The position numbers were made by a program, and so were the translations under genes. The notes beneath the pieces are model-generated. The model had not been told where the DNA came from, made no database searches, and was given only the letters and a program-made list of their open reading frames with translations. Positions 1 through 64,000 of a stretch of DNA of 64,000 nucleotides are shown piece after piece. How positions within the stretch are numbered: the stretch's first letter is position 1; the number at the start of each line of letters is the position of its first letter. Origin of the DNA: Vicinamibacteria bacterium (GTDB taxonomy: Bacteria; Acidobacteriota; Vicinamibacteria; Marinacidobacterales; Marinacidobacteraceae); assembly GCA_963555995.3 (NCBI GenBank), contig OY821641.1:311399-375398 (forward strand), read 5' to 3'.

Positions 1-38
1 CGCGACATGCACGCCCCCGGGCCTACCCGCGATTGACC

Positions 39-956
39 CTACTTCCCCAGGCCGTCCCAGATGTCGTTCATGCCGAGCTGGTAGGCGAGCTGGCGCAGCG
101 AGTCCGTGGTCTTCAGGTCGAGGAGGATTCCACGGGTGCGGCGCTGCTCCTCGACGGCGGCGGCCTCCTGCCCCGGATAGCTGATCCGGGCCCGCCGCAG
201 TTGGGAGAGCCGCTCCACCATCCGGTTGCGGAAACCGGCCCAGGGGGCAAAGGCGCGAACCCGGAAGGCGAGGAACAACTGCCCGGTTCCGCCGTGCACC
301 GGTTCGGGCCGGGGCTCGGCGGTGAATTCCGCCGGCAGCGCGGCGCCCCCGAGACTCACCAGGAACTCGAGCGCCAGCGCCAGGTCCCGGTCGCCGCCGT
401 CCGGGAAGCGGAGATTCAGGACGAGCGGATCCGCCGTTTCCGCGGTCGGCACCGCAATTCCGAGCGCGACCGGGTGGGTGGCGGCGGGAGAAGCGCCCGG
501 TTCCGGCAGGCCCGGATCACCGGCGATCGCGATGCCTGCCATCTGGTGGGGCAGCGCGAGAGCGGCGGCGCGTCCCGCCGATCCCAGACGGTTGCCGCGG
601 CGCACCGCAGTGCTGCCGACGCCGTGCCGGTTCGCGCCGCCGATGGCCTCGGTCATCGCCCGCTGGGCGACCGCGGGCCCCGGTCCGTTGTCGCCGTCGA
701 GCACCGCCGTCCCGCCCGAGGAGGCCACCAGCTTCATCTCCGGCGCGGTGTTCACGTGCCGCGTGGAGAGTTTCCGGGCCAGGTCGGGCAGCCAGACCAC
801 CCCGTCGGCGTCCTCCCCGGCGAGGTTGGCCGCCACCATCGCGTCCGCCGTCTGCGACGCCAGTTCCGGCGCCAGCCGAACCCGCTTCAGCGCTTCCCGG
901 ACGAAGAAGTGGAGCTGCCCGTGCCGGACCCGGAGCGGTGCTCCTTCCCCGCTCAC
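39..956 (-). CDS. Ldh_2 family oxidoreductase (malate/L-lactate dehydrogenase family 2-like)
   Basis: The C-terminal 305 aa of the 39..2072 track ORF resemble Ldh_2 proteins ('RHGVGSTAVRRGNRLGSAG', C-terminal 'ISYPGQEAAAVEEQRRTRGILLD'). The GTG start at 956 overlaps the upstream transporter stop (GTGA). The rest of the track ORF is antisense to the transporter and was rejected. Confidence 0.65.
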   Translation of the reverse strand: MSGEGAPLRVRHGQLHFFVREALKRVRLAPELASQTADAMVAANLAGEDADGVVWLPDLARKLSTRHVNTAPEMKLVASSGGTAVLDGDNGPGPAVAQRAMTEAIGGANRHGVGSTAVRRGNRLGSAGRAAALALPHQMAGIAIAGDPGLPEPGASPAATHPVALGIAVPTAETADPLVLNLRFPDGGDRDLALALEFLVSLGGAALPAEFTAEPRPEPVHGGTGQLFLAFRVRAFAPWAGFRNRMVERLSQLRRARISYPGQEAAAVEEQRRTRGILLDLKTTDSLRQLAYQLGMNDIWDGLGK

Positions 957-2254
957 GCGAAGAGCTCCCGCAGCGTCCCGCTCCAGCCCCAGAACAGGAC
1001 GACCACGATGGCCGCCGGGATGACCCAGCGGATCCAGAAGAGCCAGAGACCGCCGAGCGGCTTCGCCGAGCCCCGGCTCGCCTCGGCGAGCGCGCGGCCC
1101 CGCGAGACGAAAAACCCGAGGCCGATCAGGGTAAGCGCCGACCCGATGGGCTGCATGGTCGAGCCCCAGATCAGGTCGCTCCAGCCCAGGTAGTCGGAGC
1201 TGACCATCGAAGGCAGCGCCAGCGGGATCTGGAGGGCGACTGCCGCCGCGACCACCGTCCGCCGGCTCCACCCGGTCCAGGGGACCGCCGAGTTGACGAT
1301 GACTTCGAGGGCGGCGAGGGCCGACAGGAAGGCGGCCAGGAAGAGGGCGAGGAAGAAGACCGGGCCGAAGAACTCGCCGCCGGGCATGGCGGCGAAGACG
1401 CGGGGCAGGGTGAAGAAGACGAGTGGCGGCCCCGAGGCCGGCTCCACCCCGAGGGCGAAGGCCGCCGGCAGCACCGCGAGCCCGCCGAGGATGGCGGCGC
1501 CCGAATCCCCGAAGATCGTCGTGCCGGACAGCCGGCGCAGGTTGGCGTTCGAGGGCAGGTAGCTGCCGTAGGCGAGGAAGAAGGTGCCGCCGAGCGAAAG
1601 GCTGAAGAACGCCTGTCCGAGGGCCGCCAGGAACGTCTCGGCGCTCACGCTGCCGAGGTCGGGCCAGAGGAGGTAGCGGATTCCCTCGGAGGCGCCCGGC
1701 AGCGTGACCGAGCGGACGGCGACCACCACCAGGCCGATGGCGACGAGCGGCATGGCGATCCGCGACAGCCGCTCGACGCCCCGCCGCACCCCGAAGGCGG
1801 CGACCAGGCCCATCGCCCCGAACACGAGCACGGTGAGGCTGAGATTCAGCCCCGTCATGCCGCCGAAGTTCCGGGCGTAGAACGCCTCGGGTTCGACCAC
1901 CACGCCGCCGAGCGCGGCGTAGAACAGGACCTGGGCCACCACCACCGTGTAGTAGGAGCAGGCCATGAACACGGTCAGGAAGAGCAGGCCCCCGATGAAG
2001 CGGCCGCCGGGCATTCCGATGCCGGTGAAGGCGCCGCCGGGACCCGCCCGGGTCAGCCGTCCCAGGCTCCACTCGCCGATCAGCGCCGGAGCGCCGAGCA
2101 GCAGGACGAAGGCGATGTAGATGGCGACGAACGCCCCGCCCCCGTACTGGCCCGCCATGTAGGGGAACCGCCAGATGTTCGCGAGGCCGACGGCGACCCC
2201 GATGAGCGTCATCGCGGTCCCGAAGCGGGTTCCGAAGCGCTCGCCGACGCTCAT
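953..2254 (-). CDS. sodium-dependent transporter, SNF (neurotransmitter:sodium symporter) family
   Basis: N-terminal signature 'GVAVGLANIWRFPYMAGQYGGGAFVAIY', a multi-TM hydrophobic profile, 433 aa. Confidence 0.9.
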   Translation of the reverse strand: MSVGERFGTRFGTAMTLIGVAVGLANIWRFPYMAGQYGGGAFVAIYIAFVLLLGAPALIGEWSLGRLTRAGPGGAFTGIGMPGGRFIGGLLFLTVFMACSYYTVVVAQVLFYAALGGVVVEPEAFYARNFGGMTGLNLSLTVLVFGAMGLVAAFGVRRGVERLSRIAMPLVAIGLVVVAVRSVTLPGASEGIRYLLWPDLGSVSAETFLAALGQAFFSLSLGGTFFLAYGSYLPSNANLRRLSGTTIFGDSGAAILGGLAVLPAAFALGVEPASGPPLVFFTLPRVFAAMPGGEFFGPVFFLALFLAAFLSALAALEVIVNSAVPWTGWSRRTVVAAAVALQIPLALPSMVSSDYLGWSDLIWGSTMQPIGSALTLIGLGFFVSRGRALAEASRGSAKPLGGLWLFWIRWVIPAAIVVVLFWGWSGTLRELFA

Positions 2255-2260
2255 GGCCGC

Positions 2261-2989
2261 TCAGTTCGCACGCAGGTAGTCGCGGGCGTTCAGGGCCTGC
2301 CCGGTCGTGCCTGCCGATTCCGGGGACGCCAGGTGAACGAACACCTCCGCGATCTCTTCCGGCGTCGGGAGGGTCAGCGGATCCTCCGCCGGGTAGGCGG
2401 CGGCGCGCATCGGGGTGCGGGTCGCTCCCGGATTGACGCTGTTCACCCGGACCCCGGTGTCCCCGAGCTCGGCGGCGAGGGTTTGGGTGAAGCCCTCGAG
2501 GCCGAACTTGGACACCGCGTAGGGCCCCCAGTTGGGCTTGCCGATGCGGCCCACGGTCGAGCTGACGTTGATGATGGAGGCGGTCTCCCGTTCGAGGAAG
2601 GCCGGGAGGAGCGGCTTCGTCACGTAGAGCAGGCTCGCGGTGTTGATCCGCAGGGTGTCCGCCCAGACCTTCGGGTCCTGCTCGATGATGGGCCCTCGCA
2701 CGCCCAGGATCGAGGCGTTGTTGACGAGGACCGAAAGGTCGGGGAAGCGGGCGAGCGCGGCATGGACCATCGCCCCGGCCGATTCCGGGTCGCCGACGTC
2801 CGAGGCGGCATAGCCGATCCGCCCCGGGTGAGCCGCTGCGAGTTCGTCGGCGGTCTCGCGGAGGCGGTCCTCACCGCGGGCGGTCAGGAAGACCCGGGCT
2901 CCCTCCCGGAGGAAGACGCGGGCGAGGCCGCGCCCGATCCCGGAGGAGGCGCCGGTGATCAGCGCCGAGATGCCATCGAGCCGTCTCAC
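2261..2989 (-). CDS. SDR family oxidoreductase
   Basis: Rossmann motif 'ALITGASSGIGRG', 'NNAS' and a catalytic 'YAVSKFG' (YxxxK). The GTG start overlaps the ccmD stop (GTGA). Confidence 0.9.
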   Translation of the reverse strand: MRRLDGISALITGASSGIGRGLARVFLREGARVFLTARGEDRLRETADELAAAHPGRIGYAASDVGDPESAGAMVHAALARFPDLSVLVNNASILGVRGPIIEQDPKVWADTLRINTASLLYVTKPLLPAFLERETASIINVSSTVGRIGKPNWGPYAVSKFGLEGFTQTLAAELGDTGVRVNSVNPGATRTPMRAAAYPAEDPLTLPTPEEIAEVFVHLASPESAGTTGQALNARDYLRAN

Positions 2990-3129
2990 GGGTCTCTCGT
3001 CCGCGCCTCTTCGGCCAGCAGGCGCGCGCGTTCGCGGCGGAGCCTGCGTTCGAGCAGCCCGAGCCGGACCACGTACGCCCCGAGCAGCACGAAGAAGGCG
3101 GTGTAGCCGGCGGACAGCCAGTCGTTCAT
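2986..3129 (-). CDS. ccmD: heme exporter protein CcmD (small membrane protein)
   Basis: A 47-aa single-TM peptide ('MNDWLSAGYTAFFVLLGAYVV...') directly after ccmC. Its ATG overlaps the ccmC stop (ATGA). Position and size are typical of CcmD. Confidence 0.6.
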   Translation of the reverse strand: MNDWLSAGYTAFFVLLGAYVVRLGLLERRLRRERARLLAEEARTRDP

Positions 3130-3875
3130 GACGCCGCCGCGAGTCGCCGCGCGCGAAGCGCTTCGACCGCGCGTGTTTCCCGCTCCAGTTCCATCCGCCA
3201 CTGGAAGAGCCAGATGAAGAGGAAGGTGAAGGCGGCGAGGCAGATGAGCAGCGCGACCCACATGTCGGGGTGGAGCCCCGAGTCCGGTCCGCCCATGATG
3301 ACCGGCGCCGGATGCTGGGTGCGCCACCAGCGGATCGAGAAGTAGACGATGGGTACGTCGGCGCCACCGAGGATGCCGAGTACCGCCGCCAGGTTGGCCC
3401 GCCGGGTGGGGTCGTCCACGTAGCCGCGGAGCAGGAGATAGCCGGCGTAGATCAGCCAGAGGACGAAGGCCGTGGTCAGCCGGGCGTCCCACGTCCACCA
3501 GATCCCCCACGCCGGCTTCGCCCAGATGATCCCCATCGCGAGTCCGGTGGTGGCGAACAGCGTGCCGATCTCGGCGGCGGCGAGCGCCGCCATGTCGTAG
3601 CGCGGATTCCGGGTGCGGAGCCAGGCGACGCTCGCCCCGGCGACGAGCAGAAAGGCGGCGAAGGCGAGCCACCACGAGGCGATGTGGAAGTAGAACAGCC
3701 GCTGGAGGTCGCCCATGGTGAGTTCGGTGGGCGCGTAGAAGAAGACCGCCCAACTGGACACCACGAGGCCGAGCGCGGCGGGGATCGCCCATCTGCCGCC
3801 GCGCCGCGGTGCGCCGCCGTTCATGGCTCCCGGGCGGTTGCCGGGTGTCTCGCTGCTCATTCTTTCGGTCGGCAA
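3126..3875 (-). CDS. ccmC: heme exporter protein CcmC
   Basis: Tryptophan-rich WWD motif 'WGIWWTWDARLT' in a multi-TM protein. The exact start is uncertain (alternative Met codons downstream). Confidence 0.9.
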   Translation of the reverse strand: MPTERMSSETPGNRPGAMNGGAPRRGGRWAIPAALGLVVSSWAVFFYAPTELTMGDLQRLFYFHIASWWLAFAAFLLVAGASVAWLRTRNPRYDMAALAAAEIGTLFATTGLAMGIIWAKPAWGIWWTWDARLTTAFVLWLIYAGYLLLRGYVDDPTRRANLAAVLGILGGADVPIVYFSIRWWRTQHPAPVIMGGPDSGLHPDMWVALLICLAAFTFLFIWLFQWRMELERETRAVEALRARRLAAAS

Positions 3876-3907
3876 TCCAGGGAATCGGGCAGGACTATAC
3901 TCGGCGA

Positions 3908-4747
3908 ATGCCTCGCTTCCGCTCCCGTCCGCGCCTCGCCGCCTTGCTGCCGGCCGCCGTTTTCGCGGTCGCCGGGGTGGCGAATGCCCAGGTGCTTCCC
4001 GCCTCCGCCGATACCGCCCGGGACCGGTTGAATTCGTCCCCGCGCCACGGCGAATGGGTCTCGGTGCCCGCGCCGGGCGGGGATGCGGTCGAGTCCTGGA
4101 TCGTCTATCCGGAGCGGTCGGATACCGCGCCGGTGGTCGTGGTCATTCACGAGATCTTCGGTCTCACCGACTGGATTCGGGCGGTCGCGGACGAGATGGC
4201 TTCCCAGGGTTTCATCGCGGTCGCCCCCGACCTGTTGACCGGCAAGGGGCCGGACGGGGGACGGACCGATTCGGTGGATGGCGACGGGGCGCGGGCGCTG
4301 ATCCGGGCGCTCGACCGCGATGAGGTGCACACCCGGCTGAAGGCGGTGGCGGACTGGGCCACCGCGCTTCCCGCCGCCCGCGATGCCTACGGGGTGGTCG
4401 GCTTCTGCTGGGGCGGACGCACGAGCTTCACCTTCGCCACCGCCGATGCCGAACTCGGCGCGGCGGTCGTCTACTACGGGACGTCGCCTGAGAACGAGAC
4501 GCTCGCCGCCGTCGAGGCGCCGGTGCTCGGCCTCTACGGCGAGGACGACGCGCGGGTGAACGAGACGATCCCGCCGGCGCAGAACCGGATGGAGGAGCTC
4601 GGCAAGTCCTTCCAGGTGGAGATCTTCGCCGGGGCGGGACACGGGTTCCTGCGCGCCCAGGAAGGCCGCGAGGGGCGCAACCTGACGGCGTCCTCGCAGG
4701 CGTGGCCGCTCACGGTCCGCTTCTTCCGGGAACATCTCGGTTCCTGA
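3908..4747 (+). CDS. dienelactone hydrolase family protein (secreted)
   Basis: Signal peptide 'MPRFRSRPRLAALLPAAVFAVAGVANAQ'. Family motifs 'VVVIHEIFGL', nucleophile 'GFCWGG', 'GAGHGF'. Confidence 0.85.
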   Translation: MPRFRSRPRLAALLPAAVFAVAGVANAQVLPASADTARDRLNSSPRHGEWVSVPAPGGDAVESWIVYPERSDTAPVVVVIHEIFGLTDWIRAVADEMASQGFIAVAPDLLTGKGPDGGRTDSVDGDGARALIRALDRDEVHTRLKAVADWATALPAARDAYGVVGFCWGGRTSFTFATADAELGAAVVYYGTSPENETLAAVEAPVLGLYGEDDARVNETIPPAQNRMEELGKSFQVEIFAGAGHGFLRAQEGREGRNLTASSQAWPLTVRFFREHLGS

Positions 4748-4788
4748 ACGCGGGATTCGCGCTTGCTGTCAAAGAAAAGGAGGTACTC

Positions 4789-5280
4789 ATGTTCCTGACG
4801 CGTCTGCTGTTACCTGCCGCCATGCTCGCCGGGACCGCCGCGCCCGCCTTCGCGCAGGCTGACGGCGATTTCCGCTGGGTCTTCGTCGGCCAGCGGGACT
4901 ACACCACCGTCGAACACGGCGGTCACTCGTTCACCGCCGGCGGGCTCCACGGCGTCCTGACCGTGCCCTCCGCGGGCCCGGAGAGCCCGTTCACCGAGGA
5001 TGCCCTGCTCCACGGGACCTGCGCCACCTCCATCAAGGTCGAGGAGTCCGGGCTCGAAATCGATTCCCATTGCACGCTCCAGGATGCCGACGAGGACGAG
5101 GTGTATCTGGAGGCCCACCGGGATTCGGGCGATGCCGCGGTCGGGGGCGGCGGACTGGGCGCCTTCGTGTTCACCGGAGGCACGGGGAAGTTCGCCGGGA
5201 TCACCGGAATCGAGTGCCCGTACGAGGTCCACTACCTGGAGGACAACGACACGGTCGTCACCGGCCGCTGCCGGCCCTGA
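4789..5280 (+). CDS. hypothetical secreted protein
   Basis: A strong RBS (aaggagg) lies 6 nt before the ATG. Signal peptide 'MFLTRLLLPAAMLAGTAAPAFAQ'. No recognisable family. Confidence 0.6.
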   Translation: MFLTRLLLPAAMLAGTAAPAFAQADGDFRWVFVGQRDYTTVEHGGHSFTAGGLHGVLTVPSAGPESPFTEDALLHGTCATSIKVEESGLEIDSHCTLQDADEDEVYLEAHRDSGDAAVGGGGLGAFVFTGGTGKFAGITGIECPYEVHYLEDNDTVVTGRCRP

Positions 5281-5307
5281 AGCCGGCGACCCGGTTGCCG
5301 AGCCCGC

Positions 5308-6729
5308 TCAACGGACCAGCGTGAACGCCTTCCGCGTCTCGTACACCTGCTCGCCGTAGAGGACCCGGATTCCGAGTTCGTAGCGCCCCGGCGCGAAGTC
5401 GCGCAATTCGATCTCCGCATTGGCGGCGGCCTGGCGGGTGCTGGTGGGGAGCGCCTCCGGGCGGACGAAACCCGTGTCCCGGCCCTCCCGGCTCAGGGTG
5501 TACTCCGCCACGATCTCCGGCAGCTCGCCGTCGTCCACCCGCTCCCCCGGATAGAAGAAGTAGAAGGCCCCGAGGGTCTCGTCCTGCCGGAAGACCCCCG
5601 TGGAACGGGGCTCGAAGTGGGTGCGGCCGAACTGGAAGGCGCGGCCCGGAACGGCGCCGGTGTACTCCTGCATCGTGGTGTCGCCGTAGAGGACCACCGA
5701 CGAGAAGCCGGGGTCCGCCTCCGGAAAGGCCGGGGTCTCGATTTCCACCTCCGCCGTGCCGTAGGCATCGGACTGCTCGTCCACCACCCCGAGCAGGAGC
5801 CGGTGCGCACCCGGCGGGAGGACGAGCGAGGCTTCGAAGCGCGTCGGTCCTTCGGCGGCCTGGATCGAGGTGTGTGCGGTCTCGAGCCGGTAGGTGGCGG
5901 CCCCGGGGCCTTCCTCTTCGGCCGATGCGGTCTTGGCGAACACGGAAGCGGCCACCTGACCGTCGCTTCCGGGAGCGAGCGCCGCCTCCGGGGTCTCGAA
6001 CAGCATCGCCACGTACGTCGCCCGGTCGTCCACCCGGAAGTAGGCCGGGGTCACCCGGAAGGGAAAACCGCCCGCCGGCGGGGCGCCGCCGCCCATCCGC
6101 GCGAGGACCTGCCGGGCGCGTTCGGATCCCCCGGCGGGGAGGTTCGGGATCACCAGTTGGCCCGCCTCGTCGCGCTCGAACCCGATCTCGGGCCGCGCGA
6201 TGAGCCGGCGGCGCATCTCTTCGAGATCCTCGTCCACCTCGGTCCGGTTCTCGAGCCAGAGCTGGCCGTCCTCGTCACGCAGGTAGAGGGCTTCGAGGGT
6301 GTCTTCGAGTCCGTTCTCCGGTTCGGGAGGAAAGACCCAGAGCAGCCCTTCAGGGGTTTCTTCGGTCGCGGGCCGGGGCAGCACCTGGACGGGCATTCCG
6401 AGGAGTACGAAGACGCGCGCCCGGTCACCCCCGCCGTAACCGCCGTCCTCGGAGAAGTTCGAATCGGCAAGCCGCACCCGCGCCAGGTAGAGGTCGAGGG
6501 TCTCGTTCCGGGGAGTGGACGGGTCCGGGTCCCGGCGCATCCAGAAGAGGCGCCGGAAGGCCCCCCGGTCGCCGTGAGTCACGGCCTGGATGGACGCGCG
6601 CCGTTCGTCCCCGGTCATCAGGAAGGACTCCAGCCAGCCGAGTTCGGTGACGGTGGGGTGGCTTCTCCCCTGGGCGAGAACAGCCGCCGGGACAGTCAAC
6701 AGCAGGACGGCAAGCAGGACAAACGGCAC
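5308..6729 (-). CDS. GWxTD-like domain secreted protein
   Basis: Signal peptide, then 'FWMRRDPDPSTPRNE...YLARVRLADSNF...GGDRARVFVLLGMP', which resembles the GWxTD domain layout (degenerate). Confidence 0.6.
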   Translation of the reverse strand: MPFVLLAVLLLTVPAAVLAQGRSHPTVTELGWLESFLMTGDERRASIQAVTHGDRGAFRRLFWMRRDPDPSTPRNETLDLYLARVRLADSNFSEDGGYGGGDRARVFVLLGMPVQVLPRPATEETPEGLLWVFPPEPENGLEDTLEALYLRDEDGQLWLENRTEVDEDLEEMRRRLIARPEIGFERDEAGQLVIPNLPAGGSERARQVLARMGGGAPPAGGFPFRVTPAYFRVDDRATYVAMLFETPEAALAPGSDGQVAASVFAKTASAEEEGPGAATYRLETAHTSIQAAEGPTRFEASLVLPPGAHRLLLGVVDEQSDAYGTAEVEIETPAFPEADPGFSSVVLYGDTTMQEYTGAVPGRAFQFGRTHFEPRSTGVFRQDETLGAFYFFYPGERVDDGELPEIVAEYTLSREGRDTGFVRPEALPTSTRQAAANAEIELRDFAPGRYELGIRVLYGEQVYETRKAFTLVR

Positions 6730-6829
6730 GACGGAAACCTAGCGCGCGACGGGAGCTGGAACCCCGTCGGCGTCGGGCGGGCTGGTCTGCTACCGGCCGG
6801 CCGGAAGCCTCAATCTGCGAAGGCGCGGA

Positions 6830-7282
6830 TCAGTCCGTTGAAGGGTGCGCGGGGCGCTCCTGGAACTCGAAGTCCTCCTGGCAGCACCAGCAGGGTCCCG
6901 GGAGATGCGAGGTGATGTTGCAGGTGAAGCAGAAGTAGTAGGGCTCGATCGTCTCGCCGTCCTGGACCGTGTAGAGGCGGATGATCTTGCCGAGGCCGTC
7001 CTCCTGCCAGAGCGCAACCTGCAACGGATGCCGGTTCACCCGCTCGTCCGTGAGGATCTCGACCCGCAGGTCCGTCGGGTCCAGCCGGTGGATCGTGCCG
7101 TCCGGCGTCTCGATTCCGAACTCCTCCCCGAAGGAGCAGTCCGTCACCGGTCCTGGTTCACCGTCCTTCAGGCAGACCGGGTGGCCGGAAACGATGACCT
7201 CGCGGCCATCCCGACCCGCCCTCGTGACGGCGGGCGCGGCGATCAGGAGAAGCGCCGCCCGGAGCGCATCGCGTCTTCGCAT
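6830..7282 (-). CDS. hypothetical secreted protein with Cys-rich C-terminus
   Basis: Signal-like N-terminus 'MRRRDALRAALLLIAAPAV'. C-terminal 'YYFCFTCNITSHLPGPCWCC'. The upstream part of the track ORF was rejected. Confidence 0.55.
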   Translation of the reverse strand: MRRRDALRAALLLIAAPAVTRAGRDGREVIVSGHPVCLKDGEPGPVTDCSFGEEFGIETPDGTIHRLDPTDLRVEILTDERVNRHPLQVALWQEDGLGKIIRLYTVQDGETIEPYYFCFTCNITSHLPGPCWCCQEDFEFQERPAHPSTD

Positions 7283-7442
7283 GGGACGGAGGAGATTAGC
7301 AGGGGAACGCCGGTCGTGCCCCCAGTGGACCTTTGGCAGTTCGCGAACGGGCGGCTCACCCGCCCGGCGCCGATGGCGTTCCTGGGCCCAATACGTCGTC
7401 CGGGAGTTCCATAGAATCGGGAAGCGTCTTCCGACGGGAGGA

Positions 7443-8885
7443 ATGACCATGCGGATAAAGGCTCTGCTCTTCGTCCTGCTCTTCGCGGCGGCCCCGGCGG
7501 TCGCCCAGGAGAGCCCCGACTCTCCGGTCCAGGCCGGCATCACCCTGCTGGACACGTGGATCCAGACCCAGATGGAGTTCGGCGGCCTGCCCGGGCTGGT
7601 GATCGGGATCGTCCACGACCAGGAACCGGTGTGGGTGAAGGCTTACGGCCACGCCTCGCTGGATCCTCCGATTCCCATGAGCGAGGACTCCATCTTCCGG
7701 ATCGCCTCCCACTCGAAGCTGTTCACCGCGATCACGGTGATGCGCGCCCGCGACGCCGGAAAGCTCCGCCTCGACGACCCGGTCACCGAGCACCTGCCGT
7801 GGTTCGACATCCACAACCGGCATCCGGAGGCGCGGCCGGTCACCGTCCGCCACCTGCTGACCCACACCGCGGGGCTGCCGCGCGAGTCCATCCATCCCGC
7901 CTGGACCGACTTCGAGTTCCCGGAGGTGGAGGCCCTGCGGGAGACGGTCTCGGATCAGGAGACCACCTACGCCACGGAGACCAAGTGGAAGTACTCGAAC
8001 CTCGGGTTCACGCTCGCCGGCATGGTGGCCGAAGCCGCCGCCGGCGATTCCTTCGCCGACCTCGTGACCGACGGGATCCTGAGACCGCTGGGGATGGACT
8101 CCACCAGCGTCGGCCAGGTCCCGGCAGACCAGCGGGACCGGCTCGCGACCGGCTACGGCCGCCGGATGCCCGATGGCCCGCGCGAGGTCTTCCCCTTCGT
8201 GGACGCCCGGTCGTTCGACCCCGCGACCGGCCTTTCCTCGACGGTCCCCGACATGCTCCGTTTCCTCTCCTGGCAGATGCGGGTCCGCGACCGCCGCAGC
8301 GAAGAGGTCCTCGCCAGCAACACCCTGCTGGAGATGCAGCGGGTCCAGTGGCTCCATACCTCGTGGAACAGCGGCTGGGGCCTCGGTTTCTCGGTGCGCC
8401 ACACCGAAGACCGCGACCTGATCGGCCACGGCGGTGGGTATCCCGGCTACCGCACCCAGACGCAGCTCAGCCCGGAGGAGAAGATCGGCGTCGTCGTCTT
8501 CACGAACGGCGGTGACGGCGACCCCGGCCGCTACCTCAACAAGGCTTTCGAATGGGTCGGCCCCGCCCTTGCCGCAGCCCGCGCCGAAAAGGAGAAACCC
8601 GCGGTCTGGTCCTCCGACTGGGACATCTACCTCGGGACCTACCGGAGGCGCAGCGGGGACACCGCCGTGCTCCGCCAGGAGAACGACCTGGTGATCCTGT
8701 CACCCCTTTCCGAGGATCCGAGCGGTTCGAAGGGGGTGCTGAAGCCGACCGACACCCCCCACGTCTTCCGGCTGGAGAGCGACGGCTTCGGTGCCCACGG
8801 GGAACTCGTGCGCTTCGAGGTGAACGACGCGGGCGAGGTCACCCGGATCTTCGTCGGGGTGAACTACTCGCACCGGGTGCGGTAG
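7443..8885 (+). CDS. serine hydrolase (beta-lactamase/PBP4-like family)
   Basis: Signal peptide 'MTMRIKALLFVLLFAAAPAVAQ'. SxxK motif 'IASHSKLFT'. 'YSNLGF' and 'GHGGGYPGY' motifs. Confidence 0.85.
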   Translation: MTMRIKALLFVLLFAAAPAVAQESPDSPVQAGITLLDTWIQTQMEFGGLPGLVIGIVHDQEPVWVKAYGHASLDPPIPMSEDSIFRIASHSKLFTAITVMRARDAGKLRLDDPVTEHLPWFDIHNRHPEARPVTVRHLLTHTAGLPRESIHPAWTDFEFPEVEALRETVSDQETTYATETKWKYSNLGFTLAGMVAEAAAGDSFADLVTDGILRPLGMDSTSVGQVPADQRDRLATGYGRRMPDGPREVFPFVDARSFDPATGLSSTVPDMLRFLSWQMRVRDRRSEEVLASNTLLEMQRVQWLHTSWNSGWGLGFSVRHTEDRDLIGHGGGYPGYRTQTQLSPEEKIGVVVFTNGGDGDPGRYLNKAFEWVGPALAAARAEKEKPAVWSSDWDIYLGTYRRRSGDTAVLRQENDLVILSPLSEDPSGSKGVLKPTDTPHVFRLESDGFGAHGELVRFEVNDAGEVTRIFVGVNYSHRVR

Positions 8886-8898
8886 GGCAGGGGCCGCC

Positions 8899-8950
8899 AG
8901 CTTGGAACGCCGGTCTCCAGACCGGCACGCGCGGCGCGCCGCGCACGGCG
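8899..8950 (-). repeat. REP-like two-hairpin module (reverse orientation)
   Basis: 'cttggaacgccggtctccagaccggcacgcgcggcgcgccgcgcacg'. H2 is ccggtct/agaccgg, with a shortened GC-rich H1. Confidence 0.85.
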
Positions 8951-9086
8951 CGACCTTGACCTGCGGGACCGTTCTTTGCCTCGGCGTTCACCTCCACGGC
9001 CGAGAGTTTGATCCATGCAAATCGAGATAGTGGAAGCGATCAGCCTTCAAGAGATGGCGGCATTGCTCCGGGACTGGTGATTCGTC

Positions 9087-9668
9087 ATGGCTTCAAGACT
9101 TGACCGGTATTTCCAGCGCACCAGAGAGTGGCCGGAGGAAAAGCGGAAGCTCCGGGCGATCCTGCTGGACTTCCCGCTCACCGAGGAGCTGAAGTGGCGC
9201 CAGCCCTGCTACACGTTTCAGGGAGCGAACGTGGTCATCCTGTCCGGGCTGAAACACACGGTGGACCTCGGTTTCTTCAAGGGCTCCCTGCTGGACAACC
9301 CGCACGGGCTGCTCATTCCGCCGGGGCCGCACTCGCAGGCGTCCCGTCAACTGCGGTTCACGAGCGTCGAGGAGATCGAGGAGAAGGAACCGATCATCCG
9401 GGCCACCATTCAAGACGCCATTGAGGTGGAACGGGCGGGCCTGCGGGTGGACTTCAGGCAGAAGCACGAACTGGAGCTGGTGGCGGAACTCCTCGCGAAG
9501 ATGGAGTCGGACGCCGAATTCAAGGTGGCCTTCGAGGCGCTGACGCCGGGGCGGCAGCGGGGATACAACCTCTTCTTCGGCGCGGCGAAACAGTCGAAGA
9601 CGCGTGCCGCGCGGATCGAGAAGCACGCGGCGCGGATTGTGGAGGGGAAGGGCATGCACGACCGGTAG
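9087..9668 (+). CDS. YdeI/OmpD-associated (DUF1801-type) family protein
   Basis: 'LTEELKWRQPCYTFQGANVVILSGLKHTVDLGFFKG' (DUF1801-like), plus C-terminal 'FEALTPGRQRGYNLFFGAAKQSKTRAARIEK' (YdeI-like). Confidence 0.75.
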   Translation: MASRLDRYFQRTREWPEEKRKLRAILLDFPLTEELKWRQPCYTFQGANVVILSGLKHTVDLGFFKGSLLDNPHGLLIPPGPHSQASRQLRFTSVEEIEEKEPIIRATIQDAIEVERAGLRVDFRQKHELELVAELLAKMESDAEFKVAFEALTPGRQRGYNLFFGAAKQSKTRAARIEKHAARIVEGKGMHDR

Positions 9669-9702
9669 TCCGTCGGGTCTGATGCGGCGGTCTCGCACTT
9701 TG

Positions 9703-9790
9703 CGCGCCGTGAGGCTGGGTGGGGTTACGACGTGCGCGGCGCGGAGCGCCGCGCGTGCCGGTCTGGAGACCGGCGTTCCAAACCGGCGGC
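9703..9790 (+). repeat. REP-like module, long form (forward orientation)
   Basis: 'gccgtgaggctgggtggggttacgacgtgcgcggcgcggagcgccgcgcgtgccggtctggagaccggcgttccaaacc'. H1 is gcgcggcgc-gga-gcgccgcgc. H2 is ccggtct-gg-agaccgg. Confidence 0.9.
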
Positions 9791-9872
9791 GCCATCCGGG
9801 CCTCAGCGGCTGAGCAGGATCCGCGGTATCGCGGAGGCTCGGAAATCAGGACGCGGCGGTAGGCTGCGGGGA

Positions 9873-10370
9873 ATGTCGTACGAAGCCCTGATCGCTCTCC
9901 TCGACTACCACTACTGGGCCCGGGACCGGTTGCTCGCCGCCGTGGCGCGGATCCCTCCCCTCGACTTCCACCGCGACCTGGGCAACAGCTTCGGTTCCAT
10001 CCGTGGCACCCTGGTCCATCTCGTCTCGGCGGAGTGGATCTGGTGCTCGCGCTGGGAGGGGCAGGGGCCGAGCGCGCACCTGGCTCCCGAGGACTTCGGG
10101 ACCGTCCGGGACATCCGGACGCGCTGGGAGGAGGAAGAGCGCCGGATACGAGACTTCGTCCATGGGCTCGGCCCGGACGGAGTCGGCCGCGACCTCGAAT
10201 ACACCCCGCTGGAGGGCGGCTCGACGCGCTCGGTGTTCTGGGCGATGGCGCAGCACGTCGTGAACCACGCCAGCTACCACCGGGGGCAGGTGACGACCAT
10301 GCTCCGCCAGCTCGGCGCGGAGCCGCCGCCGAGTCAGGACCTGATCACGTTCTATCGGGACCGGGGCTGA
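9873..10370 (+). CDS. DinB family protein
   Basis: 'LLDYHYWARDRLL', 'GTLVHLVSAEWIW', 'HVVNHASYHRGQV', a typical DinB/YfiT four-helix His triad pattern. Confidence 0.85.
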   Translation: MSYEALIALLDYHYWARDRLLAAVARIPPLDFHRDLGNSFGSIRGTLVHLVSAEWIWCSRWEGQGPSAHLAPEDFGTVRDIRTRWEEEERRIRDFVHGLGPDGVGRDLEYTPLEGGSTRSVFWAMAQHVVNHASYHRGQVTTMLRQLGAEPPPSQDLITFYRDRG

Positions 10371-10406
10371 AGGGCGTCCCCGCTATCGTTTCGCCGCTTC
10401 GGCACG

Positions 10407-11333
10407 ATGAGAGATTCAAGCGCGGCAGGGATGCGGTGGCGGCGCCGGTTCACGATCCTGACGGCGCTCTCCACCCTCGTGCTCATGGGTTGGGGCGCCT
10501 TCGTGACGAGCATCGAGGCGGGCCTCGCCGTCCCGGACTGGCCGTCGTCCTACGACTCCTACGACCCGTTCAATCCCTGGCCGGGATGGTGGCGGGTCAC
10601 GCCGCTGCTGGCCGAGCACGGACACCGCCTGCTCGGGATGCTGGTCGGATTCCTGACCACCGTCCTCGCCGTCTGGACCTGGTTCACCGAATCCCGCCGC
10701 TGGCTCCGCTGGCTCGCGGTCGGGGCCTTGGCCCTCGTGTCGTTCCAGGGGTTGCTGGGCGGGCTGCGAGTGGTGTGGCTGTCGCTCGATCTGGCCGTCG
10801 TCCACGCCGCGACGGCGCAACTCTTCCTCGGGCTGGTCGTGGCGCTGGCGGCCTTCACCTCGAAGTGGTGGCTGACCCTGGATGCCGCGCGGGACGGTCC
10901 CCGCGACCACCGCCTCTGGCGACTCGCACTCGCCGCCCCCGCCGCCGTCTGGCTCCAAGTCCTCCTGGGCGCCCTGCTTCGCCATCCCGGCACCGGGATC
11001 CATCCGTGGCTCGTTGGCGTTCACATCGCCGGGGCGGTCCTGGTCGCGGCCGTGGTGGCTGCTTTCCTGCTCCGGGTCTGGGACAAGTTTCGGCAGTCGC
11101 GGGTGCTGTACCGGGGGGCCTGGGTCCTCGCCGGCCTCGTGGATGTGCAATTGATCCTTGGCCTGACCGCGTACTTCGTCACCCTCGACGACGCCGGGAT
11201 GCTGCAGCCGAGCACCGTGCAGGTAGTGGTGAACACCGGGCACGCCGTGGTCGGAGCGCTGCTGATGACGGGGGCGGTGCTGGCCGCGCTCGCCACGCAC
11301 CGCTGGGGCCGGAGACCGGTCCCGGCCGGCTGA
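10407..11333 (+). CDS. ctaA: heme A synthase (COX15/CtaA family)
   Basis: Multi-TM protein with 'GAFVTSIEAGLAVPDWPSSY'. It lies directly upstream of ctaB. Confidence 0.85.
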   Translation: MRDSSAAGMRWRRRFTILTALSTLVLMGWGAFVTSIEAGLAVPDWPSSYDSYDPFNPWPGWWRVTPLLAEHGHRLLGMLVGFLTTVLAVWTWFTESRRWLRWLAVGALALVSFQGLLGGLRVVWLSLDLAVVHAATAQLFLGLVVALAAFTSKWWLTLDAARDGPRDHRLWRLALAAPAAVWLQVLLGALLRHPGTGIHPWLVGVHIAGAVLVAAVVAAFLLRVWDKFRQSRVLYRGAWVLAGLVDVQLILGLTAYFVTLDDAGMLQPSTVQVVVNTGHAVVGALLMTGAVLAALATHRWGRRPVPAG

Positions 11334-11336
11334 GCC

Positions 11337-12203
11337 GTGAGACCGAATCTCACCCCCTATCTGGAACTCACGAAGCCCGAGATCGCGCTGGTCGTCGCGT
11401 TGTCGTCGGCGGGAGGTTTCGTGCTGGCGCCCGCGGAGTCCTTCGGCTGGAGCCGGCTGTTGTTGCTCCTCCTCGGCGTCACCCTCGCCAGCGGGGGCGC
11501 CGGCGCTCTGAACCACTGGATCGAGCGGGAGGAGGACGCCGGCATGCGCCGCACGCGGGGGCGTCCGCTGCCGTCGGGGCGCCTCGCGCCGGCGGCGGCG
11601 CTCGTCAGCGGGACCGGGCTCGCGGCGGCGGGGACCGCGGTGCTCGCCCTGGCCGTCAACCCGCTGACCGGGGGCCTGACGCTCATGACCGTGCTCCTCT
11701 ACGTCTTCGCCTACACGCCCCTGAAGCGCCGGACCCACTGGAACACCCTCGTGGGCACCGTCCCCGGCGCCCTGCCGGCGCTCTGCGGCTGGACCGCGGC
11801 CACCGGTTCCGTCGGCTGGGGCGGCATCGCGATGTTCTCGATCCTCGTCGCCTGGCAGATGGCGCACTTCCTGCCGCTCGCCTGGATGTACCGGGAGGAC
11901 TACGGGCAGGGGGGCTTCGTGATGCTCCCGGCGGTGGACCCCGCGGGACGCTCGACGGTGCGGCAGACCCTGTTCTTCGCGGTGCTGCTCGCCGCGCTGA
12001 GCTTGTGGCCCGTCGGGCTGTCGCTGGCGGGATGGATCTACTTCGTCGGCGCCGCCGCGCTCGCGATCTGGTTCATGACGGCGGCGGCCGAGTTCCGCTG
12101 GAGCCGCGGGAAGCCCGACGCGCGCCGGGTGCTGAAGGCGTCCATCGCCTACGTGCCGGCCCTCATCGCGGTGCTGGTGCTGGATCGGGCGATCCTGGGC
12201 TGA
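11337..12203 (+). CDS. ctaB: protoheme IX farnesyltransferase (heme O synthase)
   Basis: UbiA-family motifs 'YLELTKPEIALVV', 'GGAGALNHWIEREEDAGMRRT..RPLPSGR', 'YTPLKRRT'. GTG start. Confidence 0.9.
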   Translation: MRPNLTPYLELTKPEIALVVALSSAGGFVLAPAESFGWSRLLLLLLGVTLASGGAGALNHWIEREEDAGMRRTRGRPLPSGRLAPAAALVSGTGLAAAGTAVLALAVNPLTGGLTLMTVLLYVFAYTPLKRRTHWNTLVGTVPGALPALCGWTAATGSVGWGGIAMFSILVAWQMAHFLPLAWMYREDYGQGGFVMLPAVDPAGRSTVRQTLFFAVLLAALSLWPVGLSLAGWIYFVGAAALAIWFMTAAAEFRWSRGKPDARRVLKASIAYVPALIAVLVLDRAILG

Positions 12204-12209
12204 GCGGAG

Positions 12210-12944
12210 CTACTTCGCTTCCGCCGTCACCGCGTCCGCCATCTCCCCCAGCGTGAAGAAGACGAAGTCGAGCCGCGGCATGGCGGCGACTTTCGCGGTC
12301 GCGCCCCAGTCCCCGCCCTCCGAGAGCCGCTGGCGATCAATCCAGGCGCTCGCGAGGCCGAAGCGGTTCGCGGGGACGTGGTCGTGGTGGAGGCTCTGCG
12401 CGGTGTGGAGGACGTCCCCCCGCTCCAGCCCGAAGTCCGATTTGAGGTGGTCCATCAGGTACTCGAAGTTGGCGTCCGACGGCTTGTAGGAGCCGATGTC
12501 CTCGGCGGTGTAGAGGGCGTCGAACTCGACGCCGAGCGTGCGGGCGGAGGCGGCGATGCCGTCCCGGTGGACGTTCGAGAGGATCACGAGGCGGAAGTGG
12601 CGCTTCAGGACCCCGAGGGCCGCCGCGCTGTCGGGGAACGCGGGCCAGCGGGGCACCGAGTTCCCGAAATCCGCGTCGAGTTCCCCGTCCGTTCGCAGTC
12701 CGAAGCTGCCCGCCAGGTCTCCGTGCACGCGGGCGAGGAGGTCCGGGTAGGCAAGGTCCGGAGTGGCGCGCTCGTGCTGTCCCTCGAAGCGCGCGAAGGC
12801 GCGGAGGGCCTCGTCGCGCGTGAGCCCGATGGCGCCGTTCGACCGGATGACCGGTTGCAGCGCCTCCCAGATCCCACCCTCCCAGTCAATCAGGGTCCCG
12901 TAACAGTCGAAGGTCAGGACCCGGTAGTCGGTCAGGCGCGCCAC
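12210..12944 (-). CDS. haloacid dehalogenase type II-like HAD hydrolase
   Basis: HAD motif I 'LTFDCYGTLIDWE', 'ILSNV', 'GSYKP'. Confidence 0.85.
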   Translation of the reverse strand: MARLTDYRVLTFDCYGTLIDWEGGIWEALQPVIRSNGAIGLTRDEALRAFARFEGQHERATPDLAYPDLLARVHGDLAGSFGLRTDGELDADFGNSVPRWPAFPDSAAALGVLKRHFRLVILSNVHRDGIAASARTLGVEFDALYTAEDIGSYKPSDANFEYLMDHLKSDFGLERGDVLHTAQSLHHDHVPANRFGLASAWIDRQRLSEGGDWGATAKVAAMPRLDFVFFTLGEMADAVTAEAK

Positions 12945-13279
12945 TTCGTCGTCCTTGATGGTTCCTCCGGGGGCCGGGCGCCCGGCGCCGGACCCTTCGT
13001 GTTGAAGGAACGGCGCTCGCTATGGATTCCCGAACGCCGCCGGTGCAGGGATTGTTCCGTTGGAGGCGGAGGCCGCCGCCGGTCAGGGAACAATCCGGCC
13101 CGAAGACCCGCTCAGGAGACGACTCGCCGCGGCAGCGTGGGATCGAGGTGCATGACGGGGTCGTGGACGGAAGCGCCCGAGGTGCGTCGGGAGAGCTTCA
13201 TGCCGCCAACTCTATGGGAGCGAACGGCGGCTCGGGAAACCGAAAGCCCCCTGCACCGGCTCCCTATACTGGGGAGCAG

Positions 13280-13849
13280 ATGACCACGCAACCGGTAATC
13301 GAGACGGAAAGACTGATCCTCCGGCCGTTGACGCTGGAAGACGCGCCGGCGGTCCAGAGGATGTCGAGCTCGGTGGAGATTGCGAAGACGACCCGCCGGA
13401 TTCCCCATCCTTATGAGGACGGGATGGCGGAATGCTGGATCAACACCCATTCGCAAGCGTGGTCCAGCCGAGAGGCCGTGAGCTACGGCATCGTGGTCAG
13501 GGAGAGCGGCGCGCTGTGCGGCGCTGTCTCCGTGAGACTGTGCATGGAGGACAATCGCGGCGAACTGGGGTACTGGATCGGCGAGGAGCACTGGAACCGG
13601 GGTTACGCCACGGAGGCTGCGGCACAGGTCCTCGACTTCTGTTTCGGCCACCTGAACCTGAACAGGGTGTCCGCCGAGTACATGAAGCACAATCCGGCCT
13701 CGGCGCGCGTGCTGGAGAAGTGCGGCATGAAGCACGAAGGCATGTTGCGGCAGCACTACCTCAAGTGGGGTCGGTATGTGGATGCCGGCGTGTTCGGGTT
13801 GCTGGCGGAAGAATGGCGGCAATCCAGAGCACGTGATGAGCAGCCTTAA
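13280..13849 (+). CDS. GNAT family N-acetyltransferase (RimJ/RimL-like)
   Basis: 'IETERLILRPLTLEDA', 'ELGYWIGEEHWNRGYATEA', 'LNRVSAEYMKHNPASARVLEKCGM'. Confidence 0.85.
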   Translation: MTTQPVIETERLILRPLTLEDAPAVQRMSSSVEIAKTTRRIPHPYEDGMAECWINTHSQAWSSREAVSYGIVVRESGALCGAVSVRLCMEDNRGELGYWIGEEHWNRGYATEAAAQVLDFCFGHLNLNRVSAEYMKHNPASARVLEKCGMKHEGMLRQHYLKWGRYVDAGVFGLLAEEWRQSRARDEQP

Positions 13850-13926
13850 CGGCCTGCGGCAAAACCCACGCGGCCCGGTTCTCGCGGTGGGGGTCCCGGC
13901 GCTCACGCGGGCTTCACCACGGGCTG

Positions 13927-15378
13927 TTGAACGGGCTGGCTGCCGGACGTGACCGCTTGCAGGAAACACCCCTGAGCGAGCGCCCGCGACTGCGGCCCGT
14001 CCTCGCGCCGCTCCAGGTCGGGTCGCTGGCGCTCGGCTGCGTCATCGGCTTCGGCTGCTTCATCCTCGCGGGTGACTTCCTCGAGACCGCCGGACCGCTC
14101 GGCGCGGCGCTGGGCATCGCGCTCGGCGGGCTGGCGATGGTCGTGATCGCCCGGAGCTACGGCCTCATGGTCCGCGCCTTTCCGGTGGCGGGGGCCGAGT
14201 TCGCCTACGCCTACCGGGCCGGCGGCCGGCGCCATGCGGTGGTCTGCGGCTGGTTCCTGGCCCTCGGCTACCTGAGCATCGTGCCCCTCAACGCGACCGC
14301 GCTCGCCGTTCTCGGCAAGTTCCTCGCGCCGGAGCTGTTCGCCCGGGGTCATCTCTACACCGTCGCCGGCTTCGACGTGTTCGCCGGGGAGGTCGCTCTC
14401 GCCGCGTTCGCGGTGGTCCTCGTCGGGTTCCTTCACGCCCGGGGCGTGCAGGGGGTCGGGAGGTCCCAGGCGGCCATGACGAGCCTCCTGGTGGCGGCGG
14501 TGGCGCTGGTGGGCATCGGCGCGTTCACCGGCCCCGGCGCCAGCGTGGCCAACTGGCAGCCCTGGTTCGCGCCGGGCCGGCCGGCGTGGGCCGGCGTGCT
14601 GGCGATGCTCGCGATCTCGCCCTGGCTCTACGTCGGCTTCGACACCCTGCCGCAGGCCGCCGAGGAGTTCGCGTTCCCGCCCGGCAAGGCGTTCCGGCTG
14701 ATGGCGGCGGCGATCCTGGCCGGCGCCGGGATGTACGTGGTGGTGCTGCTGGCCACCGGGGTGGTCCTGCCCTGGCGCGAGGTGGTGGCGGGCGAGTCCG
14801 TCTGGGTGACCGGCGCCACGGTGCGGGCCAGCCTGGGAACGGCGGGAGTCGCCGTCCTGAGCGTTGCCGTCGTCACGGCGATCTTCACCGGGATCAACGG
14901 CTTCTTCATGGCGAGCAGCCGCCTCCTGTTCGGCATGGGGCGGGCGCGGCTGCTCCCGGCCTGGTTCGGGCGAATTGATCCCTCCCGCGGCACGCCGCGG
15001 AACGCGTTGCTGTTCACCGGGGCGGCCTCGCTGCTCGCGCCCTGGTTCGGCCGCGAGGTCATCGTCTGGGTGGTGGACATGGCGGCGGTCGGCACCGCCT
15101 GCGGCTACCTGTACACCTGCCTCGCGGCGTTCTCGGTGGCGCGTCGCCGGCACGCGCGGGTGGAAGCGGTGCTCGGCGCGCTCCTCTCGGCCGGGTTCCT
15201 CGTCCTCCTCTGCGTCCCCGGGATGCCCGGCTTCATGGCGCCGCCCTCCTGGGTCGCCCTGGCCGCCTGGATCGCGCTCGGCGCGCTCTTCTACCTGCGG
15301 CGCGCCCGTGAGTTCGCGGCGATCCCCGACGCCGAGCTGGACACGCTGATCCTCGGGGCTTCGCGGGACCGCCCGTAG
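13927..15378 (+). CDS. APC superfamily amino acid/polyamine permease
   Basis: A protein of about 12 TM segments, with N-terminal 'LQVGSLALGCVIGFGCFILAG' typical of APC permeases. Non-ATG start per the ORF track. Confidence 0.8.
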   Translation: MNGLAAGRDRLQETPLSERPRLRPVLAPLQVGSLALGCVIGFGCFILAGDFLETAGPLGAALGIALGGLAMVVIARSYGLMVRAFPVAGAEFAYAYRAGGRRHAVVCGWFLALGYLSIVPLNATALAVLGKFLAPELFARGHLYTVAGFDVFAGEVALAAFAVVLVGFLHARGVQGVGRSQAAMTSLLVAAVALVGIGAFTGPGASVANWQPWFAPGRPAWAGVLAMLAISPWLYVGFDTLPQAAEEFAFPPGKAFRLMAAAILAGAGMYVVVLLATGVVLPWREVVAGESVWVTGATVRASLGTAGVAVLSVAVVTAIFTGINGFFMASSRLLFGMGRARLLPAWFGRIDPSRGTPRNALLFTGAASLLAPWFGREVIVWVVDMAAVGTACGYLYTCLAAFSVARRRHARVEAVLGALLSAGFLVLLCVPGMPGFMAPPSWVALAAWIALGALFYLRRAREFAAIPDAELDTLILGASRDRP

Positions 15379-15435
15379 AAGCGCTCATTCGCAGTCGTAA
15401 TTATCAAAAAACTCGGTTTTTTGTAAACTACACGT

Positions 15436-16590
15436 ATGTCCATCCCCATTCTGCGCTCTTTCTGGGTCAACCGGATCGAGCGCGCGTGGGATTCCCGCAA
15501 TATCGTCTGGCTCTCGGGAGCGCGGCGCCTCGGGAAGACCGTACTCAGCCGGCAACTGCCGGGCGCCCGTTACTTCAACTGCGATCTGCCCTCGGTGCGG
15601 GATCGTCTCGCGGATCCCGAGTCCTTCTTCGTCCATCTTCCTTCCGGCTCCCGGATCGTGCTGGACGAAGTGCATCGCGCCAAGTACCCGGCTGGTCTCC
15701 TGAAGATCGCCGCGGACGCCTGGCCGGATATCCGCGTGCTGGCTACCGGCTCCTCCACGCTCTACGCAAGCCGGCGATTCAGTGACTCGTTGGTGGGGAG
15801 GAAATGGCCGGTTCGCTTTGCTCCGGTCCTGTGGCGCGAGTCCCCCGACTGGACCGGCGCGGCGAATCTGGAGCGGCGGCTCCTGAACGGAGGGTTTCCG
15901 GACCAGATGCTGCTCCCCGCACCCGATCCGCTCTGGTTCGAGGAGTGGATGGACAGCTTCTTCGCGCGGGACATCCTGCCGCTCTTCGACATCCGGAACC
16001 GGGGCGGCTTCCTCCGCGTCGTCGCCTCGGTCTTCGTCCGAAACGGCGAGTTGCTGGACATCTCTGCCGTGGCCCGCGACGCCGGTGTGAGCCGCCCGAC
16101 CGCCGTCCAGTACCTGAATATTCTGGACGACTGCCACCTCACGGTGCGGGTGCCGCCCTACCACGGCGGAGGTCGCCGGGAACTGGTGCGCCGCCCTCGG
16201 GCATATGCGCTGGACACCGGCCTCGTCTGTCATCTGCGGGGGTGGACGAACCTCCGGCCGGCGGACCGTGGTCCGCTCTGGGAGAACCTGGTACTGGACG
16301 AGCTGCTGACCGCCATTCCCCAGAGCCGCGTTCACTACTGGCGCGACGCGGCGGGGCACGAAGTGGATTTCGCCATCGTTGCCGGACGGGACCGGGTGGC
16401 TGCGGTGGAGGCGAAGATCTCGCCGGACGGCTTCAGCCCCAAGGCGCTGGCGAGATTCCGGAAGGCCTATCCCGACGGCCCGAACCTGCTCTGTTGTCCT
16501 CACGTGGACGCGCCGGTCCCGCGGCGGTTGGGAGGTTTCGAGGTCACGCTGTGCGCCCCGGCGCAGGTGGCGGAGCTGATCCGGGAGTAG
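15436..16590 (+). CDS. AAA_14/DUF4143 family ATPase
   Basis: Walker A 'GARRLGKT', Walker B 'IVLDEVH', and a DUF4143-type C-terminus 'YWRDAAGHEVDFAIV...VEAK'. Preceded by a short AT-rich stretch with the dyad 'caaaaaactcggttttttg'. Confidence 0.85.
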   Translation: MSIPILRSFWVNRIERAWDSRNIVWLSGARRLGKTVLSRQLPGARYFNCDLPSVRDRLADPESFFVHLPSGSRIVLDEVHRAKYPAGLLKIAADAWPDIRVLATGSSTLYASRRFSDSLVGRKWPVRFAPVLWRESPDWTGAANLERRLLNGGFPDQMLLPAPDPLWFEEWMDSFFARDILPLFDIRNRGGFLRVVASVFVRNGELLDISAVARDAGVSRPTAVQYLNILDDCHLTVRVPPYHGGGRRELVRRPRAYALDTGLVCHLRGWTNLRPADRGPLWENLVLDELLTAIPQSRVHYWRDAAGHEVDFAIVAGRDRVAAVEAKISPDGFSPKALARFRKAYPDGPNLLCCPHVDAPVPRRLGGFEVTLCAPAQVAELIRE

Positions 16591-16609
16591 TCGTCCCCGG
16601 TTCGGGGGG

Positions 16610-17929
16610 TCAGTTGGCCGTGTCGATGGCCTGGTAGACGAGCGCGCGGAACCTGGCGTGGTCGTCCAGGCCTCCGGCCGGAATCAGCTGCGCGAGGTAG
16701 ACGACGACCAGTTCCTCCTCCGGGTCCACCCAGAAGCTCGAGTGGTAGGCCCCGCCCCAGCCGTACTCGCCGGTCGAACCCGGCGCCCCGCGAGCGCCGA
16801 GGTCGTCCACCACCCGGAACCCGAGCCCGAATCCCACGCCTCGCTCCCGGCCGAACAGCGCGCCGGTATCCGTCACGTTCCGGACGAGCAGTCCGCCGAG
16901 GTGGTCCACCGTCATGAGCTCGACGCTCTTCGGCGAGAGGATGCGCGCACCGTCGAGTTCGCCGCCGTTCAGCATCGCCTGGAGGAAGCGCCCGTAGTCG
17001 GAGGCGGTCGAGAGGAGTCCCGCGCCCCCCGAGAAGCTCGTGCGCGGCCCGTCAAGGTAGGCCCCCTGGCCGACCATGCCGCCCGGATCGGGAGCCCGGG
17101 TCAGGCCGCCCTCGCCGGCCGAGTACACGACCGTGAGGCGGTCCCCCTTTTCGGGCGGCAGGTAGAAGTGGGTGTCCGCCATGCCGAGCGGGTCGAAGAT
17201 CCGGGTCCGGAGAAACTCGTCGAGCGGAACCCCTGAGGCGACCTCCACGACGGCCCCCAGGATGTCGGTCGCGTAGCCGTAGACCCAGCGTTCGCCGGGC
17301 TGGGCATCGAAGGGCAGCGCCGCCATGCGCCGCACCGTTTCGCGGATCGGCTCCTCCCGGTGGGCGAAGTACCAGCCGGTGATCTCCGCTGCCGCCCACG
17401 CCTCGGCGGCTACCCCCCCGCCGTAGCCGATGCCGGCGGTATGGGTGAGCAGGTGCCGGATGGTGACCGGTTGCCGCGCGGGCGCCACGCCGTAGGTCCC
17501 GTCGGGATTGGCGGTCGCAACCGTGGTCTCGAGGTATTCCGGGAGATGGCGGCCGACCGGGTCCGAGATCAGCAGCCGGCCGTCCTCCTGCAGGATCATG
17601 ATGGCCACGCTCACGATCGCCTTGGTCTGGGAAGCGATCCGGAAGATGTCGCCGGTCTCGAGCGGATCGTCCGCCTCCCGGTCCCGGTAGCCGAAGGCCT
17701 TCAGGTACGCGGTCTCCCCCCGATGGGCCACCAGCGCGACGGCCCCGGGCAGGGCGCCGGACTCGACGTACTCCTCGAGCGCGGCGTCGAGCCGGGCCAG
17801 CCGTTCGGGATCGAGTCCGGACGAAGGGCTTTCGGGCGGGGCGACGGCGCAGGAGCCGGCGAGGACGGCGGCAAGGGCGATCCCGGCCGAAGCGAGCCGG
17901 TTGGCGGGGTGGTCTCCGTTGACTCTCAT
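16610..17929 (-). CDS. serine hydrolase (beta-lactamase family)
   Basis: RBS aggagg before the ATG at 17929. Lipoprotein-like signal '..LAGSCA'. SxxK 'IASQTKAI'. 'YGYATDILG'. Confidence 0.85.
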
Positions 17930-18022
17930 GGCCTCCTCCTGACGGAGCGGATCATCGCACCGTCGGTGCGTGCCCGTTCCGGATGCACCTGACAATGCTC
18001 GGCCACAGGCCCAGGCCGCGGT

Positions 18023-18322
18023 CTACGGCGATCTCTCGACCAGTTCGATCCGGAGATCCTTGCCGAGCGCCGCGGCCGCCCGACTCATGGAGAGGAGCGT
18101 CACCGACCTGTTGTCGGGATTGAGGAGCCGGTCGAGGGCTGCGCGGCTGGTCCGCATCCGGGACGCGAGTTCCGAATTCGTAATCCCCTGTTGCTCGATG
18201 GCCTGGCGCATCTGAAGCGCCAGGACACGCTTGACGGCGGCGGCTCGTACTTCCGCGAGCGCGCCGTCCTCTTCGAGGAGTTCGTCGATGGACGAGCCGA
18301 TGTGCGGGTGCTGCCTAGTCAT
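18023..18322 (-). CDS. XRE-type HTH antitoxin (HigA-like)
   Basis: 'GITNSELASRMRTSRAALDRLLNPDN' HTH. It overlaps the upstream toxin gene by 8 nt. Confidence 0.8.
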   Translation of the reverse strand: MTRQHPHIGSSIDELLEEDGALAEVRAAAVKRVLALQMRQAIEQQGITNSELASRMRTSRAALDRLLNPDNRSVTLLSMSRAAAALGKDLRIELVERSP

Positions 18323-18701
18323 TGTCTGGAATCTCTATGGAAGGTGTGAGGTGAGATTTTCGGGTACGGGCGAGACTGAGGTCGCGGGGGGGCGTCCGAT
18401 TCGTCTTCTTGATGAAGCCGTGCCGGAGGATCATCTCGTTTTCGTGAATGCAGAACAGGACTCGGGCAATTCGGTCCCGCAGACTGCTTCTCGTCTCGAA
18501 CAGGCCGTCGCCGAGCGGTCGGCAGACAGGCAATCCAACCGGCCACCCGTATTCCACGGTCTTGAGGTCCGTGCCGATCGTGATTCGATCCTCCTTGGCC
18601 AGCCCCCGAAGCCAGTCTCGAACCGGTTCGACGCCGTTGGCGGACCGGTAGAACCGAGCGGGAATTCGCTTCGGGAGGGACAATTCGCCGGAGTGTATCA
18701 A
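18315..18701 (-). CDS. RelE/HigB-like toxin (Gp49/DUF891-type)
   Basis: 'FYRSANGVEPVRDWLRGL', 'LGDGLFETR', 'ARVLFCIHENEMILRHGFIKKT', typical of phage Gp49-like killer proteins. TTG start. Confidence 0.8.
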   Translation of the reverse strand: MIHSGELSLPKRIPARFYRSANGVEPVRDWLRGLAKEDRITIGTDLKTVEYGWPVGLPVCRPLGDGLFETRSSLRDRIARVLFCIHENEMILRHGFIKKTNRTPPRDLSLARTRKSHLTPSIEIPDND

Positions 18702-18710
18702 TAATGATAC
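18695..18710. promoter_or_regulatory. perfect dyad 'gtatca-ataa-tgatac' overlapping the higB-like start
   Basis: Palindrome read directly from the sequence, in the 62-nt divergent intergenic region. A candidate TA operator. Confidence 0.35.
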
Positions 18711-18763
18711 GACGGGGGGATGGCCGATCGCGCGGAAGGGCTGCGGTATCGTCCGACGCCGTC

Positions 18764-19495
18764 ATGTCCGGCTGGTCGCGAAGGCGGTTCCTGGAGGGCG
18801 GATCGGCGGCGGCAGCGATCTCCGCCGTGTGGGGATGCGCGCTGGAGGAGCGGACCGAGACCTCGCCGGGCGTGATGCAGCCTTCAACCAGCCCGGCGCC
18901 GCCCTCCGGCCCGCGGCGCGCGCTTGCGGAGCCGGGCCCGATGATCCCGCCCTGTCCGGCGATCCTGCTCACCGTGAACGGCCGGCCCGGCGACCCGGAC
19001 GAGATCTCGGTGCTCTGGACGTTCGTCGTGAACGGCGACCCGCCCCAGATCGGGGTGAGCGCGGGCTTCGAGCACCAGGCGCGGGAACTCCTCGACCTCC
19101 ACGACGAGTTCGTGCTGAACGTTCCGGTGGCCTCGATGATCGAGGCGTTCGACACGGTGGACATGAACTCCAGCCGGGTCGCCGACAAGTTCGAGCTCGC
19201 GGGCCTGATCCGGGGCGCGGCGTCTGCGGTCGCGGCCCCCACTGTGGCGGAGTCCCCGATCCACTGCGAGTGCCGGACCATCGCCTCCCTTGAGGTGGCG
19301 CCGGTGCGGAAGCTCTTCATCGCGGAGGTGGTCGCGACGACCGCGATGGAGGGCGCCGTGGACGACGGCGGCCGGCTGATCGTACCCGCCGTGGACTTCT
19401 TCGGGATGACCGCCGGGAGCGGCGAGCACTACACGATGGGCCGCCGGGTGGGGAACATCGGAATGACGGTCGGCCGGTCCGACATCAAGTACTGA
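18764..19495 (+). CDS. flavin reductase-like FMN-binding domain protein with twin-arginine signal
   Basis: 'MSGWSRRRFLEGGSAAAAISAVWGCA' (Tat motif plus a lipobox-like Cys). The flavin reductase-like core includes 'FVLNVP', 'VAESPIHCECR' and 'LFIAEVV'. Confidence 0.75.
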   Translation: MSGWSRRRFLEGGSAAAAISAVWGCALEERTETSPGVMQPSTSPAPPSGPRRALAEPGPMIPPCPAILLTVNGRPGDPDEISVLWTFVVNGDPPQIGVSAGFEHQARELLDLHDEFVLNVPVASMIEAFDTVDMNSSRVADKFELAGLIRGAASAVAAPTVAESPIHCECRTIASLEVAPVRKLFIAEVVATTAMEGAVDDGGRLIVPAVDFFGMTAGSGEHYTMGRRVGNIGMTVGRSDIKY

Positions 19496-19639
19496 CGGCC
19501 CCGCGGGTCAAACCCGCCAGGGAGGAGAAATCCGTGGCTGAAGCGCTCAGGGACGTTCAAAAGGCCAGCGGGATCAACTTTGGGGCCCAGCCCCTGAACA
19601 GTCTGGGCGAAGGGGCAACCAGCGTGGGCTACGCCGCCT

Positions 19640-19808
19640 GCTGGGAGCGCCGGTCTTCAGACCGGCACGCGCCGCGCGACAGCGCAGCGCACGGCACGAC
19701 ACGGGCCGGCGCAGTGGCGCTCTGCTCCCGGTTCATCACCGCAGACAGCGACACGACATCTGCGGGCCTCCGGCCCGCGGTGCTGCTCTGAAGAGCGGCG
19801 CTCTCAGC
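19640..19808. repeat. REPIN-like inverted pair of REP modules (169 bp)
   Basis: Left end 'gctgggagcgccggtcttcagaccggcac', right end 'gtgctgctctgaagagcggcgctctcagc'. The right hairpin keeps its pairing through compensatory changes. Homologous to 35797..35965. Confidence 0.85.
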
Positions 19809-20003
19809 CGTCTTCGCTGTTTCATGCCCGGCGGGGTGGGCAGGAGGACCGATCATGAGGGTATCGCGCGGACTGGAAGCGCAATGTGACTGCCCTCCTT
19901 CCCCGGGTGCGGAGCAACCGTTCGACGAAGTATGGGACGAGGTCGTGTCCTACATGGGCCGGATCGCCAGCGCCGTGCGCGGCACGCCAGCCCCGGAGTT
20001 CCT

Positions 20004-21278
20004 TCAGTACCCCAGCAGGTTCGGCAGGAAGAGCACTACGTCCGGGAGGAAGGCGATGACCAGGGTGAGCGCCAGCATGAGGGCCAGGTAGGGCCAGAGC
20101 GGGCGGGCGACCTTGGCGGGTTCGACCCCTCCCACCGAGCAGGCCACCAGCAGGCTCACCCCCACCGGCGGGAGGAAGACGGAGATCCCCTGGGTCGCCA
20201 CGATGACGGCGCCGAAGTGCACGGGGTCAATCCCGAGCTGGCGTGCGATGGGGAGCAGGATCGGCGTGAGCATGACGACTGCGGGCACGCCCTCGAGGAT
20301 GGCGCCGAGCGGCAGGAACACCAGGATCGTGAGGATCAGGAAGCCGGCCGCGCCGCCGCCGAGTCCCACCACCGAGGAGGCGAGCGCCTGGGGCACTTCC
20401 TCGACGGCGAGGACCCAGCCCAGCAGGCGGGCGGCGCCCACCACGAAGAGCACCATCCCCGAGACGACGGCGGTCTGGACGACCTTGCTCCAGAGTGCCC
20501 GTGCGGTCAGCGACCGGTAGATCGGACCGGCCAGGAGCAACGCGTAGGCGACGGCGACCGCGGCCGCCTCGGTGGGGGTGAAGAGGCCGAAGCGGATGCC
20601 GCCCAGGATGACCACGATCATGAAGAGCGGCAGCACGGCGTCGAATCCCGCGCGCCGGACCTCCGGGAACGACGCGCGCTCGCCGGCCGGCCATCCCTGC
20701 CGCCGCGCCTGCCACCCGATCTGCGCCATCAGGCCCGCGGCGATGAGGAGCGCGGGCGCGATCGAGGCGACGAACAGGGCGCCGATGGAGACGCCCCCGA
20801 TGACGCCGTAGATCACCATCACGATGGCCGGCGGAATGAGGATCCCCATCCCGCAGGCGGCGGACACGATCGCCGTGGAGCGTTCCCGGTTGTATCCGTT
20901 CGCGGTGAGCTGGGGCACCATGATGCCCCCGATGGCGGCCGCGTCCGCGGACGTGGAGCCCGAGACTCCCGAGAAGAACATCTCGGCCAGGATGACCACC
21001 TGCCCGAGCCCCCCGGGGAGGTGTCCGACGAGCGACCGCGCGAGCGTCACCAGCCGGCGGCTGATCCCGCCGACGTCCATCAGGAAGCCCGCCAGGATGA
21101 AGAGCGGTACCGCGAGCATCGGGAAGGAGTCCATCCCCGCGACGATCTGCTGCGGGACGAGGACGAGCGGGAGGTCCGCCGCCACGATGGCGATGACGGC
21201 GGCGGTGGCGAGCGCGAAGCCGATGGGCACGGCGGCCAGCACCAGCGCGCCGAAGGCGCCCAGGAGGAGGCCGCCCAT
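20004..21278 (-). CDS. dctM: TRAP transporter large permease
   Basis: 424-aa multi-TM protein with the typical DctM N-terminus 'MGGLLLGAFGALVLAAVPIGFALA'. 1-nt overlap with the dctQ stop. Confidence 0.9.
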   Translation of the reverse strand: MGGLLLGAFGALVLAAVPIGFALATAAVIAIVAADLPLVLVPQQIVAGMDSFPMLAVPLFILAGFLMDVGGISRRLVTLARSLVGHLPGGLGQVVILAEMFFSGVSGSTSADAAAIGGIMVPQLTANGYNRERSTAIVSAACGMGILIPPAIVMVIYGVIGGVSIGALFVASIAPALLIAAGLMAQIGWQARRQGWPAGERASFPEVRRAGFDAVLPLFMIVVILGGIRFGLFTPTEAAAVAVAYALLLAGPIYRSLTARALWSKVVQTAVVSGMVLFVVGAARLLGWVLAVEEVPQALASSVVGLGGGAAGFLILTILVFLPLGAILEGVPAVVMLTPILLPIARQLGIDPVHFGAVIVATQGISVFLPPVGVSLLVACSVGGVEPAKVARPLWPYLALMLALTLVIAFLPDVVLFLPNLLGY

Positions 21279-21745
21279 CAGCCGCTCTCCTCGCCGCGGC
21301 CCGCTCCCCCGGCCAGCAGGTGGATCGCCATCAGCGCCCCGGAAACCGGCGCCGCGGCATAGACGAGCGCGATCGGCAGGTCCAGCGCCGCGGAGCGCTC
21401 GTCCAGGGTGAGGTCCATGAGGGCGATCCCGGTGCCGATGAGCAGGAGCGCGAACGCCAGCACGACCGCCCAGGCGATCCGCTCCACGGCGCGCCGCGCC
21501 CGCGGGGCCAGCTTCTTCGTGACCTGGTCGAAGCCGAAGTGGGCCCGGTGCTCCACCGCCAGCGAGGCCCCGAGCAGGGACACCCAGATGAAGGCGAAGC
21601 GCGAGAGCTCCTCGCTCCAGGGGTTCGGGGTGGCGAAGAGGTAGCGCATCAGGACCTGGAGGAGGACCACGGCGCAGACGGTGATGACCAAGGTGCCCGC
21701 GGCGCAGGTCTCGAGCGTCACGAGGATCCGGTTGAGTCGCTTCAT
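21278..21745 (-). CDS. dctQ: TRAP transporter small permease
   Basis: 155 aa, 4 TM. Located between dctP and dctM, with ATGA/TGATG overlaps. Confidence 0.85.
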   Translation of the reverse strand: MKRLNRILVTLETCAAGTLVITVCAVVLLQVLMRYLFATPNPWSEELSRFAFIWVSLLGASLAVEHRAHFGFDQVTKKLAPRARRAVERIAWAVVLAFALLLIGTGIALMDLTLDERSAALDLPIALVYAAAPVSGALMAIHLLAGGAGRGEESG

Positions 21746-22863
21746 TCGTTGCGCCGTCCCCGGTTGGGTGGGCGCGAAGCGGGTGTTTGCGTCTGCGAGT
21801 CTCGCGTCGCTTCGCTCCGCGATGCCGGTCTGAAGACCGGCGCTCCCGTGTGTTCCGCCTCCGCCACCAGCCGGGTGATCAACGCCTCGCCGTCCGGCAG
21901 GCGGGCGGCCAACTCATCCCGGATGCGCGGCTTGACGGCCGGGGCGAACGGCGCCAGGTCCGGGCGCGAGATCTCCACGTCGTTCGCACGCATTTCGGAG
22001 ATCGCCTCCGCCTCCATCCGGCGGGCGACCTCGCTCTGATAGGCGAGCGCGTCCGCCGCCGAGCGGTCCACGGTCTCCCGGACGTCCGGCGGCAGCGAGC
22101 GGTAGAACGGCTCGTGCACCAGCAGCGTGATCGGGTTGTAGGTGATGGAGGTGAAGCTGTAGAACTTCGCCACCTCGTAGAGCCGGCTGCTCACGAACCC
22201 GACGGCGTTCGCCTCCCCGCCGTCAATCACGCCCTGCTGGAGCGCCGAATAGACCTCGCCGTAGTTCATCGGCGTCGCCTGGACCCCCAGCGCCGAATAG
22301 GCCGCGAGATACGTCGCGTTCTGGAGGACTCGCAGCTTGAGGCCGGCCAGGTCCCCGGGCGCCTCGACCGATCTCCGCCGGTTGTACACGTGGCGGAACC
22401 CGTAGTCGAGGAACCCGAGCGAGCGGACGCCGGTGCGCTCGAGGAGGAGATCCCGCCACCAGTCCCCGACGGAGCCCTGCATCACCCGGAGCCCGTGGTC
22501 CCGCGTCTCGAAGAGGAACGGGAGGTCGAACACCTGGGTCTCCGGCACCCAGCCGGAGAGCACCGGGGTACCCGTGATCGCCACCTGCACCGCGCCGGCC
22601 TGGATCTGCTCGAAGGCGACCCGCTCGCCGCCGAGCTGTCCCGACGGATAGATGACGACCCGGAAGCGCCCGCCGGTCCGCTCGTCCATGAGGTCCCGGA
22701 AGCGCTCCGCCATGAGGTGGAACTCCGAGCTGGTCGAGAGCACGTGGGAGAAGCGGACGGTCCAGGTGGGCGGATCGGGTCCGGGCCCGCCGCACGACAG
22801 CGCGAGGAGCGCGGATAGCGCCGGACCAGAACCGACACGAGCGAGCGCACCTCGCGCGATCAC
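21742..22863 (-). CDS. dctP: TRAP transporter solute-binding protein (with REP-encoded C-terminal extension)
   Basis: 'IYPSGQLGGERVAFEQIQAGAVQVAITG', 'VFDLPFLF'. The last 40 or so codons run through a REP module at 21823..21847. Confidence 0.85.
   Translation of the reverse strand: MIARGALARVGSGPALSALLALSCGGPGPDPPTWTVRFSHVLSTSSEFHLMAERFRDLMDERTGGRFRVVIYPSGQLGGERVAFEQIQAGAVQVAITGTPVLSGWVPETQVFDLPFLFETRDHGLRVMQGSVGDWWRDLLLERTGVRSLGFLDYGFRHVYNRRRSVEAPGDLAGLKLRVLQNATYLAAYSALGVQATPMNYGEVYSALQQGVIDGGEANAVGFVSSRLYEVAKFYSFTSITYNPITLLVHEPFYRSLPPDVRETVDRSAADALAYQSEVARRMEAEAISEMRANDVEISRPDLAPFAPAVKPRIRDELAARLPDGEALITRLVAEAEHTGAPVFRPASRSEATRDSQTQTPASRPPNRGRRNE
21823..21847 (+). repeat. REP-like H2 module inside the dctP 3' end
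   Basis: 'tgccggtctgaagaccggcgctccc'. Confidence 0.8.
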
Positions 22864-22912
22864 GAGTCGTCGGTTCCTGTTTCGATGTCAACCCCAGGCG
22901 CGTCGAGCACCA

Positions 22913-23143
22913 TCAGAGGGACTCACGGCCTTCCCGAATGATTGCGGCGAGGTCCACGTCCGGTTCGAGGATGGGGCGAGCGCGGATGCGATCCAGCACT
23001 TCCTGCCGGCTCGGGCGCTCCAGATGCGCATGGATCATCCGGAGGAGATAGCCCGACAAGGTGAATCCCTCGGCGGCGGCGCGCGCCTTCAGGGCTCGGT
23101 GGGTCGCCGGCGGGACATTGCGGATCTGGATGTGCCGGTTCAT
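22913..23143 (-). CDS. ribbon-helix-helix antitoxin-like protein (VapB/FitA-like), orphan
   Basis: 'MNRHIQIRNVPPATHRALKARAAAEGFTLSGYLLRMI'. No PIN or other toxin gene follows it (dctP starts 50 nt downstream). Confidence 0.7.
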   Translation of the reverse strand: MNRHIQIRNVPPATHRALKARAAAEGFTLSGYLLRMIHAHLERPSRQEVLDRIRARPILEPDVDLAAIIREGRESL

Positions 23144-23157
23144 TCGGTTTCGGGTGA

Positions 23158-23922
23158 TCAGGCGCCCCAGATCGTCTGGCCGGCGTCTATGAACAGGCTG
23201 GCGCCGGTCACGAGGCGCGCCTCGTCGTTCGACGCGAGGTACACCACGGCCGCCACCAGGTCGTCGGGGACGCCGATCTCCCCGAGCGGGATGCGGGCGA
23301 GCCGGCGCTGCCGGAAGTCGTCCCGGGCGATGTCGGCCCGGTTCATGTCGGTCTCGATCAGGCCCGGAGCGATCGCGTTCACCCGGATCCGATGCGGCGC
23401 GAGTTCCAGCGCGAGCTGCTTGGTCAGCATCTCGACGCCGGCCTTGGATACGCAGTAGTGGGTCAGGTTCGGGGCGGCCACTGCCTGCCCGGCGGAGGAC
23501 ACGTTGACGATGGCGCCCGGCGTCCCGTCCGCGACCATGCGGCGCGCCACCGCCTGGCCGACCAGGAAGTAGCCCTTCAGGTTGACGTCCAGGATGGCGT
23601 CCCACTCCTCCTCGGTGATCTCGAGGAGGGGCGTCCGCTTCAGGACGCCGGCGTTGTTGACCAGGACGTCGAGGCCGCCCAGGAAGCCGTGCGCCTCGGC
23701 GACGATGCGCTCCACGTCCGCCCGGGAGTCGGTGGAGCCCTGGACCGCGCAGGCCCGCCGCCCCAGCGCCTCGATCTCGCGGACGGCGCGCTCGGCGTCC
23801 GCGCGGCTGCCCCGGCAGCCCACCGCCACGTCCGCCCCCTCGCGGGCGAGCCCGAGGGCGATGGCCCGGCCGATGCTGCGAGAGCCGCCGGTGACGAGGG
23901 CGCGCTTGCCTGCGAGACGCAT
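23158..23922 (-). CDS. SDR family oxidoreductase (FabG-like)
   Basis: 'ALVTGGSRSIGRA', 'NNAGV', 'YCVSKAG' (YxxxK), 'PGLIETDM'. Confidence 0.9.
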   Translation of the reverse strand: MRLAGKRALVTGGSRSIGRAIALGLAREGADVAVGCRGSRADAERAVREIEALGRRACAVQGSTDSRADVERIVAEAHGFLGGLDVLVNNAGVLKRTPLLEITEEEWDAILDVNLKGYFLVGQAVARRMVADGTPGAIVNVSSAGQAVAAPNLTHYCVSKAGVEMLTKQLALELAPHRIRVNAIAPGLIETDMNRADIARDDFRQRRLARIPLGEIGVPDDLVAAVVYLASNDEARLVTGASLFIDAGQTIWGA

Positions 23923-24024
23923 GGGGATCGGCGGTCCCGCCGCAGGAGACCGCGAGCGGCCTAACGTAAGCGCCGGGGCCGGGATTTGCAATGCGGCCGC
24001 GCCCTGGCCTCGGCGCGTTCCTCC

Positions 24025-25308
24025 CTACCGTGCCCCGATCGCCGCGAGCCCGGCCTCGAGTCGCCGTTCGGCCTTCGCGTCGCCGGCGAAGCGGAGCAGC
24101 CCGCGCCGGAGCAGCCGCTGCGCTTCGACGGCGTTGCCGCCCTCCCGGAAGACGCGCGCCACCAGCAGATGACGTTCCGGGTCTTCGGGGACCTCGATCA
24201 GGAAGCGCTGGGCGGCCCGCAGCGCCAGCCCGAAGTCCCGGTTCCGGAGCGCGTGGTTCACGAACGCGGCCACCGCGGGGAAATCGCCGGGCCGCAGCTC
24301 GGCCTCGGCGAGCAGCCGCGTGGACTCGGCGTCCATCGCGTTGCGGCGCTCGAACTCGGCGAACAGGGGCGTTGCTTCCTCCGGCCTCCCGGCCCGGCTG
24401 AGCAACTGTGCCAGGCGGAAGCGCGCCTCGTTGAGCGCGCCGTCCGCCAGGAGCGCCCGGCGGAACGCTTCCTCGGCTTCCTGCGTCCGTCCGGCATCCT
24501 GGTGGGCTTGGGCCAGCGCGAGCCGGGCCAGGGCGTTCTCCGGAGTGGCCGCGAGGACCCTTTCAAGGATCGGGAGCGCCTCCGGGGACCGCCCGAGCTT
24601 CACCAGGATCCGGGCCAGCCGCAGCGCCGCCGGCCCGCCGGGGCCGGTCGCATCCACCAGCGGGCGAAGCATCGCGAGCGCCTCGCTCCCCCGGCCGCCA
24701 CTGTCGAGGAGTTCGGCCCGGAGAAGGAGCGCCGCCGGGTTCTCCGGATCGCGGCGCAGCAGCGCGTCCGTCACCGCCGCCGCTTCGTCGAAACGGCTGG
24801 ACCGGGCCAGGATCACGGCCCGGGCGTAGGCCGCGCGCGGGTCCGTGGGGTGGCGTTCGAACCGGGCAAGGGCGCGCTGGTCGGCATGCAGCTCCATGAG
24901 CAGCCAGCCGGCCTCGACGTCCGCCAGCGAGTCTCCCGGCGGCCTCGTCCGCGCGCCCCGGTCGAAAGCTTCCAGCGCGTCGAGCGGGCGGAGACCACGC
25001 CGCAGCAGGACGCCGGCCGCGATCCAGCCGTCGGAACCGAGGTCGCCGGCGTGTTGGAACACGGCCTCGACGACGTGGGGATGCGGCGCGGCGCGGCGGA
25101 CGAGATTCCACAGCACGTTCCGTCCCTCGGAGGACTCCGGATCGGCGGCGAAGCTCTCGACGAGCGGCGGGACCGCCCGCGCGGCCTCTCCGGCGGCCAA
25201 CAGCCGCCGCGCTTCGCCGAGCGGCTGCCCGGCCGAGGACTGCGGACCGAGCGCAACCCCCGCAACCAGCACGAATCCCCATGCCGTCAACCGGGGCGCC
25301 CGACACAT
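24025..25308 (-). CDS. tetratricopeptide (TPR) repeat protein, secreted
   Basis: Signal-like N-terminus 'MCRAPRLTAWGFVLVAGVALG'. Repeated A/L/R-rich 34-aa units ('ALARLALAQAHQDAGRTQEAEEAFRRAL'). The upstream part of the track ORF was rejected. Confidence 0.75.
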   Translation of the reverse strand: MCRAPRLTAWGFVLVAGVALGPQSSAGQPLGEARRLLAAGEAARAVPPLVESFAADPESSEGRNVLWNLVRRAAPHPHVVEAVFQHAGDLGSDGWIAAGVLLRRGLRPLDALEAFDRGARTRPPGDSLADVEAGWLLMELHADQRALARFERHPTDPRAAYARAVILARSSRFDEAAAVTDALLRRDPENPAALLLRAELLDSGGRGSEALAMLRPLVDATGPGGPAALRLARILVKLGRSPEALPILERVLAATPENALARLALAQAHQDAGRTQEAEEAFRRALLADGALNEARFRLAQLLSRAGRPEEATPLFAEFERRNAMDAESTRLLAEAELRPGDFPAVAAFVNHALRNRDFGLALRAAQRFLIEVPEDPERHLLVARVFREGGNAVEAQRLLRRGLLRFAGDAKAERRLEAGLAAIGAR

Positions 25309-25383
25309 TTTGCTCGATGACCGGCCACAGAATACTCTCCGCCGATGCGGGAAGGGCTCGGACCATCTCGGGCAGTTTCGGCC

Positions 25384-26991
25384 ATGAGGCCCGCCGTTCG
25401 CGCGGCCGTCGCCGGCATGCTCGTTTGCCTCTCCGTCCACGCGGCGGCCCAGGAGCAGGAGGCGGCCGGCCCGTCCTTTCCTTCCGATGACCCCGTGCTC
25501 CGGGCGATCTGGGAGGAGGGCGTCGAGCGCTCCCAGGTGATGGAACTCGGCCAGGTGATGATGGACGTGATCGGGCCGCGCCTGACCGGCTCGCCGGGAA
25601 TGGCCGCCGCCAACGACTGGGCGGTCGAGAAGTTCGAGGAGTGGGGCATCGAGGCGTATCAGGAGCAGTACGGGACCTGGCGGGCATGGGAGCGGGGGAT
25701 CAGCCACATTGATCTCGTCGCGCCGCGGGTGCGCACGCTGGAGGGCATGGCGGCCGCCTGGAGCCCGGCCACCGACGGGCCGGTCGAGGCGGGCGTGGTG
25801 ATCCTCGCCGACGCGGACACCCCCGAGGCGTTCGCGGCGTGGCTCCCCGAAGCGCGCGGCAAGTTCGTGCTGGTCTCCCCGCCGGTGGCGAGCTGCCGCC
25901 CGCGGGACAACCTGGAGTGGTTCGCCCGGCCCGAGACGCTCGCCCGCATGGCCGGGGAAGCGGAGCGCCTGGTCGAGGACTGGGGCGACCGCTACGAGAG
26001 CGCGGGCATCGAGGGGCGCCGGCTGCCGGAAGCGCTGGACGCCGCCGGGGCCGCCGGGATCATCCGGTCACAGTGGTCCGAGGGCTGGGGCGTCATCAAG
26101 GTCTTCGGGACCAATCTGGAACGGACCCCGGTGCTGGACCTGAGCTGCGAGGCCTACGGGCTCGTCTTCCGGCTGGCCCAGAACGGCCAGGACCCGGTGC
26201 TGCGGGTGGACGCCCGGGCCGAGTTCCTCGGCGAGACGCCCGTCTTCACGGCCTTCGCGAAGATCCCGGGCGCCGCGGAACCGGAGGAGTTCGTGATCCT
26301 CGGGGGCCACTACGACTCCTGGGACGGCTCGTCCGGGGCGCTCGACAACGGCACCGGCGCGGTCGCCATCATGGAGGCGATGCGCATCCTGAAGGCGGCG
26401 GTCCCGAACCCGCGCCGCACCATCCTCGGCGCGCTCTGGAACGGCGAGGAGCAGGGCCTCAACGGGTCCCGCGCCTTCGTGGAGGACCACCCCGAGATCC
26501 TCGAACGCACCCATACGGTCTTCAACATCGATCACGGGACCGGGCCGGTCACCTTCATCCCGATGCAGGGGTTTTCCGGCGCCGGGGCGCGCTTCAGCGA
26601 GTGGCTGGCGCAGATCCCGAGCGAGCTGTCGGATCTCGTCACCCTCGAGATTCCGGGGATGCCGGAAGCCGGCGGGACGGACCACGCGTCGTTCCTCTGC
26701 GCCGGGGTGCCGGCGTTCAGCTTCCACGTGGGGGACGGCCGGGGGGAGCACCTCCCGATGGGCACGAACCGCTGGGACACGAGCATCTACACCTGGCACA
26801 CCAACCGGGACAGCTTCGACAAGATCGTCTTCGAAGACCTGCGCGACGACGCGCTGATGACCGCGCTGTTCGCCTACCTGGCGTCCGAGGACGCGGAGCC
26901 GATGCCGCGGGACCGGCGGGCGATGCCGGAGGGCGAGGCGTGGCCGGAGTGCCGCCCGCCGGAGCGCAGCTCGGAGGAGGACGGCCGATGA
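25384..26991 (+). CDS. M28 family metallopeptidase (with PA-like insert)
   Basis: Signal peptide. 'GGHYDSWDGSSGALDNGTG', 'WNGEEQGLNGSRAF', 'GTDHASF', typical M28 zinc ligand blocks. Confidence 0.85.
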   Translation: MRPAVRAAVAGMLVCLSVHAAAQEQEAAGPSFPSDDPVLRAIWEEGVERSQVMELGQVMMDVIGPRLTGSPGMAAANDWAVEKFEEWGIEAYQEQYGTWRAWERGISHIDLVAPRVRTLEGMAAAWSPATDGPVEAGVVILADADTPEAFAAWLPEARGKFVLVSPPVASCRPRDNLEWFARPETLARMAGEAERLVEDWGDRYESAGIEGRRLPEALDAAGAAGIIRSQWSEGWGVIKVFGTNLERTPVLDLSCEAYGLVFRLAQNGQDPVLRVDARAEFLGETPVFTAFAKIPGAAEPEEFVILGGHYDSWDGSSGALDNGTGAVAIMEAMRILKAAVPNPRRTILGALWNGEEQGLNGSRAFVEDHPEILERTHTVFNIDHGTGPVTFIPMQGFSGAGARFSEWLAQIPSELSDLVTLEIPGMPEAGGTDHASFLCAGVPAFSFHVGDGRGEHLPMGTNRWDTSIYTWHTNRDSFDKIVFEDLRDDALMTALFAYLASEDAEPMPRDRRAMPEGEAWPECRPPERSSEEDGR

Positions 26992-28589
26992 GAAACCTCG
27001 TCCTCGCCGGCGCGGTCGCCGCCCTGACGGCGCCCGGCGCCGCCCAGCCCGCCGACCCCCTTCGGATCCAGGAGCACGCGCTCCGCAACGGCTTCACGAT
27101 CCTGCTCGCCGAGGACCACCGCCGGCCGCGGGTGGCCGCCAACCTGTGGGTGCGCGTCGGCTCCATGATCGAACCGGTGGGGCAGCACGGCATCGTCCAC
27201 TTCCTCGAGCACGTCATCCATCAGGGGACGACCACCGTCGGCACCCGCGATCTGGCCGCGGAGTTGCCCATCCTCCAGGAGATCCACGACACCGAGCAGG
27301 AGCTCATCGCGCTCCGCAACCGCGAGCGCAACCGGCTCCGGGAGCGGGCCGTCTTCTACGACGAGCTCGACTGGCCGATGACACCCGAGATGGAGGCGCT
27401 GCGGCAGCGGCTCTATGAACTCGAGGACCAGGACGACGAGTACCGCGACTTCTGGACCTCCTACAAGTGGTACATGCAGAGCGGCGGGTACGTGCGCCAC
27501 ACCGACCCGGTGCCGGCCAGCACCGAGCAGGACTACATGGAGATGAACATGGCGCTCCCGCCCGAGCACCTCGAACTCTTCTTCCGGCTCGAGGCGGACC
27601 GGCTGGTCAACGCGGTCCTGCGGGGCTGGGAGTCGCAGCGCTTCACCGTGGTGGAGCAGATCCTCGGGGGCAAGAGCCGGCCGCAGACCCGCTTCAACGA
27701 GTCCATGGACGGCGTCACCGCCCAGATCCACCCGGTCTTCGTCCCCGACGGCGGGCACATCCGCGACTTCGGGAACTTCACCCGGGAGGCCATGCACCGC
27801 ATCTACGACGACTACTTCGTCCCCAACAACGCGACGCTCGTACTGGTGGGCGACGTGACGATGGACGAGGTCCTGCCCTTGGCCGAGCGCTACTTCGGCG
27901 TGCTGCCCCGCGGGCCCGAGCCCCCGCTCGATCTGGACGTCGAGGCCGAGCCGACGCCCACCGGCGCCGTTCGGCTCGACTGGACGGAGCCGCTCTCGCC
28001 GCAGGTCCATCTCCGCTACCGCGTCCCGGGCATGGGCCACCCCGACCGGCCGGTCTTCGATCTCATCGCCGCGCTGCTGAGCGGGCCGCACGGGATGGCC
28101 GGACAGACGCTGGCGGCGCGGGGAGTTTCCGCGTCGGTCGCGGCCGACTTCCGGGTCATCCACACCTACCGCTTCGGCTCGCCCGGGGCGTTCAACCTGG
28201 TGGCGCACGCGGAGCGCGACGGCGACCTCGCGGCGGTCGAGAGCGCGCTGCTGGATTCGGTCGCCGACCTCCGGGAGGGACAGGTGGACGCCGACGCCTT
28301 CGCGCGGGCGAAGAAGCGCCTCCGCGTCGAGTGGGCCGAGCTCCTCGACAACACCCAGGAACTCGCCTTCCTGATCGGCCACCACCACACCATGAACCAC
28401 TGGAGCGTGCTGCCCGACCTCATCGAGGCGCGGGACGCGGCAACGCCCGAGGACATCCAGCGGGTCGCCGCGGCCTACTTCGTCCCCTCCAACCGGGTCA
28501 TCGCGACGGCCCGCGCCGAGCCCCCCGACGACAGCGGTCCGAGCTGGCTCGACTTCGCGTGGTCCAAGCTGCGGGGGCAGGAGCGATGA
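26988..28589 (+). CDS. M16 (pitrilysin/insulinase) family peptidase, catalytic-type
   Basis: Inverted zinc motif HxxEH in 'GIVHFLEHVIHQGT'. The ATG overlaps the M28 stop (ATGA). Confidence 0.85.
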   Translation: MRNLVLAGAVAALTAPGAAQPADPLRIQEHALRNGFTILLAEDHRRPRVAANLWVRVGSMIEPVGQHGIVHFLEHVIHQGTTTVGTRDLAAELPILQEIHDTEQELIALRNRERNRLRERAVFYDELDWPMTPEMEALRQRLYELEDQDDEYRDFWTSYKWYMQSGGYVRHTDPVPASTEQDYMEMNMALPPEHLELFFRLEADRLVNAVLRGWESQRFTVVEQILGGKSRPQTRFNESMDGVTAQIHPVFVPDGGHIRDFGNFTREAMHRIYDDYFVPNNATLVLVGDVTMDEVLPLAERYFGVLPRGPEPPLDLDVEAEPTPTGAVRLDWTEPLSPQVHLRYRVPGMGHPDRPVFDLIAALLSGPHGMAGQTLAARGVSASVAADFRVIHTYRFGSPGAFNLVAHAERDGDLAAVESALLDSVADLREGQVDADAFARAKKRLRVEWAELLDNTQELAFLIGHHHTMNHWSVLPDLIEARDAATPEDIQRVAAAYFVPSNRVIATARAEPPDDSGPSWLDFAWSKLRGQER

Positions 28590-28595
28590 GCGCCG

Positions 28596-28880
28596 GGACC
28601 GCCGGTCTTCAGACCGGCACGCGCGGCGGCTTGGAACGCCGGTCTCCAGACCGGCACGCGCAGCGCTCCGCGCTGCGCACGTCACAACTCCACTCGGAAG
28701 AGGTGGTTCCCGCCTCGGCGCGGAACTCAACGGCGGAGGTGGCACTCACGGCTTGGAACACCGGCCCTCGGCCGGCACGCGGACCGCAGGTCCGCGACGG
28801 CGCTGCGCCACTTTGCCTCACGGGGCGGCCGGCTGGGAGCGCCGGTCTTCAGACCGGCACCGCGACCCGGAGGGCCGCGC
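28596..28880 (-). repeat. cluster of four REP-like modules (all reverse orientation), including about 1.1 copies of the 122-bp long unit
   Basis: H2 cores at about 28601, 28640, 28771 and 28842. Segment 28628..28765 aligns, reverse-complemented, with the 122-bp unit of the 62.8-63.2 kb array. Confidence 0.85.
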
Positions 28881-30343
28881 TCCGAAGCCGGATTGCCCTC
28901 ACGGTCCTGACCACCGCCACCCTCACCCTCACCGCCTGCGACCCCGACAACACCCTCCCCGGCCGCTCGCGCCCCATCTTCGAGCACGACTGGCCGGCCC
29001 CGGCTGAGGCGATGGGCGGGCCTTCCGCGTTCACCCCGCCCGATCCCGCCGAGGCCCTCTTCAAGGCGTCGAGCGGCGTCCGGGCCTACATCGTGCCGGC
29101 GGAAACAGACCCCTTGGTACGCATCACCGTAGCGCTGCCGCTGGGCCGGCTCCACGAAGCCGAGGGCGAGGCCGGCGCCTCGGCGCTCCTGACCCGTCTC
29201 CTCACGACGCGCGGCGCTGCGGGGGCGGGGGACCCGCTTTCGCTCCGCCTCGCCGAATTGGGAACGTCGCTGAGCGTGGTCGAGTCCCTCGACGCCACGC
29301 ACCTCTCCCTGAACGTGCTGCCCGAGGACTGGCGTGCGGGGCTGGAACTGCTCGCGGCGATCGTCCGGAATCCCGACCTCGACGCAGCCGCGATCCGGGG
29401 GTACCGGACAGGCGCCGGCTACGACATGCCCATGGCCGGGATCGTCGGCGCCGGCTACCGTCCCAAGGTCGAGCTGGAGCGGTTCGTTCACGGAGTTCCC
29501 CTGGCGCCGCCGGAGCCCGGGACGAGCCTCTCGCTGGCTGCTGTCCGGGCGCTGGCGGCCCGGAGCCTGACCGCCGACCGCGTGGTGCTCGGGATCGGGG
29601 GGGCTGTTTCCCGCGCCGAAGCGGAGGAGGCGCTGGAGTCGGCGACTGAGGATTGGGTCGCGAGCGGCGAACCGGCGCCGGAGCCCGCCGTGATCGAACC
29701 CGGCGCGCCGCCGAGCCGCTTCCATGCGGTGGACGTCCCGAGCCTGGAGGGCTGGATCGCCATCGGCCGCGTAGTCGGCGCCGTTCCGGAATCGGACCGG
29801 GCCCCGCTGGCCGTACTCAGGTTCATCCTCGCCGAACGCCTGAACATCGCCGCGCGCGAAAGGCGCGGCCTCGCCAACCGGGACGACTTCGAGATCCCCG
29901 AGACGGCGTCCGGAACCGGCCTCCTCCTCGTCCGCACCGGCGGACGTCCGGAAGCGGTCGGCCCCCTCGTCCGCTACAGCCTGGACGAGATCGCGCGGAT
30001 GCACGATCCGGACGAACCCGTCACCGATACCGAAGTCACCCGCGCGCAGGGCTGGCTGCTTGGGGCCGTGTGGCAGCGGTCCCTTGAACTCGCGACCGAT
30101 GCGAGCCGGACGTTCGCCGTTGAGCACGCGCGCCGCGGCGACACGGACCGCCTGATGAACTGGCCCGGGGCCGTCCGGGCCGTGACCGCCGCCGACGTCA
30201 AGCGGATCGCGCAGGAGTACCTGGACCCCGCCGGATTCACGACCGTGGTGGCGGGGCCGCTCGCGGAAATCCGGGCCGCGCGCCACCCACGCTGGCCGGT
30301 GGCGCTGGATGACCTGGAGGCGGAACTCTCAGGCGAGCAGTGA
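28739..30343 (+). CDS. M16 family peptidase-like protein, no HxxEH seen (non-catalytic partner); start uncertain
   Basis: Lipobox-like 'LTLTAC' at about 28930, and M16-like blocks ('VRITVALPLG', 'ALLTRLLTTRG'). The only in-frame canonical start upstream of the signal sequence is a GTG at 28739, inside the REP cluster. Confidence 0.65.
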   Translation: MALTAWNTGPRPARGPQVRDGAAPLCLTGRPAGSAGLQTGTATRRAALRSRIALTVLTTATLTLTACDPDNTLPGRSRPIFEHDWPAPAEAMGGPSAFTPPDPAEALFKASSGVRAYIVPAETDPLVRITVALPLGRLHEAEGEAGASALLTRLLTTRGAAGAGDPLSLRLAELGTSLSVVESLDATHLSLNVLPEDWRAGLELLAAIVRNPDLDAAAIRGYRTGAGYDMPMAGIVGAGYRPKVELERFVHGVPLAPPEPGTSLSLAAVRALAARSLTADRVVLGIGGAVSRAEAEEALESATEDWVASGEPAPEPAVIEPGAPPSRFHAVDVPSLEGWIAIGRVVGAVPESDRAPLAVLRFILAERLNIAARERRGLANRDDFEIPETASGTGLLLVRTGGRPEAVGPLVRYSLDEIARMHDPDEPVTDTEVTRAQGWLLGAVWQRSLELATDASRTFAVEHARRGDTDRLMNWPGAVRAVTAADVKRIAQEYLDPAGFTTVVAGPLAEIRAARHPRWPVALDDLEAELSGEQ

Positions 30344-30368
30344 GGAACTGGTTGGGTGGGGCCGCGCG

Positions 30369-30440
30369 GGTTGGTGGAGTTGCGACGTGCGCGGTGCGGA
30401 GCACCGCGCGTGCCGGTCTGGAGACCGGCGTTCCAAGCCG
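30369..30440 (+). repeat. REP-like module, long form (forward)
   Basis: 'ggttggtggagttgcgacgtgcgcggtgcggagcaccgcgcgtgccggtctggagaccggcgttccaagcc'. H1 carries a compensatory C:G to T:A change. Confidence 0.9.
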
Positions 30441-30471
30441 GCGCGCCAGCCGTGCTGGCCGCAGCCCGGCT

Positions 30472-30792
30472 TCACTCCGTCAGCGGTGAACCTCCGGCAA
30501 GGATGGCCGGAAGGTGGGTCACGTCGGCGACGGTGATCCCCGGCGCCAGCGCCGAAGCGGCCGCCGGACGGCCCAGGACGTAGTGCTCGCCGGGCTTCCA
30601 GGGACCCCCGGCGGCTTCCAGTTCGGCGTTCACCCGTGAGAGGTTCCGCGCTTCCCGCGAGCCCGGATGCTCTTGCCATTTGCACTCCGCGAAGCTCAGC
30701 TTGCCGCCGGACTCCAGGACGAAATCCACCTCGCGGCCCGGGAGGTCCCGGTAGTACCAGAGCCCGACCGGCCGGCCGCCGATCTCACGAAT
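30472..30792 (-). pseudogene. 5'-truncated remnant of a DUF4143-family ATPase gene
   Basis: The open frame encodes only a DUF4143-type C-terminus ('LWYYRDLPGREVDFVLESGGKLSFAECK'). There is no P-loop part, and the frame is closed by a stop at about 30793, where GC drops. Confidence 0.65.
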
Positions 30793-30822
30793 TCAGTTCG
30801 GATCCAACACGGTCCTGGCTTG

Positions 30823-30855
30823 GCGCTAATTCAAGATTCGATTTTGAATTAGCGC
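30823..30855. promoter_or_regulatory. 12-bp perfect inverted repeat 'gcgctaattcaa-N9-ttgaattagcgc' 25 nt upstream of the ATPase gene
   Basis: Read directly from an AT-rich intergenic patch. Could be an operator or a bidirectional hairpin. Confidence 0.35.
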
Positions 30856-30879
30856 ACAAATCGTGTCATCCTGCCCGCA

Positions 30880-32106
30880 ATGATCGAGCGGGATCTCACT
30901 TCGGTCCTCCTGAAGGCGGCTGGCCGTGCGCCGGTGGTGACCCTCACCGGGCCGCGGCAGAGCGGCAAGACGACCCTCTGCCGGGCGCTCTTCGGCGACC
31001 GCCCGTACGCGAGCCTCGAAGCGCCGGATGTCCGCGCCTTCGCCGCCGAAGATCCGCGCGGCTTCCTCGCGCAGTTCCCGGAGGGCGCGGTCTTCGACGA
31101 GATCCAACGGGTTCCCGATCTTCTTTCCCACATCCAGGGCATCGTGGATGACGATCCCGCCCACGGGCGCTGGATCCTGACCGGATCGCAGAACTTCTCG
31201 CTTCGCGGCGCGATCAGCCAATCGCTCGCGGGCCGCACGGACGTGCTGGAACTCCTGACGTTGACCAGGGGCGAGATCCGGCGTTTCCGGAAGTCTCCCG
31301 CGAGTCTCGACGAGGCGCTGCTCACGAGCGGCTTTCCCCGAATCTTCGACCGCGAACTCGAGCCCGCGCCCTGGCTCCGCGCCTACGTGAACACCTACGT
31401 CGAGCGGGACGTCCGCCAACTTCTGGGTGTCGGCGATCTCGTGGCCTTCCAGCGCTTCCTCGAGCTCTGCGCCGGCCGCACCGGACAATTGCTCAACCTC
31501 TCCTCGCTCGCGGGCGACTTCGGCGTCTCGCAGCCGACCGCGAGGGCCTGGCTCTCGGTGCTGGAAGCGAGCTACATCGTGTTCCGCCTGCCGCCGTTTC
31601 ACGCGAACCTGCGCAAGCGCCTCGTGAAGGCGCCGAAGCTCATGTTCCACGACGCCGGGCTCGCCTGCTGGCTCCTCGGAATCCACGAGCCGTACCAACT
31701 CCGCACCCACCCCTTGCGGGGGGCCATCTTCGAGACCTGGGTCGTCTCGGAGGTGATGAAGCTGGTGACGAACCGGGGCGCCGCGACGCGGCGGGACCCC
31801 GGACTCTCGTTCTATCGGGACCGGAGCGGAGCCGAGGTGGACCTGGTGATCGAACGGCCCGACCGCCTCACCCTGCTGGAGTGCAAGTCCGCGGCGACGC
31901 CGTCCGCGGCGCTACTGGCCGGGGCCCGGCGCGTCGCCGGTCACTTCGCGGGGTCGGGGCGGCCGGTTGATCTGGCGGTGGTCTATGGCGGAGACGAGGA
32001 GCAGCGGCGCACCGCCGGCTGGATCGTCCCGTGGCGGAGCGTGGGGGAAGTGGTGTTCCCCGATGGCCAGGGGCCTCCGCCTACCCCGGGACCCAGTACC
32101 AGGTGA
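30880..32106 (+). CDS. AAA_14/DUF4143 family ATPase
   Basis: Walker A 'GPRQSGKTT', Walker B 'AVFDEIQ', and a DUF4143 C-terminus 'FYRDRSGAEVDLVIE...LLECK'. Confidence 0.85.
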   Translation: MIERDLTSVLLKAAGRAPVVTLTGPRQSGKTTLCRALFGDRPYASLEAPDVRAFAAEDPRGFLAQFPEGAVFDEIQRVPDLLSHIQGIVDDDPAHGRWILTGSQNFSLRGAISQSLAGRTDVLELLTLTRGEIRRFRKSPASLDEALLTSGFPRIFDRELEPAPWLRAYVNTYVERDVRQLLGVGDLVAFQRFLELCAGRTGQLLNLSSLAGDFGVSQPTARAWLSVLEASYIVFRLPPFHANLRKRLVKAPKLMFHDAGLACWLLGIHEPYQLRTHPLRGAIFETWVVSEVMKLVTNRGAATRRDPGLSFYRDRSGAEVDLVIERPDRLTLLECKSAATPSAALLAGARRVAGHFAGSGRPVDLAVVYGGDEEQRRTAGWIVPWRSVGEVVFPDGQGPPPTPGPSTR

Positions 32107-34270
32107 GCTTCGCGAGCAGCTCCCGGTAGGACGGCTCGTCGCTGTCCATGCCGAAGGGCTGGCGCTCGTTGTAGACGACGTAGATGTCGCTGCCGGGGCG
32201 GTAGTTCCAGCGGAGCTGGACGTTGCCGGAGAAGTTGCCGTCGTCGTCGTTCCACTGGAGCAGTCCCCGGATGAAGGCGTCCGGCGACAGCGCCAGCAGG
32301 CCGCGCAGCACCACCAGGTTGGTGTTGAAGTCACCGTTCTCCTGCGGCAGCCGGACCTCGCTCCGCGAGTAGTTCACCTGGAGCCGCACGCGGGGATGCG
32401 GGCGGACGGCCACGCCCGGCGAGTACACCTGGAGCCGGCCGTCGAAGAAGCCGTTGTTCATGGCGAACAGGTCGAACGACACCCGGCGGCTCTGCGACGT
32501 GTTGGCCATCATCATGAAATCGGTGGTCGTGTACTGCCCCTCCTCGATTACCACCCCGTCGCGCAGTTCGAACGACTCGCTCAGCCCCTCGATGTTCTGC
32601 GAGACGTTGACGAAGAACTGGCTGCCGTCGTCGAAGAGGAAGAACGGACCGAAGCTAGCGTTCTGGGTCTGGATCGAGCCGTCGGGCTCGGTGATGCGGA
32701 TGATGCCCGGCCCCATGAAGATCTGCCGGATCCCGTAGCGGCCGATCCGGGGGCTCCAGAGTCCGTCCAACCGCACCTTCCGGACCCCGGTGCGGGGCAC
32801 GAAACCCAGTTCCGAGCGGAACCCCTCGCCGATGTCGGTGTAGGTCGCGAACATGTTCCAGCGGTCGTCGCCCACCTGTCCGGTCACCCCGAAGGCGCTT
32901 TCCCGTCCCCGGGCGCCTGGCGTCGCGCTGCGGGCGGCGAACCCGGTGACGGTGGCGGACTCGTTCGGCGCCCAGGCGAAGTCCGCGGCCCCGACCCGGT
33001 GCGAGTCGCCCCCGATTTCCGTCCGGTCGAGCGCCATTACCCCGATGGAGCTGCGCTCCAGCACGTCCCGCCGGAGCCGCAGGGCCGAAAACCCGGTGGC
33101 GGGCGAGACCCCTTCGAACTCCTGCTGGCGGATGTGGAAGGCCCCCACGTCGGTGGCCCCCAGCTTGCCGGTGACGCGCGCCCCGCCGAGGATGGGGATG
33201 ATCTCCCCGTCCTCGGAGAGCCCGATCCGCCGGCTGAAGAAGAGGAACATCTCCGGCGGCTCGAAGGGCCGGGTCGTCTCGCCGACCTGGAAGAGGCCGG
33301 CGTTTTCCAGGAAGAACTCGCGCTGCTCGGGGAAGAAGAGCTCGAAGCGGGTCAGGTTCACCTGCTGCTCGTCGGCCTCCACCTGGGCGAAGTCGGTGTT
33401 CAGGGTCACGTCGAGGTTCAGGTTCGACCCGAGCGAGACCTTGGCGTCGAGCCCCAGGTCGGTGGTCCCGGCCCGTTCCTCGCCCTCGCCGGTGATCCCG
33501 GCGACCCCGAAGGGCTTCAGCTTGATGCGGCCGCCGGGGTTCGCGTGCTCCATCCCGTGCATCACTCCGTAGGCGGAGACCCGCCACATCGCGTTGAAGC
33601 CCCAGTCCACCGAGATCGGGGCCCAGAAGCTGATCTCGCGGGTGCGCGCCACCTGCCGGCCGAAGTTGACCCCGAACTCGGGCGTCCCGCGCGGAAAGCG
33701 GAGCGTCTCGAACGGGATCACCATCTCGGTCGCCCAGCCGTCCGCGGTCCGCCGCGACCCCACCCGCCAGACGCCGTCCCACTCGTTGTTGATCGCGGCG
33801 CCCTCGTTCTGTACGAGGCCGTCCTGCCGGGTCCCCACCGCGTTCGTGCTGAAGAAGACCGCGCTCCGGTGGTCGTGGTAGGGGTCGAGAACGATGAAGA
33901 AGTTGTCGTCGCTCTCGAGGTTGGCGTCGCGCCGGTACTCGCGGGCGACGATCGCCGCCGGGTCGTCGTCCTCCATGCGGGCAGCGACCAGCAGCGCGTC
34001 CCGGGTGTAGGCCACGTACACCTCGGTGGCGTAGGTGGGTTCGGCGCCATCCACCGGCTCGGTCTGGATGAAGCCGTCGGCGACCGCGGCGAGCGCCCAG
34101 ACCTCCTCGTCGAGCCGGCCGTCCGCTACCGGGAGCTCCTCCACGAGCGGCACGTCGAGCACCTGGTCGTGCGTCTCGTCGTGCACCTCCTGGGACGAGG
34201 CGGGGCCGGCGGCCAGCAGCAGGAGCCCGAGGAGCGTTACTCCTCGAGCGCGAACTCGAAGCACATCCAT
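32081..34270 (-). CDS. DUF5916/CBM9-like domain outer-membrane-type protein
   Basis: Signal peptide 'MDVLRVRARGVTLLGLLLLAAGPASSQ'. 'ADGRLDEEVW...FIQTEP..G..PTYATEVYVAYTRDALLVAARMEDDDP', 'DDNFFIVLDPYHDHRSAVFFSTNAVG'. Beta-rich C-terminal part. Confidence 0.75.
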   Translation of the reverse strand: MDVLRVRARGVTLLGLLLLAAGPASSQEVHDETHDQVLDVPLVEELPVADGRLDEEVWALAAVADGFIQTEPVDGAEPTYATEVYVAYTRDALLVAARMEDDDPAAIVAREYRRDANLESDDNFFIVLDPYHDHRSAVFFSTNAVGTRQDGLVQNEGAAINNEWDGVWRVGSRRTADGWATEMVIPFETLRFPRGTPEFGVNFGRQVARTREISFWAPISVDWGFNAMWRVSAYGVMHGMEHANPGGRIKLKPFGVAGITGEGEERAGTTDLGLDAKVSLGSNLNLDVTLNTDFAQVEADEQQVNLTRFELFFPEQREFFLENAGLFQVGETTRPFEPPEMFLFFSRRIGLSEDGEIIPILGGARVTGKLGATDVGAFHIRQQEFEGVSPATGFSALRLRRDVLERSSIGVMALDRTEIGGDSHRVGAADFAWAPNESATVTGFAARSATPGARGRESAFGVTGQVGDDRWNMFATYTDIGEGFRSELGFVPRTGVRKVRLDGLWSPRIGRYGIRQIFMGPGIIRITEPDGSIQTQNASFGPFFLFDDGSQFFVNVSQNIEGLSESFELRDGVVIEEGQYTTTDFMMMANTSQSRRVSFDLFAMNNGFFDGRLQVYSPGVAVRPHPRVRLQVNYSRSEVRLPQENGDFNTNLVVLRGLLALSPDAFIRGLLQWNDDDGNFSGNVQLRWNYRPGSDIYVVYNERQPFGMDSDEPSYRELLAKLTWYWVPG

Positions 34271-34920
34271 GAGACCGAGACGAAGGCCACCGCGGCCAGT
34301 ACCAGGAAACGCGCGGCCTCCCAGACCGGTTCGCCCGCCATCGCGGCCCGCACCCCCGACACCCCGGCGATCAGCAACGGCGCGGAGAGCGGGAACAGCA
34401 GCAGCGGCAGCAATACCTCGCGCACCGGGGTGGCGGCGCAGATGGCCGCCACCGTGGTGCCGAGGGCCATGAAACCGAGGGAGAAGCACAGGAGGATCGC
34501 GCCGAAGAGCAGCAGACCACCTACGGACTGGCCGCCCAAAAGGTTCGCCCGGAAGAAGAGCTCGTAGAGCAGGACCACCGGAATCTGGACGGCGAGCAGC
34601 AGGAGCGTCCCCGAGGCCAGCTTCCCGAAGTAGATCGCCGACCGGTCCACCGGGCCGAGCATGAGTCCGTGGATCGCCATCGCCTCGGTCTCGGGGGCGA
34701 AGCTCCGGTAGAGCCCCAGGGTCCCGGCGAAGAGGAAGGCCGCCTGGAGCACGCCGGGGGCGAGGTCCCGCCGGTCCGCCGAATCGAGCCCGATGGCGAA
34801 GTGCATGACCAGCAGCACGAGCGCGGCGAAGAGCAGCATCGCCGGGAGCCGCTCGCGGGAGCGGGCCTCGCTCAGCAGGTCCTTCCCGGCGATGGCCGCC
34901 GCGGCCGAGAAGGTGGTCAC
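34237..34920 (-). CDS. ccmB: heme exporter protein CcmB
   Basis: 227-aa protein with about 6 TM segments, directly after ccmA (overlapping stop/start). N-terminal '...AGKDLLSEARSRERLPAMLLFA' is typical of CcmB. Confidence 0.85.
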   Translation of the reverse strand: MTTFSAAAAIAGKDLLSEARSRERLPAMLLFAALVLLVMHFAIGLDSADRRDLAPGVLQAAFLFAGTLGLYRSFAPETEAMAIHGLMLGPVDRSAIYFGKLASGTLLLLAVQIPVVLLYELFFRANLLGGQSVGGLLLFGAILLCFSLGFMALGTTVAAICAATPVREVLLPLLLFPLSAPLLIAGVSGVRAAMAGEPVWEAARFLVLAAVAFVSVSWMCFEFALEE

Positions 34921-35633
34921 GAGGCGTCTCCGGCCGGGAGGCCGGCGGCGGCTGTGTCGTAGGTGCGGCGGACGGTTTCGGGGTCGGCGGCCGGATCGTC
35001 GAGGACCACCCGGCCTCGCTGGAGGACCAGCGCCCGGTCGGCGAGTTCGACCGCCCGGCCCACGTCGTGGGTGGCGAAGAGCACCGCCGCGCCGCGCCCG
35101 CGCGCCGCCCGCACCATGCCGGCGAGCCGCTCGCGCGCCGCGCCGTCGAGCCCGGCGAAGGGCTCGTCGAGCAGCAGCAGGTCCGGCTCGTGCAGCAGCG
35201 CCCGCGCGAGCGTCGCCCGCTGCGCCGTTCCCCGCGAGAGGTGCCGCGCCGGGACGCCGGCGACGGCGGCGAGGCCGTGCCGCTCGAGCAGTTCGCCGAT
35301 GTCGGTTCGCGCCCCGTGGAGGCGCCGGTGGAAGCGCAGGTTCTCGGCGACGGTGAGTTCCGGGTAGAGGAGTGACTGGTGGGAGGCGAAGCCGATCCAG
35401 CCGCGCGCCGCCGGAACGGCCTGCTTCAGTTCCACCCCCCGGTAGCGGAGCGCGCCGGACGACGGCCGGGCGAGGGTGGCGGCCATCCGGATCAGGGTCG
35501 TCTTCCCCGCGCCGTTCGGGCCGAGCAGGCCGACGATCTCGCCGGCGGGCACCGTGAGGCTCACCTCGTCCACCACCGGGACCTCCCGGTAGCGCCGGGT
35601 GACGCGCTCGGCCTCGAACAGCGGGGTGGTCAC
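34917..35633 (-). CDS. ccmA: heme ABC exporter ATP-binding protein CcmA
   Basis: Walker A 'GPNGAGKTT', signature 'LSRGTAQR', Walker B 'LLLLDEP'. GTG start chosen at 35633, because the upstream Met of the track ORF lies in a REP. Confidence 0.85.
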   Translation of the reverse strand: MTTPLFEAERVTRRYREVPVVDEVSLTVPAGEIVGLLGPNGAGKTTLIRMAATLARPSSGALRYRGVELKQAVPAARGWIGFASHQSLLYPELTVAENLRFHRRLHGARTDIGELLERHGLAAVAGVPARHLSRGTAQRATLARALLHEPDLLLLDEPFAGLDGAARERLAGMVRAARGRGAAVLFATHDVGRAVELADRALVLQRGRVVLDDPAADPETVRRTYDTAAAGLPAGDAS

Positions 35634-35680
35634 TCTGCAGCCGGTGGCGCCCCGCCGCTCATCAAAATGGCGCAAACGGT

Positions 35681-35738
35681 TTGGAACGCCGGCTTCAGCC
35701 GGCACAGCGGGCCGAAGGCCCGCCGGCTGAAGCCGGCC
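35681..35738. repeat. REP-like variant-3 pair (ccggct/agccgg hairpins flanking a gcgggcc/ggcccgc hairpin)
   Basis: 'ttggaacgccggcttcagccggcacagcgggccgaaggcccgccggctgaagccggcc'. Confidence 0.85.
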
Positions 35739-35796
35739 CAGTTGCTGTGAAAATGCCGTCTCGCCAAGACGTCAGTTAGCGCAAGTTGCGCCGCCG

Positions 35797-35965
35797 GCTG
35801 GGAGCGCCGGTCTTCAGACCGGCACGCGCTGCGCCAGAGCGCAGCGCACCGCACGACGCTGACCTGCGCGGTGGCGTCCTGCTTTCGATGCATCAACGCG
35901 AACGGTGACACGACATCGGCGGGCCTTCGGCCCGCGGTGCCGGTCTGAAGACCGGCGCTCCCAGC
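35797..35965. repeat. REPIN-like inverted pair of REP modules (169 bp)
   Basis: 29-bp terminal inverted repeats 'gctgggagcgccggtcttcagaccggcac' / 'gtgccggtctgaagaccggcgctcccagc'. Same length as, and internally similar to, 19640..19808. Confidence 0.9.
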
Positions 35966-36072
35966 TGTCTCCACCGTTTTCATGCCCGGCGGGGTGTGCA
36001 GGAGGACCGATCGTGGGGGTTGCTGTGAAAGTGCAGCCGTGCGGGTTGGCCAACGGCCGCGATGGCGCCGCC

Positions 36073-36230
36073 GGCTTGGAACGCCGGCTTCAGCCGGCAC
36101 AGCGGCCCGCAGGCGGTTTGTCGCTATCCCGGGTGCATTGGCGTGCGCAGCCGAGCCATCCCGGCGCATGAGGTCCGTCTCGCCGCCCGCCTGCGGCGGG
36201 CTGTGCCGGCTGAAGCCGGCGTTCCAAGCC
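36073..36230. repeat. REPIN-like inverted pair, variant 3 (158 bp)
   Basis: Terminal inverted repeats of about 44 bp: 'ggcttggaacgccggcttcagccggcacagcggcccgcaggcgg' / 'ccgcctgcggcgggctgtgccggctgaagccggcgttccaagcc'. Confidence 0.9.
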
Positions 36231-36247
36231 GGCGGCGCCATCACACG

Positions 36248-37333
36248 CTACCGTCCTCCGCCGAAGGCGCGGTGCAGCAGCCCGAACCCCAGCGCGGCGG
36301 CCATCAGCAGCGCGAGCGCCCACTTGGAGGCGATCGTCGGGTCCGGGAGCCGGCCGATGGTGCCGACGGCGGACCTTTCCTCTTCCGACGGGGCCACGAG
36401 GCCGGGGAGCTGGCGGCCTCCCGGGGTCGTCGCCGCCGGGGGCGGCGTGCCGCCGCTGAAGATCATTCCCACCGGCTCCCCGGCGGCAATGTCGAACTTG
36501 CGCGCCGCGGTGAGGCGGGCCTCCTGGTCGGCGCCCAGGATCTCCCAGCCCGGGGGCGCGCCGGGCGGCAGTTCGAGGGCGATGTCGAGCGGGGAGGCGA
36601 GGAGCAGCACTTCGGGGCTCGCGCGGGGCGCGACGAGCCGGGCCTCGTAGCGTTCCCCTTCGTAGGCGACCGCGTAGGAGAGGACGATCTCGGTCTCGCC
36701 GGGCTTGAAGGCGGTGCGGATGGCGTAGTCGCCCTCGTCGCCGACCGCGAAACTGCTCTGCGGCACCGGCATCCCGGTCTCCCCGGTGGAGCTGACGGTG
36801 GGGAGTTCGAGCAGCAGGTCCTCCGGCGGCAGCCGGAAGCGCAGGGTCTCGTCGTCGTGGATGAAGGTGCGGGGCGGCGCGGTGCGGTTGACCACCACGA
36901 AGATGTGGTCCACCCGGAGCGCGTCCCGCTCGCCTGGCATCCGCCGGTAGAGCGCCCGCCAGGTCGAGAGGCCGATCTCGGGCTCGTTCCACTCCGCGAA
37001 GGGGTCGTAAACGACGATCGCGGCTTCGGTCGTCTCGCCGGGGGTGAGACGGACCGGGGCGTTGTAGTTGACGCCGCGGTAGGTGGCCTGGAGCAGGAAG
37101 GGGCGGATGCCGCCCGCGGCGGCGGGTTCGTCCGGAGCCTCGAGGGTCACCTGGGCCTCGGGGTTCTCGACCTGGTCCATCGGCTCCATCCCCTCGCCGA
37201 GGCGGTAGAGGGTGACGAGGTCCGCGGACGCCGGGCCCTGGGTGGTCCCGTTCACGATGGTGACGCGGACGGGCTGGGCGGCGGCCGCGAGGGGGAGAAG
37301 GAGGGCGGCGAGGAGGAGCAGGGTACGGTTCAC
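36248..37333 (-). CDS. hypothetical secreted protein with C-terminal membrane anchor, in the ccm gene string
   Basis: GTG start overlapping the upstream stop (GTGA). Signal 'VNRTLLLLAALLLPLAAAAQ'. Beta-rich body ('VRVTIVNGTTQG'). C-terminal TM 'WALALLMAAALGFGLL'. Confidence 0.65.
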   Translation of the reverse strand: MNRTLLLLAALLLPLAAAAQPVRVTIVNGTTQGPASADLVTLYRLGEGMEPMDQVENPEAQVTLEAPDEPAAAGGIRPFLLQATYRGVNYNAPVRLTPGETTEAAIVVYDPFAEWNEPEIGLSTWRALYRRMPGERDALRVDHIFVVVNRTAPPRTFIHDDETLRFRLPPEDLLLELPTVSSTGETGMPVPQSSFAVGDEGDYAIRTAFKPGETEIVLSYAVAYEGERYEARLVAPRASPEVLLLASPLDIALELPPGAPPGWEILGADQEARLTAARKFDIAAGEPVGMIFSGGTPPPAATTPGGRQLPGLVAPSEEERSAVGTIGRLPDPTIASKWALALLMAAALGFGLLHRAFGGGR

Positions 37334-37695
37334 GTCTGCGTTCGTCCTCGTTCGGGCTGCTTCCTCTTGCTGGCGTCGGGCGTTTCGCCCCGCGGCGCGG
37401 GGCGATGCCGGTCTGGAGACCGGCGCTCCAACGCATCCAACCGGGCCGTCACTTGGGCGGCCTGGCCAAGCACCTCGGCGCGACTCGCCGCGTGCTCCTC
37501 GGGGGCGATCTTCCCGGCGTCCCTCTCGAAGTCGAGCTCGGCGAGGGTCAGCAGGAGCTGTTCGCGCTTTTCCTGAAGGCGGAGCACGGTACGGTCGGTC
37601 TCGCGGCGTGGCGCGACCTCCGGTCCGGAGAACACCGGCTGGAGCACGAACGCCGTGGCGGCGGCGGCCAGCACCGCGAGCAGGATCAGGGTCAC
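37330..37695 (-). CDS. small single-TM coiled-coil protein (CcmI N-terminal-like), 3' end runs through a REP
   Basis: 'MTLILLAVLAAAATAFVLQPVF' TM, then 'LRLQEKREQLLLTLAELDFERDAGKIAPEEH'. The last 30 or so codons ('LERRSPDRHRPAPRG..') are REP-derived. Confidence 0.55.
   Translation of the reverse strand: MTLILLAVLAAAATAFVLQPVFSGPEVAPRRETDRTVLRLQEKREQLLLTLAELDFERDAGKIAPEEHAASRAEVLGQAAQVTARLDALERRSPDRHRPAPRGETPDASKRKQPERGRTQT
37387..37434 (+). repeat. REP-like module (forward), H1 variant gccccgc-ggc-gcggggc
   Basis: 'gccccgcggcgcggggcgatgccggtctggagaccggcgctccaacgc'. Confidence 0.85.
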
Positions 37696-37713
37696 GCGGT
37701 GGGCGGTCGGGCG

Positions 37714-38199
37714 TCAGCGAATCTGCTCGACGTCGCGCTCGATGCGGGCGAGCACCTCGGGCGAGACCTCGTCGGCGGGGACGGCGGCGGCCGCTCCCGC
37801 CGGGACGGCGTTCCGCCAGCGGCGCAGCATGACGATCGCGAGCACCGCCCCGCCCAGCAGGAACACCCCCGGGAGGATCCATGCCGACAGGTGGAAGCCG
37901 CTGGTGGGCGGCGCCGAGAGGATCACCAGGCCGTAGCGCTCCGCGAACCGGGAGATGATGTCCTCGGCGGCTTCCCCGGCCTGGAGCCGCTCGGCGACCT
38001 CCTCCCGGATGGGCTCCGAGGAGGGGCACCGGTCCATCGCGCACTCGCCGACGATCGCGTTGCAGCCGCCGCACTGGCAGGTGAGGGCGTGGGTCACCCG
38101 CTGGTAGTCGGCCGAGTTGTAGCGCTCCTGGGAGACGACCGGGCCGGCGAGGAGCGCGGCGGCGGCGGCCGCGGCGAGCAGGGAGCGGGCGAAACGCAT
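37714..38199 (-). CDS. ccmH: cytochrome c-type biogenesis protein CcmH
   Basis: Signal peptide, Cys motif 'LTCQCGGC', 'RFAERYGLVILSAPP', C-terminal TM. Confidence 0.8.
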   Translation of the reverse strand: MRFARSLLAAAAAAALLAGPVVSQERYNSADYQRVTHALTCQCGGCNAIVGECAMDRCPSSEPIREEVAERLQAGEAAEDIISRFAERYGLVILSAPPTSGFHLSAWILPGVFLLGGAVLAIVMLRRWRNAVPAGAAAAVPADEVSPEVLARIERDVEQIR

Positions 38200-40208
38200 C
38201 AGACGGCCTCCATGGCGGCGCCGCTCGGGGCCGTGGTGGCGGCCGCCCGGCGGACCGGGGAGCGGTTCGGGAGCAGGGTGAGCACGGTGCCGAGGAACAT
38301 CACCAGCGCCCCGATCCAGACCCAGCGCACCAGCGGGTTGCGGTAGACGTGGACGGTGGCCCGCCCGTCGTCGGTCATGCCCGAGAAGACGAGGTAGATG
38401 TCTTCCTGGAAGGTGGCGTGGCGGCGCACCTCGGAGGTGGCCTGCCCGGTGGCCTTGTCGAGCTGGCGGCGGGGCTGGAAGATGCCGACGGGCTCGTCGT
38501 TCTTCGAGAGGAGGAGCTGCGCGCCGAGCCAGTTGTAGACCGGCGTCTCACCTCCCGGAAGGTCCTGGAGGGTCACCTTCCAGGGTCCGATGCCGGTGCT
38601 CTCGCCGCGGTTCAGGTCGGCGATCACGTCCTTGTTGAAGGCGTTGCCGGCGAACCCGATGAAGAGCAGCACGATCCCGAGGTGGACGACGTAGCCGCCG
38701 TAGCGGCGGTTGTTCCGCTGCACGAGGTCCACGAGCGCGGTCGCGTAGCTGCCGCCCCGGTGGGCGCGCCGGGCGCGCACGCCCCGGTGGAACTCGGAGC
38801 CGATGGTCACCACCACGAAGGCGCTCATCGCGAAGCAGAGGATCGCGTAGGGGTGGCGCATCCCGAAGGCGAAGAGGAGCACGCCGGCGGCGAGTCCGGA
38901 GAGCAGGGGGACGGTGAAGTTCCGCTTGAGGCTGTCCACCGACGAACGCCGCCAGGCGAGGAGCGGCCCCACGCCGGTCATCAGCAGGAGCGCGAGGCCG
39001 AGCGGAACGTTCACCCGGTTGAAGAACGGCGCTCCGACGCTGATCTGCTCGCCCTGCACCGCTTCGGAAAGGACGGGGAAGAGCGTCCCCCAGAGCACCG
39101 CGAAGCAGGCGGCGAGCAGCAGCAGGTTGTTGAACAGGAAGCCCGACTCGCGCGAGACGACCGCTTCCAGCTCGTTTTCGGTGCGGAGGTCCTTGATCCG
39201 GGTGATCAGGAGCGCCGCCGAGAGGATGGCGGCAAAGATGATGAACACCAGGAAGCGCCAGGCGAACTCGGAGGAGGCGAAGGCGTGCACCGAGGAGACG
39301 ATGCCGCTCCGGGTGAGGAAGGTGCCGAAGACGCAGAGCAGGTAGGTCGCGATCACGAGCCCCGCGTTCCAGATCTTCAGCATCCCCTTCCGTTCCTGGA
39401 TCATCACGGAGTGGAGGAAGGCGGTGCCGGTGAGCCAGGGCATGAGCGCGGCGTTCTCGACCGGGTCCCAGCCCCAGTAGCCGCCCCAGCCCAGCTCCAC
39501 GTAGGCCCAGCGGCCGCCGAGCAGGATGCCGCTGCCGAGGAAGAACCAGGCGACGAGCGTCCAGCGGCGGGTGTTGTGGATCCAGGCGGCGTCCAGCCGG
39601 CGGGTCCACAGCGCCGCCACGCAGAACGCGAACGGGATCACGAACCCCACGTAGCCGGTGTAGAGGATCGGCGGGTGGATCGCCATGATCGGGTGCTGGA
39701 GCAGCGGGTTCAGCCCGTTCCCGTCGCGGGGGGTGAACGGGATGGGCCCGGCGGCGGTGATCTCGGCGAGTTGCCCGAACGGGTTGCACACCCAGTAGTT
39801 CATGTAGGCGAAGAACAGGATCACGCCGCCGAGGGTGGCGACCACGTGGGGCATGAGCTCGTCGCGCTTCCGGCCGATGGCGCAGGCCGCCGCGAAGACG
39901 AGCATCAGGAACGTCCAGAAGAGGAGCGATCCGTCGTTCCCGGCCCAGAGCGCCGAGACCTTGTAGTACCAGGGCAGGGCCGCCGCGGAGTAGCTCGCCA
40001 CGTACTCGAAGCGGAAGTCGTCCGCGAGGAAGAGGGCAAGGAGCGCCGCCACCGAGAGCGCCGAGAAGCCTGCCGCGGCGATCAGCGCCCGGCGGGCGCT
40101 GTTCACGAGCTGCGAGGACTGCTTGCTGACCCCGAGGAGCGAGGCGATGACGGCGTAGGCGCACATGACCACCACGGCCATCAGCGAGAAGTTGCCGAGG
40201 TGGTGCAC
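38199..40208 (-). CDS. ccmF: cytochrome c heme lyase subunit CcmF
   Basis: 669-aa polytopic protein with WWD-type 'GWGGYWGWDPVENAALMPWL'. Confidence 0.9.
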   Translation of the reverse strand: MHHLGNFSLMAVVVMCAYAVIASLLGVSKQSSQLVNSARRALIAAAGFSALSVAALLALFLADDFRFEYVASYSAAALPWYYKVSALWAGNDGSLLFWTFLMLVFAAACAIGRKRDELMPHVVATLGGVILFFAYMNYWVCNPFGQLAEITAAGPIPFTPRDGNGLNPLLQHPIMAIHPPILYTGYVGFVIPFAFCVAALWTRRLDAAWIHNTRRWTLVAWFFLGSGILLGGRWAYVELGWGGYWGWDPVENAALMPWLTGTAFLHSVMIQERKGMLKIWNAGLVIATYLLCVFGTFLTRSGIVSSVHAFASSEFAWRFLVFIIFAAILSAALLITRIKDLRTENELEAVVSRESGFLFNNLLLLAACFAVLWGTLFPVLSEAVQGEQISVGAPFFNRVNVPLGLALLLMTGVGPLLAWRRSSVDSLKRNFTVPLLSGLAAGVLLFAFGMRHPYAILCFAMSAFVVVTIGSEFHRGVRARRAHRGGSYATALVDLVQRNNRRYGGYVVHLGIVLLFIGFAGNAFNKDVIADLNRGESTGIGPWKVTLQDLPGGETPVYNWLGAQLLLSKNDEPVGIFQPRRQLDKATGQATSEVRRHATFQEDIYLVFSGMTDDGRATVHVYRNPLVRWVWIGALVMFLGTVLTLLPNRSPVRRAAATTAPSGAAMEAV

Positions 40209-40257
40209 TGCTGGTCCTCGACTCCGGTTCCGCGGTCAGCGGCTCACCGGACGGGCT

Positions 40258-40713
40258 CTAGTCGTCCGTCGCCTGCCGTCCCGCGGGCGGCTTCGCGGCG
40301 GGATCGGTCTTCGTCTCTTCGTAGGCGGCGTCGTACTTGGAGGCGCACTTCGCCTGCACGTGGTTCGCCTCGAAGGAACCGTCCTGGAGGAGGTGTCCCT
40401 CGGCGACCGCCTGCGCCCGGTCCACGAGCGTGTCCGGCAGCGGCTCCCGGCCGGTGTAGAGCACCGCGAGGCGCGAGCCCTCGTGCTCAATCTCGAACCG
40501 GACCTTGCCCTCGCCCTCGGAGGCGATCGTCCCGGGAACCACGTCCCCGGCGACCCGGACCCGCCGGCCCTCGGCGCGCGGCCCCATCGCCCGCAGTTCG
40601 CCGACGGTCTGGTAGTAGGCCTTGCCCTCCTCGACCCCCGTGATCAGGAGGCCGGCCAGCGCCACCAGGAACAGTCCCCCACCCACGAAGAACTTGGCCT
40701 TGCGCACCGCCAT
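40258..40713 (-). CDS. ccmE: heme chaperone CcmE, CxxxY variant
   Basis: N-terminal TM anchor and an OB-fold-like body ('RVRVAGDVVPGTI', 'VLYTGREPLPDTL'). The heme-binding position reads 'AKCASKY' (C123-x3-Y127), not the canonical HxxxY. Confidence 0.85.
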   Translation of the reverse strand: MAVRKAKFFVGGGLFLVALAGLLITGVEEGKAYYQTVGELRAMGPRAEGRRVRVAGDVVPGTIASEGEGKVRFEIEHEGSRLAVLYTGREPLPDTLVDRAQAVAEGHLLQDGSFEANHVQAKCASKYDAAYEETKTDPAAKPPAGRQATDD

Positions 40714-40774
40714 AACGGGACAATCCTACCACCGGCAGGGGCAGGGCGGCCGGACGGGCCGGATCGCGGAGGGC

Positions 40775-40823
40775 CGGGAGCGCCGGTCTTCAGACCGGCA
40801 CGCGGGCCGCAGGCCCGCAGGCG
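40775..40823 (-). repeat. REP-like module (reverse), H1' gcgggcc/ggcccgc
   Basis: 'ccgggagcgccggtcttcagaccggcacgcgggccgcaggcccgcaggcgg'. Confidence 0.85.
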
Positions 40824-40889
40824 GCTCAGCGCCCCTCCCCTATGATCGCGAGCGTCCACTCGCAACCCACTCGCCAACTGGAGGATGTC

Positions 40890-42101
40890 ATGAAGGTCAC
40901 GCGCCGCGAGTTCATCGGCAACGTTTCCGCCGCCGCCGTCGTCGCCCAGCCGGGCACGGCGGGTCCGGCCGCGACCGCCGACGATCCCCTCGGCGTCCGC
41001 GGCGACTTCCCGGTGGTCGAGGAGGGCGTTTATCTCAACTGCGCCTACATCGCCCCGTCGCCGCTCCCGGTCGTCGAAGCCGTCCGGGAGTTCCTCGACG
41101 CGAAGATCCGCAGTCCCCGGAGCCTGGGAGCGATGGTGGACGAGTCCCACGCCGCGCGGCGGAAGTTCGCCCGGCTCATCGGCGCCGGTGAGCATGAGGT
41201 CGCGTTGCTCTACTCCACCAGCGAGGGCGAGAACATCGTGGCCGGGTCGCTCGACCTCCGCCCCGGCGACAACGTCGTGATTGACGATCTTCACTTCCAA
41301 ACCACCTACGTCCTCTACCAGCATCTGGCCGAGACCAGCGGGATCGAGGTCCGCGTGGTGCCGTCGAGCGGCGGCGCCGCGCCGGTGGACGCGTTCGCCG
41401 AGTTCATGGACGATCGCACCCGGCTCGTCTCCGTGGCGTGGGTCTCCAACCAGAACGGGTACCAGCAGGACCTCGCGGCCCTCGCCAGGCTGGCCCACGA
41501 CCGGGGCGCCTACCTCTACGCCGACGCGGTCCAGGGGATCGGCATGCTCGACCTGGACGTGAAAGAGACCGGCATCGACTTGTTCACCACCGGGACCTAC
41601 AAGTGGCTGCTGGCCGGGCACGGCGTGGCGCCGTTCTATGTCCGGGAAGAACTTCTGGATGTTGTGGCGCCGGACCGCTACGGCCATCTCCACGTGGCCG
41701 AGGACCTGGGCGAATACCAATACCGGCTCTACGAGGACGCCCGGAAGTACGAGTACGCAACCCTGGCCTTCGAAGCGGTCTACATGTTGAGCGCGGCGCT
41801 CGACTATCTGCTCCGCATCGGGGTGAAGAACATCGAGCGGCACACGGTGGGTCTGGCGCACCGCCTTCACGAGGGGCTCACCGCCCAGGGTCAGGACGTC
41901 TGGACGCCGCCCGGCAACCGGTCCGCGATCGTCGCCTTCGAGCACCAACGGGACAACGCGATGGTCCGTCGCTCGCTCATGGAGGCGCGCATCAACGTGA
42001 GTCTCCGCGAGGGCGGGGCCCACGTCCGTGCGTCGCCGGCGCTCTTCAACAACGCCGCCGAGATAGACGCGCTACTGGATGTGACGGGGGGCTGGGCGTA
42101 G
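40890..42101 (+). CDS. class V aminotransferase-fold PLP enzyme with twin-arginine signal
   Basis: RBS ggagga. 'MKVTRREFIGNVSAAAVVA' (Tat motif). 'VSVAWVSNQNGY', 'LYADAVQGIG', 'TGTYKWLL' (PLP-Lys region). Confidence 0.8.
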   Translation: MKVTRREFIGNVSAAAVVAQPGTAGPAATADDPLGVRGDFPVVEEGVYLNCAYIAPSPLPVVEAVREFLDAKIRSPRSLGAMVDESHAARRKFARLIGAGEHEVALLYSTSEGENIVAGSLDLRPGDNVVIDDLHFQTTYVLYQHLAETSGIEVRVVPSSGGAAPVDAFAEFMDDRTRLVSVAWVSNQNGYQQDLAALARLAHDRGAYLYADAVQGIGMLDLDVKETGIDLFTTGTYKWLLAGHGVAPFYVREELLDVVAPDRYGHLHVAEDLGEYQYRLYEDARKYEYATLAFEAVYMLSAALDYLLRIGVKNIERHTVGLAHRLHEGLTAQGQDVWTPPGNRSAIVAFEHQRDNAMVRRSLMEARINVSLREGGAHVRASPALFNNAAEIDALLDVTGGWA

Positions 42102-42114
42102 CGGGGCCGCGACC

Positions 42115-42191
42115 GGGACCGCCGGTCTTCAGACCGGCACGCGCAGCGCTCCGCGCCGCGCACGTCGCGACCCCACCCAGCCTTCACGGCC
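42115..42191 (-). repeat. REP-like module, long form (reverse)
   Basis: 'gggaccgccggtcttcagaccggcacgcgcagcgctccgcgccgcgcacgtcgcgaccccacccagccttcacggcc'. Confidence 0.9.
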
Positions 42192-42286
42192 AGACCGCCT
42201 CGGAGCACCGGCCTCCGGCCGCCGCTTCGCTTCGACTTTTCCACATTCGGGTCTCGGGTGGGAAAAATTCGGCCGAATTCTCGTCT

Positions 42287-42784
42287 ATGTCCAGTAGGGA
42301 AGCGGCGCCCTTCGTTTCGCCGCCATCCGCTGGAGGAATCACCGTGGACCGACCAGAAAACAACCCGATAGCCGTGGCTACCCACGAGGTGGCGGCGCCG
42401 CCCTATACTCATCGAAGTGACGGGACGCAGGAAACGATGAACGAGGCGCGGGCGGGAACGGTCGTGACGGATCGGCGACTCTCGCTCGAAAGAGCCCTCG
42501 TGCCAGCGCTCCTGGGCGGGATCTTCGTGATCGCCGGATGGTTCGCCGTCCACGTCTCTGCCCAGACACGCGAGTTGCGGGCGGAAATGGGAGACGTCCG
42601 AAGCGAACTGGGAGAGGTCAAGGGCCGCCTCGACGGGGTGGACCGACGCCTCGACGGGATGGACCGACGCCTCGATGGGATGGACCGACGGATCGAAAGC
42701 CTGCGGGGCGACCTGAACGAGCGGTTGGGGCGCATTGAGGCCCTGCTGATGGAACAGCGCCCTCCGCCGACCTCCGGTCCGTAG
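42287..42784 (+). CDS. hypothetical membrane-anchored coiled-coil protein with heptad (21-nt) repeats
   Basis: TM 'LVPALLGGIFVIAGWFAVHV', then 'GRLDGVDRRLDGMDRRLDGMDRRIESLRGDLNERLGRIEAL'. Start uncertain (alternative Met at about 42436). Confidence 0.55.
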   Translation: MSSREAAPFVSPPSAGGITVDRPENNPIAVATHEVAAPPYTHRSDGTQETMNEARAGTVVTDRRLSLERALVPALLGGIFVIAGWFAVHVSAQTRELRAEMGDVRSELGEVKGRLDGVDRRLDGMDRRLDGMDRRIESLRGDLNERLGRIEALLMEQRPPPTSGP

Positions 42785-42804
42785 GCCCGCCGAGTCACAG
42801 AACG

Positions 42805-42883
42805 GCTTGGAACACGAGTCTCCGACCGGCACGCGCGGCGCTCCGCGCCGCGCACGTCGTGACCCCACCCAGCCTTCACGGCC
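42805..42883 (-). repeat. REP-like module, long form (reverse), degenerate H2
   Basis: 'ggcttggaacacgagtctccgaccggcacgcgcggcgctccgcgccgcgcacgtcgtgaccccacccagccttcacggcc'. Confidence 0.85.
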
Positions 42884-43015
42884 CGGCCGACTCGAACCGG
42901 CCGGACCTCTACCCGCTGCCGCCGGGCCTGTTGTCCGACGAAGAGGTGGCAGCCTTGATGGATGACGCCAAAGGAAACCGGTGAGGATGTAGCTACCTGG
43001 GGCTACAATCGCCGT

Positions 43016-43309
43016 ATGAAAACCGTCGGTATCCGGGTGCTCAAGAACCGGTTGAGCGAGTACGTGCGCATCGTCCAGAACGGGGAACGGGTGACCGTGA
43101 CGAGCCGCGGTGCACCGGTGGTGGACCTCGTTCCGCACGCACCGGACGGGCTTGACCCCGACGACGAACTCCTGCGGCGAGCCCGTGCCGGCAAGGTACG
43201 GCTCGGCCTGCCGAACGTGAAAGCGGTGTACACGCGCCCGCCCGCAAAACGCCGGTTGCCGGATGATGTCGTCGAGGCGCTGCTTGACGAAGTACGGGGC
43301 AACCGGTGA
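43016..43309 (+). CDS. Phd/YefM-like type II antitoxin (VapB position)
   Basis: 'MKTVGIRVLKNRLSEYVRIVQNGERVTVTSRGAPVVDLVP'. Its stop overlaps the PIN gene start. Confidence 0.8.
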   Translation: MKTVGIRVLKNRLSEYVRIVQNGERVTVTSRGAPVVDLVPHAPDGLDPDDELLRRARAGKVRLGLPNVKAVYTRPPAKRRLPDDVVEALLDEVRGNR

Positions 43310-43737
43310 CTCTCTATGCGGAAACGAGCGCGGTCCTCGCGTGGCTCTTCGGAGAAATCCGCGGTCCGGTCGCGCTCGCCGCTCTGAGGAAGAGCGACCG
43401 TGTTTTCGCTTCCGAGCTGACGTTCATCGAAAGCCATCGCGCGATCCACGCTGCCGTCGCGACCGGGAGGCTCGGTCGCGCTCACGGAGACGAGGCCCGG
43501 GAGCAGCTCGAGTCCGAGACGGTTTCCTGGATCGTCCATGACTTCGACGCCGAGATCACTCGCCGAGCGCGACGCGGTTTTCCGCGGGAACCGTTGCGCG
43601 CCCTCGATGCGCTGCACCTGGCCACCGCCATGGAAATCCGGGCGTTTCGCCCGGAGTTGAACCTGTTGTCCTTCGACCGCCGGGTGCGGGAGAACGCCGC
43701 CGCGATGGGGTTCGAGCTGGTGCCGGACGGGATCTGA
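43306..43737 (+). CDS. vapC: PIN-domain toxin (VapC-like)
   Basis: PIN acidic pattern: 'LYAETSAV', 'ASELTFIE', 'LRALDALHLATA', 'LLSFDRR'. GTG start overlapping the antitoxin stop. Confidence 0.8.
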   Translation: MTLYAETSAVLAWLFGEIRGPVALAALRKSDRVFASELTFIESHRAIHAAVATGRLGRAHGDEAREQLESETVSWIVHDFDAEITRRARRGFPREPLRALDALHLATAMEIRAFRPELNLLSFDRRVRENAAAMGFELVPDGI

Positions 43738-43908
43738 TCGACTGGACCACAGAGTTCGGCATCGCGGGCGGCCTGCCGGGACTCGTGCCGATTCCGTGTT
43801 CCAGTGCGATTTGCGTGTCCGGACAAGATGGTGGACACTCCACCGGACAATCTGCGGGACAATACTCAGGACAAACTACGGCCCAACGTTGGCCCGGAGG
43901 GCAGCGCC

Positions 43909-45123
43909 ATGACGACTTCGGGAGAGCGCGAGTACCAGAGGACCCACCCCTGGATCCGCTTCCAGCTCGACCTCCGGAAGGCCGATCCCGGACTCTGGGT
44001 CCTGCTCGGCCAGATCGTCGCCTTTGGCGAGTTCGTGTCCCGGGCGCTGCTGCCTCCGAAGGTGGCTGCGAACCTGGCGCGCCTCTACCTCGCCAAGGGC
44101 GTTCAGGCGACGGTCGCGATCGAGGGCAACACGCTCAGCGAGGAGGAGGTCCTCGCGCAGATTGATGACAGGCTCGAGCTTCCCGCTTCCAGGGAATACC
44201 TGGGCCGGGAAGTCGGGAATGTGGTGGATGCGGCCAACGACATCGTCACGCGCATCCACGGCGGGAACGCCCCGCGGCTCACCGCGGCGTTCGTGGCCGA
44301 CTGCAACGGCCGCATCCTCACCGGGCTTGCCGAAGTGCTCGGGGACGAGGTGGAGCCCGGGCGCATCCGCAAGCACTCCGTCGGCGTAGGCCGCTACCGG
44401 GGGGCGCCCGCCGAGGACTGCGAGTACCTGCTGGACCAACTGGGCGAGTGGTTGGAGGCGATTCCTCAGCTCACGGTCCTCGCCACCGAATCGGACAACC
44501 GCGTCGCAACCGGGGTCCTGCGCGCCGTGCTGGCCCATCTCTACCTTGCCTGGATCCACCCTTTCGGGGATGGCAACGGGAGAACCGCCCGGCTCGTCGA
44601 GCTGTCCCTGCTGGCGCGCGTCCTGCCGTTCCCGTCGACGCAGCTTCTGAGTAACCACTACCACGACACCCGCGCTGCCTACTACCGCGAACTCGACCGC
44701 GCCGGCCAGGCGAACCAGCGGCGCGGCGATGCGATCGGCTTCCTGCGCTACGCCCTCCAGGGACTCTCCGACGGACTCCGGGAGCAGTGCCGGGAGGTGA
44801 CCCGCATTCATCACCGGATCGCTTGGCGTGACTTCGTGTATCGCCGGTTCGACGAGGAAGAGACGTCCTCGGCGGTGCTTCGCCGCCGGCAGCTTCTCCT
44901 CGAGTTGCCGCCCCCCTCGACCCCGGTGTCCAGGGAGCGGATCCCGATCCACAGTCTGAAGCTCGCTCATTCCTATTCCGGCCTGAATCCCAAGACGCTG
45001 GATCGGGATCTGAACTGGTTGATCGAGAAGGGGCTCGTGGTCCGCTCCCCGGACGGCTATGCCGCCAACCGCGGTCTCATGCAGGCGTTCGTGATGCCGG
45101 GTGCACCGGAGGGCGGTACGTAA
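43909..45123 (+). CDS. Fic family protein (class II, intramolecular inhibitory motif)
   Basis: Fic motif 'HPFGDGNGRTAR' and the upstream inhibitory motif 'TVAIEGN' ([ST]xxxE[GN]). The start could also be 43804. Confidence 0.85.
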   Translation: MTTSGEREYQRTHPWIRFQLDLRKADPGLWVLLGQIVAFGEFVSRALLPPKVAANLARLYLAKGVQATVAIEGNTLSEEEVLAQIDDRLELPASREYLGREVGNVVDAANDIVTRIHGGNAPRLTAAFVADCNGRILTGLAEVLGDEVEPGRIRKHSVGVGRYRGAPAEDCEYLLDQLGEWLEAIPQLTVLATESDNRVATGVLRAVLAHLYLAWIHPFGDGNGRTARLVELSLLARVLPFPSTQLLSNHYHDTRAAYYRELDRAGQANQRRGDAIGFLRYALQGLSDGLREQCREVTRIHHRIAWRDFVYRRFDEEETSSAVLRRRQLLLELPPPSTPVSRERIPIHSLKLAHSYSGLNPKTLDRDLNWLIEKGLVVRSPDGYAANRGLMQAFVMPGAPEGGT

Positions 45124-45185
45124 CCGGCATTCCCCGGGACCTTCTTCCACCAGCCCGCTACCGGACCAGGAACGCCCCGCGCTCT

Positions 45186-45395
45186 CACAGGTTCCGCCGC
45201 CGCCGTATCTCGTCCTGACCAGGACCTCCGCAGGTAGGACGACAGCACCGGATCAACCAGCGTCCAGCGCCCGTCGTCGTTCCGGTCCAACATATGTTGG
45301 AACAAGGATCATTGGTCCAACAGATATGGAAGCCACGTCTTCCTCGGGGCGGTGCGCCCGGGGCACGGGGGCGCCATGCCTGCCGGTTGCCCGTC
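45186..45395 (-). pseudogene. internally deleted remnant of the orf110-end/ATPase_2 locus found intact at 56.5-57.8 kb
   Basis: 45223..45286 aligns with 56528..56591 (ATPase 3' end; encodes '[21 protein letters not shown]' versus '[21 protein letters not shown]'). 45287..about 45395 aligns with 57682..about 57790 (ATPase start and upstream region). About 1.09 kb of coding sequence is missing. Confidence 0.8.
45287..45300. promoter_or_regulatory. perfect 14-bp palindrome 'ccaacatatgttgg' (imperfect counterpart 'ccaatacatattgg' at 57682..57695)
   Basis: Read directly. Conserved in both copies of the ATPase upstream region, and followed by 'ttggaacaaggatcattgg(t/tt)c(c)aa'. Confidence 0.35.
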
Positions 45396-45537
45396 CTCGA
45401 TCCGCGGGAAGTCGCCGGGCAGCACGTCCTCGAGCCGGTTGGTCCGCTGCCAGACCGGGAACGCCCCGTGCGCCCTCAGGTCCCGCCGCCGCGACCGCGA
45501 TCGCGCATGGGTGACAATTGCCCGCGGAACCGAGGCA

Positions 45538-47169
45538 ATGTCACCCGCACGACCGAAGAAGGCGAAGCGCGCGGCCAGGACTGCCGGCGGGAGCGCCACC
45601 ACCGGCTACGAGGCCGAACTCTGGGCGATGGCCGACGCGCTGCGCGGCAGCATGGACGCGGCCGAATACAAGCACGTCGTCCTCGGGCTCATCTTCCTGA
45701 AGTACATCTCGGACGCCTTCGAGGAGACGTACGCCCGCCTGGAGGCCGAGAGGGACGAGGGCGCGGACCCGGAAGACCCGGACGAGTACCGCGCTGACAA
45801 CGTCTTCTGGGTGCCCCCGGAGGCCCGCTGGAACCGCCTCCAGGCGCAGGCGAAGCAGGCCACGGTCGGCCGGCTCGTGGACGACGCGATGGCGGGTATC
45901 GAGCGCGACAACCCGGCCCTCAGGGAGGTGCTGCCCAAGGAGTACGCGCGCCCGGCGCTCGACAAGCAGCGGCTCGGCCAGCTCATGGATCTGGTCAGCA
46001 ACATCCGGGTCGGAGACAGGGAAGCCCGCTCCCGGGATGTCCTCGGCCGGGTGTACGAGTACTTCCTCTCCGAGTTCGCGAACGCCGAGGGCAAGAAGGG
46101 CGGCGAGTTCTACACGCCGCGCTGCGTCGTCCGGCTGCTCGTCGAGATGATCGAGCCGTACCAGGGCCGGGTGTACGACCCGTGCTGCGGCTCCTCCGGG
46201 ATGTTCGTCCAGTCCGTCGAGTTCATCGAGGCGCACGCGAGCGGCAACGGGAACGCCCGGACCACGCCCTCGGGGGCCAAGGCGGACATCTCGATCTACG
46301 GTCAGGAGTCCAACTACACGACCTGGCGGCTCGCCCGGATGAACCTGGCCATCCGCGGCATTGGTGGCCAGATCGCCCAGGGCGACACCTTCCACAACGA
46401 CCGGCATCCCGACCTGCGAGCCGACTTCATCCTGGCGAACCCGCCGTTCAACGTGTCCGACTGGGGAGGCGACCGCCTCACCGAGGACCCGCGGTGGGAA
46501 TACGGCGTGCCGCCGAAGGGCAACGCGAACTTCGCGTGGGTGCAGCACATCGTCCACCACCTGGCGCCGACAGGTGTCGCCGGGTTCGTCCTCGCCAACG
46601 GGTCCATGTCCTCGCAGCAGTCCGGGGAAGGGGAGATCCGCAAGAACCTGATCGAAGCGGGTCTCGTGGACTGCATGGTCGCCCTGCCGGGGCAGCTCTT
46701 CTACTCGACCCAGATCCCGGCGTGCCTCTGGTTCCTGTCCCGGCGGCGGTTCGGCGGCGGCCTGCGCGACCGGCGCGGCGAGGTGTTGTTCGTGGACGCC
46801 CGGCGGCTCGGCCGCATGGTGACCCGCCGCCACCGCGAACTGACGGACGCGGAGATCACCCGGATCGCGGACACCTACCACGCCTGGCGCGGCGAGGAAG
46901 GAACGGGCGACTACGAGGACGTCCCGGGCTTCTGCCGGAGCGCCCCGCTCGACGAGGTGCGGAAGCACGGGTACGTGCTGACGCCTGGACGGTACGTGGG
47001 CGCGGAGCCGGAAGAGGACGACGGGGAACCGTTCGAGGCGAAGATGAAGCGGCTCGCCGCGGAGTGGCGGGAACAGCAGGCCGAGGCGGCGCGGCTCGAC
47101 GCGGAGATCGCGGCCAATCTCGCAGCGCTGGGTTTCGGGGACGGTGGTGGCGGCAATTCAGCGACTTGA
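45538..47169 (+). CDS. hsdM: Type I restriction-modification system methyltransferase subunit HsdM
   Basis: HsdM N-terminal block '[32 protein letters not shown]', AdoMet motif '[12 protein letters not shown]', catalytic 'ILANPPFN'. Confidence 0.92.
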
Positions 47170-47430
47170 GATCACAATCCGTGATGTCAAGTCGGGACGG
47201 GCGCCCGTCTCTCCCGCTCCCATTGCTGAACCGGGTGTCTTGATGTTCTCCGGAGTGCTGCGCAGTCCGCGCGCTGTTACGGTTCAGAAGATGCGGAAGG
47301 CGACCCGATTCCACCTCGACAGCTCTGCGGGATTCGGGGAGCTGGTTTCGGGAACGGTCGTCCAGTGTGGGGCTGGTGGTGGCCGCCCCGGCATACAGAC
47401 GCGCCCGATCCCACCGGGGAGTCGCCCGCG

Positions 47431-48729
47431 ATGACGTTCGACGCGGCAGACGTTCGGGAACGAATCCGCCTCGGCGAGGACGCGCGCTGGGAGCTCAAGG
47501 AGGTGGTGTTTCGAGGGAACCGCCTCGTCGGTCCCCGGCCTGACGCGCTTGCGGATGAGTTGGCCGCCTTCGCCAACGGTCGTGGCGGCATTTTGCTCCT
47601 CGGCGTGACCGAGGGTGGCGAGGTCCAGGGAGTCACCCGTACCCAACTCGATGAGCTTGACCGTAACGTCGTGGACCTCTGCCACAACCGGATCACGCCC
47701 CCTATCGAGGTCGATATCCGCCGTTTCCTCATCGAACCCGGGAAACCGGTCCTCTCCGTCGAGGTCGAACCGGGCTACGCCCAGCACGACAGCCCCGGCG
47801 GCGCGTACCAGCGCTTCGGCGGCAGCAAACGGCGGATGTCGCCGGATGAACGGCGTCGGCTCGCCGAGATCCGAAATCAGGCCCCCTTTCGGTGGTTCGA
47901 CAAGCAACCGGTGCCAGGCACCGGACTCGGCAGTCTCGACGACGCGCTTTGGGAACCGATGCTGGACGCTCAGGGACGGCTCGATCCCAGAAGAGGCCTT
48001 GCGAGACTGGCTCTCCTGGCGTCCGAAGCCGAGGCGGCGGCTGAAGCGACCGTCGCCGGCGTTTTGCTGTGCAGCCGCGCGCCGGAGCGATGGCTGCCAA
48101 ACGCCTGCATCACGGCGACTCACTATCGGGGCAAGGACCGCAGTTCCCCGCAGTTGGACGCGCGGGTCATCACGGGGCCGCTCCACCGGCAGGTCGCCGA
48201 CGCCATGACCTTCGTCGAGCGGAACATGCAGGTCGATGCCCACAAGACGTCAGCCCGGATGGATCAGCCCGAATACAGCCTCGAAGCGGTGTTCGAGGCG
48301 CTGGTGAACGCCGTGGCGCACCGCGACTACACGATCCGGGAAAGCCCAATCCGGCTTTCGATGTTCTCGGATCGGTTGGAGATTGCTACTCCGGGTCGGC
48401 TGCCGGGCAGTCTGACCGCCGATACGATGGGCAGCCGTCAGGCAACACGGAATGAAGCCATCGTTTCCATATTGACCGACATCGCGCTGGATGGAGTTTC
48501 CCGCTCGGGCAGCCCAGGTTTCTTGATGACGCGGCGCGGCGTCGGTATTGCCACTATCGCCCATAGAACCCGACGGCTCACGGGCCGGTCGCCCGTATAT
48601 GACGTGTCGGACGATGCCGTTACCCTCACGATTCCGGCGTCTCACCGCACAATGCCGAAGCTCTTCGCGAGAGCTTCCCGGCAAGGACGGGCCGCCGGCG
48701 GAACCGCCGATGCGAGGTTGGCAGGATGA
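47431..48729 (+). CDS. AlbA_2 (Schlafen-like) plus HATPase_c_4 domain protein ('RecG-like' putative DNA-binding/ATPase regulator)
   Basis: N-terminus 'GEDARWELKEVVF...ELAAFANGRGGILLLGV' (AlbA_2). C-terminus 'EALVNAVAHRDY...IRLSMFSDRLEIATPGRLPG' (HATPase_c_4). Its stop overlaps the next start (ATGA). Confidence 0.8.
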   Translation: MTFDAADVRERIRLGEDARWELKEVVFRGNRLVGPRPDALADELAAFANGRGGILLLGVTEGGEVQGVTRTQLDELDRNVVDLCHNRITPPIEVDIRRFLIEPGKPVLSVEVEPGYAQHDSPGGAYQRFGGSKRRMSPDERRRLAEIRNQAPFRWFDKQPVPGTGLGSLDDALWEPMLDAQGRLDPRRGLARLALLASEAEAAAEATVAGVLLCSRAPERWLPNACITATHYRGKDRSSPQLDARVITGPLHRQVADAMTFVERNMQVDAHKTSARMDQPEYSLEAVFEALVNAVAHRDYTIRESPIRLSMFSDRLEIATPGRLPGSLTADTMGSRQATRNEAIVSILTDIALDGVSRSGSPGFLMTRRGVGIATIAHRTRRLTGRSPVYDVSDDAVTLTIPASHRTMPKLFARASRQGRAAGGTADARLAG

Positions 48730-49211
48730 TCGCCGAAAAGGAACCGAGAATTGACTACTCCAGGTTCCAACTCTCCCTCAGACGGCTGGTGGAACAACAT
48801 GACAACCTCTTGGCCGCCGACGATGCGCTTTCGCGGCTGGACCGCGAGGCGCGTACCGAATCGGTGATTCGGCGTTTCAAGATGTGCTACGACTGCCTGT
48901 GGAAGGTCTTGAAGCGCTACCTCATCCAGAATCTCGGACTGGCTGATCCGCCAAATAGTCCTGTCCCGCTCTTCCGTCTGGCCGCGGAGAACGGTGTGTT
49001 CGATTCACCCGTTGAGCAGTGGATGCGGTACGTGGCCGCGCGAGTTGACACTGCCCACCACCACGACGGGGAGAAGGCGAAGCGCTGCCTCGATACCGTG
49101 CCCGAGTTTCTGGACGACGCCATCCATCTCTATGGGACGATAACGGGTGAACCATGGGGCAGCAATCCTGCCGCGCCGTTTGCCGCCGGTAGTGCACCAT
49201 GCTGGACCTGA
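48726..49211 (+). CDS. HEPN domain protein, HI0074 (nucleotidyltransferase substrate-binding) family, paralogue 1
   Basis: 'VIRRFKMCYDCLWKVLKRYL' and an R-x4-H motif 'RVDTAHHHD'. No Tyr two residues after the His. Confidence 0.8.
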   Translation: MIAEKEPRIDYSRFQLSLRRLVEQHDNLLAADDALSRLDREARTESVIRRFKMCYDCLWKVLKRYLIQNLGLADPPNSPVPLFRLAAENGVFDSPVEQWMRYVAARVDTAHHHDGEKAKRCLDTVPEFLDDAIHLYGTITGEPWGSNPAAPFAAGSAPCWT

Positions 49212-49621
49212 CTCCGCTCGACAACGCCATAGCCCAACTCGAAGAGGCGCTCGATTTCCACGGGTCTGACCTTGCTGCCGAGCAGCCGCGACTCCGGCTC
49301 CAGTTGCGCGCGGCCGCGATTCAGGCGTTCGAATTCACGTACGAGCTCTCCTTCAAGATGCTTGGCCGGTATCTGGAGCAAGTTATGCCGAATCCAGCGG
49401 CAGTGGACAAGATGCCGTTCAAGGACCTGATCCGGGAAGCGCTGGGTCGCGGGCTGCTCGCCGCGGACGTAGATGCGTGGGAGCGGTTCCGGAAGTTTCG
49501 GGGAACGACCAGCCACACCTACGACGCCGGAAAGGCACAGGCCATCTTCGAAGGCATTCCGGAGTTTCTGGACGAAGTCCGGTATCTCCGGAAGCGGCTC
49601 CGCACCAACGTGGAAGGGTGA
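49199..49621 (+). CDS. HEPN domain protein, HI0074 family, paralogue 2
   Basis: 'AIQAFEFTYELSFKMLGRYL' and the canonical 'RGTTSHTYD' (R-x4-H-x-Y). It overlaps paralogue 1 by 13 nt. Confidence 0.85.
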   Translation: MLDLTPLDNAIAQLEEALDFHGSDLAAEQPRLRLQLRAAAIQAFEFTYELSFKMLGRYLEQVMPNPAAVDKMPFKDLIREALGRGLLAADVDAWERFRKFRGTTSHTYDAGKAQAIFEGIPEFLDEVRYLRKRLRTNVEG

Positions 49622-51255
49622 TGGCGCCCGCGATTGATCTTCGTCCGGATCACCGGAAGATCGTCGAGGACATCCTGCGCGACCACCTCCCGGATGGCGC
49701 CAAGGTCTGGGTCTTCGGAAGTCGCGCCGAGTGGACCACCAAGGATTCTTCCGACCTGGACCTCGCGCTCGAAGGTGACGGGCCGCTCGATCGCCGGATC
49801 GTGATGGCGCTCGAACTGGCTTTCGAGGAGTCGTTCCTCCCGTTCCGGGTGGACGTGGTGGATCTGGAGCGGGTGCAGGAGCGGTTTAGAGAGATCGTGC
49901 TCCGAAGCCGCGTTGGCCTGTCTTTGCCGAGGGATGGTGAGGCAACGTATACGAATCGAGGCGAGATGGGGTTCTCAGATGCCTTCCTAGTGAATCCAAG
50001 AGTCAAGCTGGAACGAGATGTGGAGTATCCGTTCGTCGAAATGAGTGATCTGATGCCGGGTCTGCGTGCGGCTGTGTCAACGCGGCGTCGTCGGTTTCGC
50101 GGTGGCGGTTCTCGCTTCAGAGCCGGTGACACTTTGATGGCGCGAATAACGCCATGTCTCGAAAACGGCAAGATTGCCCGTTACGTGGCAACACGGAAAG
50201 ACGACGTAGGACATGGTTCGACCGAATTCATTGTCATTCGAGGCCGCCCCGATGTAACGGATACCGAGTTTGCCTTCTATGTGACGCGTTCAGATTCAGT
50301 CCGGGAATACGCGATCTCTCAGATGAGTGGCACATCGGGCCGGCAGCGCGTCCCAGTGGACGCGTTGAACACTCTGATGGTTTCTGTACCAAGCCTTCCT
50401 GAGCAGCGCGCAATCGCGAGCGTTCTCGGGACGCTCGATGACCGCATCGAGCTGAACCGGCGGATGAACGAGATATTGGACGCGATGGCGCGGGCGCTCT
50501 TCAAGTCCTGGTTCGTGGACTTCGATCCTGTACGGTCAAAAATGGAAGGCCGCGACGCGGGTCTGCCGTCCGAGATCGCCGACTTGTTCCCGGACCGGCT
50601 GGTGGAGTCGGAGTTGGGCGAGATTCCCGAGGGATGGGCCGTCATGCCGCTTGCAGAGGTCATGGAAATCAACCCCGTCCGCACACTCAGTAGGGGTCAC
50701 ATCGCGCCCTACCTCGATATGGCAAACATGCCGAGAACGGGTCATGTTCCTCTCAGTATCCGAATGCGGAACTTCGGCTCGGGGACCCGATTTGTGAACG
50801 GCGACACGCTCATGGCGCGGATTACGCCATGCCTTGAGCATGGGAAGACAGCCTATGTGGATTTCCTCCAACACGGTGAAGTCGGATGGGGTTCGACTGA
50901 GTTCATTGTGCTGCGACCGAGGCTGCCAATCCCCGGCGAATATGCCTACTGTCTTGCGAGAAGTTCTCGTCTTCGCGAACACGCGATCGCGAGCATGACG
51001 GGGAGCAGTGGGCGACAGCGAGTTCCGCCGGCCGCGCTTTCCCAGTTCCTGGTGTGTGTGGCAACTCCGGGGATCTATCGCGCGTTTGGCGATTCGGTGA
51101 GCGCGTTGTTCGCCCGTGTGCGAGAAGGGCAGCGTCGTTCGCGTGCCGCGACTTCCCTCCGCGACATGCTCCTGCCCAAGCTCGTGTCCGGCGAAGTCCG
51201 CGTGCCCTCTACTCTGGTCGGGCGCTACAACGACCCCGCAGCGCCTGCGACCTGA
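49621..51255 (+). CDS. hsdS: fusion protein: minimal nucleotidyltransferase (MNT) domain plus Type I specificity subunit HsdS
   Basis: Residues 1-100 carry pol-beta NTase motifs 'VFGSRAEWTTKDSSDLDLAL' and 'FRVDVVDL'. The rest is a two-TRD HsdS ('GDTLMARITPCLENGK', central 'LPEQRAIASVLGTLDDRIELNRRMNEILDAMARALFKSWFVDF', 'GDTLMARITPCLEHGK', 'LRDMLLPKLVSGEV'). There is no stop between the domains. The ATG overlaps the HEPN2 stop (TGATG). Confidence 0.8.
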   Translation: MAPAIDLRPDHRKIVEDILRDHLPDGAKVWVFGSRAEWTTKDSSDLDLALEGDGPLDRRIVMALELAFEESFLPFRVDVVDLERVQERFREIVLRSRVGLSLPRDGEATYTNRGEMGFSDAFLVNPRVKLERDVEYPFVEMSDLMPGLRAAVSTRRRRFRGGGSRFRAGDTLMARITPCLENGKIARYVATRKDDVGHGSTEFIVIRGRPDVTDTEFAFYVTRSDSVREYAISQMSGTSGRQRVPVDALNTLMVSVPSLPEQRAIASVLGTLDDRIELNRRMNEILDAMARALFKSWFVDFDPVRSKMEGRDAGLPSEIADLFPDRLVESELGEIPEGWAVMPLAEVMEINPVRTLSRGHIAPYLDMANMPRTGHVPLSIRMRNFGSGTRFVNGDTLMARITPCLEHGKTAYVDFLQHGEVGWGSTEFIVLRPRLPIPGEYAYCLARSSRLREHAIASMTGSSGRQRVPPAALSQFLVCVATPGIYRAFGDSVSALFARVREGQRRSRAATSLRDMLLPKLVSGEVRVPSTLVGRYNDPAAPAT

Positions 51256-51455
51256 TGTTCGTCGGGCGTGATCCAGGGCGGGAAGCAACACGTGCAGAAT
51301 TTGCACAAGTTCGATTTCGGCACGGGAGGCCCGGATCTCTCCGGGTGCATCCTGGGGGCTGGTTGTCCGACGGGACCTCCGAAGACGGATTGAGACATCT
51401 GTGCGGCTTGTCCCAGAGCACGGCCCAAAAGGTGGGGGCAACTAGTAAGGATTCC

Positions 51456-52978
51456 TTAACAGCCTGTGGTGAAACTCCGCTGGGCGGGATTGAGTGCGCT
51501 GGCGGGGCTTCGTAGAATTTTCGCATGGCTATGGGACGTCGCGGGACGCGGCGGCAAGGGTTGTGGATTGCGACCGGGGCGCTGCCTCGGAGCAAGGGGG
51601 ATCCGTTTTACGAGCGTCTGAATAAGGTTCTCGGGGGGGATCGCTTTGACGAGTATGTGGAGGAGCGGTGTGAGCGTCACTACGCGCCGGACGGTCGTCC
51701 TGGGCTTGCGCCTGGGCGGTATTTCCGCTGCCTTCTGATCGGGTATTTCGAGGGTCTGGACTCGGAGCGATTGATCGCGTGGCGGGTGAACGACTCCCGC
51801 AGCCTGTTGCGGTTCCTGGGTTACGGGCCGGCGGACAGCGGGCCGGATCATTCGACGATTTCGCGGACGCGCCGTCGGGTGAGTGAGGAGACGCACGCGG
51901 AGGTGTTCGGCTGGGTTGTGGAGCGGGTGAAGCGAGCGGGGCTTCTGCGGGGGGATGCGCTGGGGGTGGATACGACGACGCTGATGGCGAACGCCTCGAT
52001 GCGGAAGATCGTGCGACGGGACAGCGGGGAGGGCTACCGGGAGTATGTGAGGAGGTTGATGGAGGAGTCGGGGATCGAGGCTCCGACGTTGGAGGAGTTG
52101 GCGCGCTACGACCGGACGCGGAAGAAGCGGTTGTCGAACGGCGACTGGGCGCATCCGGTGGACCCCGAGGCCCGCATCAGTCGGCTGAAGGATGGCCGGA
52201 CGCGGATGGGGTACAAGGCGGAGCACGCCGTGGACCTGGCGAGTGGCGCGATCGCGGCGGTGACGGTCCAACCCGGGGACCGCGGGGACACCAAGACCCT
52301 GCCGCAGACCCTGGACGAAGCGGAGAAGCATGTGGGGGCCGGGGCGGCGGAGGCTGAAACGCCGGGGAAGCCAACGGCTTGCCGGAAGGAGGGGAAGCCC
52401 CGGTCCTTGGTGTGTGACAAGGGGTATCACAGCGATGCGGTGATCGAGCAGACGCGGGAGCGTGGTTACCGTTCGTACATCGCGGAGCCGAAGCGCGGGC
52501 GTCGTCGCTGGCGGGGTCGAGAGTCCCTGCGTCGCGCGACATACGGCAACCGTCGGCGGGTTCGTGGAAATCGCGGCACCCGGCTGCGAAGACGGCGCCA
52601 CGAACTGACGGAGCGTTCCTTCGCGCACTGCTACGAGACCGGCGGGATGCGCCGGGTGTGGTTGCGGGGCAGTGGGAACATTCGAAAACGTCTGCTGATC
52701 CACACCGCTGGCTTCAATCTGTCGCTGCTCATGCGGCGCCTGACCGGGATCGGGAAACCAAAGGGCCTCCAGAACCGGAACATGGAGGCCATGCAGCGCC
52801 ACTTGTCGCCCGGACGGGCCTCCCTGTGGCGCATCGTGCACCTCTGGCGCCGTTGTCCGACCGCGATCCTCGTTCTCTTGACCGAACCCCCGTCCTGGCC
52901 GTGTCTCCACGAGCAGAAGCTCGACGCTCATTCCCGACGGAATCCGCCGTGAACGCCACTTTCACCACAGGCTGTTAA
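51456..52978 (+). mobile_element. IS5-superfamily (IS1182-like) insertion sequence, 1,523 bp
   Basis: Perfect 19-bp terminal inverted repeats: 'ttaacagcctgtggtgaaa' (51456..51474) and 'tttcaccacaggctgttaa' (52960..52978). The outermost TTAA could instead be a target duplication. One transposase ORF. Confidence 0.85.
51525..52952 (+). CDS. IS5/IS1182-family DDE transposase
   Basis: InsH-type N-terminal domain ('FRCLLIGYFEGLDSERLIAWRVNDSRSLLRFLGY..HSTISRTRRR'). DDE region ('LGVDTTTLMANAS', 'CDKGYHS', 'ERSFAH...RGSGNIRKRLLIHTAGFNL'). Confidence 0.85.
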   Translation: MAMGRRGTRRQGLWIATGALPRSKGDPFYERLNKVLGGDRFDEYVEERCERHYAPDGRPGLAPGRYFRCLLIGYFEGLDSERLIAWRVNDSRSLLRFLGYGPADSGPDHSTISRTRRRVSEETHAEVFGWVVERVKRAGLLRGDALGVDTTTLMANASMRKIVRRDSGEGYREYVRRLMEESGIEAPTLEELARYDRTRKKRLSNGDWAHPVDPEARISRLKDGRTRMGYKAEHAVDLASGAIAAVTVQPGDRGDTKTLPQTLDEAEKHVGAGAAEAETPGKPTACRKEGKPRSLVCDKGYHSDAVIEQTRERGYRSYIAEPKRGRRRWRGRESLRRATYGNRRRVRGNRGTRLRRRRHELTERSFAHCYETGGMRRVWLRGSGNIRKRLLIHTAGFNLSLLMRRLTGIGKPKGLQNRNMEAMQRHLSPGRASLWRIVHLWRRCPTAILVLLTEPPSWPCLHEQKLDAHSRRNPP

Positions 52979-53012
52979 TGGTTCGATCCGAAGGGCGCCG
53001 GACGGTTCGCCC

Positions 53013-56141
<3,129 letters not shown>

Positions 56142-56194
56142 GCGGTTACCAGGCGCAGCTCCCGGGTTCCCCGGTTGCTCTGTAGGAGGTCTTC

Positions 56195-56527
56195 ATGACT
56201 CATAAACCCGATGCCCTTGAACGAGATTTCGACGCCGCGATGATGCAGATCTACTACCGTGCGAAGGACGAGGTGGGATACAACGCGAACCGGTTTCTGC
56301 AAATGCTGCACGACTACGGCGGCGTTGAAACCGCCAGGCGCCTGCTACCGGCCATGTCCGACGGATTCACTGCACTCTACGAACACTGTCGTCTCGACCT
56401 GACCGTCGAGTACCTCGTGCTGCAACCCCGATGGCATCAACTCTTCACGGATGAAGAGCGAGACACGGCGCGTCGCCGTCTCAAGTGCTGCGGGATGGAG
56501 GTTCCGGCCGTATCTCGTTCGGACTAA
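56195..56527 (+). CDS. hypothetical protein (110 aa) downstream of hsdR
   Basis: Protein-like composition ('RFLQMLHDYGGVETARRLL', 'LTVEYLVLQPRWHQLFTDEE'), 53 nt after hsdR. No family recognised. Confidence 0.6.
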   Translation: MTHKPDALERDFDAAMMQIYYRAKDEVGYNANRFLQMLHDYGGVETARRLLPAMSDGFTALYEHCRLDLTVEYLVLQPRWHQLFTDEERDTARRRLKCCGMEVPAVSRSD

Positions 56528-57690
56528 GACCTCCGGAGGTAGGACGCCATCACCGGATCAACCAGCGTCCAGCGGCCGTCGTCATTCCGGTGGATCAGGT
56601 CGTCCTGTTCGAGTACCGCACGGGCGTGATTCCCGGTGGATGCGGGCAGCCTGAGAGTGGACAGGAACCGGTGGGAGCCCGGGTGTTCCACTCCGTCCTC
56701 GGACTGGGCGATGGCCTTGAGCATGGCGCGTTGGCTGGCCGGACGACGGAGCAGGCGGCCGGCGGCGACGCGTCCATCTTCGTCCACGATTCGGGACCAA
56801 TGCGCTTCCACGGATTCGATGCCGGGCGAGCGCTGACCGCCCCAGAGCCGGGCGCAGAGCGCATTCACATAGTAGGGATGCCGTGCCGTGAGCCTGAGGA
56901 CTCGAGCGATCACGTCGTCGGCCACCGGCTGGCCCCAGCGTGTCCGGCTCGCTTCCTGGATGAAGGCCCGGTAGTCAGCCTCCCCGATGCGGTCGAGGGT
57001 GATCTTGCGGCACAGGCGGTACAACGGCCGCTCCTCATCCTCGAACATCCCGGCCAGCAGGCGCCGCTGGCTCCCGGAGAAGAGATAGGTGACATTCCCT
57101 GACCGTTCGACCGCGTGCCGGATGGCGCCTTCGAGGCTGCGCTGCGCGGTCTTGGGGGAAAGCTGCGACAACTGCTGAAACTCGTCGAGCACCAGGACCA
57201 CCCGGCGCCCGACCATCCCGGCGGCCCGGTCGAGGCCGAGCAGCATTTCGGTGATTCCCCGTGTCGGAGGACCCGGCGGCGTGAGGCGGATCTTCAGACC
57301 CATCGCACCGACGGAGAATTCCGGAGAGAGCGCGCGGAACGCGTCGGTGAGCGTTTGACTCGCTTTTCTGCCCTTTGGTGCGATCCGGGCGCTCACGCCT
57401 TCAACTGCCGTTCGCAACCGTCCTTCGAGGTCTTGGCCGTCGTGGGCGACCAGCAGGTCAACGGCGGTGGCGGCGATCTCCGTTCCAGCGAGGTCCTGCA
57501 GCACCTGTTCGATGAGGCTGGTCTTGCCCGTCCGGCGGTGGCCCCAGAGCCAGGTGTGCGTCCCGGAAGCGATGTTGTGGCTGAGTTCGGCGCGCTCCTC
57601 CGTGCGGTTGCAGTGGGCGGCTCCCGTCGCGATTCCGAGCGGGAAGAGGTCCGTTCCGGCTGCCATGTGAGGGATTTTATTCCAATACAT
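56524..57690 (-). CDS. ATPase_2 (archaeal-ATPase/ORC-like) family P-loop NTPase with C-terminal wHTH-like region
   Basis: Walker A 'GHRRTGKTSL', Walker B 'VVLVLDEFQ', C-terminus '[24 protein letters not shown]'. The start may instead be the Met at 57666. Confidence 0.8.
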   Translation of the reverse strand: MYWNKIPHMAAGTDLFPLGIATGAAHCNRTEERAELSHNIASGTHTWLWGHRRTGKTSLIEQVLQDLAGTEIAATAVDLLVAHDGQDLEGRLRTAVEGVSARIAPKGRKASQTLTDAFRALSPEFSVGAMGLKIRLTPPGPPTRGITEMLLGLDRAAGMVGRRVVLVLDEFQQLSQLSPKTAQRSLEGAIRHAVERSGNVTYLFSGSQRRLLAGMFEDEERPLYRLCRKITLDRIGEADYRAFIQEASRTRWGQPVADDVIARVLRLTARHPYYVNALCARLWGGQRSPGIESVEAHWSRIVDEDGRVAAGRLLRRPASQRAMLKAIAQSEDGVEHPGSHRFLSTLRLPASTGNHARAVLEQDDLIHRNDDGRWTLVDPVMASYLRRS

Positions 57691-57807
57691 ATTGGAACAA
57701 GGATCATTGGTTCAACGGATATGGAAGCCGTCCTTCTCGCGACGGTGCGTTGCAGGGCACGGGTTCGCCATCCGTGCCGGTTTGGTGGGGCGCCTCGCGC
57801 CTTCGGC

Positions 57808-57835
57808 GGTGCCGGTCTGGAGACCGGCGGTCCCT
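57808..57835 (+). repeat. REP-like H2 module (forward)
   Basis: 'ggtgccggtctggagaccggcggtccc'. Confidence 0.8.
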
Positions 57836-57855
57836 TCCGATCCGGAACGTCATGC

Positions 57856-59025
57856 TCAGATGACGTTCCGCTCCGGAGCGCCCTTCCCGCCGGTGAACCG
57901 CGCCACGGAGAACGCCTCGATCTCCACCGTCCTGGACTCCCCGTCGGCGATCACCTCGGAGATCGCCCGGCCGACCGCCGGGGCGTGCTGCATTCCGTGG
58001 CCCGAGAACCCGTTCGCCAGCACGAATCGGGGCAGTTCCGGGACCGGACCCAGGATCGCGTTGTGATCCGGGGAAACCTCGTAGAGGCCCGCGTTCAGCG
58101 TCTTCATCACCGTGTCCTCAACTCGCGGTAGCCGTCGGGTCGCGTCCTCCCACACCCCGGCCAGATAGTCGAGATCCGCGGTCTGCGAGAACCCCGGCGG
58201 CTCGTCGGGGTCCGAGTTCCCGATCAGCATCCCGCCGCTGTGGAGGTGCATGTATACCCCCGTACCCCAATCAATGGTCAGCGGCATCCGCTTCGGCCCC
58301 CACGCCAGCGGCTCCGTCGTGAAGAACTGCCTCCGCACGGGCGAGACCGGCACGTCCACCCCGAGCAGCGCGCCCACCTGAGCGGCCCACGGCCCCGCCG
58401 CGTTCACGAGCCACGCGCACTCCCACCGCTCGCCGCCCGCCACGAACGAGAACCCGCCCCCGTCCGCTACCGCCGCCTCCGTCACCTCGCACCCGCGCCG
58501 CAACTCCACACCCCCCCGCCGCGCGAGCGCCGCGTACCCCGCCACCAGCGCCGCCGGGGTCGCCACCCCGTCCTCCGCGCAGAACGTCGCCCCCACCAGG
58601 TCCCGGATCTCGATCCCCGGCAGGATGCGCCGCGCCTCCTCCGGCGTGATGACCTCCACCGGCGCGCCCAGCGCCCGCTGCACCTTCGCCGTCTCGGTGA
58701 ACCGCGCCAGGTCCGCTTCGGAGTCCAGCAGGAACAGGTACCCGTCCTGGGTGAAGTCGGCGTCCACCCCGGTCCGCTCCTTGAAGTTCCGGATCTCCTC
58801 GATGGAATACCGCGAGAGCGCCACGTTCGCAGCGGTCGTGAACTGCAACCGCACCCCGCCGGCGGCCTTGGCGGTCGAACCCGTCCCCAGGGCGTCCTCG
58901 CGCTCGAAGACCACCACCCGGCCTACCTTCCGCTCCGCGAGATGGGCGGCGATGGAGGCGCCGATCACCCCGCCGCCGACGATGGCGACCTCGGCGAAGC
59001 GTTCCCCCGGCATCACGCCCCGCAC
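57856..59025 (-). CDS. FAD-dependent oxidoreductase (DAO family; sarcosine oxidase beta/glycine oxidase-like)
   Basis: Dinucleotide fold 'VAIVGGGVIGASIAAHLA', 'GTGSTAKAAGGVR', C-terminal 'GFSGHGMQHAPAVG'. Confidence 0.85.
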   Translation of the reverse strand: MRGVMPGERFAEVAIVGGGVIGASIAAHLAERKVGRVVVFEREDALGTGSTAKAAGGVRLQFTTAANVALSRYSIEEIRNFKERTGVDADFTQDGYLFLLDSEADLARFTETAKVQRALGAPVEVITPEEARRILPGIEIRDLVGATFCAEDGVATPAALVAGYAALARRGGVELRRGCEVTEAAVADGGGFSFVAGGERWECAWLVNAAGPWAAQVGALLGVDVPVSPVRRQFFTTEPLAWGPKRMPLTIDWGTGVYMHLHSGGMLIGNSDPDEPPGFSQTADLDYLAGVWEDATRRLPRVEDTVMKTLNAGLYEVSPDHNAILGPVPELPRFVLANGFSGHGMQHAPAVGRAISEVIADGESRTVEIEAFSVARFTGGKGAPERNVI

Positions 59026-59097
59026 CCCGAACGGTCTCGGACCGTTCTCTTTTCCGGCATCGGTTTCGGGGCTCGCACCCGATAAAATTACGCCCCC

Positions 59098-60402
<1,305 letters not shown>

Positions 60403-60432
60403 CGGGCTTCGGCCCGGGGACAGACCGTCAAG

Positions 60433-60633
60433 ATGAAGGAAATAGTGGCGGTCATTCTGAATGGGATGTCCCGGATTCCGTTGTCGCCGACGATCTTTGC
60501 GGATGAGGTCAGGAGGTCCGATCGAGACGCCTTCCGAAAGGACCTGGAGAAGCTCGGTCGCGATTTCCGGGTAGCTATGGGGCACGAAGAGGACCGACAG
60601 CCAAAGGGTCGCGTCGTCCGGAACCCTCAGTAA
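60433..60633 (+). CDS. hypothetical small protein (66 aa)
   Basis: ATG-initiated ORF in a visibly lower-GC segment right after gltA. No family recognised. Confidence 0.4.
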   Translation: MKEIVAVILNGMSRIPLSPTIFADEVRRSDRDAFRKDLEKLGRDFRVAMGHEEDRQPKGRVVRNPQ

Positions 60634-60744
60634 GCCACCGAACCCGACCACAGCCGATACGGAGAGCGGCCGGTGCCGGCGGGCGGAAGGCCGGCGGTGG
60701 AGCCACACGGGCGAGCAGCGTTGCGCCCTCCGCTCGCCTCCGGC

Positions 60745-60786
60745 GCGCTGTGCCGACCGGAGGTCGGCGCTCCAAGCCGGCGCGCC
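60745..60786 (+). repeat. REP-like module (forward), H2 variant gccgacc-gga-ggtcggc
   Basis: 'gcgcgctgtgccgaccggaggtcggcgctccaagccggcgcg'. Confidence 0.8.
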
Positions 60787-60868
60787 GTGAAGGAGAACGG
60801 CCCGCTGGAGACGGGGACGTGACTTGCGCGAATCTGTTCGTACCCCACAATCGTTGGCGGTCGGCCCG

Positions 60869-60890
60869 AACACAACGATAACATTGTGTT
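60869..60890. promoter_or_regulatory. dyad 'aacacaa-N8-ttgtgtt' overlapping the start of the HTH gene
   Basis: Read directly. A candidate autoregulatory operator. Confidence 0.35.
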
Positions 60891-61335
60891 AGTGATTACC
60901 AACGAGAGGCAGTACAGGATTACGCGCAAGAGGGCGGTTGGCTTCGCCCGCGTGATCGAGCAGTTCGACACGGGGTCGGACGAGTGCACGGACTTGCATC
61001 CGCGGCTGCTGCGGGCCGAACTGGAAGGCATGAAGAGTCAATTGGCGGAGTTGCGCCAGGAACTTGAGGAGTACGAACAGTTGAAGTCGGCGGATCTGTC
61101 GGTGATTTCGGTGGCGTCGTTCGATGAACTTGCGGGCGGCCTGATCAAGGCCAGGATTGCGGCGGGTCTGAGCCAACGCGGGCTTGCAGAACGGCTGAAT
61201 CTCAAGGAGCAGCAGATTCAGCGGTACGAAGCCGAGGGCTATGCGTCCGCCAGCTTTCGGCGACTGTGTGAGATCGCGCAGGCCTTGGGGATTCGGGTCG
61301 AAAACGAGATGCTCCTTCGCGTTGCGCCGGTGTGA
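60886..61335 (+). CDS. HigA-like XRE-family HTH antitoxin/regulator
   Basis: N-terminus 'ITNERQYRITRKRAVGFARVIEQF' (HigA-type helix), a coiled-coil linker, and the HTH 'GLSQRGLAERLNLKEQQIQRYE'. Confidence 0.75.
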   Translation: MLVITNERQYRITRKRAVGFARVIEQFDTGSDECTDLHPRLLRAELEGMKSQLAELRQELEEYEQLKSADLSVISVASFDELAGGLIKARIAAGLSQRGLAERLNLKEQQIQRYEAEGYASASFRRLCEIAQALGIRVENEMLLRVAPV

Positions 61336-61367
61336 AGGCCCTTACCGGGAGGACTGGCCGGCGCTTC

Positions 61368-61425
61368 CGCGCGCCCGAAGCCGTTGTATCTGGCCTACTG
61401 GGAGCGGCCGGTTCCGGCGGGGTGA
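61368..61425 (+). repeat. 58-bp diverged duplicate of the gltA 3' end (last 18 codons plus stop)
   Basis: 'cgcgcgcccgaagccgttgtatctggcctactgggagcggccggttccggcggggtga' against 60345..60402 'cgcgcggccgaagcagttgtatctggggtacgacgagcggccggtcccggcggggtag'. The frame and the stop position are preserved (ARPKPLYLAYWERPVPAG* versus ARPKQLYLGYDERPVPAG*). Confidence 0.85.
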
Positions 61426-61485
61426 GGCGACCCGCCGCGCGGCGTGGGTTTGACGACGAGGCCACAAAGGGGCTGAATTCGCCGC

Positions 61486-61773
61486 GTGAAGACGGTGGGA
61501 GGACGAACCCTCAGGAAACGGCTCAGCGAATACCTGCGTGCGGCCCAGGATGGCGAGTCCCTCGCGGTGACCCGGCGCGGTGTCGTCGTGGCCCGGTTGG
61601 GTCCTCCCGAAGCCGGTGGCGAGCGTCGGGAGGAAGCACTGCGACCTCAGGCCCGGGCGGGAGACGCCCGCTTGGGGAAGCCCAACCGGCCGGATCTGTA
61701 TTCCCCGCCGCCGGGACTCGTGTCGAGCGAGGAGGTTCGGGCAGCGCTCGATTGGGTCCGAGGCGAAGGTTGA
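61486..61773 (+). CDS. Phd/YefM-like antitoxin, orphan paralogue of 43016..43309
   Basis: 'MKTVGGRTLRKRLSEYLRAAQDGESLAVTRRGVVVARL' against 'MKTVGIRVLKNRLSEYVRIVQNGERVTVTSRGAPVVDL'. No PIN gene follows; a REP module does instead. Confidence 0.7.
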   Translation: MKTVGGRTLRKRLSEYLRAAQDGESLAVTRRGVVVARLGPPEAGGERREEALRPQARAGDARLGKPNRPDLYSPPPGLVSSEEVRAALDWVRGEG

Positions 61774-61792
61774 TCCTCTGAGGAGAGCGCTT

Positions 61793-61840
61793 CGCGGCCC
61801 TGCGGGCCGCGTGCCGGTCTGAAGACCGGCGCTCCCAGCC
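61793..61840 (+). repeat. REP-like module (forward), H1' variant gcggccc-tgc-gggccgc
   Basis: 'cgcggccctgcgggccgcgtgccggtctgaagaccggcgctcccagcc'. Confidence 0.85.
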
Positions 61841-61973
61841 TACGTGCTACCGGTCGGGGCCGGCGTCCCTTCGGCCTTCACGAATCTCCCGAGCCCGGCA
61901 GCACCCCGCGGTGGAAGTCCTGGCACTCCCAGACCGCTACGACGGTCGCTCCAACTCGCGAACGCGCGCCGCC

Positions 61974-62750
61974 TTAGGTGGTCACGCCGTCCAGATCCAC
62001 GATGACGGGTGCGGCTTCGGTTCGGTGGTCTGTGTCCACCCACGCGTCGCGCAAGCAGTCCGCCAGAATCTGGCTGCCGAGAACCAGGTGAAGCCTCGAA
62101 GTGCCTTCCTCGGAGAACTGGAACCCGAAGTTGAAGCCGGCTTTGCCGTCGGGATGGGCTTGGCGGTAGAGGTCCACGAATCCGAGTTCGCAGAGCCGGG
62201 CCAATTCCTGCTGTTCCCGTTGGCTGTACGCGCTTCCCGGCTTGGGACGACGACCGTCCGGCAACACGTTGAAATCTCCACACAACAGGCTCGGCCGCTG
62301 GGCGTAGCCTTCCTTGCGAACGTGGGTCCGCAGGCACTCCAGCCAAGCCACCCGGGTGTTGATGGCCTTCTCGTTGGCGTCCTTGCGGGGGTTTCCGTAC
62401 TTGGCCGGGTTTCCGTACGGGGCGTAGATGGACGAGAACCGTATCTGCCCGATGTCCACCGTGAGCAAGCGGGCCCCGTTTGCTTCCGGACAGGGCAGGC
62501 CGCGGAAGCGGACCACGGGCTTGGGTAACTCCCGCCGGCTTAGCACGGCAACGCCGTAGTCCGTCGGACAGGTCCGACCGAATGCAGCGCTGTGGTAGCC
62601 GGCTTCCTCCAGTGCCTTGGTCGGGAACGCGGTTTCGGGCACGGAGATCTTCTGGAGGGCCACGATGTCGGGCTTCCTGGCCGCGAGCCAGTCCAGGATC
62701 CTGGGAAGGCGCTTTCGGATGCTTCGGACGGATGACGTTGCGATTCGCAT
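61974..62750 (-). CDS. xth: exodeoxyribonuclease III-like (EEP family) nuclease
   Basis: 'KPDIVALQK', 'YGVAVLSR', 'LLCGDFNV', 'SRLHLVL...DHRTEAAPVIVDL', typical EEP catalytic blocks. Confidence 0.8.
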   Translation of the reverse strand: MRIATSSVRSIRKRLPRILDWLAARKPDIVALQKISVPETAFPTKALEEAGYHSAAFGRTCPTDYGVAVLSRRELPKPVVRFRGLPCPEANGARLLTVDIGQIRFSSIYAPYGNPAKYGNPRKDANEKAINTRVAWLECLRTHVRKEGYAQRPSLLCGDFNVLPDGRRPKPGSAYSQREQQELARLCELGFVDLYRQAHPDGKAGFNFGFQFSEEGTSRLHLVLGSQILADCLRDAWVDTDHRTEAAPVIVDLDGVTT

Positions 62751-62830
62751 GGTTTCTTTTCGTCGGGACGCGAACCGTACTTGTGCAGGACGCCAAATGC
62801 TGTCAGGGTTTCAGCCGGACCCTGTCGGAG

Positions 62831-63215
62831 GTTGGCGTTCCAAGCCGTACCTCCCACCTGCGCTCTTGAACTCCACGTTGAGGTGGGAGCCGCCTTGTTC
62901 TGGTGGAGTTGCGACGTGCGCGGCGCGGAGCGCCGCGCGTGCCGGTCTGGAGACCGGCGTTCCAAGCCGTATGTGTCACCTGCGCTCTTGAGCTCCACGT
63001 TGAGGTAGGAGCTGGCTTGTTCGGGTGGGGTTGTGACGTGCGCGGTGCGGAGCGCCGCGCGTGCCGGTCTGGAGACCGGCGTTCCAAGCCGTACGGGCCA
63101 CCGGCGCTCTTGGGTTCCGCGTCGGGGTGGGAGCTGGCTTGTTCGGGTGGGGTTGTGCCGTGCGCGGCGCGGAGCGCCGCGCGTGCCGGTCGGAGACCGG
63201 CGGTCCAAGCCGTTT
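62831..63215 (+). repeat. tandem array, three copies of a 121-122-bp three-hairpin REP unit (BIME-like)
   Basis: The 'cgttccaagccgt' phase marker recurs at 62836, 62958 and 63080 (and as 'cggtccaagccgt' at 63201). Each unit is H0 (e.g. ctcccacct-N21-aggtgggag, 62851..62889), then 'ggtggagttgcgacgt', then H1, then H2. Confidence 0.9.
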
Positions 63216-63246
63216 CCGTGGTCTGGCTGGGTGGAGCGGGCGTCGC

Positions 63247-63293
63247 TGCGGGCCTGCGGCCCGCGTGCCGGTCTGAAGACCGGCGCTCCCGGC
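63247..63293 (+). repeat. REP-like module (forward), H1' gcgggcc-tgc-ggcccgc
   Basis: 'tgcgggcctgcggcccgcgtgccggtctgaagaccggcgctcccggc'. Confidence 0.85.
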
Positions 63294-63295
63294 CC

Positions 63296-64000
63296 TTAGG
63301 CGGCGACGGCGGTTTCGGTGTGGATGGTGGCGAGCAGGTCGCTGATGATGGTGAGGCTTTCGGTGACGACGGCGGGTTCGGCGCCGAAGCCGATGCGGAG
63401 GAAGCCGTCGAGCTCGAAGTGCTGGGCGGGGACCACCAGGAGGCTGCGCTCGATGCGGAGGCGTTCGATGAGGTCCTCGGAGCGGATGGGGTGGTGGTAG
63501 CGGACGGCGGCGATGGCGCCCGCGACCGGTGGGGTCCAGCTCAGGCGGACGGGGTGGTTCTCATGGGAGGCCACCCAGTCGGTCACCATCGGGAGCTGGC
63601 GGCGGATGATGCTGCGGGTGCGCTCCAGGATCTGCGGACGCTTGTCGAGGGCGATCTGGGCGAGGCGGTCGGACATCGCGCTGAGCGCGAGGCTGCTGTA
63701 GTCGCGGTGGCCCCAGAGTTCGGTGGCCTTCTCCTCGGTGGTCACCGTCCAGCCGACCCGGAGGCCGGGGAGGCCGAACGCCTTGGAGAGGCCGGCGTTC
63801 AGGAGGATGCGGTCCGTGCGGCCCCAGAAGGTCGGGCACTCCTCGCCGCTGAGTTCCGCGCCGCGATAGACCTCGTCGGCGAGGAGCCAGGCCCCCGACC
63901 GCTCGGCGGCGGCCACGATCCGGTCCATCTCGGGCTCGGTCAGCACGGCGCCGCTCGGGTTGTTGGGATTGCAGACGAGGATCATCTTGGTCCGGTCGCT
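63296..64000 (-). CDS. class I/II PLP-dependent aminotransferase (partial; N-terminus beyond the window end)
   Basis: 'ILVCNPNNPSGAVL', 'LLADEVY', 'LNAGLSKAFGLPGLRVGW' (PLP-Lys block), 'FLRIGFG'. Confidence 0.85.
   Translation of the reverse strand, partial: SDRTKMILVCNPNNPSGAVLTEPEMDRIVAAAERSGAWLLADEVYRGAELSGEECPTFWGRTDRILLNAGLSKAFGLPGLRVGWTVTTEEKATELWGHRDYSSLALSAMSDRLAQIALDKRPQILERTRSIIRRQLPMVTDWVASHENHPVRLSWTPPVAGAIAAVRYHHPIRSEDLIERLRIERSLLVVPAQHFELDGFLRIGFGAEPAVVTESLTIISDLLATIHTETAVAA

Follow-up and report, generated by a model that had tools for sequence, protein, structure and literature searches.

The 64,000-nt stretch analysed here (the window) raises the question of what the two-hairpin repeats are that crowd the spaces between its genes, and whether a transposase or the host keeps them folding. 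A covariance model built from 8 copies recovered 25 full-length modules (E ≤ 3.8 × 10−5) and one truncated module between positions 8893 and 63300, together 2.6% of the window DNA. The initial annotation had counted about 27 and called them almost all intergenic; on a gene map derived from codon usage, 22 of the 26 lay wholly between genes and the other four overlapped only uncertain ends of predicted ORFs. Exact matches to CCGGTCT-NN-AGACCGG numbered 18 in the window, against 0.8 expected and a maximum of 4 in 100 shuffles. The family is not limited to one contig, as the same model found 182 further modules when 717 kb from related Acidobacteriota MAGs, at least 12 of them, was scanned, and none in viral contigs and plasmids. 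Its density reaches about 0.4 modules per kb. The source of the window is a marine or sponge-associated acidobacterium.

Each module consists, in order, of a variable, GC-only hairpin (H1), the linker GTG, a nearly invariant hairpin (H2) and the tail CG(Y)TCC, and the mobile unit measures ~50–70 nt. H2 is CCGGTCTG[G/A]AGACCGG, which can also be written CCGGTC-TG[G/A]A-GACCGG; the dinucleotide at its center is strand-specific and reads GG or GA in the direction set by H1 and the tail. H1 comprises a 7–9 bp stem of G/C only and a 3-nt loop, the linker was GTG in 93 of 136 copies, and the tail takes the forms CG(C/T/G)TCC. In type-A modules, GACG, which the opposite strand reads as CGTC, stands a single base away from H1; type B is without this tag. 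Copies fall into amplifying subfamilies in which the loop is linked with the tail. The GTAG tetranucleotide used as a REP criterion was absent from the hairpin foot, and appeared only as stop-codon context, 6–45 nt off, in 22 of 57 cases. Rfam gave 0 matches at gathering score and 2 chance-level matches at E ≤ 5, and the repeat is undescribed in Rfam families and in searchable papers; the initial annotation, too, had not recognized its consensus as a described family. We place the family in the known REP class, as a new and very abundant member rather than a new kind of element.

Variation in both hairpins largely preserves pairing. H2 variants alter both arms together (CCGGCC/GGCCGG, CCGACC/GGTCGG, CCGATC/GATCGG), and H1 occurs as at least 60 distinct stems, 111 of 136 being perfect. 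The substitutions previously reported for the window were all recovered: for H2, ccggct/agccgg (35.7 and 36.1–36.2 kb), ccgacc/ggtcgg (60.75 kb; module at 60719–60784, + strand), ccggcc/ggccgg (28.77 kb) and ctgctct/agagcgg (19.78 kb); for H1, gcgcggTgc/gcAccgcgc (30.39 kb; type A, 30378–30445, +, between convergent gene ends), gcgcAgcgc/gcgcTgcgc (28.65 kb; type A, 28622–28689, −), gcgcTgcgc/gcgcAgcgc (35.83 kb), the swaps gcggCcc/ggGccgc (61.80 kb; type B, 61781–61846, +) and gcggAcc/ggTccgc (28.78 kb, in the same module, 28744–28807, −, as the ccggcc/ggccgg H2), G·T wobbles at 42.14 and 63.04 kb, and a third stem, gccccgc/gcggggc, at 37.39 kb. A further type-B module (28825–28889, −) has one G·T in H1, and H2 is degenerate in a type-A module at 42798–42864 (−).

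In 150 further copies, 98.1% of stem cells were paired, compared with 86.1% when shuffled and 30–45% with the partners slid, and both sides had changed in 12 of 15 stem pairs, numbers that lean towards structure because the alignment of related copies was fitted to the model. Orthologous copies behave in different ways. A type-B module in a divergent spacer (40766–40831, −) has same-site counterparts in two relatives (L007 and L023) whose stems are different yet paired; the type-A module at 42105–42172 (−), common to the same two relatives, shows uncompensated decay, its central H1 pair being broken differently in each lineage. Covariation had earlier been taken to mean selection on structure, and this stands in so far as the hairpin is kept over so many H1 stems, but many of the double changes are inherited and not independent, because the copies belong to amplifying subfamilies.

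Comparison of syntenic genomes of 91–95% identity shows modules that are cleanly present in one and missing from another. Absent at orthologous sites were a type-A module with a shortened H1 (8893–8955, −; compared with L044), a module with a degenerate H1 (21791–21857, +; compared with L078), the module at 37374–37440 (+), which bears the third stem, and the whole cluster at 35.6–36.2 kb, where L007 has an operon-like junction, about 10 nt long, in place of five modules in 600 nt. Relative to L007, the 37.4-kb module is a clean insertion of ~50 nt that replaces the stop codon of an upstream − strand ORF. A type-A module at 9723–9790 (+) has an orthologous counterpart in L044 whose stems are identical, and relatives hold extra module copies of their own. 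Units are gained and lost fast between these genomes. Y1 transposases are not expected to duplicate their target sites, and, as expected for them, the clean module insertions showed no target-site duplication.

Copies also occur as inverted doublets, at 19.63/19.75, 35.79/35.91 and 36.07/36.18 kb, and in tandem. The cluster opens with a module (35672–35733, −) that has H2 ccggct/agccgg and a second, inverted H2 across H1, a REPIN-like arrangement, followed by a head-to-head doublet of the gcgcTgcgc/gcgcAgcgc module (35790–35858, −) and a type-B module (35906–35972, +). Its last two modules (36067–36128, −, and 36176–36236, +) are the arms of a ~190-nt inverted doublet (36.05–36.24 kb), which is bounded by terminal inverted repeats about 45 nt long, folds at −152 kcal/mol, is REPIN-like and is conserved in four genomes (including L062, L077 and L047). 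At 19.63/19.75 kb, a left half with H1 gcgctgcgc/gcgcggcgc and one T·G (19633–19701, −) faces the type-B module with H2 ctgctct/agagcgg (19749–19815, +), and the composite at 19.63–19.9 kb recurs at 35.79–36.06 kb. Doublets are a minority; singletons and tandem units prevail. Tandem arrays have periods of 87 and 122 nt, among them an array of a 122-nt unit at 62834–63213 (+; 3.1 copies, 89% matches) that holds type-A modules at 62907–62974, 63029–63096 and 63151–63217. As both arrays repeat the entire unit, 'spacer' included, they were rejected as CRISPR arrays.

A link to a transposase comes from other bacteria. In nine fetched loci (L051, L098, L099, L102, L103, L104, L106, L107 and L108) from Lentisphaerota, a 51%-GC Acidobacteriota MAG and unassigned bacteria, RAYT genes are flanked by GTG-H2-tail as head-to-head inverted copies with tails outward, a 'REPtron' layout, and these copies are without H1. 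H2-encoded peptides occur in at least 20 RAYT proteins, and H2 lies in frame at the same position inside RAYT genes only 37% identical, with synonymous sites conserved. This RAYT clade ('RGYLPH' type) has 29% identity to E. coli RayT over 95 residues. Judged from sequence, GTG-H2-tail is the REP flanking RAYT (HUH/Y1, IS200-like) transposase genes of other bacteria; H1, for its part, moves together with H2 as a companion hairpin specific to the lineage. The proposal in the initial annotation of REP/REPIN elements with a RAYT-type Y1 transposase is thereby backed, as it is by the presence/absence sites and by the many MAGs with modules. It had noted no RAYT gene in the window, and a search with 282 RAYT probes came up empty both there and in the 717 kb from acidobacterial relatives of 70% GC. 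Within Acidobacteriota, RAYTs were retrieved solely from the 51%-GC MAG and not from the 70%-GC lineage, for which we infer a cognate RAYT.

We therefore favor, with a probability of about 0.78, the reading that the modules are non-autonomous REP-class repeats (REP, BIME or REPIN type). GTG-H2-tail would be the part that a RAYT-type enzyme binds and cuts on single-stranded DNA. Stem mismatches speak to the strand involved: on the sense strand, G·T outnumbered A·C by 21 to 6 (7 to 0 in the window copies alone, and 14 to 3 in a parse treating all mismatches alike). This asymmetry points to one active strand, and the tolerance of G·T on the module-sense strand suggests a single-stranded DNA substrate; the main constraint on the hairpins would be their service as transposase DNA substrate and not mRNA structure.

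The placement of modules bears on a rival account. Nearly all lie directly past a stop codon, tail facing the gene: counting gene 3′ ends no more than 15 nt away gave 49 at the tail side and 4 at the head side (P = 7 × 10−11). H2 starts within 15 nt past the stop in 23 of 57 cases, and TAG stops are enriched beside modules. In the window, tails lie 7 nt past the TAG stop of a gene ending at 8885 (module 8893–8955), 11 nt from the stop of the 36248–37333 gene (−; module 36176–36236) and 11 nt from that of the 57856–59025 gene (−; module 57793–57844, +, with a degenerate H1); the 42105–42172 module lies 3 nt past a TAG stop at 42101, in a truncated copy reduced to H2, tail and an H1 remnant (28596–28625, −) H2 starts 12 nt past a TGA stop at 28589, and the tail of a type-B module (63241–63300, +) overlaps the TAA stop of gene 63296–64000 (−) by 5 nt. 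Transposition alone does not predict this stop-codon and single-orientation bias, which hints at host-level selection. The modules might then be mainly host RNA elements, 3′-UTR hairpins that end or stabilize transcripts or tune translation termination, with a transposase link that is historical only. Under the favored reading, too, modules are probably transcribed as antisense copies in 3′ UTRs, where two stable hairpins (−35 to −41 kcal/mol in transcript sense, z-scores about −3.5) could protect or pause the transcript and an H2 start within about 15 nt of the stop could interfere with translation termination. The fold stability speaks for the rival account, as does published work in which REPs lie mostly downstream of ORFs and are regarded as plausible RNA elements (PMC3733652). 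We nevertheless judge this rival account unlikely. A run of at least 4 T followed the hairpins in 0 of 160 copies in transcript sense (2 of 160 in module sense), an absence of the defining U-tract that also counts against the terminator role once offered as an alternative. In addition, the strand that tolerates G·T is the opposite one to the upstream mRNA, modules are missing from the same genes in close relatives, as at the junction occupied by the five-module cluster, about 30% of copies in co-directional spacers take the other orientation (47 versus 19), and RAYT genes are flanked by this very H2.

Gyrase and IHF bind E. coli BIMEs. H2, an almost invariant, perfect 16-bp palindrome beside an H1 that varies freely, could likewise be a double-stranded DNA site for a dimeric regulator or nucleoid protein, its hairpin potential being incidental; yet its central dinucleotide is strand-specific, its variants change both arms together, the sites are at gene 3′ ends and not promoters, and H1 keeps pairing rather than sequence, which a reader of duplex DNA would not need, making such a site very improbable. 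Less credible still, and already largely refuted, is that the modules are MITEs moved by a DDE transposase. The ~190-nt doublet with its long terminal inverted repeats has the look of one and the window contains a DDE-type IS (51456–52978), but the perfect 19-nt repeats at the ends of that IS, TTAACAGCCTGTGGTGAAA, bear no relation to the module, clean insertions are free of target-site duplications, and no transposase family recurs near modules (96 loci).

As REP-class repeats, the modules share much with the REP/BIME/REPIN and RAYT (TnpA_REP) systems of Proteobacteria such as E. coli and Pseudomonas: short, GC-rich palindromes present in very many copies in spacers, for the most part downstream of ORFs; occurrence as singletons, clusters and head-to-head doublets; inverted flanking of a single-copy Y1 transposase gene (seen here in the RAYT loci of other lineages); insertion polymorphism between close relatives; and pairing kept among variants. 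They differ in the missing GTAG by the stem, with linker GTG and tail CG(Y)TCC in its stead, in amplifying a double hairpin whose first stem is hypervariable, in that most copies are singletons or tandem units and not REPIN doublets, in how strongly they keep to one orientation with respect to the upstream stop codon, and in an Acidobacteriota host and a RAYT clade distant from E. coli RayT.

Also comparable are the TIRtrons, in which Y1 transposase (TIRYT) genes have inverted non-GTAG flanking repeats, some of them double palindromes and some amplified families, with hosts that include Acidobacteria, and the Pseudomonas units that join a REP to an unrelated stem-loop in hundreds of copies (Di Nocera et al. 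2013, PMC3733652). TIRtron sequences (e.g., the GGGGWSAS motif), however, are unrelated to the module, their copy numbers are 'moderate' against the density found here, and PMC3733652 describes no orientation bias, stop-codon bias or cross-phylum repeat conservation. The CGTC-tagged REPs (dRS3, RPE; PMC3733652) have 8–9 bp stems, short loops and no dedicated transposase nearby, and their tag recalls the GACG of type A. Their stems start with A:T and they have a CCA tail, whereas the modules have stems of G and C alone and a CG(Y)TCC tail, with the tag confined to type A and H2 tied to RAYT genes; by the criteria of PMC3733652 we rejected this identity. Rho-independent terminators share the stable GC-rich hairpins just downstream of ORFs, and that identity was rejected too, as the modules are without a U-tract in either orientation, have two hairpins, are repeated and mobile, and occur in arrays.

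REP repeats are usually regarded as lineage-specific and vertically inherited, and a core common to RAYT genes of distant phyla is unexpected for such repeats. We tentatively suggest, while holding the combined proposal to be doubtful, that the H2 hairpin and this RAYT clade form an unusually old cross-phylum recognition pair, and jointly that in marine Vicinamibacteria the REP fused to a hypervariable hairpin, spread to a large fraction of gene 3′ ends in fixed orientation and was co-opted by the host as a stop-proximal element to control translation termination or the 3′ ends of mRNAs, the resident RAYT perhaps having been lost. At the nucleotide level the hairpin is conserved, in frame even within 37%-identical RAYT genes, across genomes of 43% to 70% GC. 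Highly abundant REP/REPIN populations have for the most part been linked to two proteobacterial RAYT groups (PMC5581495); the modules widen the host range with very dense REPs in uncultured, largely sponge-associated or marine Acidobacteriota. Their strict post-stop, one-orientation placement offers a clean system for telling tolerated parasites from working 3′-end elements. On the practical side, MAG assemblies will break at the repeats, which can be used as strain markers; the repeats will also mislead gene callers, which run ORFs on through modules and give RAYTs N-termini made of repeat peptides.

The H2 core CCGGTCT-NN-AGACCGG occurs in 18 exact matches in the window against 0.8 expected by chance, and the sequence flanking these matches defines an oriented unit, [GGTGGRGTTGCGACGT]-H1-GTG-CCGGTCTG(G/A)AGACCGG-CG(T/C/G)TCC(A/C)AGCC, that runs from the H1 side (head) to the CG(Y)TCC side (tail). 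Between 8893 and 63300, a covariance model (R1) trained on eight copies of module type A (alignment A2) recovered 26 copies, of which 25 are full-length (E <= 3.8e-5) and one is truncated; 14 lie on the + strand and 12 on the - strand. They account for 2.6% of the window (1,671 nt), a chromosomal region of ~70% G+C whose gene content is otherwise ordinary and includes CcmF, citrate synthase, aminotransferases, beta-lactamase-family proteins, one IS and a type I restriction system. When placed on a gene map derived from codon usage, four of the 26 copies touched uncertain ORF ends and the other 22 were fully intergenic. The initial annotation had reported about 27 modules, almost all intergenic, and each stem variant that it listed was found at its position; the repeat-family observation is confirmed and the finding is real.

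The two hairpins of the unit vary to very different degrees. H2 is near-invariant, reading CCGGTC/GACCGG in 124 of 136 parsed copies, and its rarer forms (CCGGCC/GGCCGG, CCGACC/GGTCGG and CCGATC/GATCGG) have both arms altered together. The H2 loop is coupled to the tail: TGGA loops accompany CGTTCC, TGAA loops either CGCTCC or CGGTCC. Module subfamilies therefore exist. For H1, at least 60 distinct stems were counted, made of G and C only, 7-9 bp long and capped by a 3-nt loop, most commonly GGA, and amongst the same 136 copies 111 were perfectly paired and 25 carried one mismatch. A MAFFT alignment (A1), which set the 7-bp and 9-bp H1 stems out of register, was left out of pair counts. Across 150 aligned copies, paired bases filled 98.1% of stem cells, compared with 86.1% when shuffled and 30-45% for slid partners, and both-side changes were seen at 12 of 15 stem pairs, all nine H1 pairs included, although these figures are inflated by the relatedness of the copies and by the fitting of the alignment to the model. 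Even so, some constraint or mechanism that keeps the H1 hairpin is needed to account for so many different perfect H1 stems. The predicted minimum-energy fold consists of both hairpins on either strand (-35 to -41 kcal/mol). Single folds also hinted at a third helix closing the 5' flank GGAGCG on the tail CGCTCC, which was not supported, as 6/6 matches were no more enriched in real copies (1.6%) than with shuffled tails (1.1%).

The initial annotation had reasoned that copies confined to contig OY821641.1 would suggest an assembly artefact, and had proposed a covariance-model scan of related MAGs. Scanning one genome per species for GTGCCGGTCTGRAGACCGGCG returned at least 96 stretches, in which the model found at least 182 modules over 717 kb, so that the family is carried by many Acidobacteriota MAGs. 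Almost all of the matches listed derive from this phylum, their hosts including Vicinamibacteria, 'Ca. Marinacidobacterium' and MAGs SB0661_bin_8, RHO1_bin_67, jk18x and p16x, of which SB0661 and RHO1, at least, are presumably sponge-derived. Full modules were also present in a 64%-GC MAG labelled Bryobacterales and a lone H2 on an Anaerolineaceae contig, and no module was found on the viral contigs and plasmids searched.

Modules occur as singletons, clusters and head-to-head dimers, the same mixture described for REP families (PMC3733652). Head-to-head doublets with tails outward lie at 19.63/19.75, 35.79/35.91 and 36.07/36.18 kb; the last spans ~190 nt with terminal inverted repeats of ~45 nt, is predicted to fold as one long hairpin and is kept in three other genomes. 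Tandem arrays have a 122-nt unit in the window (62834-63213) and 85-87-nt units in three comparison loci (L056, L080 and L073). A CRISPR-like reading of the copies spaced at 87 nt was ruled out, the whole unit being repeated in tandem. Long G or C homopolymer runs adjoin modules on two MAG contigs (L068 ~60-80 and L080 ~6440-6480) and may be assembly errors at strong hairpins. A 21-nt tandem repeat of 3.1 copies at 42626-42690, inside a weakly predicted ORF, is unrelated to the module.

Comparison with four loci syntenic with the window at 91-95% identity (L007, L023, L078 and L044) revealed that modules are gained and lost as units. At 37.4 kb, ~50 nt comprising H1, H2 and tail have been cleanly inserted relative to L007, which lacks them; this insertion (37374-37440) took away a stop codon kept in the L007 orthologue, and the window ORF at 37330-37695 (-) consequently reads ~30 extra codons through the repeat. 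The 21.8 kb and 8.9 kb modules are missing at the orthologous sites of L078 and L044, respectively, and the five-module cluster at 35.6-36.2 kb is wholly missing from L007, where the flanking genes lie ~10 nt apart. Conversely, near 42.2 kb L007 and L023 carry one tandem copy more than the window does, and other locus-to-locus comparisons showed similar turnover. No target-site duplications were visible at module insertions in orthologous spacers. We rejected the possibility that H1 is a target hairpin or terminator already present before insertion: H1 is missing from empty orthologous sites and arrives jointly with H2 in clean insertions. Copies shared between genomes gave mixed signs of in-place evolution. 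At 42.1 kb the central H1 pair is mismatched without compensation (A.C in the window, C.C in L007 and L023); in the extra ~42.2 kb copy, a paired H2 change distinguishes L007 from L023 (CCGGTA/TACCGG versus CCGGTC/GACCGG); and at 40.8 kb the window and its relatives L007 and L023 carry modules with wholly different, still paired stems. The longest module-free stretch, ~15 kb at 42865-57792, matches a region of lower G+C (0.62-0.68) with a type I restriction-modification locus (hsdR 53013-56141) and an IS, and may be recently acquired DNA not yet colonised by modules.

The window had been described as free of RAYT genes (encoding REP-associated Y1 transposases), and tblastn with E. coli RayT, a Victivallaceae RAYT and all 282 retrieved RAYTs as queries likewise found none there or in the 96 loci listed (717 kb, acidobacterial). 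A weak match in L070 was rejected, as by sequence motif it belongs to a radical-SAM-type ORF. No gene family recurs beside modules, since amongst 603 predicted proteins from 96 loci the clusters were housekeeping only. The link came from other genomes. Amongst the loci of the GTGCCGGTCTGRAGACCGGCG scan, L051, from an AT-rich Victivallaceae genome, has the motif at an ORF of 227 aa, which matches Pfam Y1_Tnp and scores 73.9 bits against NCBIfam REP_Tyr_transpos, just below the cut-off of 80. GTG-H2-CG(Y)TCC precedes this gene on the opposite strand and recurs within or after it on the gene strand, a head-to-head layout with tails outward that is shared by its syntenic relative L098 and by L102, L103, L104, L106, L107 and L108, as well as by L099, with seven tandem 5' copies. 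L102 was the one REPtron (a RAYT gene flanked by inverted REP copies) retrieved by the metagenome pattern 'MPNH.H then H2', the pattern 'H2 then R-G-Y-L-P-H' giving no match; it has two H2 copies upstream, one internal and two downstream, one with a CGTTCCA tail. The conserved half of the module is therefore identical to RAYT-flanking REPs. Together with the insertion polymorphism, these nine loci bear out the REP/REPIN-RAYT reading first proposed for the repeats.

H2 also extends into RAYT coding sequence. At least 20 database RAYT proteins contain H2-encoded peptides (GSAGLQTG, DAGLKTSAPG, ERRSPDRH, RSGDRRS), and two RAYTs only 37% identical share the internal H2 position with identical codons, indicating that the DNA hairpin is more conserved than the surrounding protein. 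In-frame H2 copies in L051 (1689-2372), L098 (10001-10639) and L102 (~980-1650) encode 'DAGLKTGAPG' or 'NAGLETGDP' at the same alignment position with conserved nucleotides, and H2 within the gene could have a regulatory or end-defining function. Different repeat-derived N-termini are found in other subclades of this very large family, and H2 is therefore specific to particular subclades. Many annotated RAYT N-termini consist of runs of repeat-derived peptides (AGSAGHQSGE x7, NAEPQLGPPG, GAELALGDPG, ANQEIGAPG), as in proteins P0014, P0128, P0126, P0047 and P0263. Gene callers carry RAYT ORFs on through 5' REP arrays, and each subclade appears to possess a REP of its own. In the other, RAYT-bearing genomes, the ~20 kb fetched contained H2 at the RAYT gene and nowhere else; massive amplification and H1 attachment are features of the acidobacterial lineage. 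Two RAYTs labelled Acidobacteriota derive from a 51%-GC MAG outside the 70%-GC lineage. In L108 the RAYT is embedded in a type I restriction-modification operon (hsdM-hsdS-RAYT-hsdR, 7300-13389); P0062 and P0139 are likewise embedded in or fused to such operons, P0062 joining the HsdR C-terminal domain to Y1_Tnp.

Module position relative to genes was strongly oriented. Gene 3' ends within 15 nt of a module faced its tail side in 49 cases and its head side in 4 (P = 7e-11), while gene 5' ends showed no asymmetry (4 versus 3); of the modules in co-directional spacers, 47 had the tail toward the upstream stop and 19 had it pointing away (P = 8e-4). As + and - copies in the window each follow the local gene, this bias tracks transcription rather than replichore. 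The median distance from stop codon to H2 was 21 nt (minimum 6 nt; <=15 nt in 23 of 57 cases). Across the window and loci, module-adjacent stops were TAG in 34 of 59 cases (58%) compared with 31% elsewhere (P = 1e-4), for example at 8883-8885 and 42099-42101, and for 22 of the 57 cases listed a G before the TAG stop gives GTAG. The enrichment could stem from an insertion target containing TAG, or from modules that supply or replace stops. In L070, a 920-aa radical-SAM-type ORF (28-2790; assigned by motif) ends at a TGA in the H2 loop (CCGGTCTGAAGACCGG), so the GA-loop variant can supply a sense-orientation stop codon.

Such placement invites comparison with terminators, a role the initial annotation had entertained. 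No T-run follows the hairpins, so they are not canonical intrinsic terminators. Mismatched stem positions read on the module-sense strand were G.T in 21 cases and A.C in 6 (7 versus 0 for window copies only; 14 versus 3 in a parse weighing all mismatches equally), placing the tolerated wobble opposite the upstream gene's mRNA strand. Y1 transposases act on one strand, as established for the IS200/IS605 family and E. coli TnpA_REP, and this asymmetry modestly favours a constraint on the hairpins as substrates in single-stranded DNA. We also rejected a MITE of the local IS, a complete element (51456-52978; DDE transposase ORF 51525-52952, DUF772/DDE_Tnp_1) with perfect 19-nt terminal inverted repeats (TTAACAGCCTGTGGTGAAA) inserted ~35 nt upstream of hsdR.

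The modules are repeated, mobile, double-hairpin units with maintained hairpins, and they sit beside stop codons in one orientation. We suggest that a RAYT of the clade of L102 and P0004 mobilises them in trans, acting on the sense strand. Modules would then survive mainly in 3' UTRs, since other sites would be harmful or antisense hairpins useful there, and termination might be affected when H2 falls inside the ribosome footprint. Expression in E. coli is lowered through ribosome stalling when a REP lies within ~15 nt of a stop codon.

The initial annotation had not recognised the consensus as a described family, and we agree: the module matched no Rfam family, Acido-Lenti-1 included, the exact H2 string is absent from the searchable literature, and no description of the repeat was found in work on RAYT/REPIN or in work on Acidobacteria or sponge symbionts. 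The family is of the REP class and carries a known phenomenon into a new lineage rather than being a new kind of system. Its nearest kin are REPs and the Y1-transposase-linked 'TIR'/composite repeats of PMC3733652; it has neither the GTAG nor the CGTC tag by which the two REP superfamilies catalogued there are defined. Its unusual features are a bipartite unit, very high density, strict stop-codon-side orientation and a core common across phyla; a cognate RAYT in these genomes and a host function at gene 3' ends would, if true, raise its interest. An exact-protein look-up of one window gene gave no match. Finally, the window holds two paralogous AAA_14/DUF4143 ATPase genes (15436-16590 and 30880-32106), relatives of which recur in L011, L019, L030 and L053.

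Follow-up and report, generated by a model that had tools for sequence, protein, structure and literature searches.

How did a type I restriction-modification (R-M) cluster come to lie between a gutted and an intact copy of one ATPase gene module? This arrangement is found in a stretch of 64,000 nucleotides from a Vicinamibacteria bacterium (contig OY821641.1, positions 311,399 to 375,398), hereafter termed the window. A first-pass annotation had described the cluster as an island bracketed by diverged direct repeats, which was gained or exchanged by recombination between copies of the ATPase locus.

An intact and a gutted ATPase module

The intact module occupies 56507-57782 on the reverse strand and consists of a 21-nt flank, the coding sequence (56524-57666; the longest open reading frame extends to 57690), and an operator region. 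Its product shows weak Pfam matches to AAA_14, AAA_16, and ATPase_2, and none of its 237 homologues is characterised. The true start lies probably at 57666, because the homologues comprise 380 residues and the related genome G012 lacks the upstream start.

The left counterpart, likewise on the reverse strand, is a 187-bp remnant (45202-45388) of an originally ~1.28-kb copy, of which stretches of 85 nt and 102 nt survive. Block 1 (45202-45286) retains the 21-nt 3' flank, shared by both module copies, and the last 22 codons, with the stop codon mutated to TGG. In a pairwise comparison of the window, 76 of its 85 positions are identical to 56507-56591 (89%), and the 22-residue peptide that it encodes is conserved. 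Block 2 (45287-45388) contains CCAA-N6-TTGG dyads and, judged by the probable start, represents the 5'-UTR and operator region of the ATPase gene from about position -15. Across 45286-45388, identity to 57681-57782 amounts to 82-90%, with 90% between 45286-45334 and 57681-57729 and 86% between 45361-45388 and 57755-57782. The alignment thus confirms the two repeat blocks of the first-pass annotation but shifts their borders. The upstream block ends at 45388/57782 instead of 45395/57790, and the weaker similarity assigned to ~45,190-45,222 is real for 45202-45222, while left of 45202/56507 it is not significant (p = 0.08-0.28).

The segment missing from the left copy, 56592-57680, measures 1,089 bp, in agreement with the ~1.09 kb of ATPase coding sequence previously estimated. 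Given a start at 57666, the deletion would also have taken the start codon, the region of which had been regarded as retained. As both module ends are present in correct order and orientation, a complete second copy must once have existed, and the view of the left repeat as an internally deleted module is borne out. When 45140-45500 is searched by BLAST in the complete 3.8-Mb genome, two partner sites alone are returned (E 6.6e-26 and 9.3e-21), and tblastn of the genome detects one intact ATPase and the left fragment, nothing else. The repeat is therefore unique in the genome, and it cannot be put down to chance, low complexity, or dispersed repetition.

Within the 82-90% identity of the repeats, the longest perfect runs span 20-24 nt. 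Polarised by G012, the relic carries 2-3 private changes and the intact copy 15-16, each polarised comparison being based on less than 200 nt. These counts support the interpretation of the repeats as diverged alleles. The grouping of the copies gives mixed signals: in the 3' flank, the relic groups with the intact copy of this genome, and by indels in the operator region, the relic stands apart from the intact copies found here and in the same-species relative R1.

The island and its left anchor

The 11.1-kb insert between the module copies (45389-56506) carries a type I R-M system, as predicted from its genes. The genes of the insert lie on the forward strand. hsdM (45538-47169; Pfam HsdM_N and N6_Mtase) encodes the methyltransferase, its start inferred from a 543-residue gene call in R1. 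It is followed by a SLFN_AlbA_2/HATPase_c_4 gene and two HEPN (NTase_sub_bind) genes (47365-49621, by Pfam). HATPase_c_4/AlbA_2 proteins, putatively DNA-binding, accompany these modules. The specificity subunit is an MNT-HsdS fusion (49621-51255), recognised by Pfam, PADLOC (Specificity_I), and NCBIfam (MntA) and called with 544 residues in R1. hsdR (53013-56141, by Pfam) completes the set, and hsdM, hsdS, and hsdR are all open frames with full domain sets. An insertion sequence (IS) of the IS1182/IS5 family (51457-52978, by NCBIfam) separates hsdS from hsdR, which makes hsdR expression uncertain. Two further genomic copies, 2.3-3.4 Mb away, are at least 99.8% identical; R1 lacks the IS, whose TTAA target is duplicated here, so that it is a recent insertion and arrived later than the rest of the insert. 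The last gene, orf110 (56195-56527), has homologues of ~103 residues covering 94% of the query and adjoins the FAD-dependent oxidoreductase gene in L049-L051 and G009. Its homology to G009 stops at 56511, and its last ~6 codons derive here from the ATPase-module flank.

The late IS is the sole mobility gene of the insert. It lies inside rather than at the borders, and no long inverted repeats bracket the island. An IS-mobilised R-M system or composite transposon is not supported, as neither bracketing IS copies nor terminal inverted repeats are found.

A second, 49-nt direct repeat (45155-45203/45444-45492, 84% identity), missed in the first reading, brackets the ATPase relic itself. Both copies belong to reverse-strand 3' ends of a YgjP-like metallopeptidase gene. 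D4a (45151-45205) corresponds to the last ~17 codons plus stop and can be aligned to the 3' ends of complete YgjP-like genes from G015 (PF01863, E 5e-57) and G010. D4b (45429-45510) abuts the hsdM upstream region and is 84% identical to D4a and 84-88% identical to G010, G015, and G006. The two relics are equally distant from the genus consensus, with four private changes each, while the sequences to their left are unrelated. The stop-proximal YgjP end marks the left edge of the same slot in seven relatives (G015, G010, G006, G004, G009, G012, and L044), and L049-L051 carry the full gene there. By sequence comparison, the 3' end of the YgjP-like gene is hence the conserved left anchor of the slot. 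Between the ATPase relic and D4b lie ~40 nt (45389-45428), presumably a junction or the donor's flank, which match nothing in this genome or in the corresponding loci of the relatives; an illegitimate join at this point is therefore inferred only.

A variable slot among relatives

The interval between the class-V aminotransferase (40842-42101, forward strand; PF00266) and the FAD-dependent oxidoreductase of the DAO family (57856-59025, reverse strand; PF01266; orthologues in 13 of 16 genus genomes) is supported as a chromosomal defence hotspot by the layouts of relatives and by its gene content. Predicted from sequence, the content comprises type I R-M kinds A and B, SoFic, HEPN/MNT, PIN/Phd, and AlbA_2/HATPase_c_4. 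Here, its left part holds a PhdYefM antitoxin/PIN toxin pair (42962-43737, forward strand; PF02604 and PF01850), present in only some relatives, and the SoFic-like Fic gene next to the relics (43804-45123, forward strand; PF02661; PADLOC SoFic, E 1.8e-43). About twenty related genomes and metagenome contigs display at least nine layouts, confirming the expected cassette variability. The slot is empty in G003, where a 0.7-kb gap separates aminotransferase and oxidoreductase, and elsewhere houses toxin-antitoxin genes alone, Fic with the ATPase immediately behind it, this R-M island lacking the ATPase, another type I R-M system, a cassette with ThiF/SMC, or other genes. R1 and L044-L051 are metagenome contigs, in which assembly errors are conceivable.

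Two layouts are of particular relevance. As the earlier reading had asked, there are relatives in which Fic leads directly to the ATPase and the oxidoreductase without R-M genes: G012 (Fic, D4, oxidoreductase relic, ATPase) and L044 and L046 (Fic, oxidoreductase relic, ATPase, oxidoreductase). G009, in turn, possesses a YgjP relic, the same R-M system, and orf110 located 12 nt from the oxidoreductase, but no ATPase. Its homology to our genome spans exactly 45499-56511, with 88% DNA identity in hsdM and 85% in hsdR. Since this copy at the same locus is as diverged as the flanking housekeeping genes, and since R1 already possesses the ATPase relic, the hsd cassette was not gained recently.

The relic of R1 differs at three positions, which indicates that the underlying event is old. 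R1 is ~99.9% identical over 45538-54504 and 87-95% identical from 54505 to ~58900; within hsdR, identity drops from 99.9% up to 54504 to 93% beyond, revealing a recombination breakpoint at ~54505. In R1, orf110 is replaced by a 483-residue AAA gene. This mosaic and the gene swap indicate that homologous recombination is still exchanging parts of the locus. The breakpoints that are visible mark the start of hsdM, the interior of hsdR, and the oxidoreductase, and the ATPase copies contain none. Recombination between ATPase copies, the acquisition route proposed in the first-pass annotation, is a possibility; its hotspot, deleted left copy, and diverged alleles hold. Its argument from REP elements does not: the absence of REPs is real, none occurring between 42138 and 57811, and R1 also carries the REP that separates the oxidoreductase stop from the ATPase module (57783-57855, core 57811-57828), but 70 of the 532 inter-REP gaps in the chromosome are at least as long, so that the absence means little.

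Origin of the arrangement

We consider it reasonably probable that an ~11-kb piece of another hotspot allele was added beside a resident ATPase module, the left copy of which then decayed. The oxidoreductase-side end of the hotspot would accordingly consist of two allelic slot versions joined head to tail: version 1 with Fic, YgjP relic (D4a), and ATPase module, as in G012, L044, and L046, and version 2 with YgjP relic (D4b), type I R-M, and orf110, as in G009. First, a version-2 piece of ~11.1 kb (45389-56506) would have come to lie to the right of the resident module, which was itself retained. [quoted passage not shown] As read from the alignment, 1,089 bp and the stop codon were subsequently lost from the left copy, by then redundant, and the shared relic places addition and decay before the split from R1. 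Later, judging by the R1 comparison, one lineage received a new version of the segment from mid-hsdR to the oxidoreductase, with orf110 and the 483-residue AAA gene exchanged, and this genome acquired the IS between hsdS and hsdR. Comparable architecture in the neighbourhood favours this reading: an oxidoreductase 3' relic lies beside the ATPase module in 6 of 6 other loci, and a 58-nt gltA 3' end is duplicated at a 1-kb islet. Among the relatives, we found neither a locus with two intact ATPase copies nor an R-M-orf110-ATPase donor without relic. The copies diverge by 10-16%, which does not fit a simple target duplication and would require later overwriting of the right copy by recombination, or else great age.

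A different history, which we regard as unlikely, starts from an in-situ tandem duplication, already named as the alternative in the first-pass annotation. A ~12.4-kb unit running from the YgjP relic through the R-M island and orf110 to the ATPase module would have doubled, and its first copy would have lost the R-M island in one large deletion and the ATPase interior in another, while both copies diverged in place. The same order of elements in both units, from D4a to the left module copy (M1) and from D4b to the right one (M2), would follow naturally, as would the equal divergence of D4a and D4b and the fact that relic and intact copy are mutually closest among known alleles at several sites and in the 21-nt flank. 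However, the unit would have to start exactly at the YgjP stop, and the large deletion to end exactly where the homology between orf110 and G009 ends (56507-56511). Moreover, the left flanks of D4a and D4b are unrelated, a perfect 12-kb tandem repeat would be unstable, and both layouts occur separately in relatives. Finally, the functional copy has accumulated far more private changes than the relic, the reverse of what neutral decay predicts.

It is improbable that the ATPase module is a small mobile unit that inserted twice independently, after the YgjP relic by Fic and after orf110, with the left copy decaying into a miniature derivative. The ends are sharp and identical in both copies, and an internally deleted copy that keeps both termini resembles a MITE. 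The distribution is also patchy, with the module in five of 16 genus genomes at two unrelated loci and 60%-identical ATPase homologues in Gammaproteobacteria MAGs. Yet the module has no transposase or recombinase, terminal inverted repeats, or target-site duplication, and only two copies exist in the genome. At the other genus locus, the coding sequence alone is conserved and the module ends are not. Furthermore, the 3' flank has the appearance of a trimmed relic of the oxidoreductase and not of an element terminus, and an oxidoreductase 3' relic accompanies the module in all six other loci.

Site-specific integration, in which the R-M island is or was integrative and the repeats represent attL and attR from entry at the ATPase 3' end, is scarcely credible. 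The island is indeed flanked by direct repeats including a gene 3' end, the same pattern recurs at the oxidoreductase and at gltA, where a duplicated 58-nt 3' end lies beside a 1-kb islet nearby, and L048 encodes a large serine recombinase near its ATPase locus. An integrase-mediated island is nevertheless not supported: no integrase or recombinase is present at 42.9-57.8 kb here or in R1, the repeats lack a long identical core, and the left copy includes the gene's upstream region, which att duplication does not produce. Coincidental or low-complexity similarity, conceivable in a genome of 70% G+C whose stretch left of 45202 matches at chance level, is refuted by the BLAST E-values, the conserved peptide, and the matches of both blocks to ATPase modules of six other genomes.

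The addition beside a resident module has several known parallels. R-M insertion with long target duplication (Nobusato et al, 2000; Furuta, Abe & Kobayashi, 2010; PMC2853133) involves duplicated targets of 46-420 bp with 93-100% identical copies, and the published cases include type I systems accompanied by additional regulator and ATP-binding genes (PMC2853133). Similarly, the R and M genes here lie in an insert below 20 kb without a mobility gene of its own, the direct repeats far exceed 30 bp and are unique in the genome, and the comparison genomes G012, L044, and L046, of other species or lineages, have a single ATPase module and no R-M. In contrast, the duplicated target is a whole gene module of ~1.28 kb, one copy has since been gutted, and the copies are not nearly identical, so that the locus joins this class by architecture, its origin unproven. 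As the insert brings its own left-anchor relic (D4b), it would be a piece of an allelic locus and not a free R-M unit.

Core defence hotspots such as cDHS1/2 of P. aeruginosa (PMC10250203) and those of E. coli (PMC10121019), for which homologous recombination in the flanks has been put forward as the route of transfer, share further features with this locus: fixed core-gene flanks around variable content (two type I R-M kinds, Fic, toxin-antitoxin, HEPN/MNT, ATPases), sizes from empty to >15 kb without a consistent mobile-element signature, GC content below the genome average, and flank recombination, visible here as the R1 mosaic. Unlike those hotspots, ours belongs to Acidobacteria with metagenome-derived relatives and retains relics that can be read as a series (YgjP 3' ends, oxidoreductase 3' end, ATPase relic) and that point to additive as well as replacing events.

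Homology-facilitated illegitimate recombination and sequential displacement were described for T6SS immunity arrays of V. cholerae and for Rhs orphan arrays (PMC5361080, PMC3240628). In those arrays, and presumably in our case, homology secures one border of the arriving module while the other border is joined illegitimately, and the old module is displaced and decays to an orphan or relic beside the new one. Our locus differs in having defence cassettes and an ATPase gene as modules in place of effector/immunity pairs, and natural transformation is not known for this organism. In the immigration control region of E. coli, allelic replacement is clean. Like that region, the slot is a single site for alternative type I R-M families or none, exchanged via flanking homology; here, however, two alleles stand in tandem with duplicated borders. 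Allelic hsd replacement in E. coli is cited in PMC2853133.

As a possible present-day effect, RecA-dependent recombination between the repeats could on rare occasions remove the island, in a deletion of 11,305 bp or 12,395 bp. The operator region of the relic lies ~150 nt upstream of hsdM and keeps two dyads, the intact copy one. Speculatively, and with low probability, this region may be kept to place the R-M operon under the regulator of the ATPase gene, with one of the HATPase_c_4/AlbA_2 proteins as candidate regulator. This would explain the relic's fewer private substitutions and its additional dyad, and would mean that hotspot cassettes are wired into one control circuit.

The process is known and the mechanism is not new, but the locus is a clear example. 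Through the ATPase scar, it would show the manner in which an R-M cluster was added to a defence hotspot, the cassettes of which appear to pass between related Acidobacteria when conserved sequences recombine.

Gene content of the hotspot here and in relatives

The window (positions 311399-375398 of its contig) belongs to a 3.8-Mb genome of 70% G+C whose nearest named relatives are Acidobacteria MAGs. As assigned by Pfam, PADLOC, and NCBIfam, its gene content runs from a class-V aminotransferase (40842-42101, +) via Phd/PIN (42962-43737, +), a SoFic-like Fic gene (43804-45123, +), and a stretch of relics (45151-45510, -) into a type I R-M island. The latter comprises hsdM (~45538-47169, +), an AlbA_2/HATPase_c_4 gene (47365-48729, +), two HEPN genes (48726-49621, +), MNT-HsdS (49621-51255, +), an IS1182-family element (51457-52978, +), and hsdR (53013-56141, +). 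It is followed by orf110 (56195-56527, +), an AAA ATPase gene (56524-57666, -), a REP (57783-57855), a DAO-family FAD oxidoreductase (57856-59025, -), and citrate synthase (59098-60402, +). MNT-HsdS joins an MNT nucleotidyltransferase domain in frame to a complete HsdS with two TRDs, and the gene call in R1, a same-species relative, is likewise 544 aa. The insertion element (IS1182/IS5 family) sits at a duplicated TTAA between hsdS and hsdR, is absent from R1, has two further genome copies at least 99.8% identical to it, and may cut hsdR off from the hsdMS promoter. For the ATPase, weak Pfam (AAA_14/AAA_16/ATPase_2) and mad8 matches and the lack of a PDB match by sequence search reveal no characterised relative; a metagenome contig scan with this query gave distant matches only, and PADLOC and NCBIfam yield no firm family for either the ATPase or orf110.

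The island is mildly atypical in GC (65.6% versus 70.2% for the genome, the 6th percentile of 3-kb windows), with 60-61% in HEPN/MNT/hsdS and 58% in orf110. Such a deviation is usual in defence islands. The absence of REPs noted in the first-pass annotation is no sign of foreign origin: a REP-free gap of 15.7 kb is ordinary in this genome, where 70 of 532 gaps reach or exceed this length.

Layouts were compared by anchoring on the oxidoreductase (13 of 16 genus genomes) and probing the neighbouring DNA by tblastn with window proteins. Between aminotransferase and oxidoreductase, G003 is empty (0.7 kb), G011 holds about 2 kb, G015 carries Phd, a gene fragment, and a full YgjP gene, and G014 carries Phd/PIN and Fic. 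G012 has other genes, Phd/PIN, Fic, a YgjP relic, an oxidoreductase 3′ relic, the ATPase, and an HATPase_c_4 gene. G009 has a YgjP relic, the same R-M island as the window, and orf110 directly beside the oxidoreductase, without the ATPase; its island lacks the HEPN-HEPN-MNT block, and its HsdS is 43% identical. G010, G004, and G006 contain "cassette B", another type I R-M operon (32-35% identical to that of the window), and G013 and G001 contain other content. Among metagenome contigs, L044 reads cassette B - Fic - ATPase, L046 reads Fic - ATPase, and L049-L051 read YgjP - ThiF/sigma/SMC cassette - orf110 homologue - oxidoreductase. Judged by these contents, the interval is a defence hotspot. 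Thus, the expected cassette variability is present, and relatives show the anticipated order in which ATPase and oxidoreductase come straight after Fic.

In G008, the interval holds hsdS and hsdR relics beside Fic: all that is left between PIN and Fic (L031 5804-7216) is an N-terminal piece of hsdR (aa 3-105, 61% identical) and a C-terminal piece of hsdS, indicating that the same R-M island formerly lay left of Fic there. The uncharacterised six-gene cassette of the three contigs L049-L051 (2189-7838), which fills the slot delimited by YgjP and the orf110 homologue, encodes an 86-aa, a 115-aa, a ThiF/E1-like, a sigma70_r4-like, and a 300-aa protein as well as an SMC_N/AAA_23 ATPase, and is a candidate defence system. 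No recombinase was seen close to the various versions of the hotspot, with one exception: on one metagenome contig (L048 6949-8421), a 490-aa large serine recombinase (Resolvase and HTH domains) lies beside a YgjP relic and the ATPase locus.

Duplicated borders of the R-M island

The two-block repeat that the first-pass annotation had placed at the island ends is borne out by repeat finder, MAFFT, and whole-genome BLAST. In the left copy, two co-linear blocks align 45202-45286 with 56507-56591 (89% identity), 45286-45334 with 57681-57729 (90%), and 45361-45388 with 57755-57782 (86%), and a genome-wide BLAST search with 45140-45500 returns these two partner sites only (E 6.6e-26 and 9.3e-21). 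Left of 45202/56507 similarity is no better than chance, so that of the weaker similarity formerly traced into the last orf110 codons only 45202-45222 holds. The left copy lacks 56592-57680 (1,089 bp), and an ATPase protein query accordingly finds one full gene and the left fragment in the genome. This fragment retains coding sequence for 21 residues, its stop being mutated to TGG. As the closest ATPase homologues are all 380 aa with the N-terminus MAAGTD, and an upstream alternative start codon is lacking in G012, the true start is most likely 57666. The deletion would therefore most likely have taken the start codon too, leaving the second block as the 5′-UTR/operator region; the earlier assignment of this block stands for the upstream DNA and probably falls for the start codon. 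Given this probable start, the relic is no longer interpreted as coding for an in-frame "MLD-..." fusion peptide. None of the closest ATPase homologues is an intact allele matching the relic, and a sigma-70 promoter scan of 45000-45700 found nothing, which leaves a promoter role for the relic without support so far.

The ATPase relic is itself enclosed by a 49-nt direct repeat (45155-45203 / 45444-45492, 84%), detected by the repeat finder and overlooked before. It corresponds to the part next to the stop of a gene on the minus strand (...HELVHL...PDYERRRRDLRERGAFLVW*), whose full-length version in G015 matches the YgjP-like metallopeptidase family PF01863 (E 5e-57). This sequence is single-copy in the hotspot of G015, G010, G006, G004, G009, G001, G012, and L044, and the YgjP-like gene ends cassette B in G010, G004, G006, and L044. 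The ~40-nt junction (45389-45428) matched nothing in the genome or at the locus of any relative.

A further duplication concerns the right border. In six of six other ATPase modules beside the oxidoreductase (G012, R1, L044, L046, L047, and L048; coordinates L016 ~16100-16342 and L045 19048-19340), the ATPase stop adjoins a diverged version, about 70-80% identical, of the ~95 terminal oxidoreductase codons. The module thus first entered the oxidoreductase 3′ end with a ~290-nt duplication, an older insertion event that doubled the 3′ end of its target gene. In our genome, only a ~21-nt residue of this relic is left; it flanks both relic and intact ATPase copy and is missing at the intact copy of R1.

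Upstream of the ATPase (57681-57730; 45287-45335), tandem CCAA-N6-TTGG dyads recur with a 15-nt period, two in the relic and one in the intact copy. Three occur in G012, L044, L046, and L047 and four in a G006 relic without ATPase (L016 17508-17560; L034 4209-4295). In G012, the array sits between the ATPase and the divergent HATPase_c_4 gene; it looks like a putative operator for a dimeric DNA-binding protein.

Age of the island and exchange within the species

Compared with G009, DNA identity is 88.4% for hsdM and 84.9% for hsdR-orf110, comparable to the flanking aminotransferase (85.1%) and oxidoreductase (84.2%); the presence of the island at this locus thus goes back as far as the divergence of these species. 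Homology to the G009 island extends exactly from 45499 to 56511. Since standard orf110 homologues have ~103 aa and leave the last residues of the 110-aa protein uncovered, the orf110 3′ end derives from the ATPase-module flank.

The key relatives are metagenome contigs, among them R1, a 145-kb contig bearing the closest ATPase homologue (96% identical). Its gene order from ccmH to the oxidoreductase is that of the window; the two YgjP relics are there, and so is the ATPase relic, which differs at 3 positions from the copy here. Duplication and 1,089-bp deletion are consequently older than the split of the two genomes. Without the IS, 45538-54504 shows 9 differences (~99.9%), whereas 43141-45537 is 1.5-9% diverged and 54505-56142 is 93% identical. 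Further, R1 has a 483-aa AAA_16-like gene and a ~290-nt relic of the oxidoreductase 3′ end in place of orf110, ATPase and oxidoreductase are 87-98% identical, and gltA 97-98%. This mosaic directly documents homologous exchange; its breakpoints lie at the start of hsdM, within hsdR, and in the oxidoreductase. In the diverged segment from mid-hsdR to oxidoreductase, our genome and R1 have 43 against 50 private sites with G009 as outgroup, which marks neither as the recipient; scanning the oxidoreductase in sliding windows against 12 genomes of the genus gave no clear mosaic. Two patches in sequence otherwise 98-100% identical to R1, ~9% diverged at the PIN/Fic junction (43546-43885) and ~22% in a REP-rich spacer (40486-40985), have the look of additional small imports by recombination or of REP turnover.

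Assembly of the locus and its meaning

We lean, if only slightly, towards a model in which one slot is present twice in the genome, as two tandemly placed allelic versions, a version-2 piece having been added beside the resident ATPase module. Version 1 would read Fic - left YgjP relic - ATPase module, as in G012 and L044, and version 2 right YgjP relic - R-M - orf110, as in G009. In the simplest history, the 11.1-kb version-2 piece would be added beside the resident module, the insert would end up with a module copy on either side, and the left copy would then decay. This architecture resembles the "insertion with long target duplication" of R-M systems, type I included (PMC2853133), and the locus also resembles the products of one-ended homology-facilitated illegitimate recombination with displaced relics (PMC5361080; PMC3240628).

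Tandem duplication followed by deletion is unlikely in our estimation: it requires several end points to coincide and would have the relic decay faster, the opposite of what is observed. When polarised by G012, 2-3 changes are private to the relic and 15-16 to the intact copy, each polarised comparison covering less than 200 nt. Operator-region indels, moreover, are common to the intact copies of our genome and R1 and absent from the relic. These mixed signals fit a right-hand copy partly overwritten by recombination. The 10% divergence between the copies was rejected as a clock because the right copy sits in a demonstrably recombining tract. Explanations by integrase, transposon, or chance each fail specific tests.

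A second hotspot lies directly downstream of citrate synthase (window 60345-61425; L043 3489-7119; L049-L051 11.5-16 kb). In the window, it is a 1-kb islet flanked by a doubled 58-nt gltA 3′ end (48/58 identical). The same place holds a Hachiman-like pair, HamA and a DEAD helicase, in R1, and a DUF6932/HTH, CBS/TerB, or Mrr_cat gene on three other contigs.

The locus reveals neither a new mechanism nor a new defence system. How core hotspots gain cassettes is not yet settled (PMC10250203), and here clean replacement stands alongside what we infer to be addition with duplicated borders. To our knowledge, defence-island dynamics in Acidobacteria have hardly been described, and the present observations extend to this group. 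In layers that can still be read, the locus documents the building of a chromosomal defence hotspot without mobile-element machinery: three nested inserts, each flanked by duplicated neighbouring sequence, the conserved YgjP 3′ end and the orf110/oxidoreductase pair as recombination anchors, and a same-species mosaic in which homologous exchange is caught in the act.

Follow-up and report, generated by a model that had tools for sequence, protein, structure and literature searches.

Why do two tandem HEPN toxin genes, only one of which encodes the tyrosine of the RX4HXY motif, precede a single MNT antitoxin domain? The initial annotation of the window (the whole 64,000-nucleotide stretch of DNA analysed here) described two HI0074-type HEPN ORFs, HEPN1 and HEPN2, and the coordinates, the 13-nt overlap of the genes and the PF08780 matches agree with that description. 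It also regarded the asymmetry as a possible design feature, with a heterodimer as the active unit or HEPN1 as a decoy. Comparison with related loci points in another direction: we consider it fairly probable that HEPN2 and the MNT::HsdS fusion protein constitute a working type VII pair and that HEPN1 is a leftover in decay.

HEPN1 (161 aa; 48726..49211, forward strand) matches PF08780 (NTase_sub_bind) with 60.4 bits and HEPN2 (140 aa; 49199..49621, forward strand) with 101.8 bits, the cut-off being 31.8. Against the NCBIfam subfamily TIGR01987 (HI0074), with a cut-off of 55.8, HEPN2 scores 76.6 bits and HEPN1 only 38.9 bits: HEPN1 is a member of the Pfam family that lies outside the threshold of this subfamily. 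HEPN2 aligns with HI0074 (PDB 1JOG) over the full length (E=7e-22). The two proteins share 32% identity and are encoded by the only PF08780 genes of the genome; a scan of a genome collection, with HEPN1 as the single query protein, gave one locus. At least 120 homologues of HEPN1, with identities of 49-72%, are found among the matches listed. For HEPN2, a phylum-wide search of 400 genomes gave five matches beyond the window's own genome, none of them closely related.

The AF2 model of HEPN1 (pLDDT 85.8) shows the five-helix bundle of the HEPN fold. The top Foldseek matches of this model are 8YUF, 1WWP, 1WTY, 8XDJ, and 1JOG, with target-normalised TM scores of 0.69-0.83. For 1JOG the target-normalised score is 0.82, and the family profile gives E=3e-11. 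HEPN1 ends in a read-through tail of 16 residues plus a stop codon (49161..49211, forward strand), at the point where its orthologues end with GE.W. and a stop codon. The tail arose when the ancestral stop codon was lost, probably through a 1-nt deletion in TAG. It extends 13 nt into HEPN2, and residues 150-161 are predicted to be disordered (pLDDT <50).

Both proteins retain the R-x4-H motif of the RNase, as had been read initially: R106 and H111 in HEPN1, R101 and H106 in HEPN2. The motif of HEPN2, R101-G-T-T-S-H106-T-Y108-D (RGTTSHTYD; 49499..49525, forward strand), aligns with RNITSHTYD of HI0074 and RNQTSHTYN of the Legionella pneumophila HEPN. In the latter, Y105 of RX4HXY is poly-AMPylated by MNT (PMC11586414), and in HepT from Shewanella oneidensis the AMPylated residue is Y104, the acceptor tyrosine of the same motif (PMC7641770). 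Y108 of HEPN2 is predicted to be the AMP-acceptor tyrosine. In HEPN1, the motif reads R106-V-D-T-A-H111-H112-H113-D114 (RVDTAHHHD; 49041..49067, forward strand), where the consensus of the HEPN1 family is R-x4-H-D-Y-D; H111, H112, and H113 are encoded by cac cac cac at 49056-49064. His113 falls in the column of the acceptor tyrosine of the characterised toxins and, in the predicted fold, lies in the same loop. The alignment that the initial annotation had called for thus places Y108 of HEPN2, and H113 of HEPN1, at the modified position. Because His113 occupies this column, HEPN1, as judged from the alignment, cannot be neutralised by AMPylation of tyrosine, which had been suspected, and it is not classed as a neutralisable type VII toxin; the RX4HXY tyrosine of that type is present in HEPN2.

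A second difference concerns the metal site. In the L. pneumophila HEPN, the catalytic Mg site is formed by Q44 and E47 of the IQAFEF helix (PMC11586414). This helix is also found in HEPN2, in which IQAFEF and RX4HXY are both intact, and HEPN2 is a canonical HI0074-type HEPN and likely the working toxin. The equivalents of Q44 and E47 in HEPN1 are R50 and K53 (VIRRFKM; 48873..48884, forward strand), at positions where the family alignment has mostly Q and E (IQRFET). It should be mentioned that these residues do not prove inactivity: 13 of the 18 members with R/K keep the full RX4HXY motif, and therefore the R/K variant alone does not seem to kill function. Erosion of RX4HXY is commoner in the R/K members (5/18 vs 4/79; Fisher p=0.01, phylogeny ignored).

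The single MNT domain that had been noted downstream is confirmed by matches to Polbeta (PF18765) and NF047752 and by the GSX10DXD motif, and it forms the N-terminus of HsdS. The fusion protein MNT::HsdS (544 aa; 49621..51255, forward strand) matches PF18765, PF01909, PF01420, and NF047752 and is assigned to Specificity_I by PADLOC. Its ATG at 49621 shares the A with the TGA stop codon of HEPN2. The MNT domain covers approximately residues 1-110 (49621-49950) and is followed by a type I specificity subunit with two TRDs. The catalytic motif is intact (G33-S34-x10-D45-L-D47), and the match to MntA_antitoxin (NF047752), at 38 bits, is below the equivalog cut-off of 60. The fusion is common, with homologues in 480 protein clusters; a literature search brought up neither a description of MNT::HsdS fusions nor one of tandem HI0074-type HEPNs.

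The order of the genes is hsdM, an AlbA_2 accessory gene, HEPN1, HEPN2, MNT::hsdS, an IS element, and hsdR. With hsdM, hsdS, and hsdR all in one locus, this is a type I restriction-modification (R-M) operon with an embedded type VII (HEPN/MNT) cassette. The hsdM gene (45352..47169, forward strand; PF02384 N6_Mtase, 355 bits, and HsdM_N) encodes the type I methyltransferase, with its real start likely at Met63, near 45538. The Schlafen-like accessory gene (AlbA_2/HATPase_c_4; PF04326, PF13749; 47365..48729, forward strand) overlaps, with its stop codon, the start of HEPN1 in the sequence ATGA; it is absent from the tandem locus L024. The IS element with its DDE transposase (DUF772, DDE_Tnp_1; 51456..52978, forward strand) has perfect 19-nt inverted repeats at its termini and separates hsdS from hsdR. 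The restriction subunit gene hsdR lies at 53013..56141 on the forward strand (HSDR_N, SWI2_SNF2, T1RH-like_C; PADLOC REase_I, 1103 bits). No PADLOC model matched HEPN1 or HEPN2. In the loci of the same genus, homology to the window stops at 47138 and restarts at 49197, so that 47139-49196 is skipped; neither the DNA of the AlbA_2 gene nor that of the IS element has a counterpart there.

When these features are compared with known systems, the resemblance to HI0073/HI0074 of Haemophilus influenzae is close for HEPN2, which shares RX4HXY and IQ.FEF with HI0074, whereas HEPN1 is below the TIGR01987 cut-off and has no tyrosine. The gene organisation differs from HI0073/HI0074: in the window the HEPN genes lie 5' of MNT, there are two of them per MNT, and MNT is fused to HsdS within a type I R-M operon. 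Among characterised toxins of PF08780 type, that of the HEPN-MNT pair of L. pneumophila (PDB 8XDJ, 8XEH, 8YUF) is the closest. Unlike the window locus, this pair stands alone, and its two genes encode one HEPN and an MNT that is not fused. HEPN1 departs from this HEPN in having R/K in place of Q/E and His in place of Tyr. In HepT/MntA of S. oneidensis, an MNT protein with GSX10DXD adds AMP to the RX4HXY tyrosine, and the same chemistry is expected in the window. However, that system has a DUF86-type HEPN (PF01934), a 6:2 hetero-octamer, MNT 5' of HEPN, and no link to R-M. Such a link exists in PrrC of the EcoprrI type Ic system, where a HEPN RNase gene lies inside hsdMSR and its product, a second line of defence, is silenced by the R-M proteins (PMC3710099). 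The MNT::HsdS fusion might likewise tie the silencing of the toxin to the R-M complex. PrrC differs in being an ABC-ATPase-HEPN fusion: protein contact keeps it silent, the T4 Stp peptide activates it, and neither MNT nor AMPylation nor a tandem HEPN is involved.

The related loci occur in three architectures. L016, L018-21, and L123 have HEPN1 with MNT1::HsdS (architecture A), L026, L028-30, L117, and L121 have HEPN2 with MNT2::HsdS (architecture B), and the window, L024, and L025 have the tandem HEPN1-HEPN2 (architecture C). All share the same R-M backbone (hsdM 82-96% and hsdR 87-94% identity); for the window, hsdM is 82-87% identical to that of L016, L024, and L028, and hsdR is 89-91% identical to that of L016, L024, L026, and L028. 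The MNT domains of A are only 39-44% identical to those of B and C. HEPN1 and HEPN2 form separate clades; normally a HEPN of either clade works singly and is paired with an MNT clade that co-varies with it. Among 80 HEPN1-type loci from JGI metagenomes, the tandem arrangement was found in none, MNT::HsdS in 46, and a solo MNT in 19.

The MNT domain of the window belongs to the HEPN2 side. It scores 178 bits against a profile of HEPN2 partners, within the range of 168-179 bits given by the MNTs beside HEPN2 and by those in tandem loci whose MNT frame is uninterrupted; the fragmentary MNT of L025 scores 131 bits. The MNTs beside HEPN1 score 68-87 bits, and those in the JGI HEPN1 loci 50-90. Similarly, the window domain is 72-83% identical to HEPN2 partners and 39-44% identical to HEPN1 partners. 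HEPN2 is thus paired with an MNT of its cognate clade, and HEPN1 is without a cognate antitoxin because the MNT of the tandem loci is of the HEPN2-partner kind.

A trace of HEPN1 remains in the B loci nearest to the window. Between the hsdM stop codon and HEPN2, these loci contain a relic consisting of the ATG and the last seven codons of HEPN1 (MATGESWD and a stop codon in L026), and the spacer downstream of the relic is homologous to that of the tandem locus L025. Genomes of the same genus carry this relic-bearing B form; no HEPN1 relic is present in L118, a B locus less closely related to the window. In the HEPN2 tree, a clade with 100/100 support comprises the window, as first branch, L024, L025, and all the relic-bearing B loci. 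The HEPN1 tree does not place the window as sister to L024 and L025, and therefore the tandem arose twice or moved by recombination. Three or four lineages at the least have the tandem state, with a protein identity of approximately 70% (the window with P0362, P0361, L024, and L025). A relic of MNT1 was sought in the 36-40-nt spacer between HEPN1 and HEPN2. CCGCCG occurs at a similar spacer offset in the window, L016, and L123, and the spacer of L024 weakly resembles that of L123; similarities of this length carry no weight as evidence.

The tyrosine of the HEPN1 family is strongly conserved outside the window. It is kept in 99 of 113 HEPN1-type homologues and in all 80 JGI loci; a count by alignment column over 113 homologues gives Y in 106 and the preceding D in 94. 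In L024, HEPN1 (P0005) reads HDYD, and both HEPNs of that locus have the tyrosine. The nearest relative, P0361 (89% identical), has the same read-through tail, with substitutions of its own, and reads HNYG, keeping the tyrosine. On these comparisons, the loss of the tyrosine from HEPN1 is recent.

The recent substitutions in HEPN1 are distributed in an unusual manner. Seven of the 12 core differences from P0361 (58%) fall at columns that are at least 80% conserved, against a neutral expectation of 54% and a baseline from 80 equally close pairs with a mean of 17% and a maximum of 42% (binomial p=0.0015), a comparison that involves only 12 substitutions and non-independent pairs. The corresponding values are 34-42% for HEPN1 of the L024 clade (baseline 17%, 99th percentile 34%) and 18-34% for HEPN2 as a control (baseline 16%), whose substitution pattern is near the family baseline. 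HEPN1 of the window has the longest terminal branch of its clade (0.44); that of HEPN2 is short (0.07). HEPN1 in the window lineage therefore seems to evolve as if unconstrained. It is not globally degenerate, since it matches the family at 49 of the 50 columns with a conservation of 90% or more, Y113H being the sole deviation. The signal of decay is confined to the placement of recent substitutions.

From these comparisons we infer a direction of events in which HEPN2 is the active toxin and HEPN1 has become inactive. HEPN2 would act as an RNase that is silenced through AMPylation of Tyr108 by the MNT domain of MNT::HsdS, a domain of the MNT clade that invariably occurs with HEPN2-type toxins. 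HEPN1 would be the toxin of another HEPN/MNT clade, which elsewhere is the sole occupant of the slot, in the order hsdM-HEPN1-MNT1::hsdS. A HEPN2-MNT2 unit would then have replaced MNT1, probably via recombination between two allelic R-M cassettes, and this replacement would have left HEPN1 without its own antitoxin. The sister loci subsequently seem to have removed HEPN1 by an in-frame deletion sparing the start codon and the last seven codons. In the window lineage, HEPN1 would have remained an open frame but drifted, with loss of the stop codon and of the Q/E residues, and the Asp-Tyr of RX4H-D-Y would have been lost in the most recent step; the change from the consensus D and Y to CAC CAC CAC needs two point changes. 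The loss of the tyrosine would therefore be a symptom of decay in a redundant, probably inactive toxin rather than a heterodimer design. Several observations do not fit easily with decay. The open frame of HEPN1 is still complete, with R106, H111, and nearly all conserved columns in place; its fold is confidently predicted, and translational coupling links the gene to both of its neighbours. The survival of the tandem in several lineages could mean selection. Most R/K-variant members keep RX4HXY, and the constraint test is small. In addition, HepT Y104A of S. oneidensis is still toxic and is poorly neutralised (PMC7641770), and therefore loss of the tyrosine alone is no proof of inactivity.

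This last point bears on the possibility that HEPN1 is an independent active toxin, restrained by means other than AMPylation of tyrosine, and provides the R-M island with a second RNase of different specificity. The restraint could come, for example, from stoichiometric binding of MNT, auto-inhibitory tetramers, or low expression; tetramerisation also controls the L. pneumophila HEPN, and a wider target range has been proposed for loci of Crenarchaeota that contain more than one HEPN and MNT gene (PMC3710099). The open frame and the intact R-x4-H motif agree with this idea. However, the MNT at hand is of the non-cognate clade, Q50R and E53K remove residues with a catalytic role in the closest relative of known structure, the pattern of substitutions resembles a neutral one, and sister loci have lost the gene, which makes an active HEPN1 unlikely. 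Quite unlikely, too, is the asymmetric HEPN1/HEPN2 heterodimer whose one AMPylatable tyrosine, Y108, is switched by MNT, or a regulatory or decoy role of HEPN1. HEPN toxins are dimers whose RX4H loops point into a common cleft (PMC11586414), the two genes overlap and are translationally coupled in a tandem that several lineages have, and HEPN1 retains R106/H111, the fold and the highly conserved columns. Nevertheless, the asymmetry is not conserved, as both tyrosines are kept in L024 and P0361, and that of HEPN1 in all 80 metagenome loci; the two HEPNs are of distant clades that normally occur alone; the tandem is rare and seems transitional; and sister loci deleted HEPN1 while retaining HEPN2-MNT::HsdS. 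The recent HEPN1 substitutions also strike conserved columns at a neutral rate. These points speak against the asymmetry as a designed feature.

We consider it improbable, further, that HEPN1 is kept as a non-AMPylatable heteromer partner of HEPN2, with MNT silencing one side of the cleft and the loss of the tyrosine being adaptive; if this were true, such a "half-locked" toxin would fire faster once phage anti-restriction disables the HsdS-MNT fusion. Finally, it is hardly credible that errors of sequencing or assembly produced the HHH codons and the tail in an otherwise normal HDY gene. The assembly has two contigs and comes from an uncultured lineage, and a single-base indel beside a run of G could give the tail. 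However, two contigs are recorded with the identical 161-aa HHH protein, HHH is also encoded, with two other amino-acid differences, in a second assembly (approximately 3.7 Mb), P0361 has the tail with its own substitutions, and HHH needs two substitutions, not an indel.

If the preferred reading of HEPN1 as a leftover is correct, one R-M operon displays a full replacement series, from HEPN1-MNT1::HsdS through HEPN1-HEPN2-MNT2::HsdS to the eight-codon relic with HEPN2-MNT2::HsdS, and the tandem locus would be a record of cassette turnover. A toxin bereft of its antitoxin would then not necessarily be lethal; here its fate seems to have been drift, followed by deletion. For annotation, this means that motif differences between adjacent paralogues can reflect decay and not design. 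Through the MNT::HsdS fusion, the silencing of the toxin may be physically coupled to the R-M complex, which would make the fusion a testable analogue of PrrC-EcoprrI.

HEPN1 (48726-49211, 161 aa) and HEPN2 (49199-49621, 140 aa), both on the + strand, overlap by 13 nt, as the initial annotation had stated. The one MNT domain that it placed 3' of the pair is confirmed and turns out to be the N-terminus of a 544-aa HsdS (MNT::hsdS, 49621-51255); its GSX10DXD motif is intact, and the ATG of the gene and the HEPN2 stop have one base in common (49621). Both HEPN proteins match Pfam PF08780 (NTase_sub_bind; 60.4 bits for HEPN1 and 101.8 bits for HEPN2, cut-off 31.8) and TIGR01987 ('HI0074 family'), the latter above the NCBIfam cut-off only in HEPN2. 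They share 32% identity, and no further PF08780 gene was found in the source genome.

The RX4HXY region reads R106-VDTA-H111-H112-H113-D in HEPN1, with the His triplet encoded by cac cac cac (49056-49064), and R101-GTTS-H106-T-Y108-D in HEPN2, in agreement with the initial annotation. HI0074 (1JOG, E=7e-22; RNITSHTYD) is matched along the whole of HEPN2, which also aligns with the Legionella pneumophila HEPN toxin (8XDJ; RNQTSHTYN). In the HEPN1 family profile, 'RVDTAHDYD' is aligned to the same HI0074 segment. The AMP is carried by the motif Tyr, which is Y105 in the L. pneumophila HEPN (PMC11586414) and Y104 in Shewanella oneidensis HepT (PMC7641770). His113 of HEPN1 occupies this column, and the earlier residue assignment therefore holds. 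Judging from the alignment, HEPN1 cannot be AMPylated on Tyr, because His113 sits in the place of the acceptor. The AF2 model of HEPN1 (pLDDT 85.8) has five helices. The loop that joins helices 4 and 5 spans residues 109-114, and the 12 C-terminal residues are disordered. In structural comparison, the closest matches of this model are these same toxins (target-normalised TM 0.69-0.83).

The locus as a whole is a type I R-M operon, with hsdM (45352-47169), hsdS and hsdR (53013-56141) all present. On one side, hsdM is closely preceded by a Fic-domain gene (43804-45123); on the other, hsdR is followed by an AAA/ATPase_2 gene in convergent orientation (56524-57690). Homology to same-genus R-M loci ends at the borders of hsdM and hsdR, as would fit a mobile R-M island. 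Between hsdM and HEPN1 there is an AlbA_2/HATPase_c_4 (Schlafen-like) gene (47365-48729), whose stop codon overlaps the start of HEPN1. This gene is missing in the tandem locus L024, its DNA is without counterpart in same-genus loci, and it gives weak PADLOC matches to regions of pAgo-associated proteins. An IS element (51456-52978; perfect 19-nt terminal inverted repeats TTAACAGCCTGTGGTGAAA, DUF772/DDE_Tnp_1 transposase) separates hsdS from hsdR and may uncouple hsdR from the operon; same-genus loci have no matching DNA at that place. In related operons the slot between hsdS and hsdR holds varied accessory genes (DUF4357, DUF1828/1829, DUF3644, Abi_C, Fic; loci L018 7006-8753, L019 7030-8100, L021 7018-7725 and L121 6116-6382): it is a second variable site on the same R-M backbone.

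Among the matches listed, each query had at least 120 homologues, with identities of 49-72% for HEPN1 and 55-82% for HEPN2. RX4HXY is retained in 99 of the 113 listed HEPN1-type homologues (of 120) that have a normal length of 125-165 aa (consensus R..T.HDY(D/S)), and in 118 of the 120 listed HEPN2-type homologues. HEPN1 and HEPN2 come from two distinct, well-populated clades. Three locus architectures were observed. In type A, the order is hsdM-HEPN1type-MNT::hsdS-hsdR (L016, L018-L021, L123), and some HEPN1-type genes adjoin a stand-alone MNT instead (L022). In type B, it is hsdM-HEPN2type-MNT::hsdS-hsdR (L026, L028-30, L117, L118, L121 and three same-genus genomes). Besides the window, the tandem type C occurs in two contigs from metagenomes: L024, in which both HEPNs are intact, and the fragmentary L025. 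A JGI metagenome scan with the HEPN1 alignment as query gave 80 HEPN1-type loci. The Tyr is present in all 80 and tandem HEPNs in none (0/80); MNT is directly downstream in 77, the other three contigs ending within ~200 nt of HEPN1. This MNT is fused to HsdS in 46/80 and solo in 19/80, the remainder being split or cut by contig ends. In some type A loci the HEPN1-MNT::HsdS pair is closely preceded by a second HEPN-MNT pair, complete and more distant (L042 3630-4867, L059 583-1393, L047 3-386). Whole pairs are thus sometimes stacked, and tandem forms could originate in this way.

Relatives of the window's MNT supplied a profile for scoring. With it, the MNT next to HEPN2-type genes, and that of tandem loci in which the MNT frame is unbroken, reached 168-179 bits (131 bits in the fragmentary L025). 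The MNT next to HEPN1-type genes gave 68-87 bits, with a range of 50-90 bits among the JGI loci. Pairwise identity of the window's MNT is 74-83% with the MNTs of L024, L026, L028 and L121, and 39-43% with those of type A loci. From these scores and identities, HEPN and MNT co-vary as two clades, each MNT clade with its own HEPN clade. The MNT of the tandem loci is accordingly the partner of HEPN2, which leaves HEPN1 without a cognate antitoxin. At the sequence level, HEPN2 together with the MNT domain qualifies as an HI0074-kind type VII HEPN/MNT system. HEPN1 falls short in two respects: it has neither the acceptor Tyr nor a cognate MNT.

The hsdM and hsdR genes are nearly the same across the three architectures: L016 (type A) and L028 (type B) share 96% in hsdM and 94% in hsdR, and the window shows 86-90% to either. 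Their HEPN/MNT cassettes are of different clades. Among the B loci, those nearest to the window in HEPN2 (L026, L028, L117, L121, L122, L011, L012) bear a relic of HEPN1 between the hsdM stop and HEPN2: an 8-codon mini-ORF composed of a start codon and the last seven codons of HEPN1 (L026 760-786, L028 4553-4578, and the equivalent place in the others). In L026 it reads MATGESWD*, the HEPN1 consensus ending in ...TMTGE.W.*; the relics of L028, L117 and L121 are decayed versions. At a fixed position, 20/24 bases of the L026 relic agree with the 3' end of the L025 HEPN1 (estimated chance probability ~1e-7 or less), and the 22-nt spacer 3' of the relic is homologous to that of L025. The relic ATG still overlaps the hsdM stop, and translational coupling may therefore be preserved. 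In the more distant B locus L118 (HEPN2 66% identical), hsdM overlaps HEPN2 directly, with no HEPN1 relic between them.

The HEPN2 tree unites every relic-bearing B locus with L024, L025 and the window in a 100/100 clade, in which the window branches first. The relic form is the one present in same-genus genomes. Homology between these genomes and the window (~86% nucleotide) is confined to 45.5-47.14, 49.197-50.64 and 53.03-56.14 kb, and the DNA extra to the window consists of AlbA_2 plus HEPN1, and the IS. The simplest history would start from a type A locus whose MNT1 was displaced by a HEPN2-MNT2 unit, giving the tandem form; an in-frame deletion would later have removed HEPN1 in most descendants. 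In the HEPN1 tree, the window is not grouped with L024/L025, and the type A locus L123 is in the sister subclade of that group. The tandem state therefore has more than one origin or has been transferred from one backbone to another through recombination in the conserved flanks.

The 90% cluster of the window's HEPN1 contains two further sequences. P0362 (another assembly, ~3.7 Mb) differs by two residues and also has HHH. P0361 is 89% identical, with the same N-terminal extension and length (161 aa); its tail, ...PCWT, implies the same overlap with the HEPN2 start, and its motif, RVDTAHNYG, retains the Tyr. The loss of the HEPN1 stop therefore seems to predate that of the Tyr, and Y-to-H would be a strain-level event. 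The HEPN1 3' end is TGG xxx TAG in relatives and TGG GGC AGC in the window, which suggests a 1-nt deletion. HEPN1 is no wreck: it deviates at one (Y113H) of 50 columns conserved to at least 90%. Within the limits of few substitutions and non-independent pairs, 7/12 core differences from P0361 (58%) fall in columns at least 80% conserved, which account for 54% of the core; in 80 other, similarly close HEPN1-type pairs the share had a mean of 17% and a maximum of 42% (binomial p 0.0015). The L024/L025 HEPN1 clade gave 34-42% against 17% at matched divergence (99th percentile 34%), and the HEPN2 control, window versus clade mates, 18-34% (baseline 16%, 5-95% range 4-31%). Recent HEPN1 substitutions thus look neutrally placed. 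The terminal branch of HEPN1 (0.44) is the longest of its clade (tree median 0.13); that of HEPN2 is 0.07. HEPN1 also has R50/K53 (48873-48884) where the family has mostly Q/E (Q/E 79/113, R/K 18/113). The equivalents in the L. pneumophila HEPN, Q44/E47, are Mg-site residues shown to be catalytic (PMC11586414). R, H or Y of RX4HXY is missing in 5/18 R/K and 4/79 Q/E members (Fisher p=0.01, phylogeny ignored).

HEPN2 would be the RNase toxin, its Tyr108 being AMPylated by the MNT domain of MNT::HsdS, and HEPN1 is most likely a silent remnant of the cassette swap. This full reading seems moderately probable; its evolutionary part, namely an orphaned toxin, cassette replacement and private Tyr loss, is held with considerable confidence. 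Against this reading are counted the open and coupled frame of HEPN1, its intact R-x4-H, its confidently predicted fold and the persisting toxicity of Shewanella HepT Y104A (PMC7641770). HEPN1 might be independently active and controlled by other means, which we consider unlikely. The asymmetric HEPN1/HEPN2 heterodimer with one modifiable site, or HEPN1 as a regulatory or decoy subunit, had been proposed in the initial annotation; a real heteromer is not favoured and rather improbable. That HHH or the tail is an artefact is very improbable: HHH recurs in P0362 from another assembly, which argues against sequencing error.

With HEPN2 and MNT::HsdS as the working pair, the HsdS fusion would tie the supply and location of the antitoxin to the R-M complex, reminiscent of PrrC held latent by EcoprrI (PMC3710099). 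The fusion of MNT to the N-terminus of type I HsdS is widespread: 480 protein clusters were matched, and it is seen in the window, L016, L018-L021, L026, L028-L030, L117-L121, L123 and 46 of L031-L110. One PADLOC Specificity_I model (PDLC03138) already takes in the MNT part. HEPN lies 5' of MNT, whereas the usual order is MNT-HEPN. Earlier descriptions cover a general HEPN/R-M link, HEPN genes inside R-M operons, and clusters in which several HEPN and MNT genes occur together (PMC3710099). In the literature searched, no description was found of the HsdS-fused MNT, this gene order, or the tandem HEPN intermediate and its relic. The locus is of interest mainly as documented cassette turnover and toxin orphaning.
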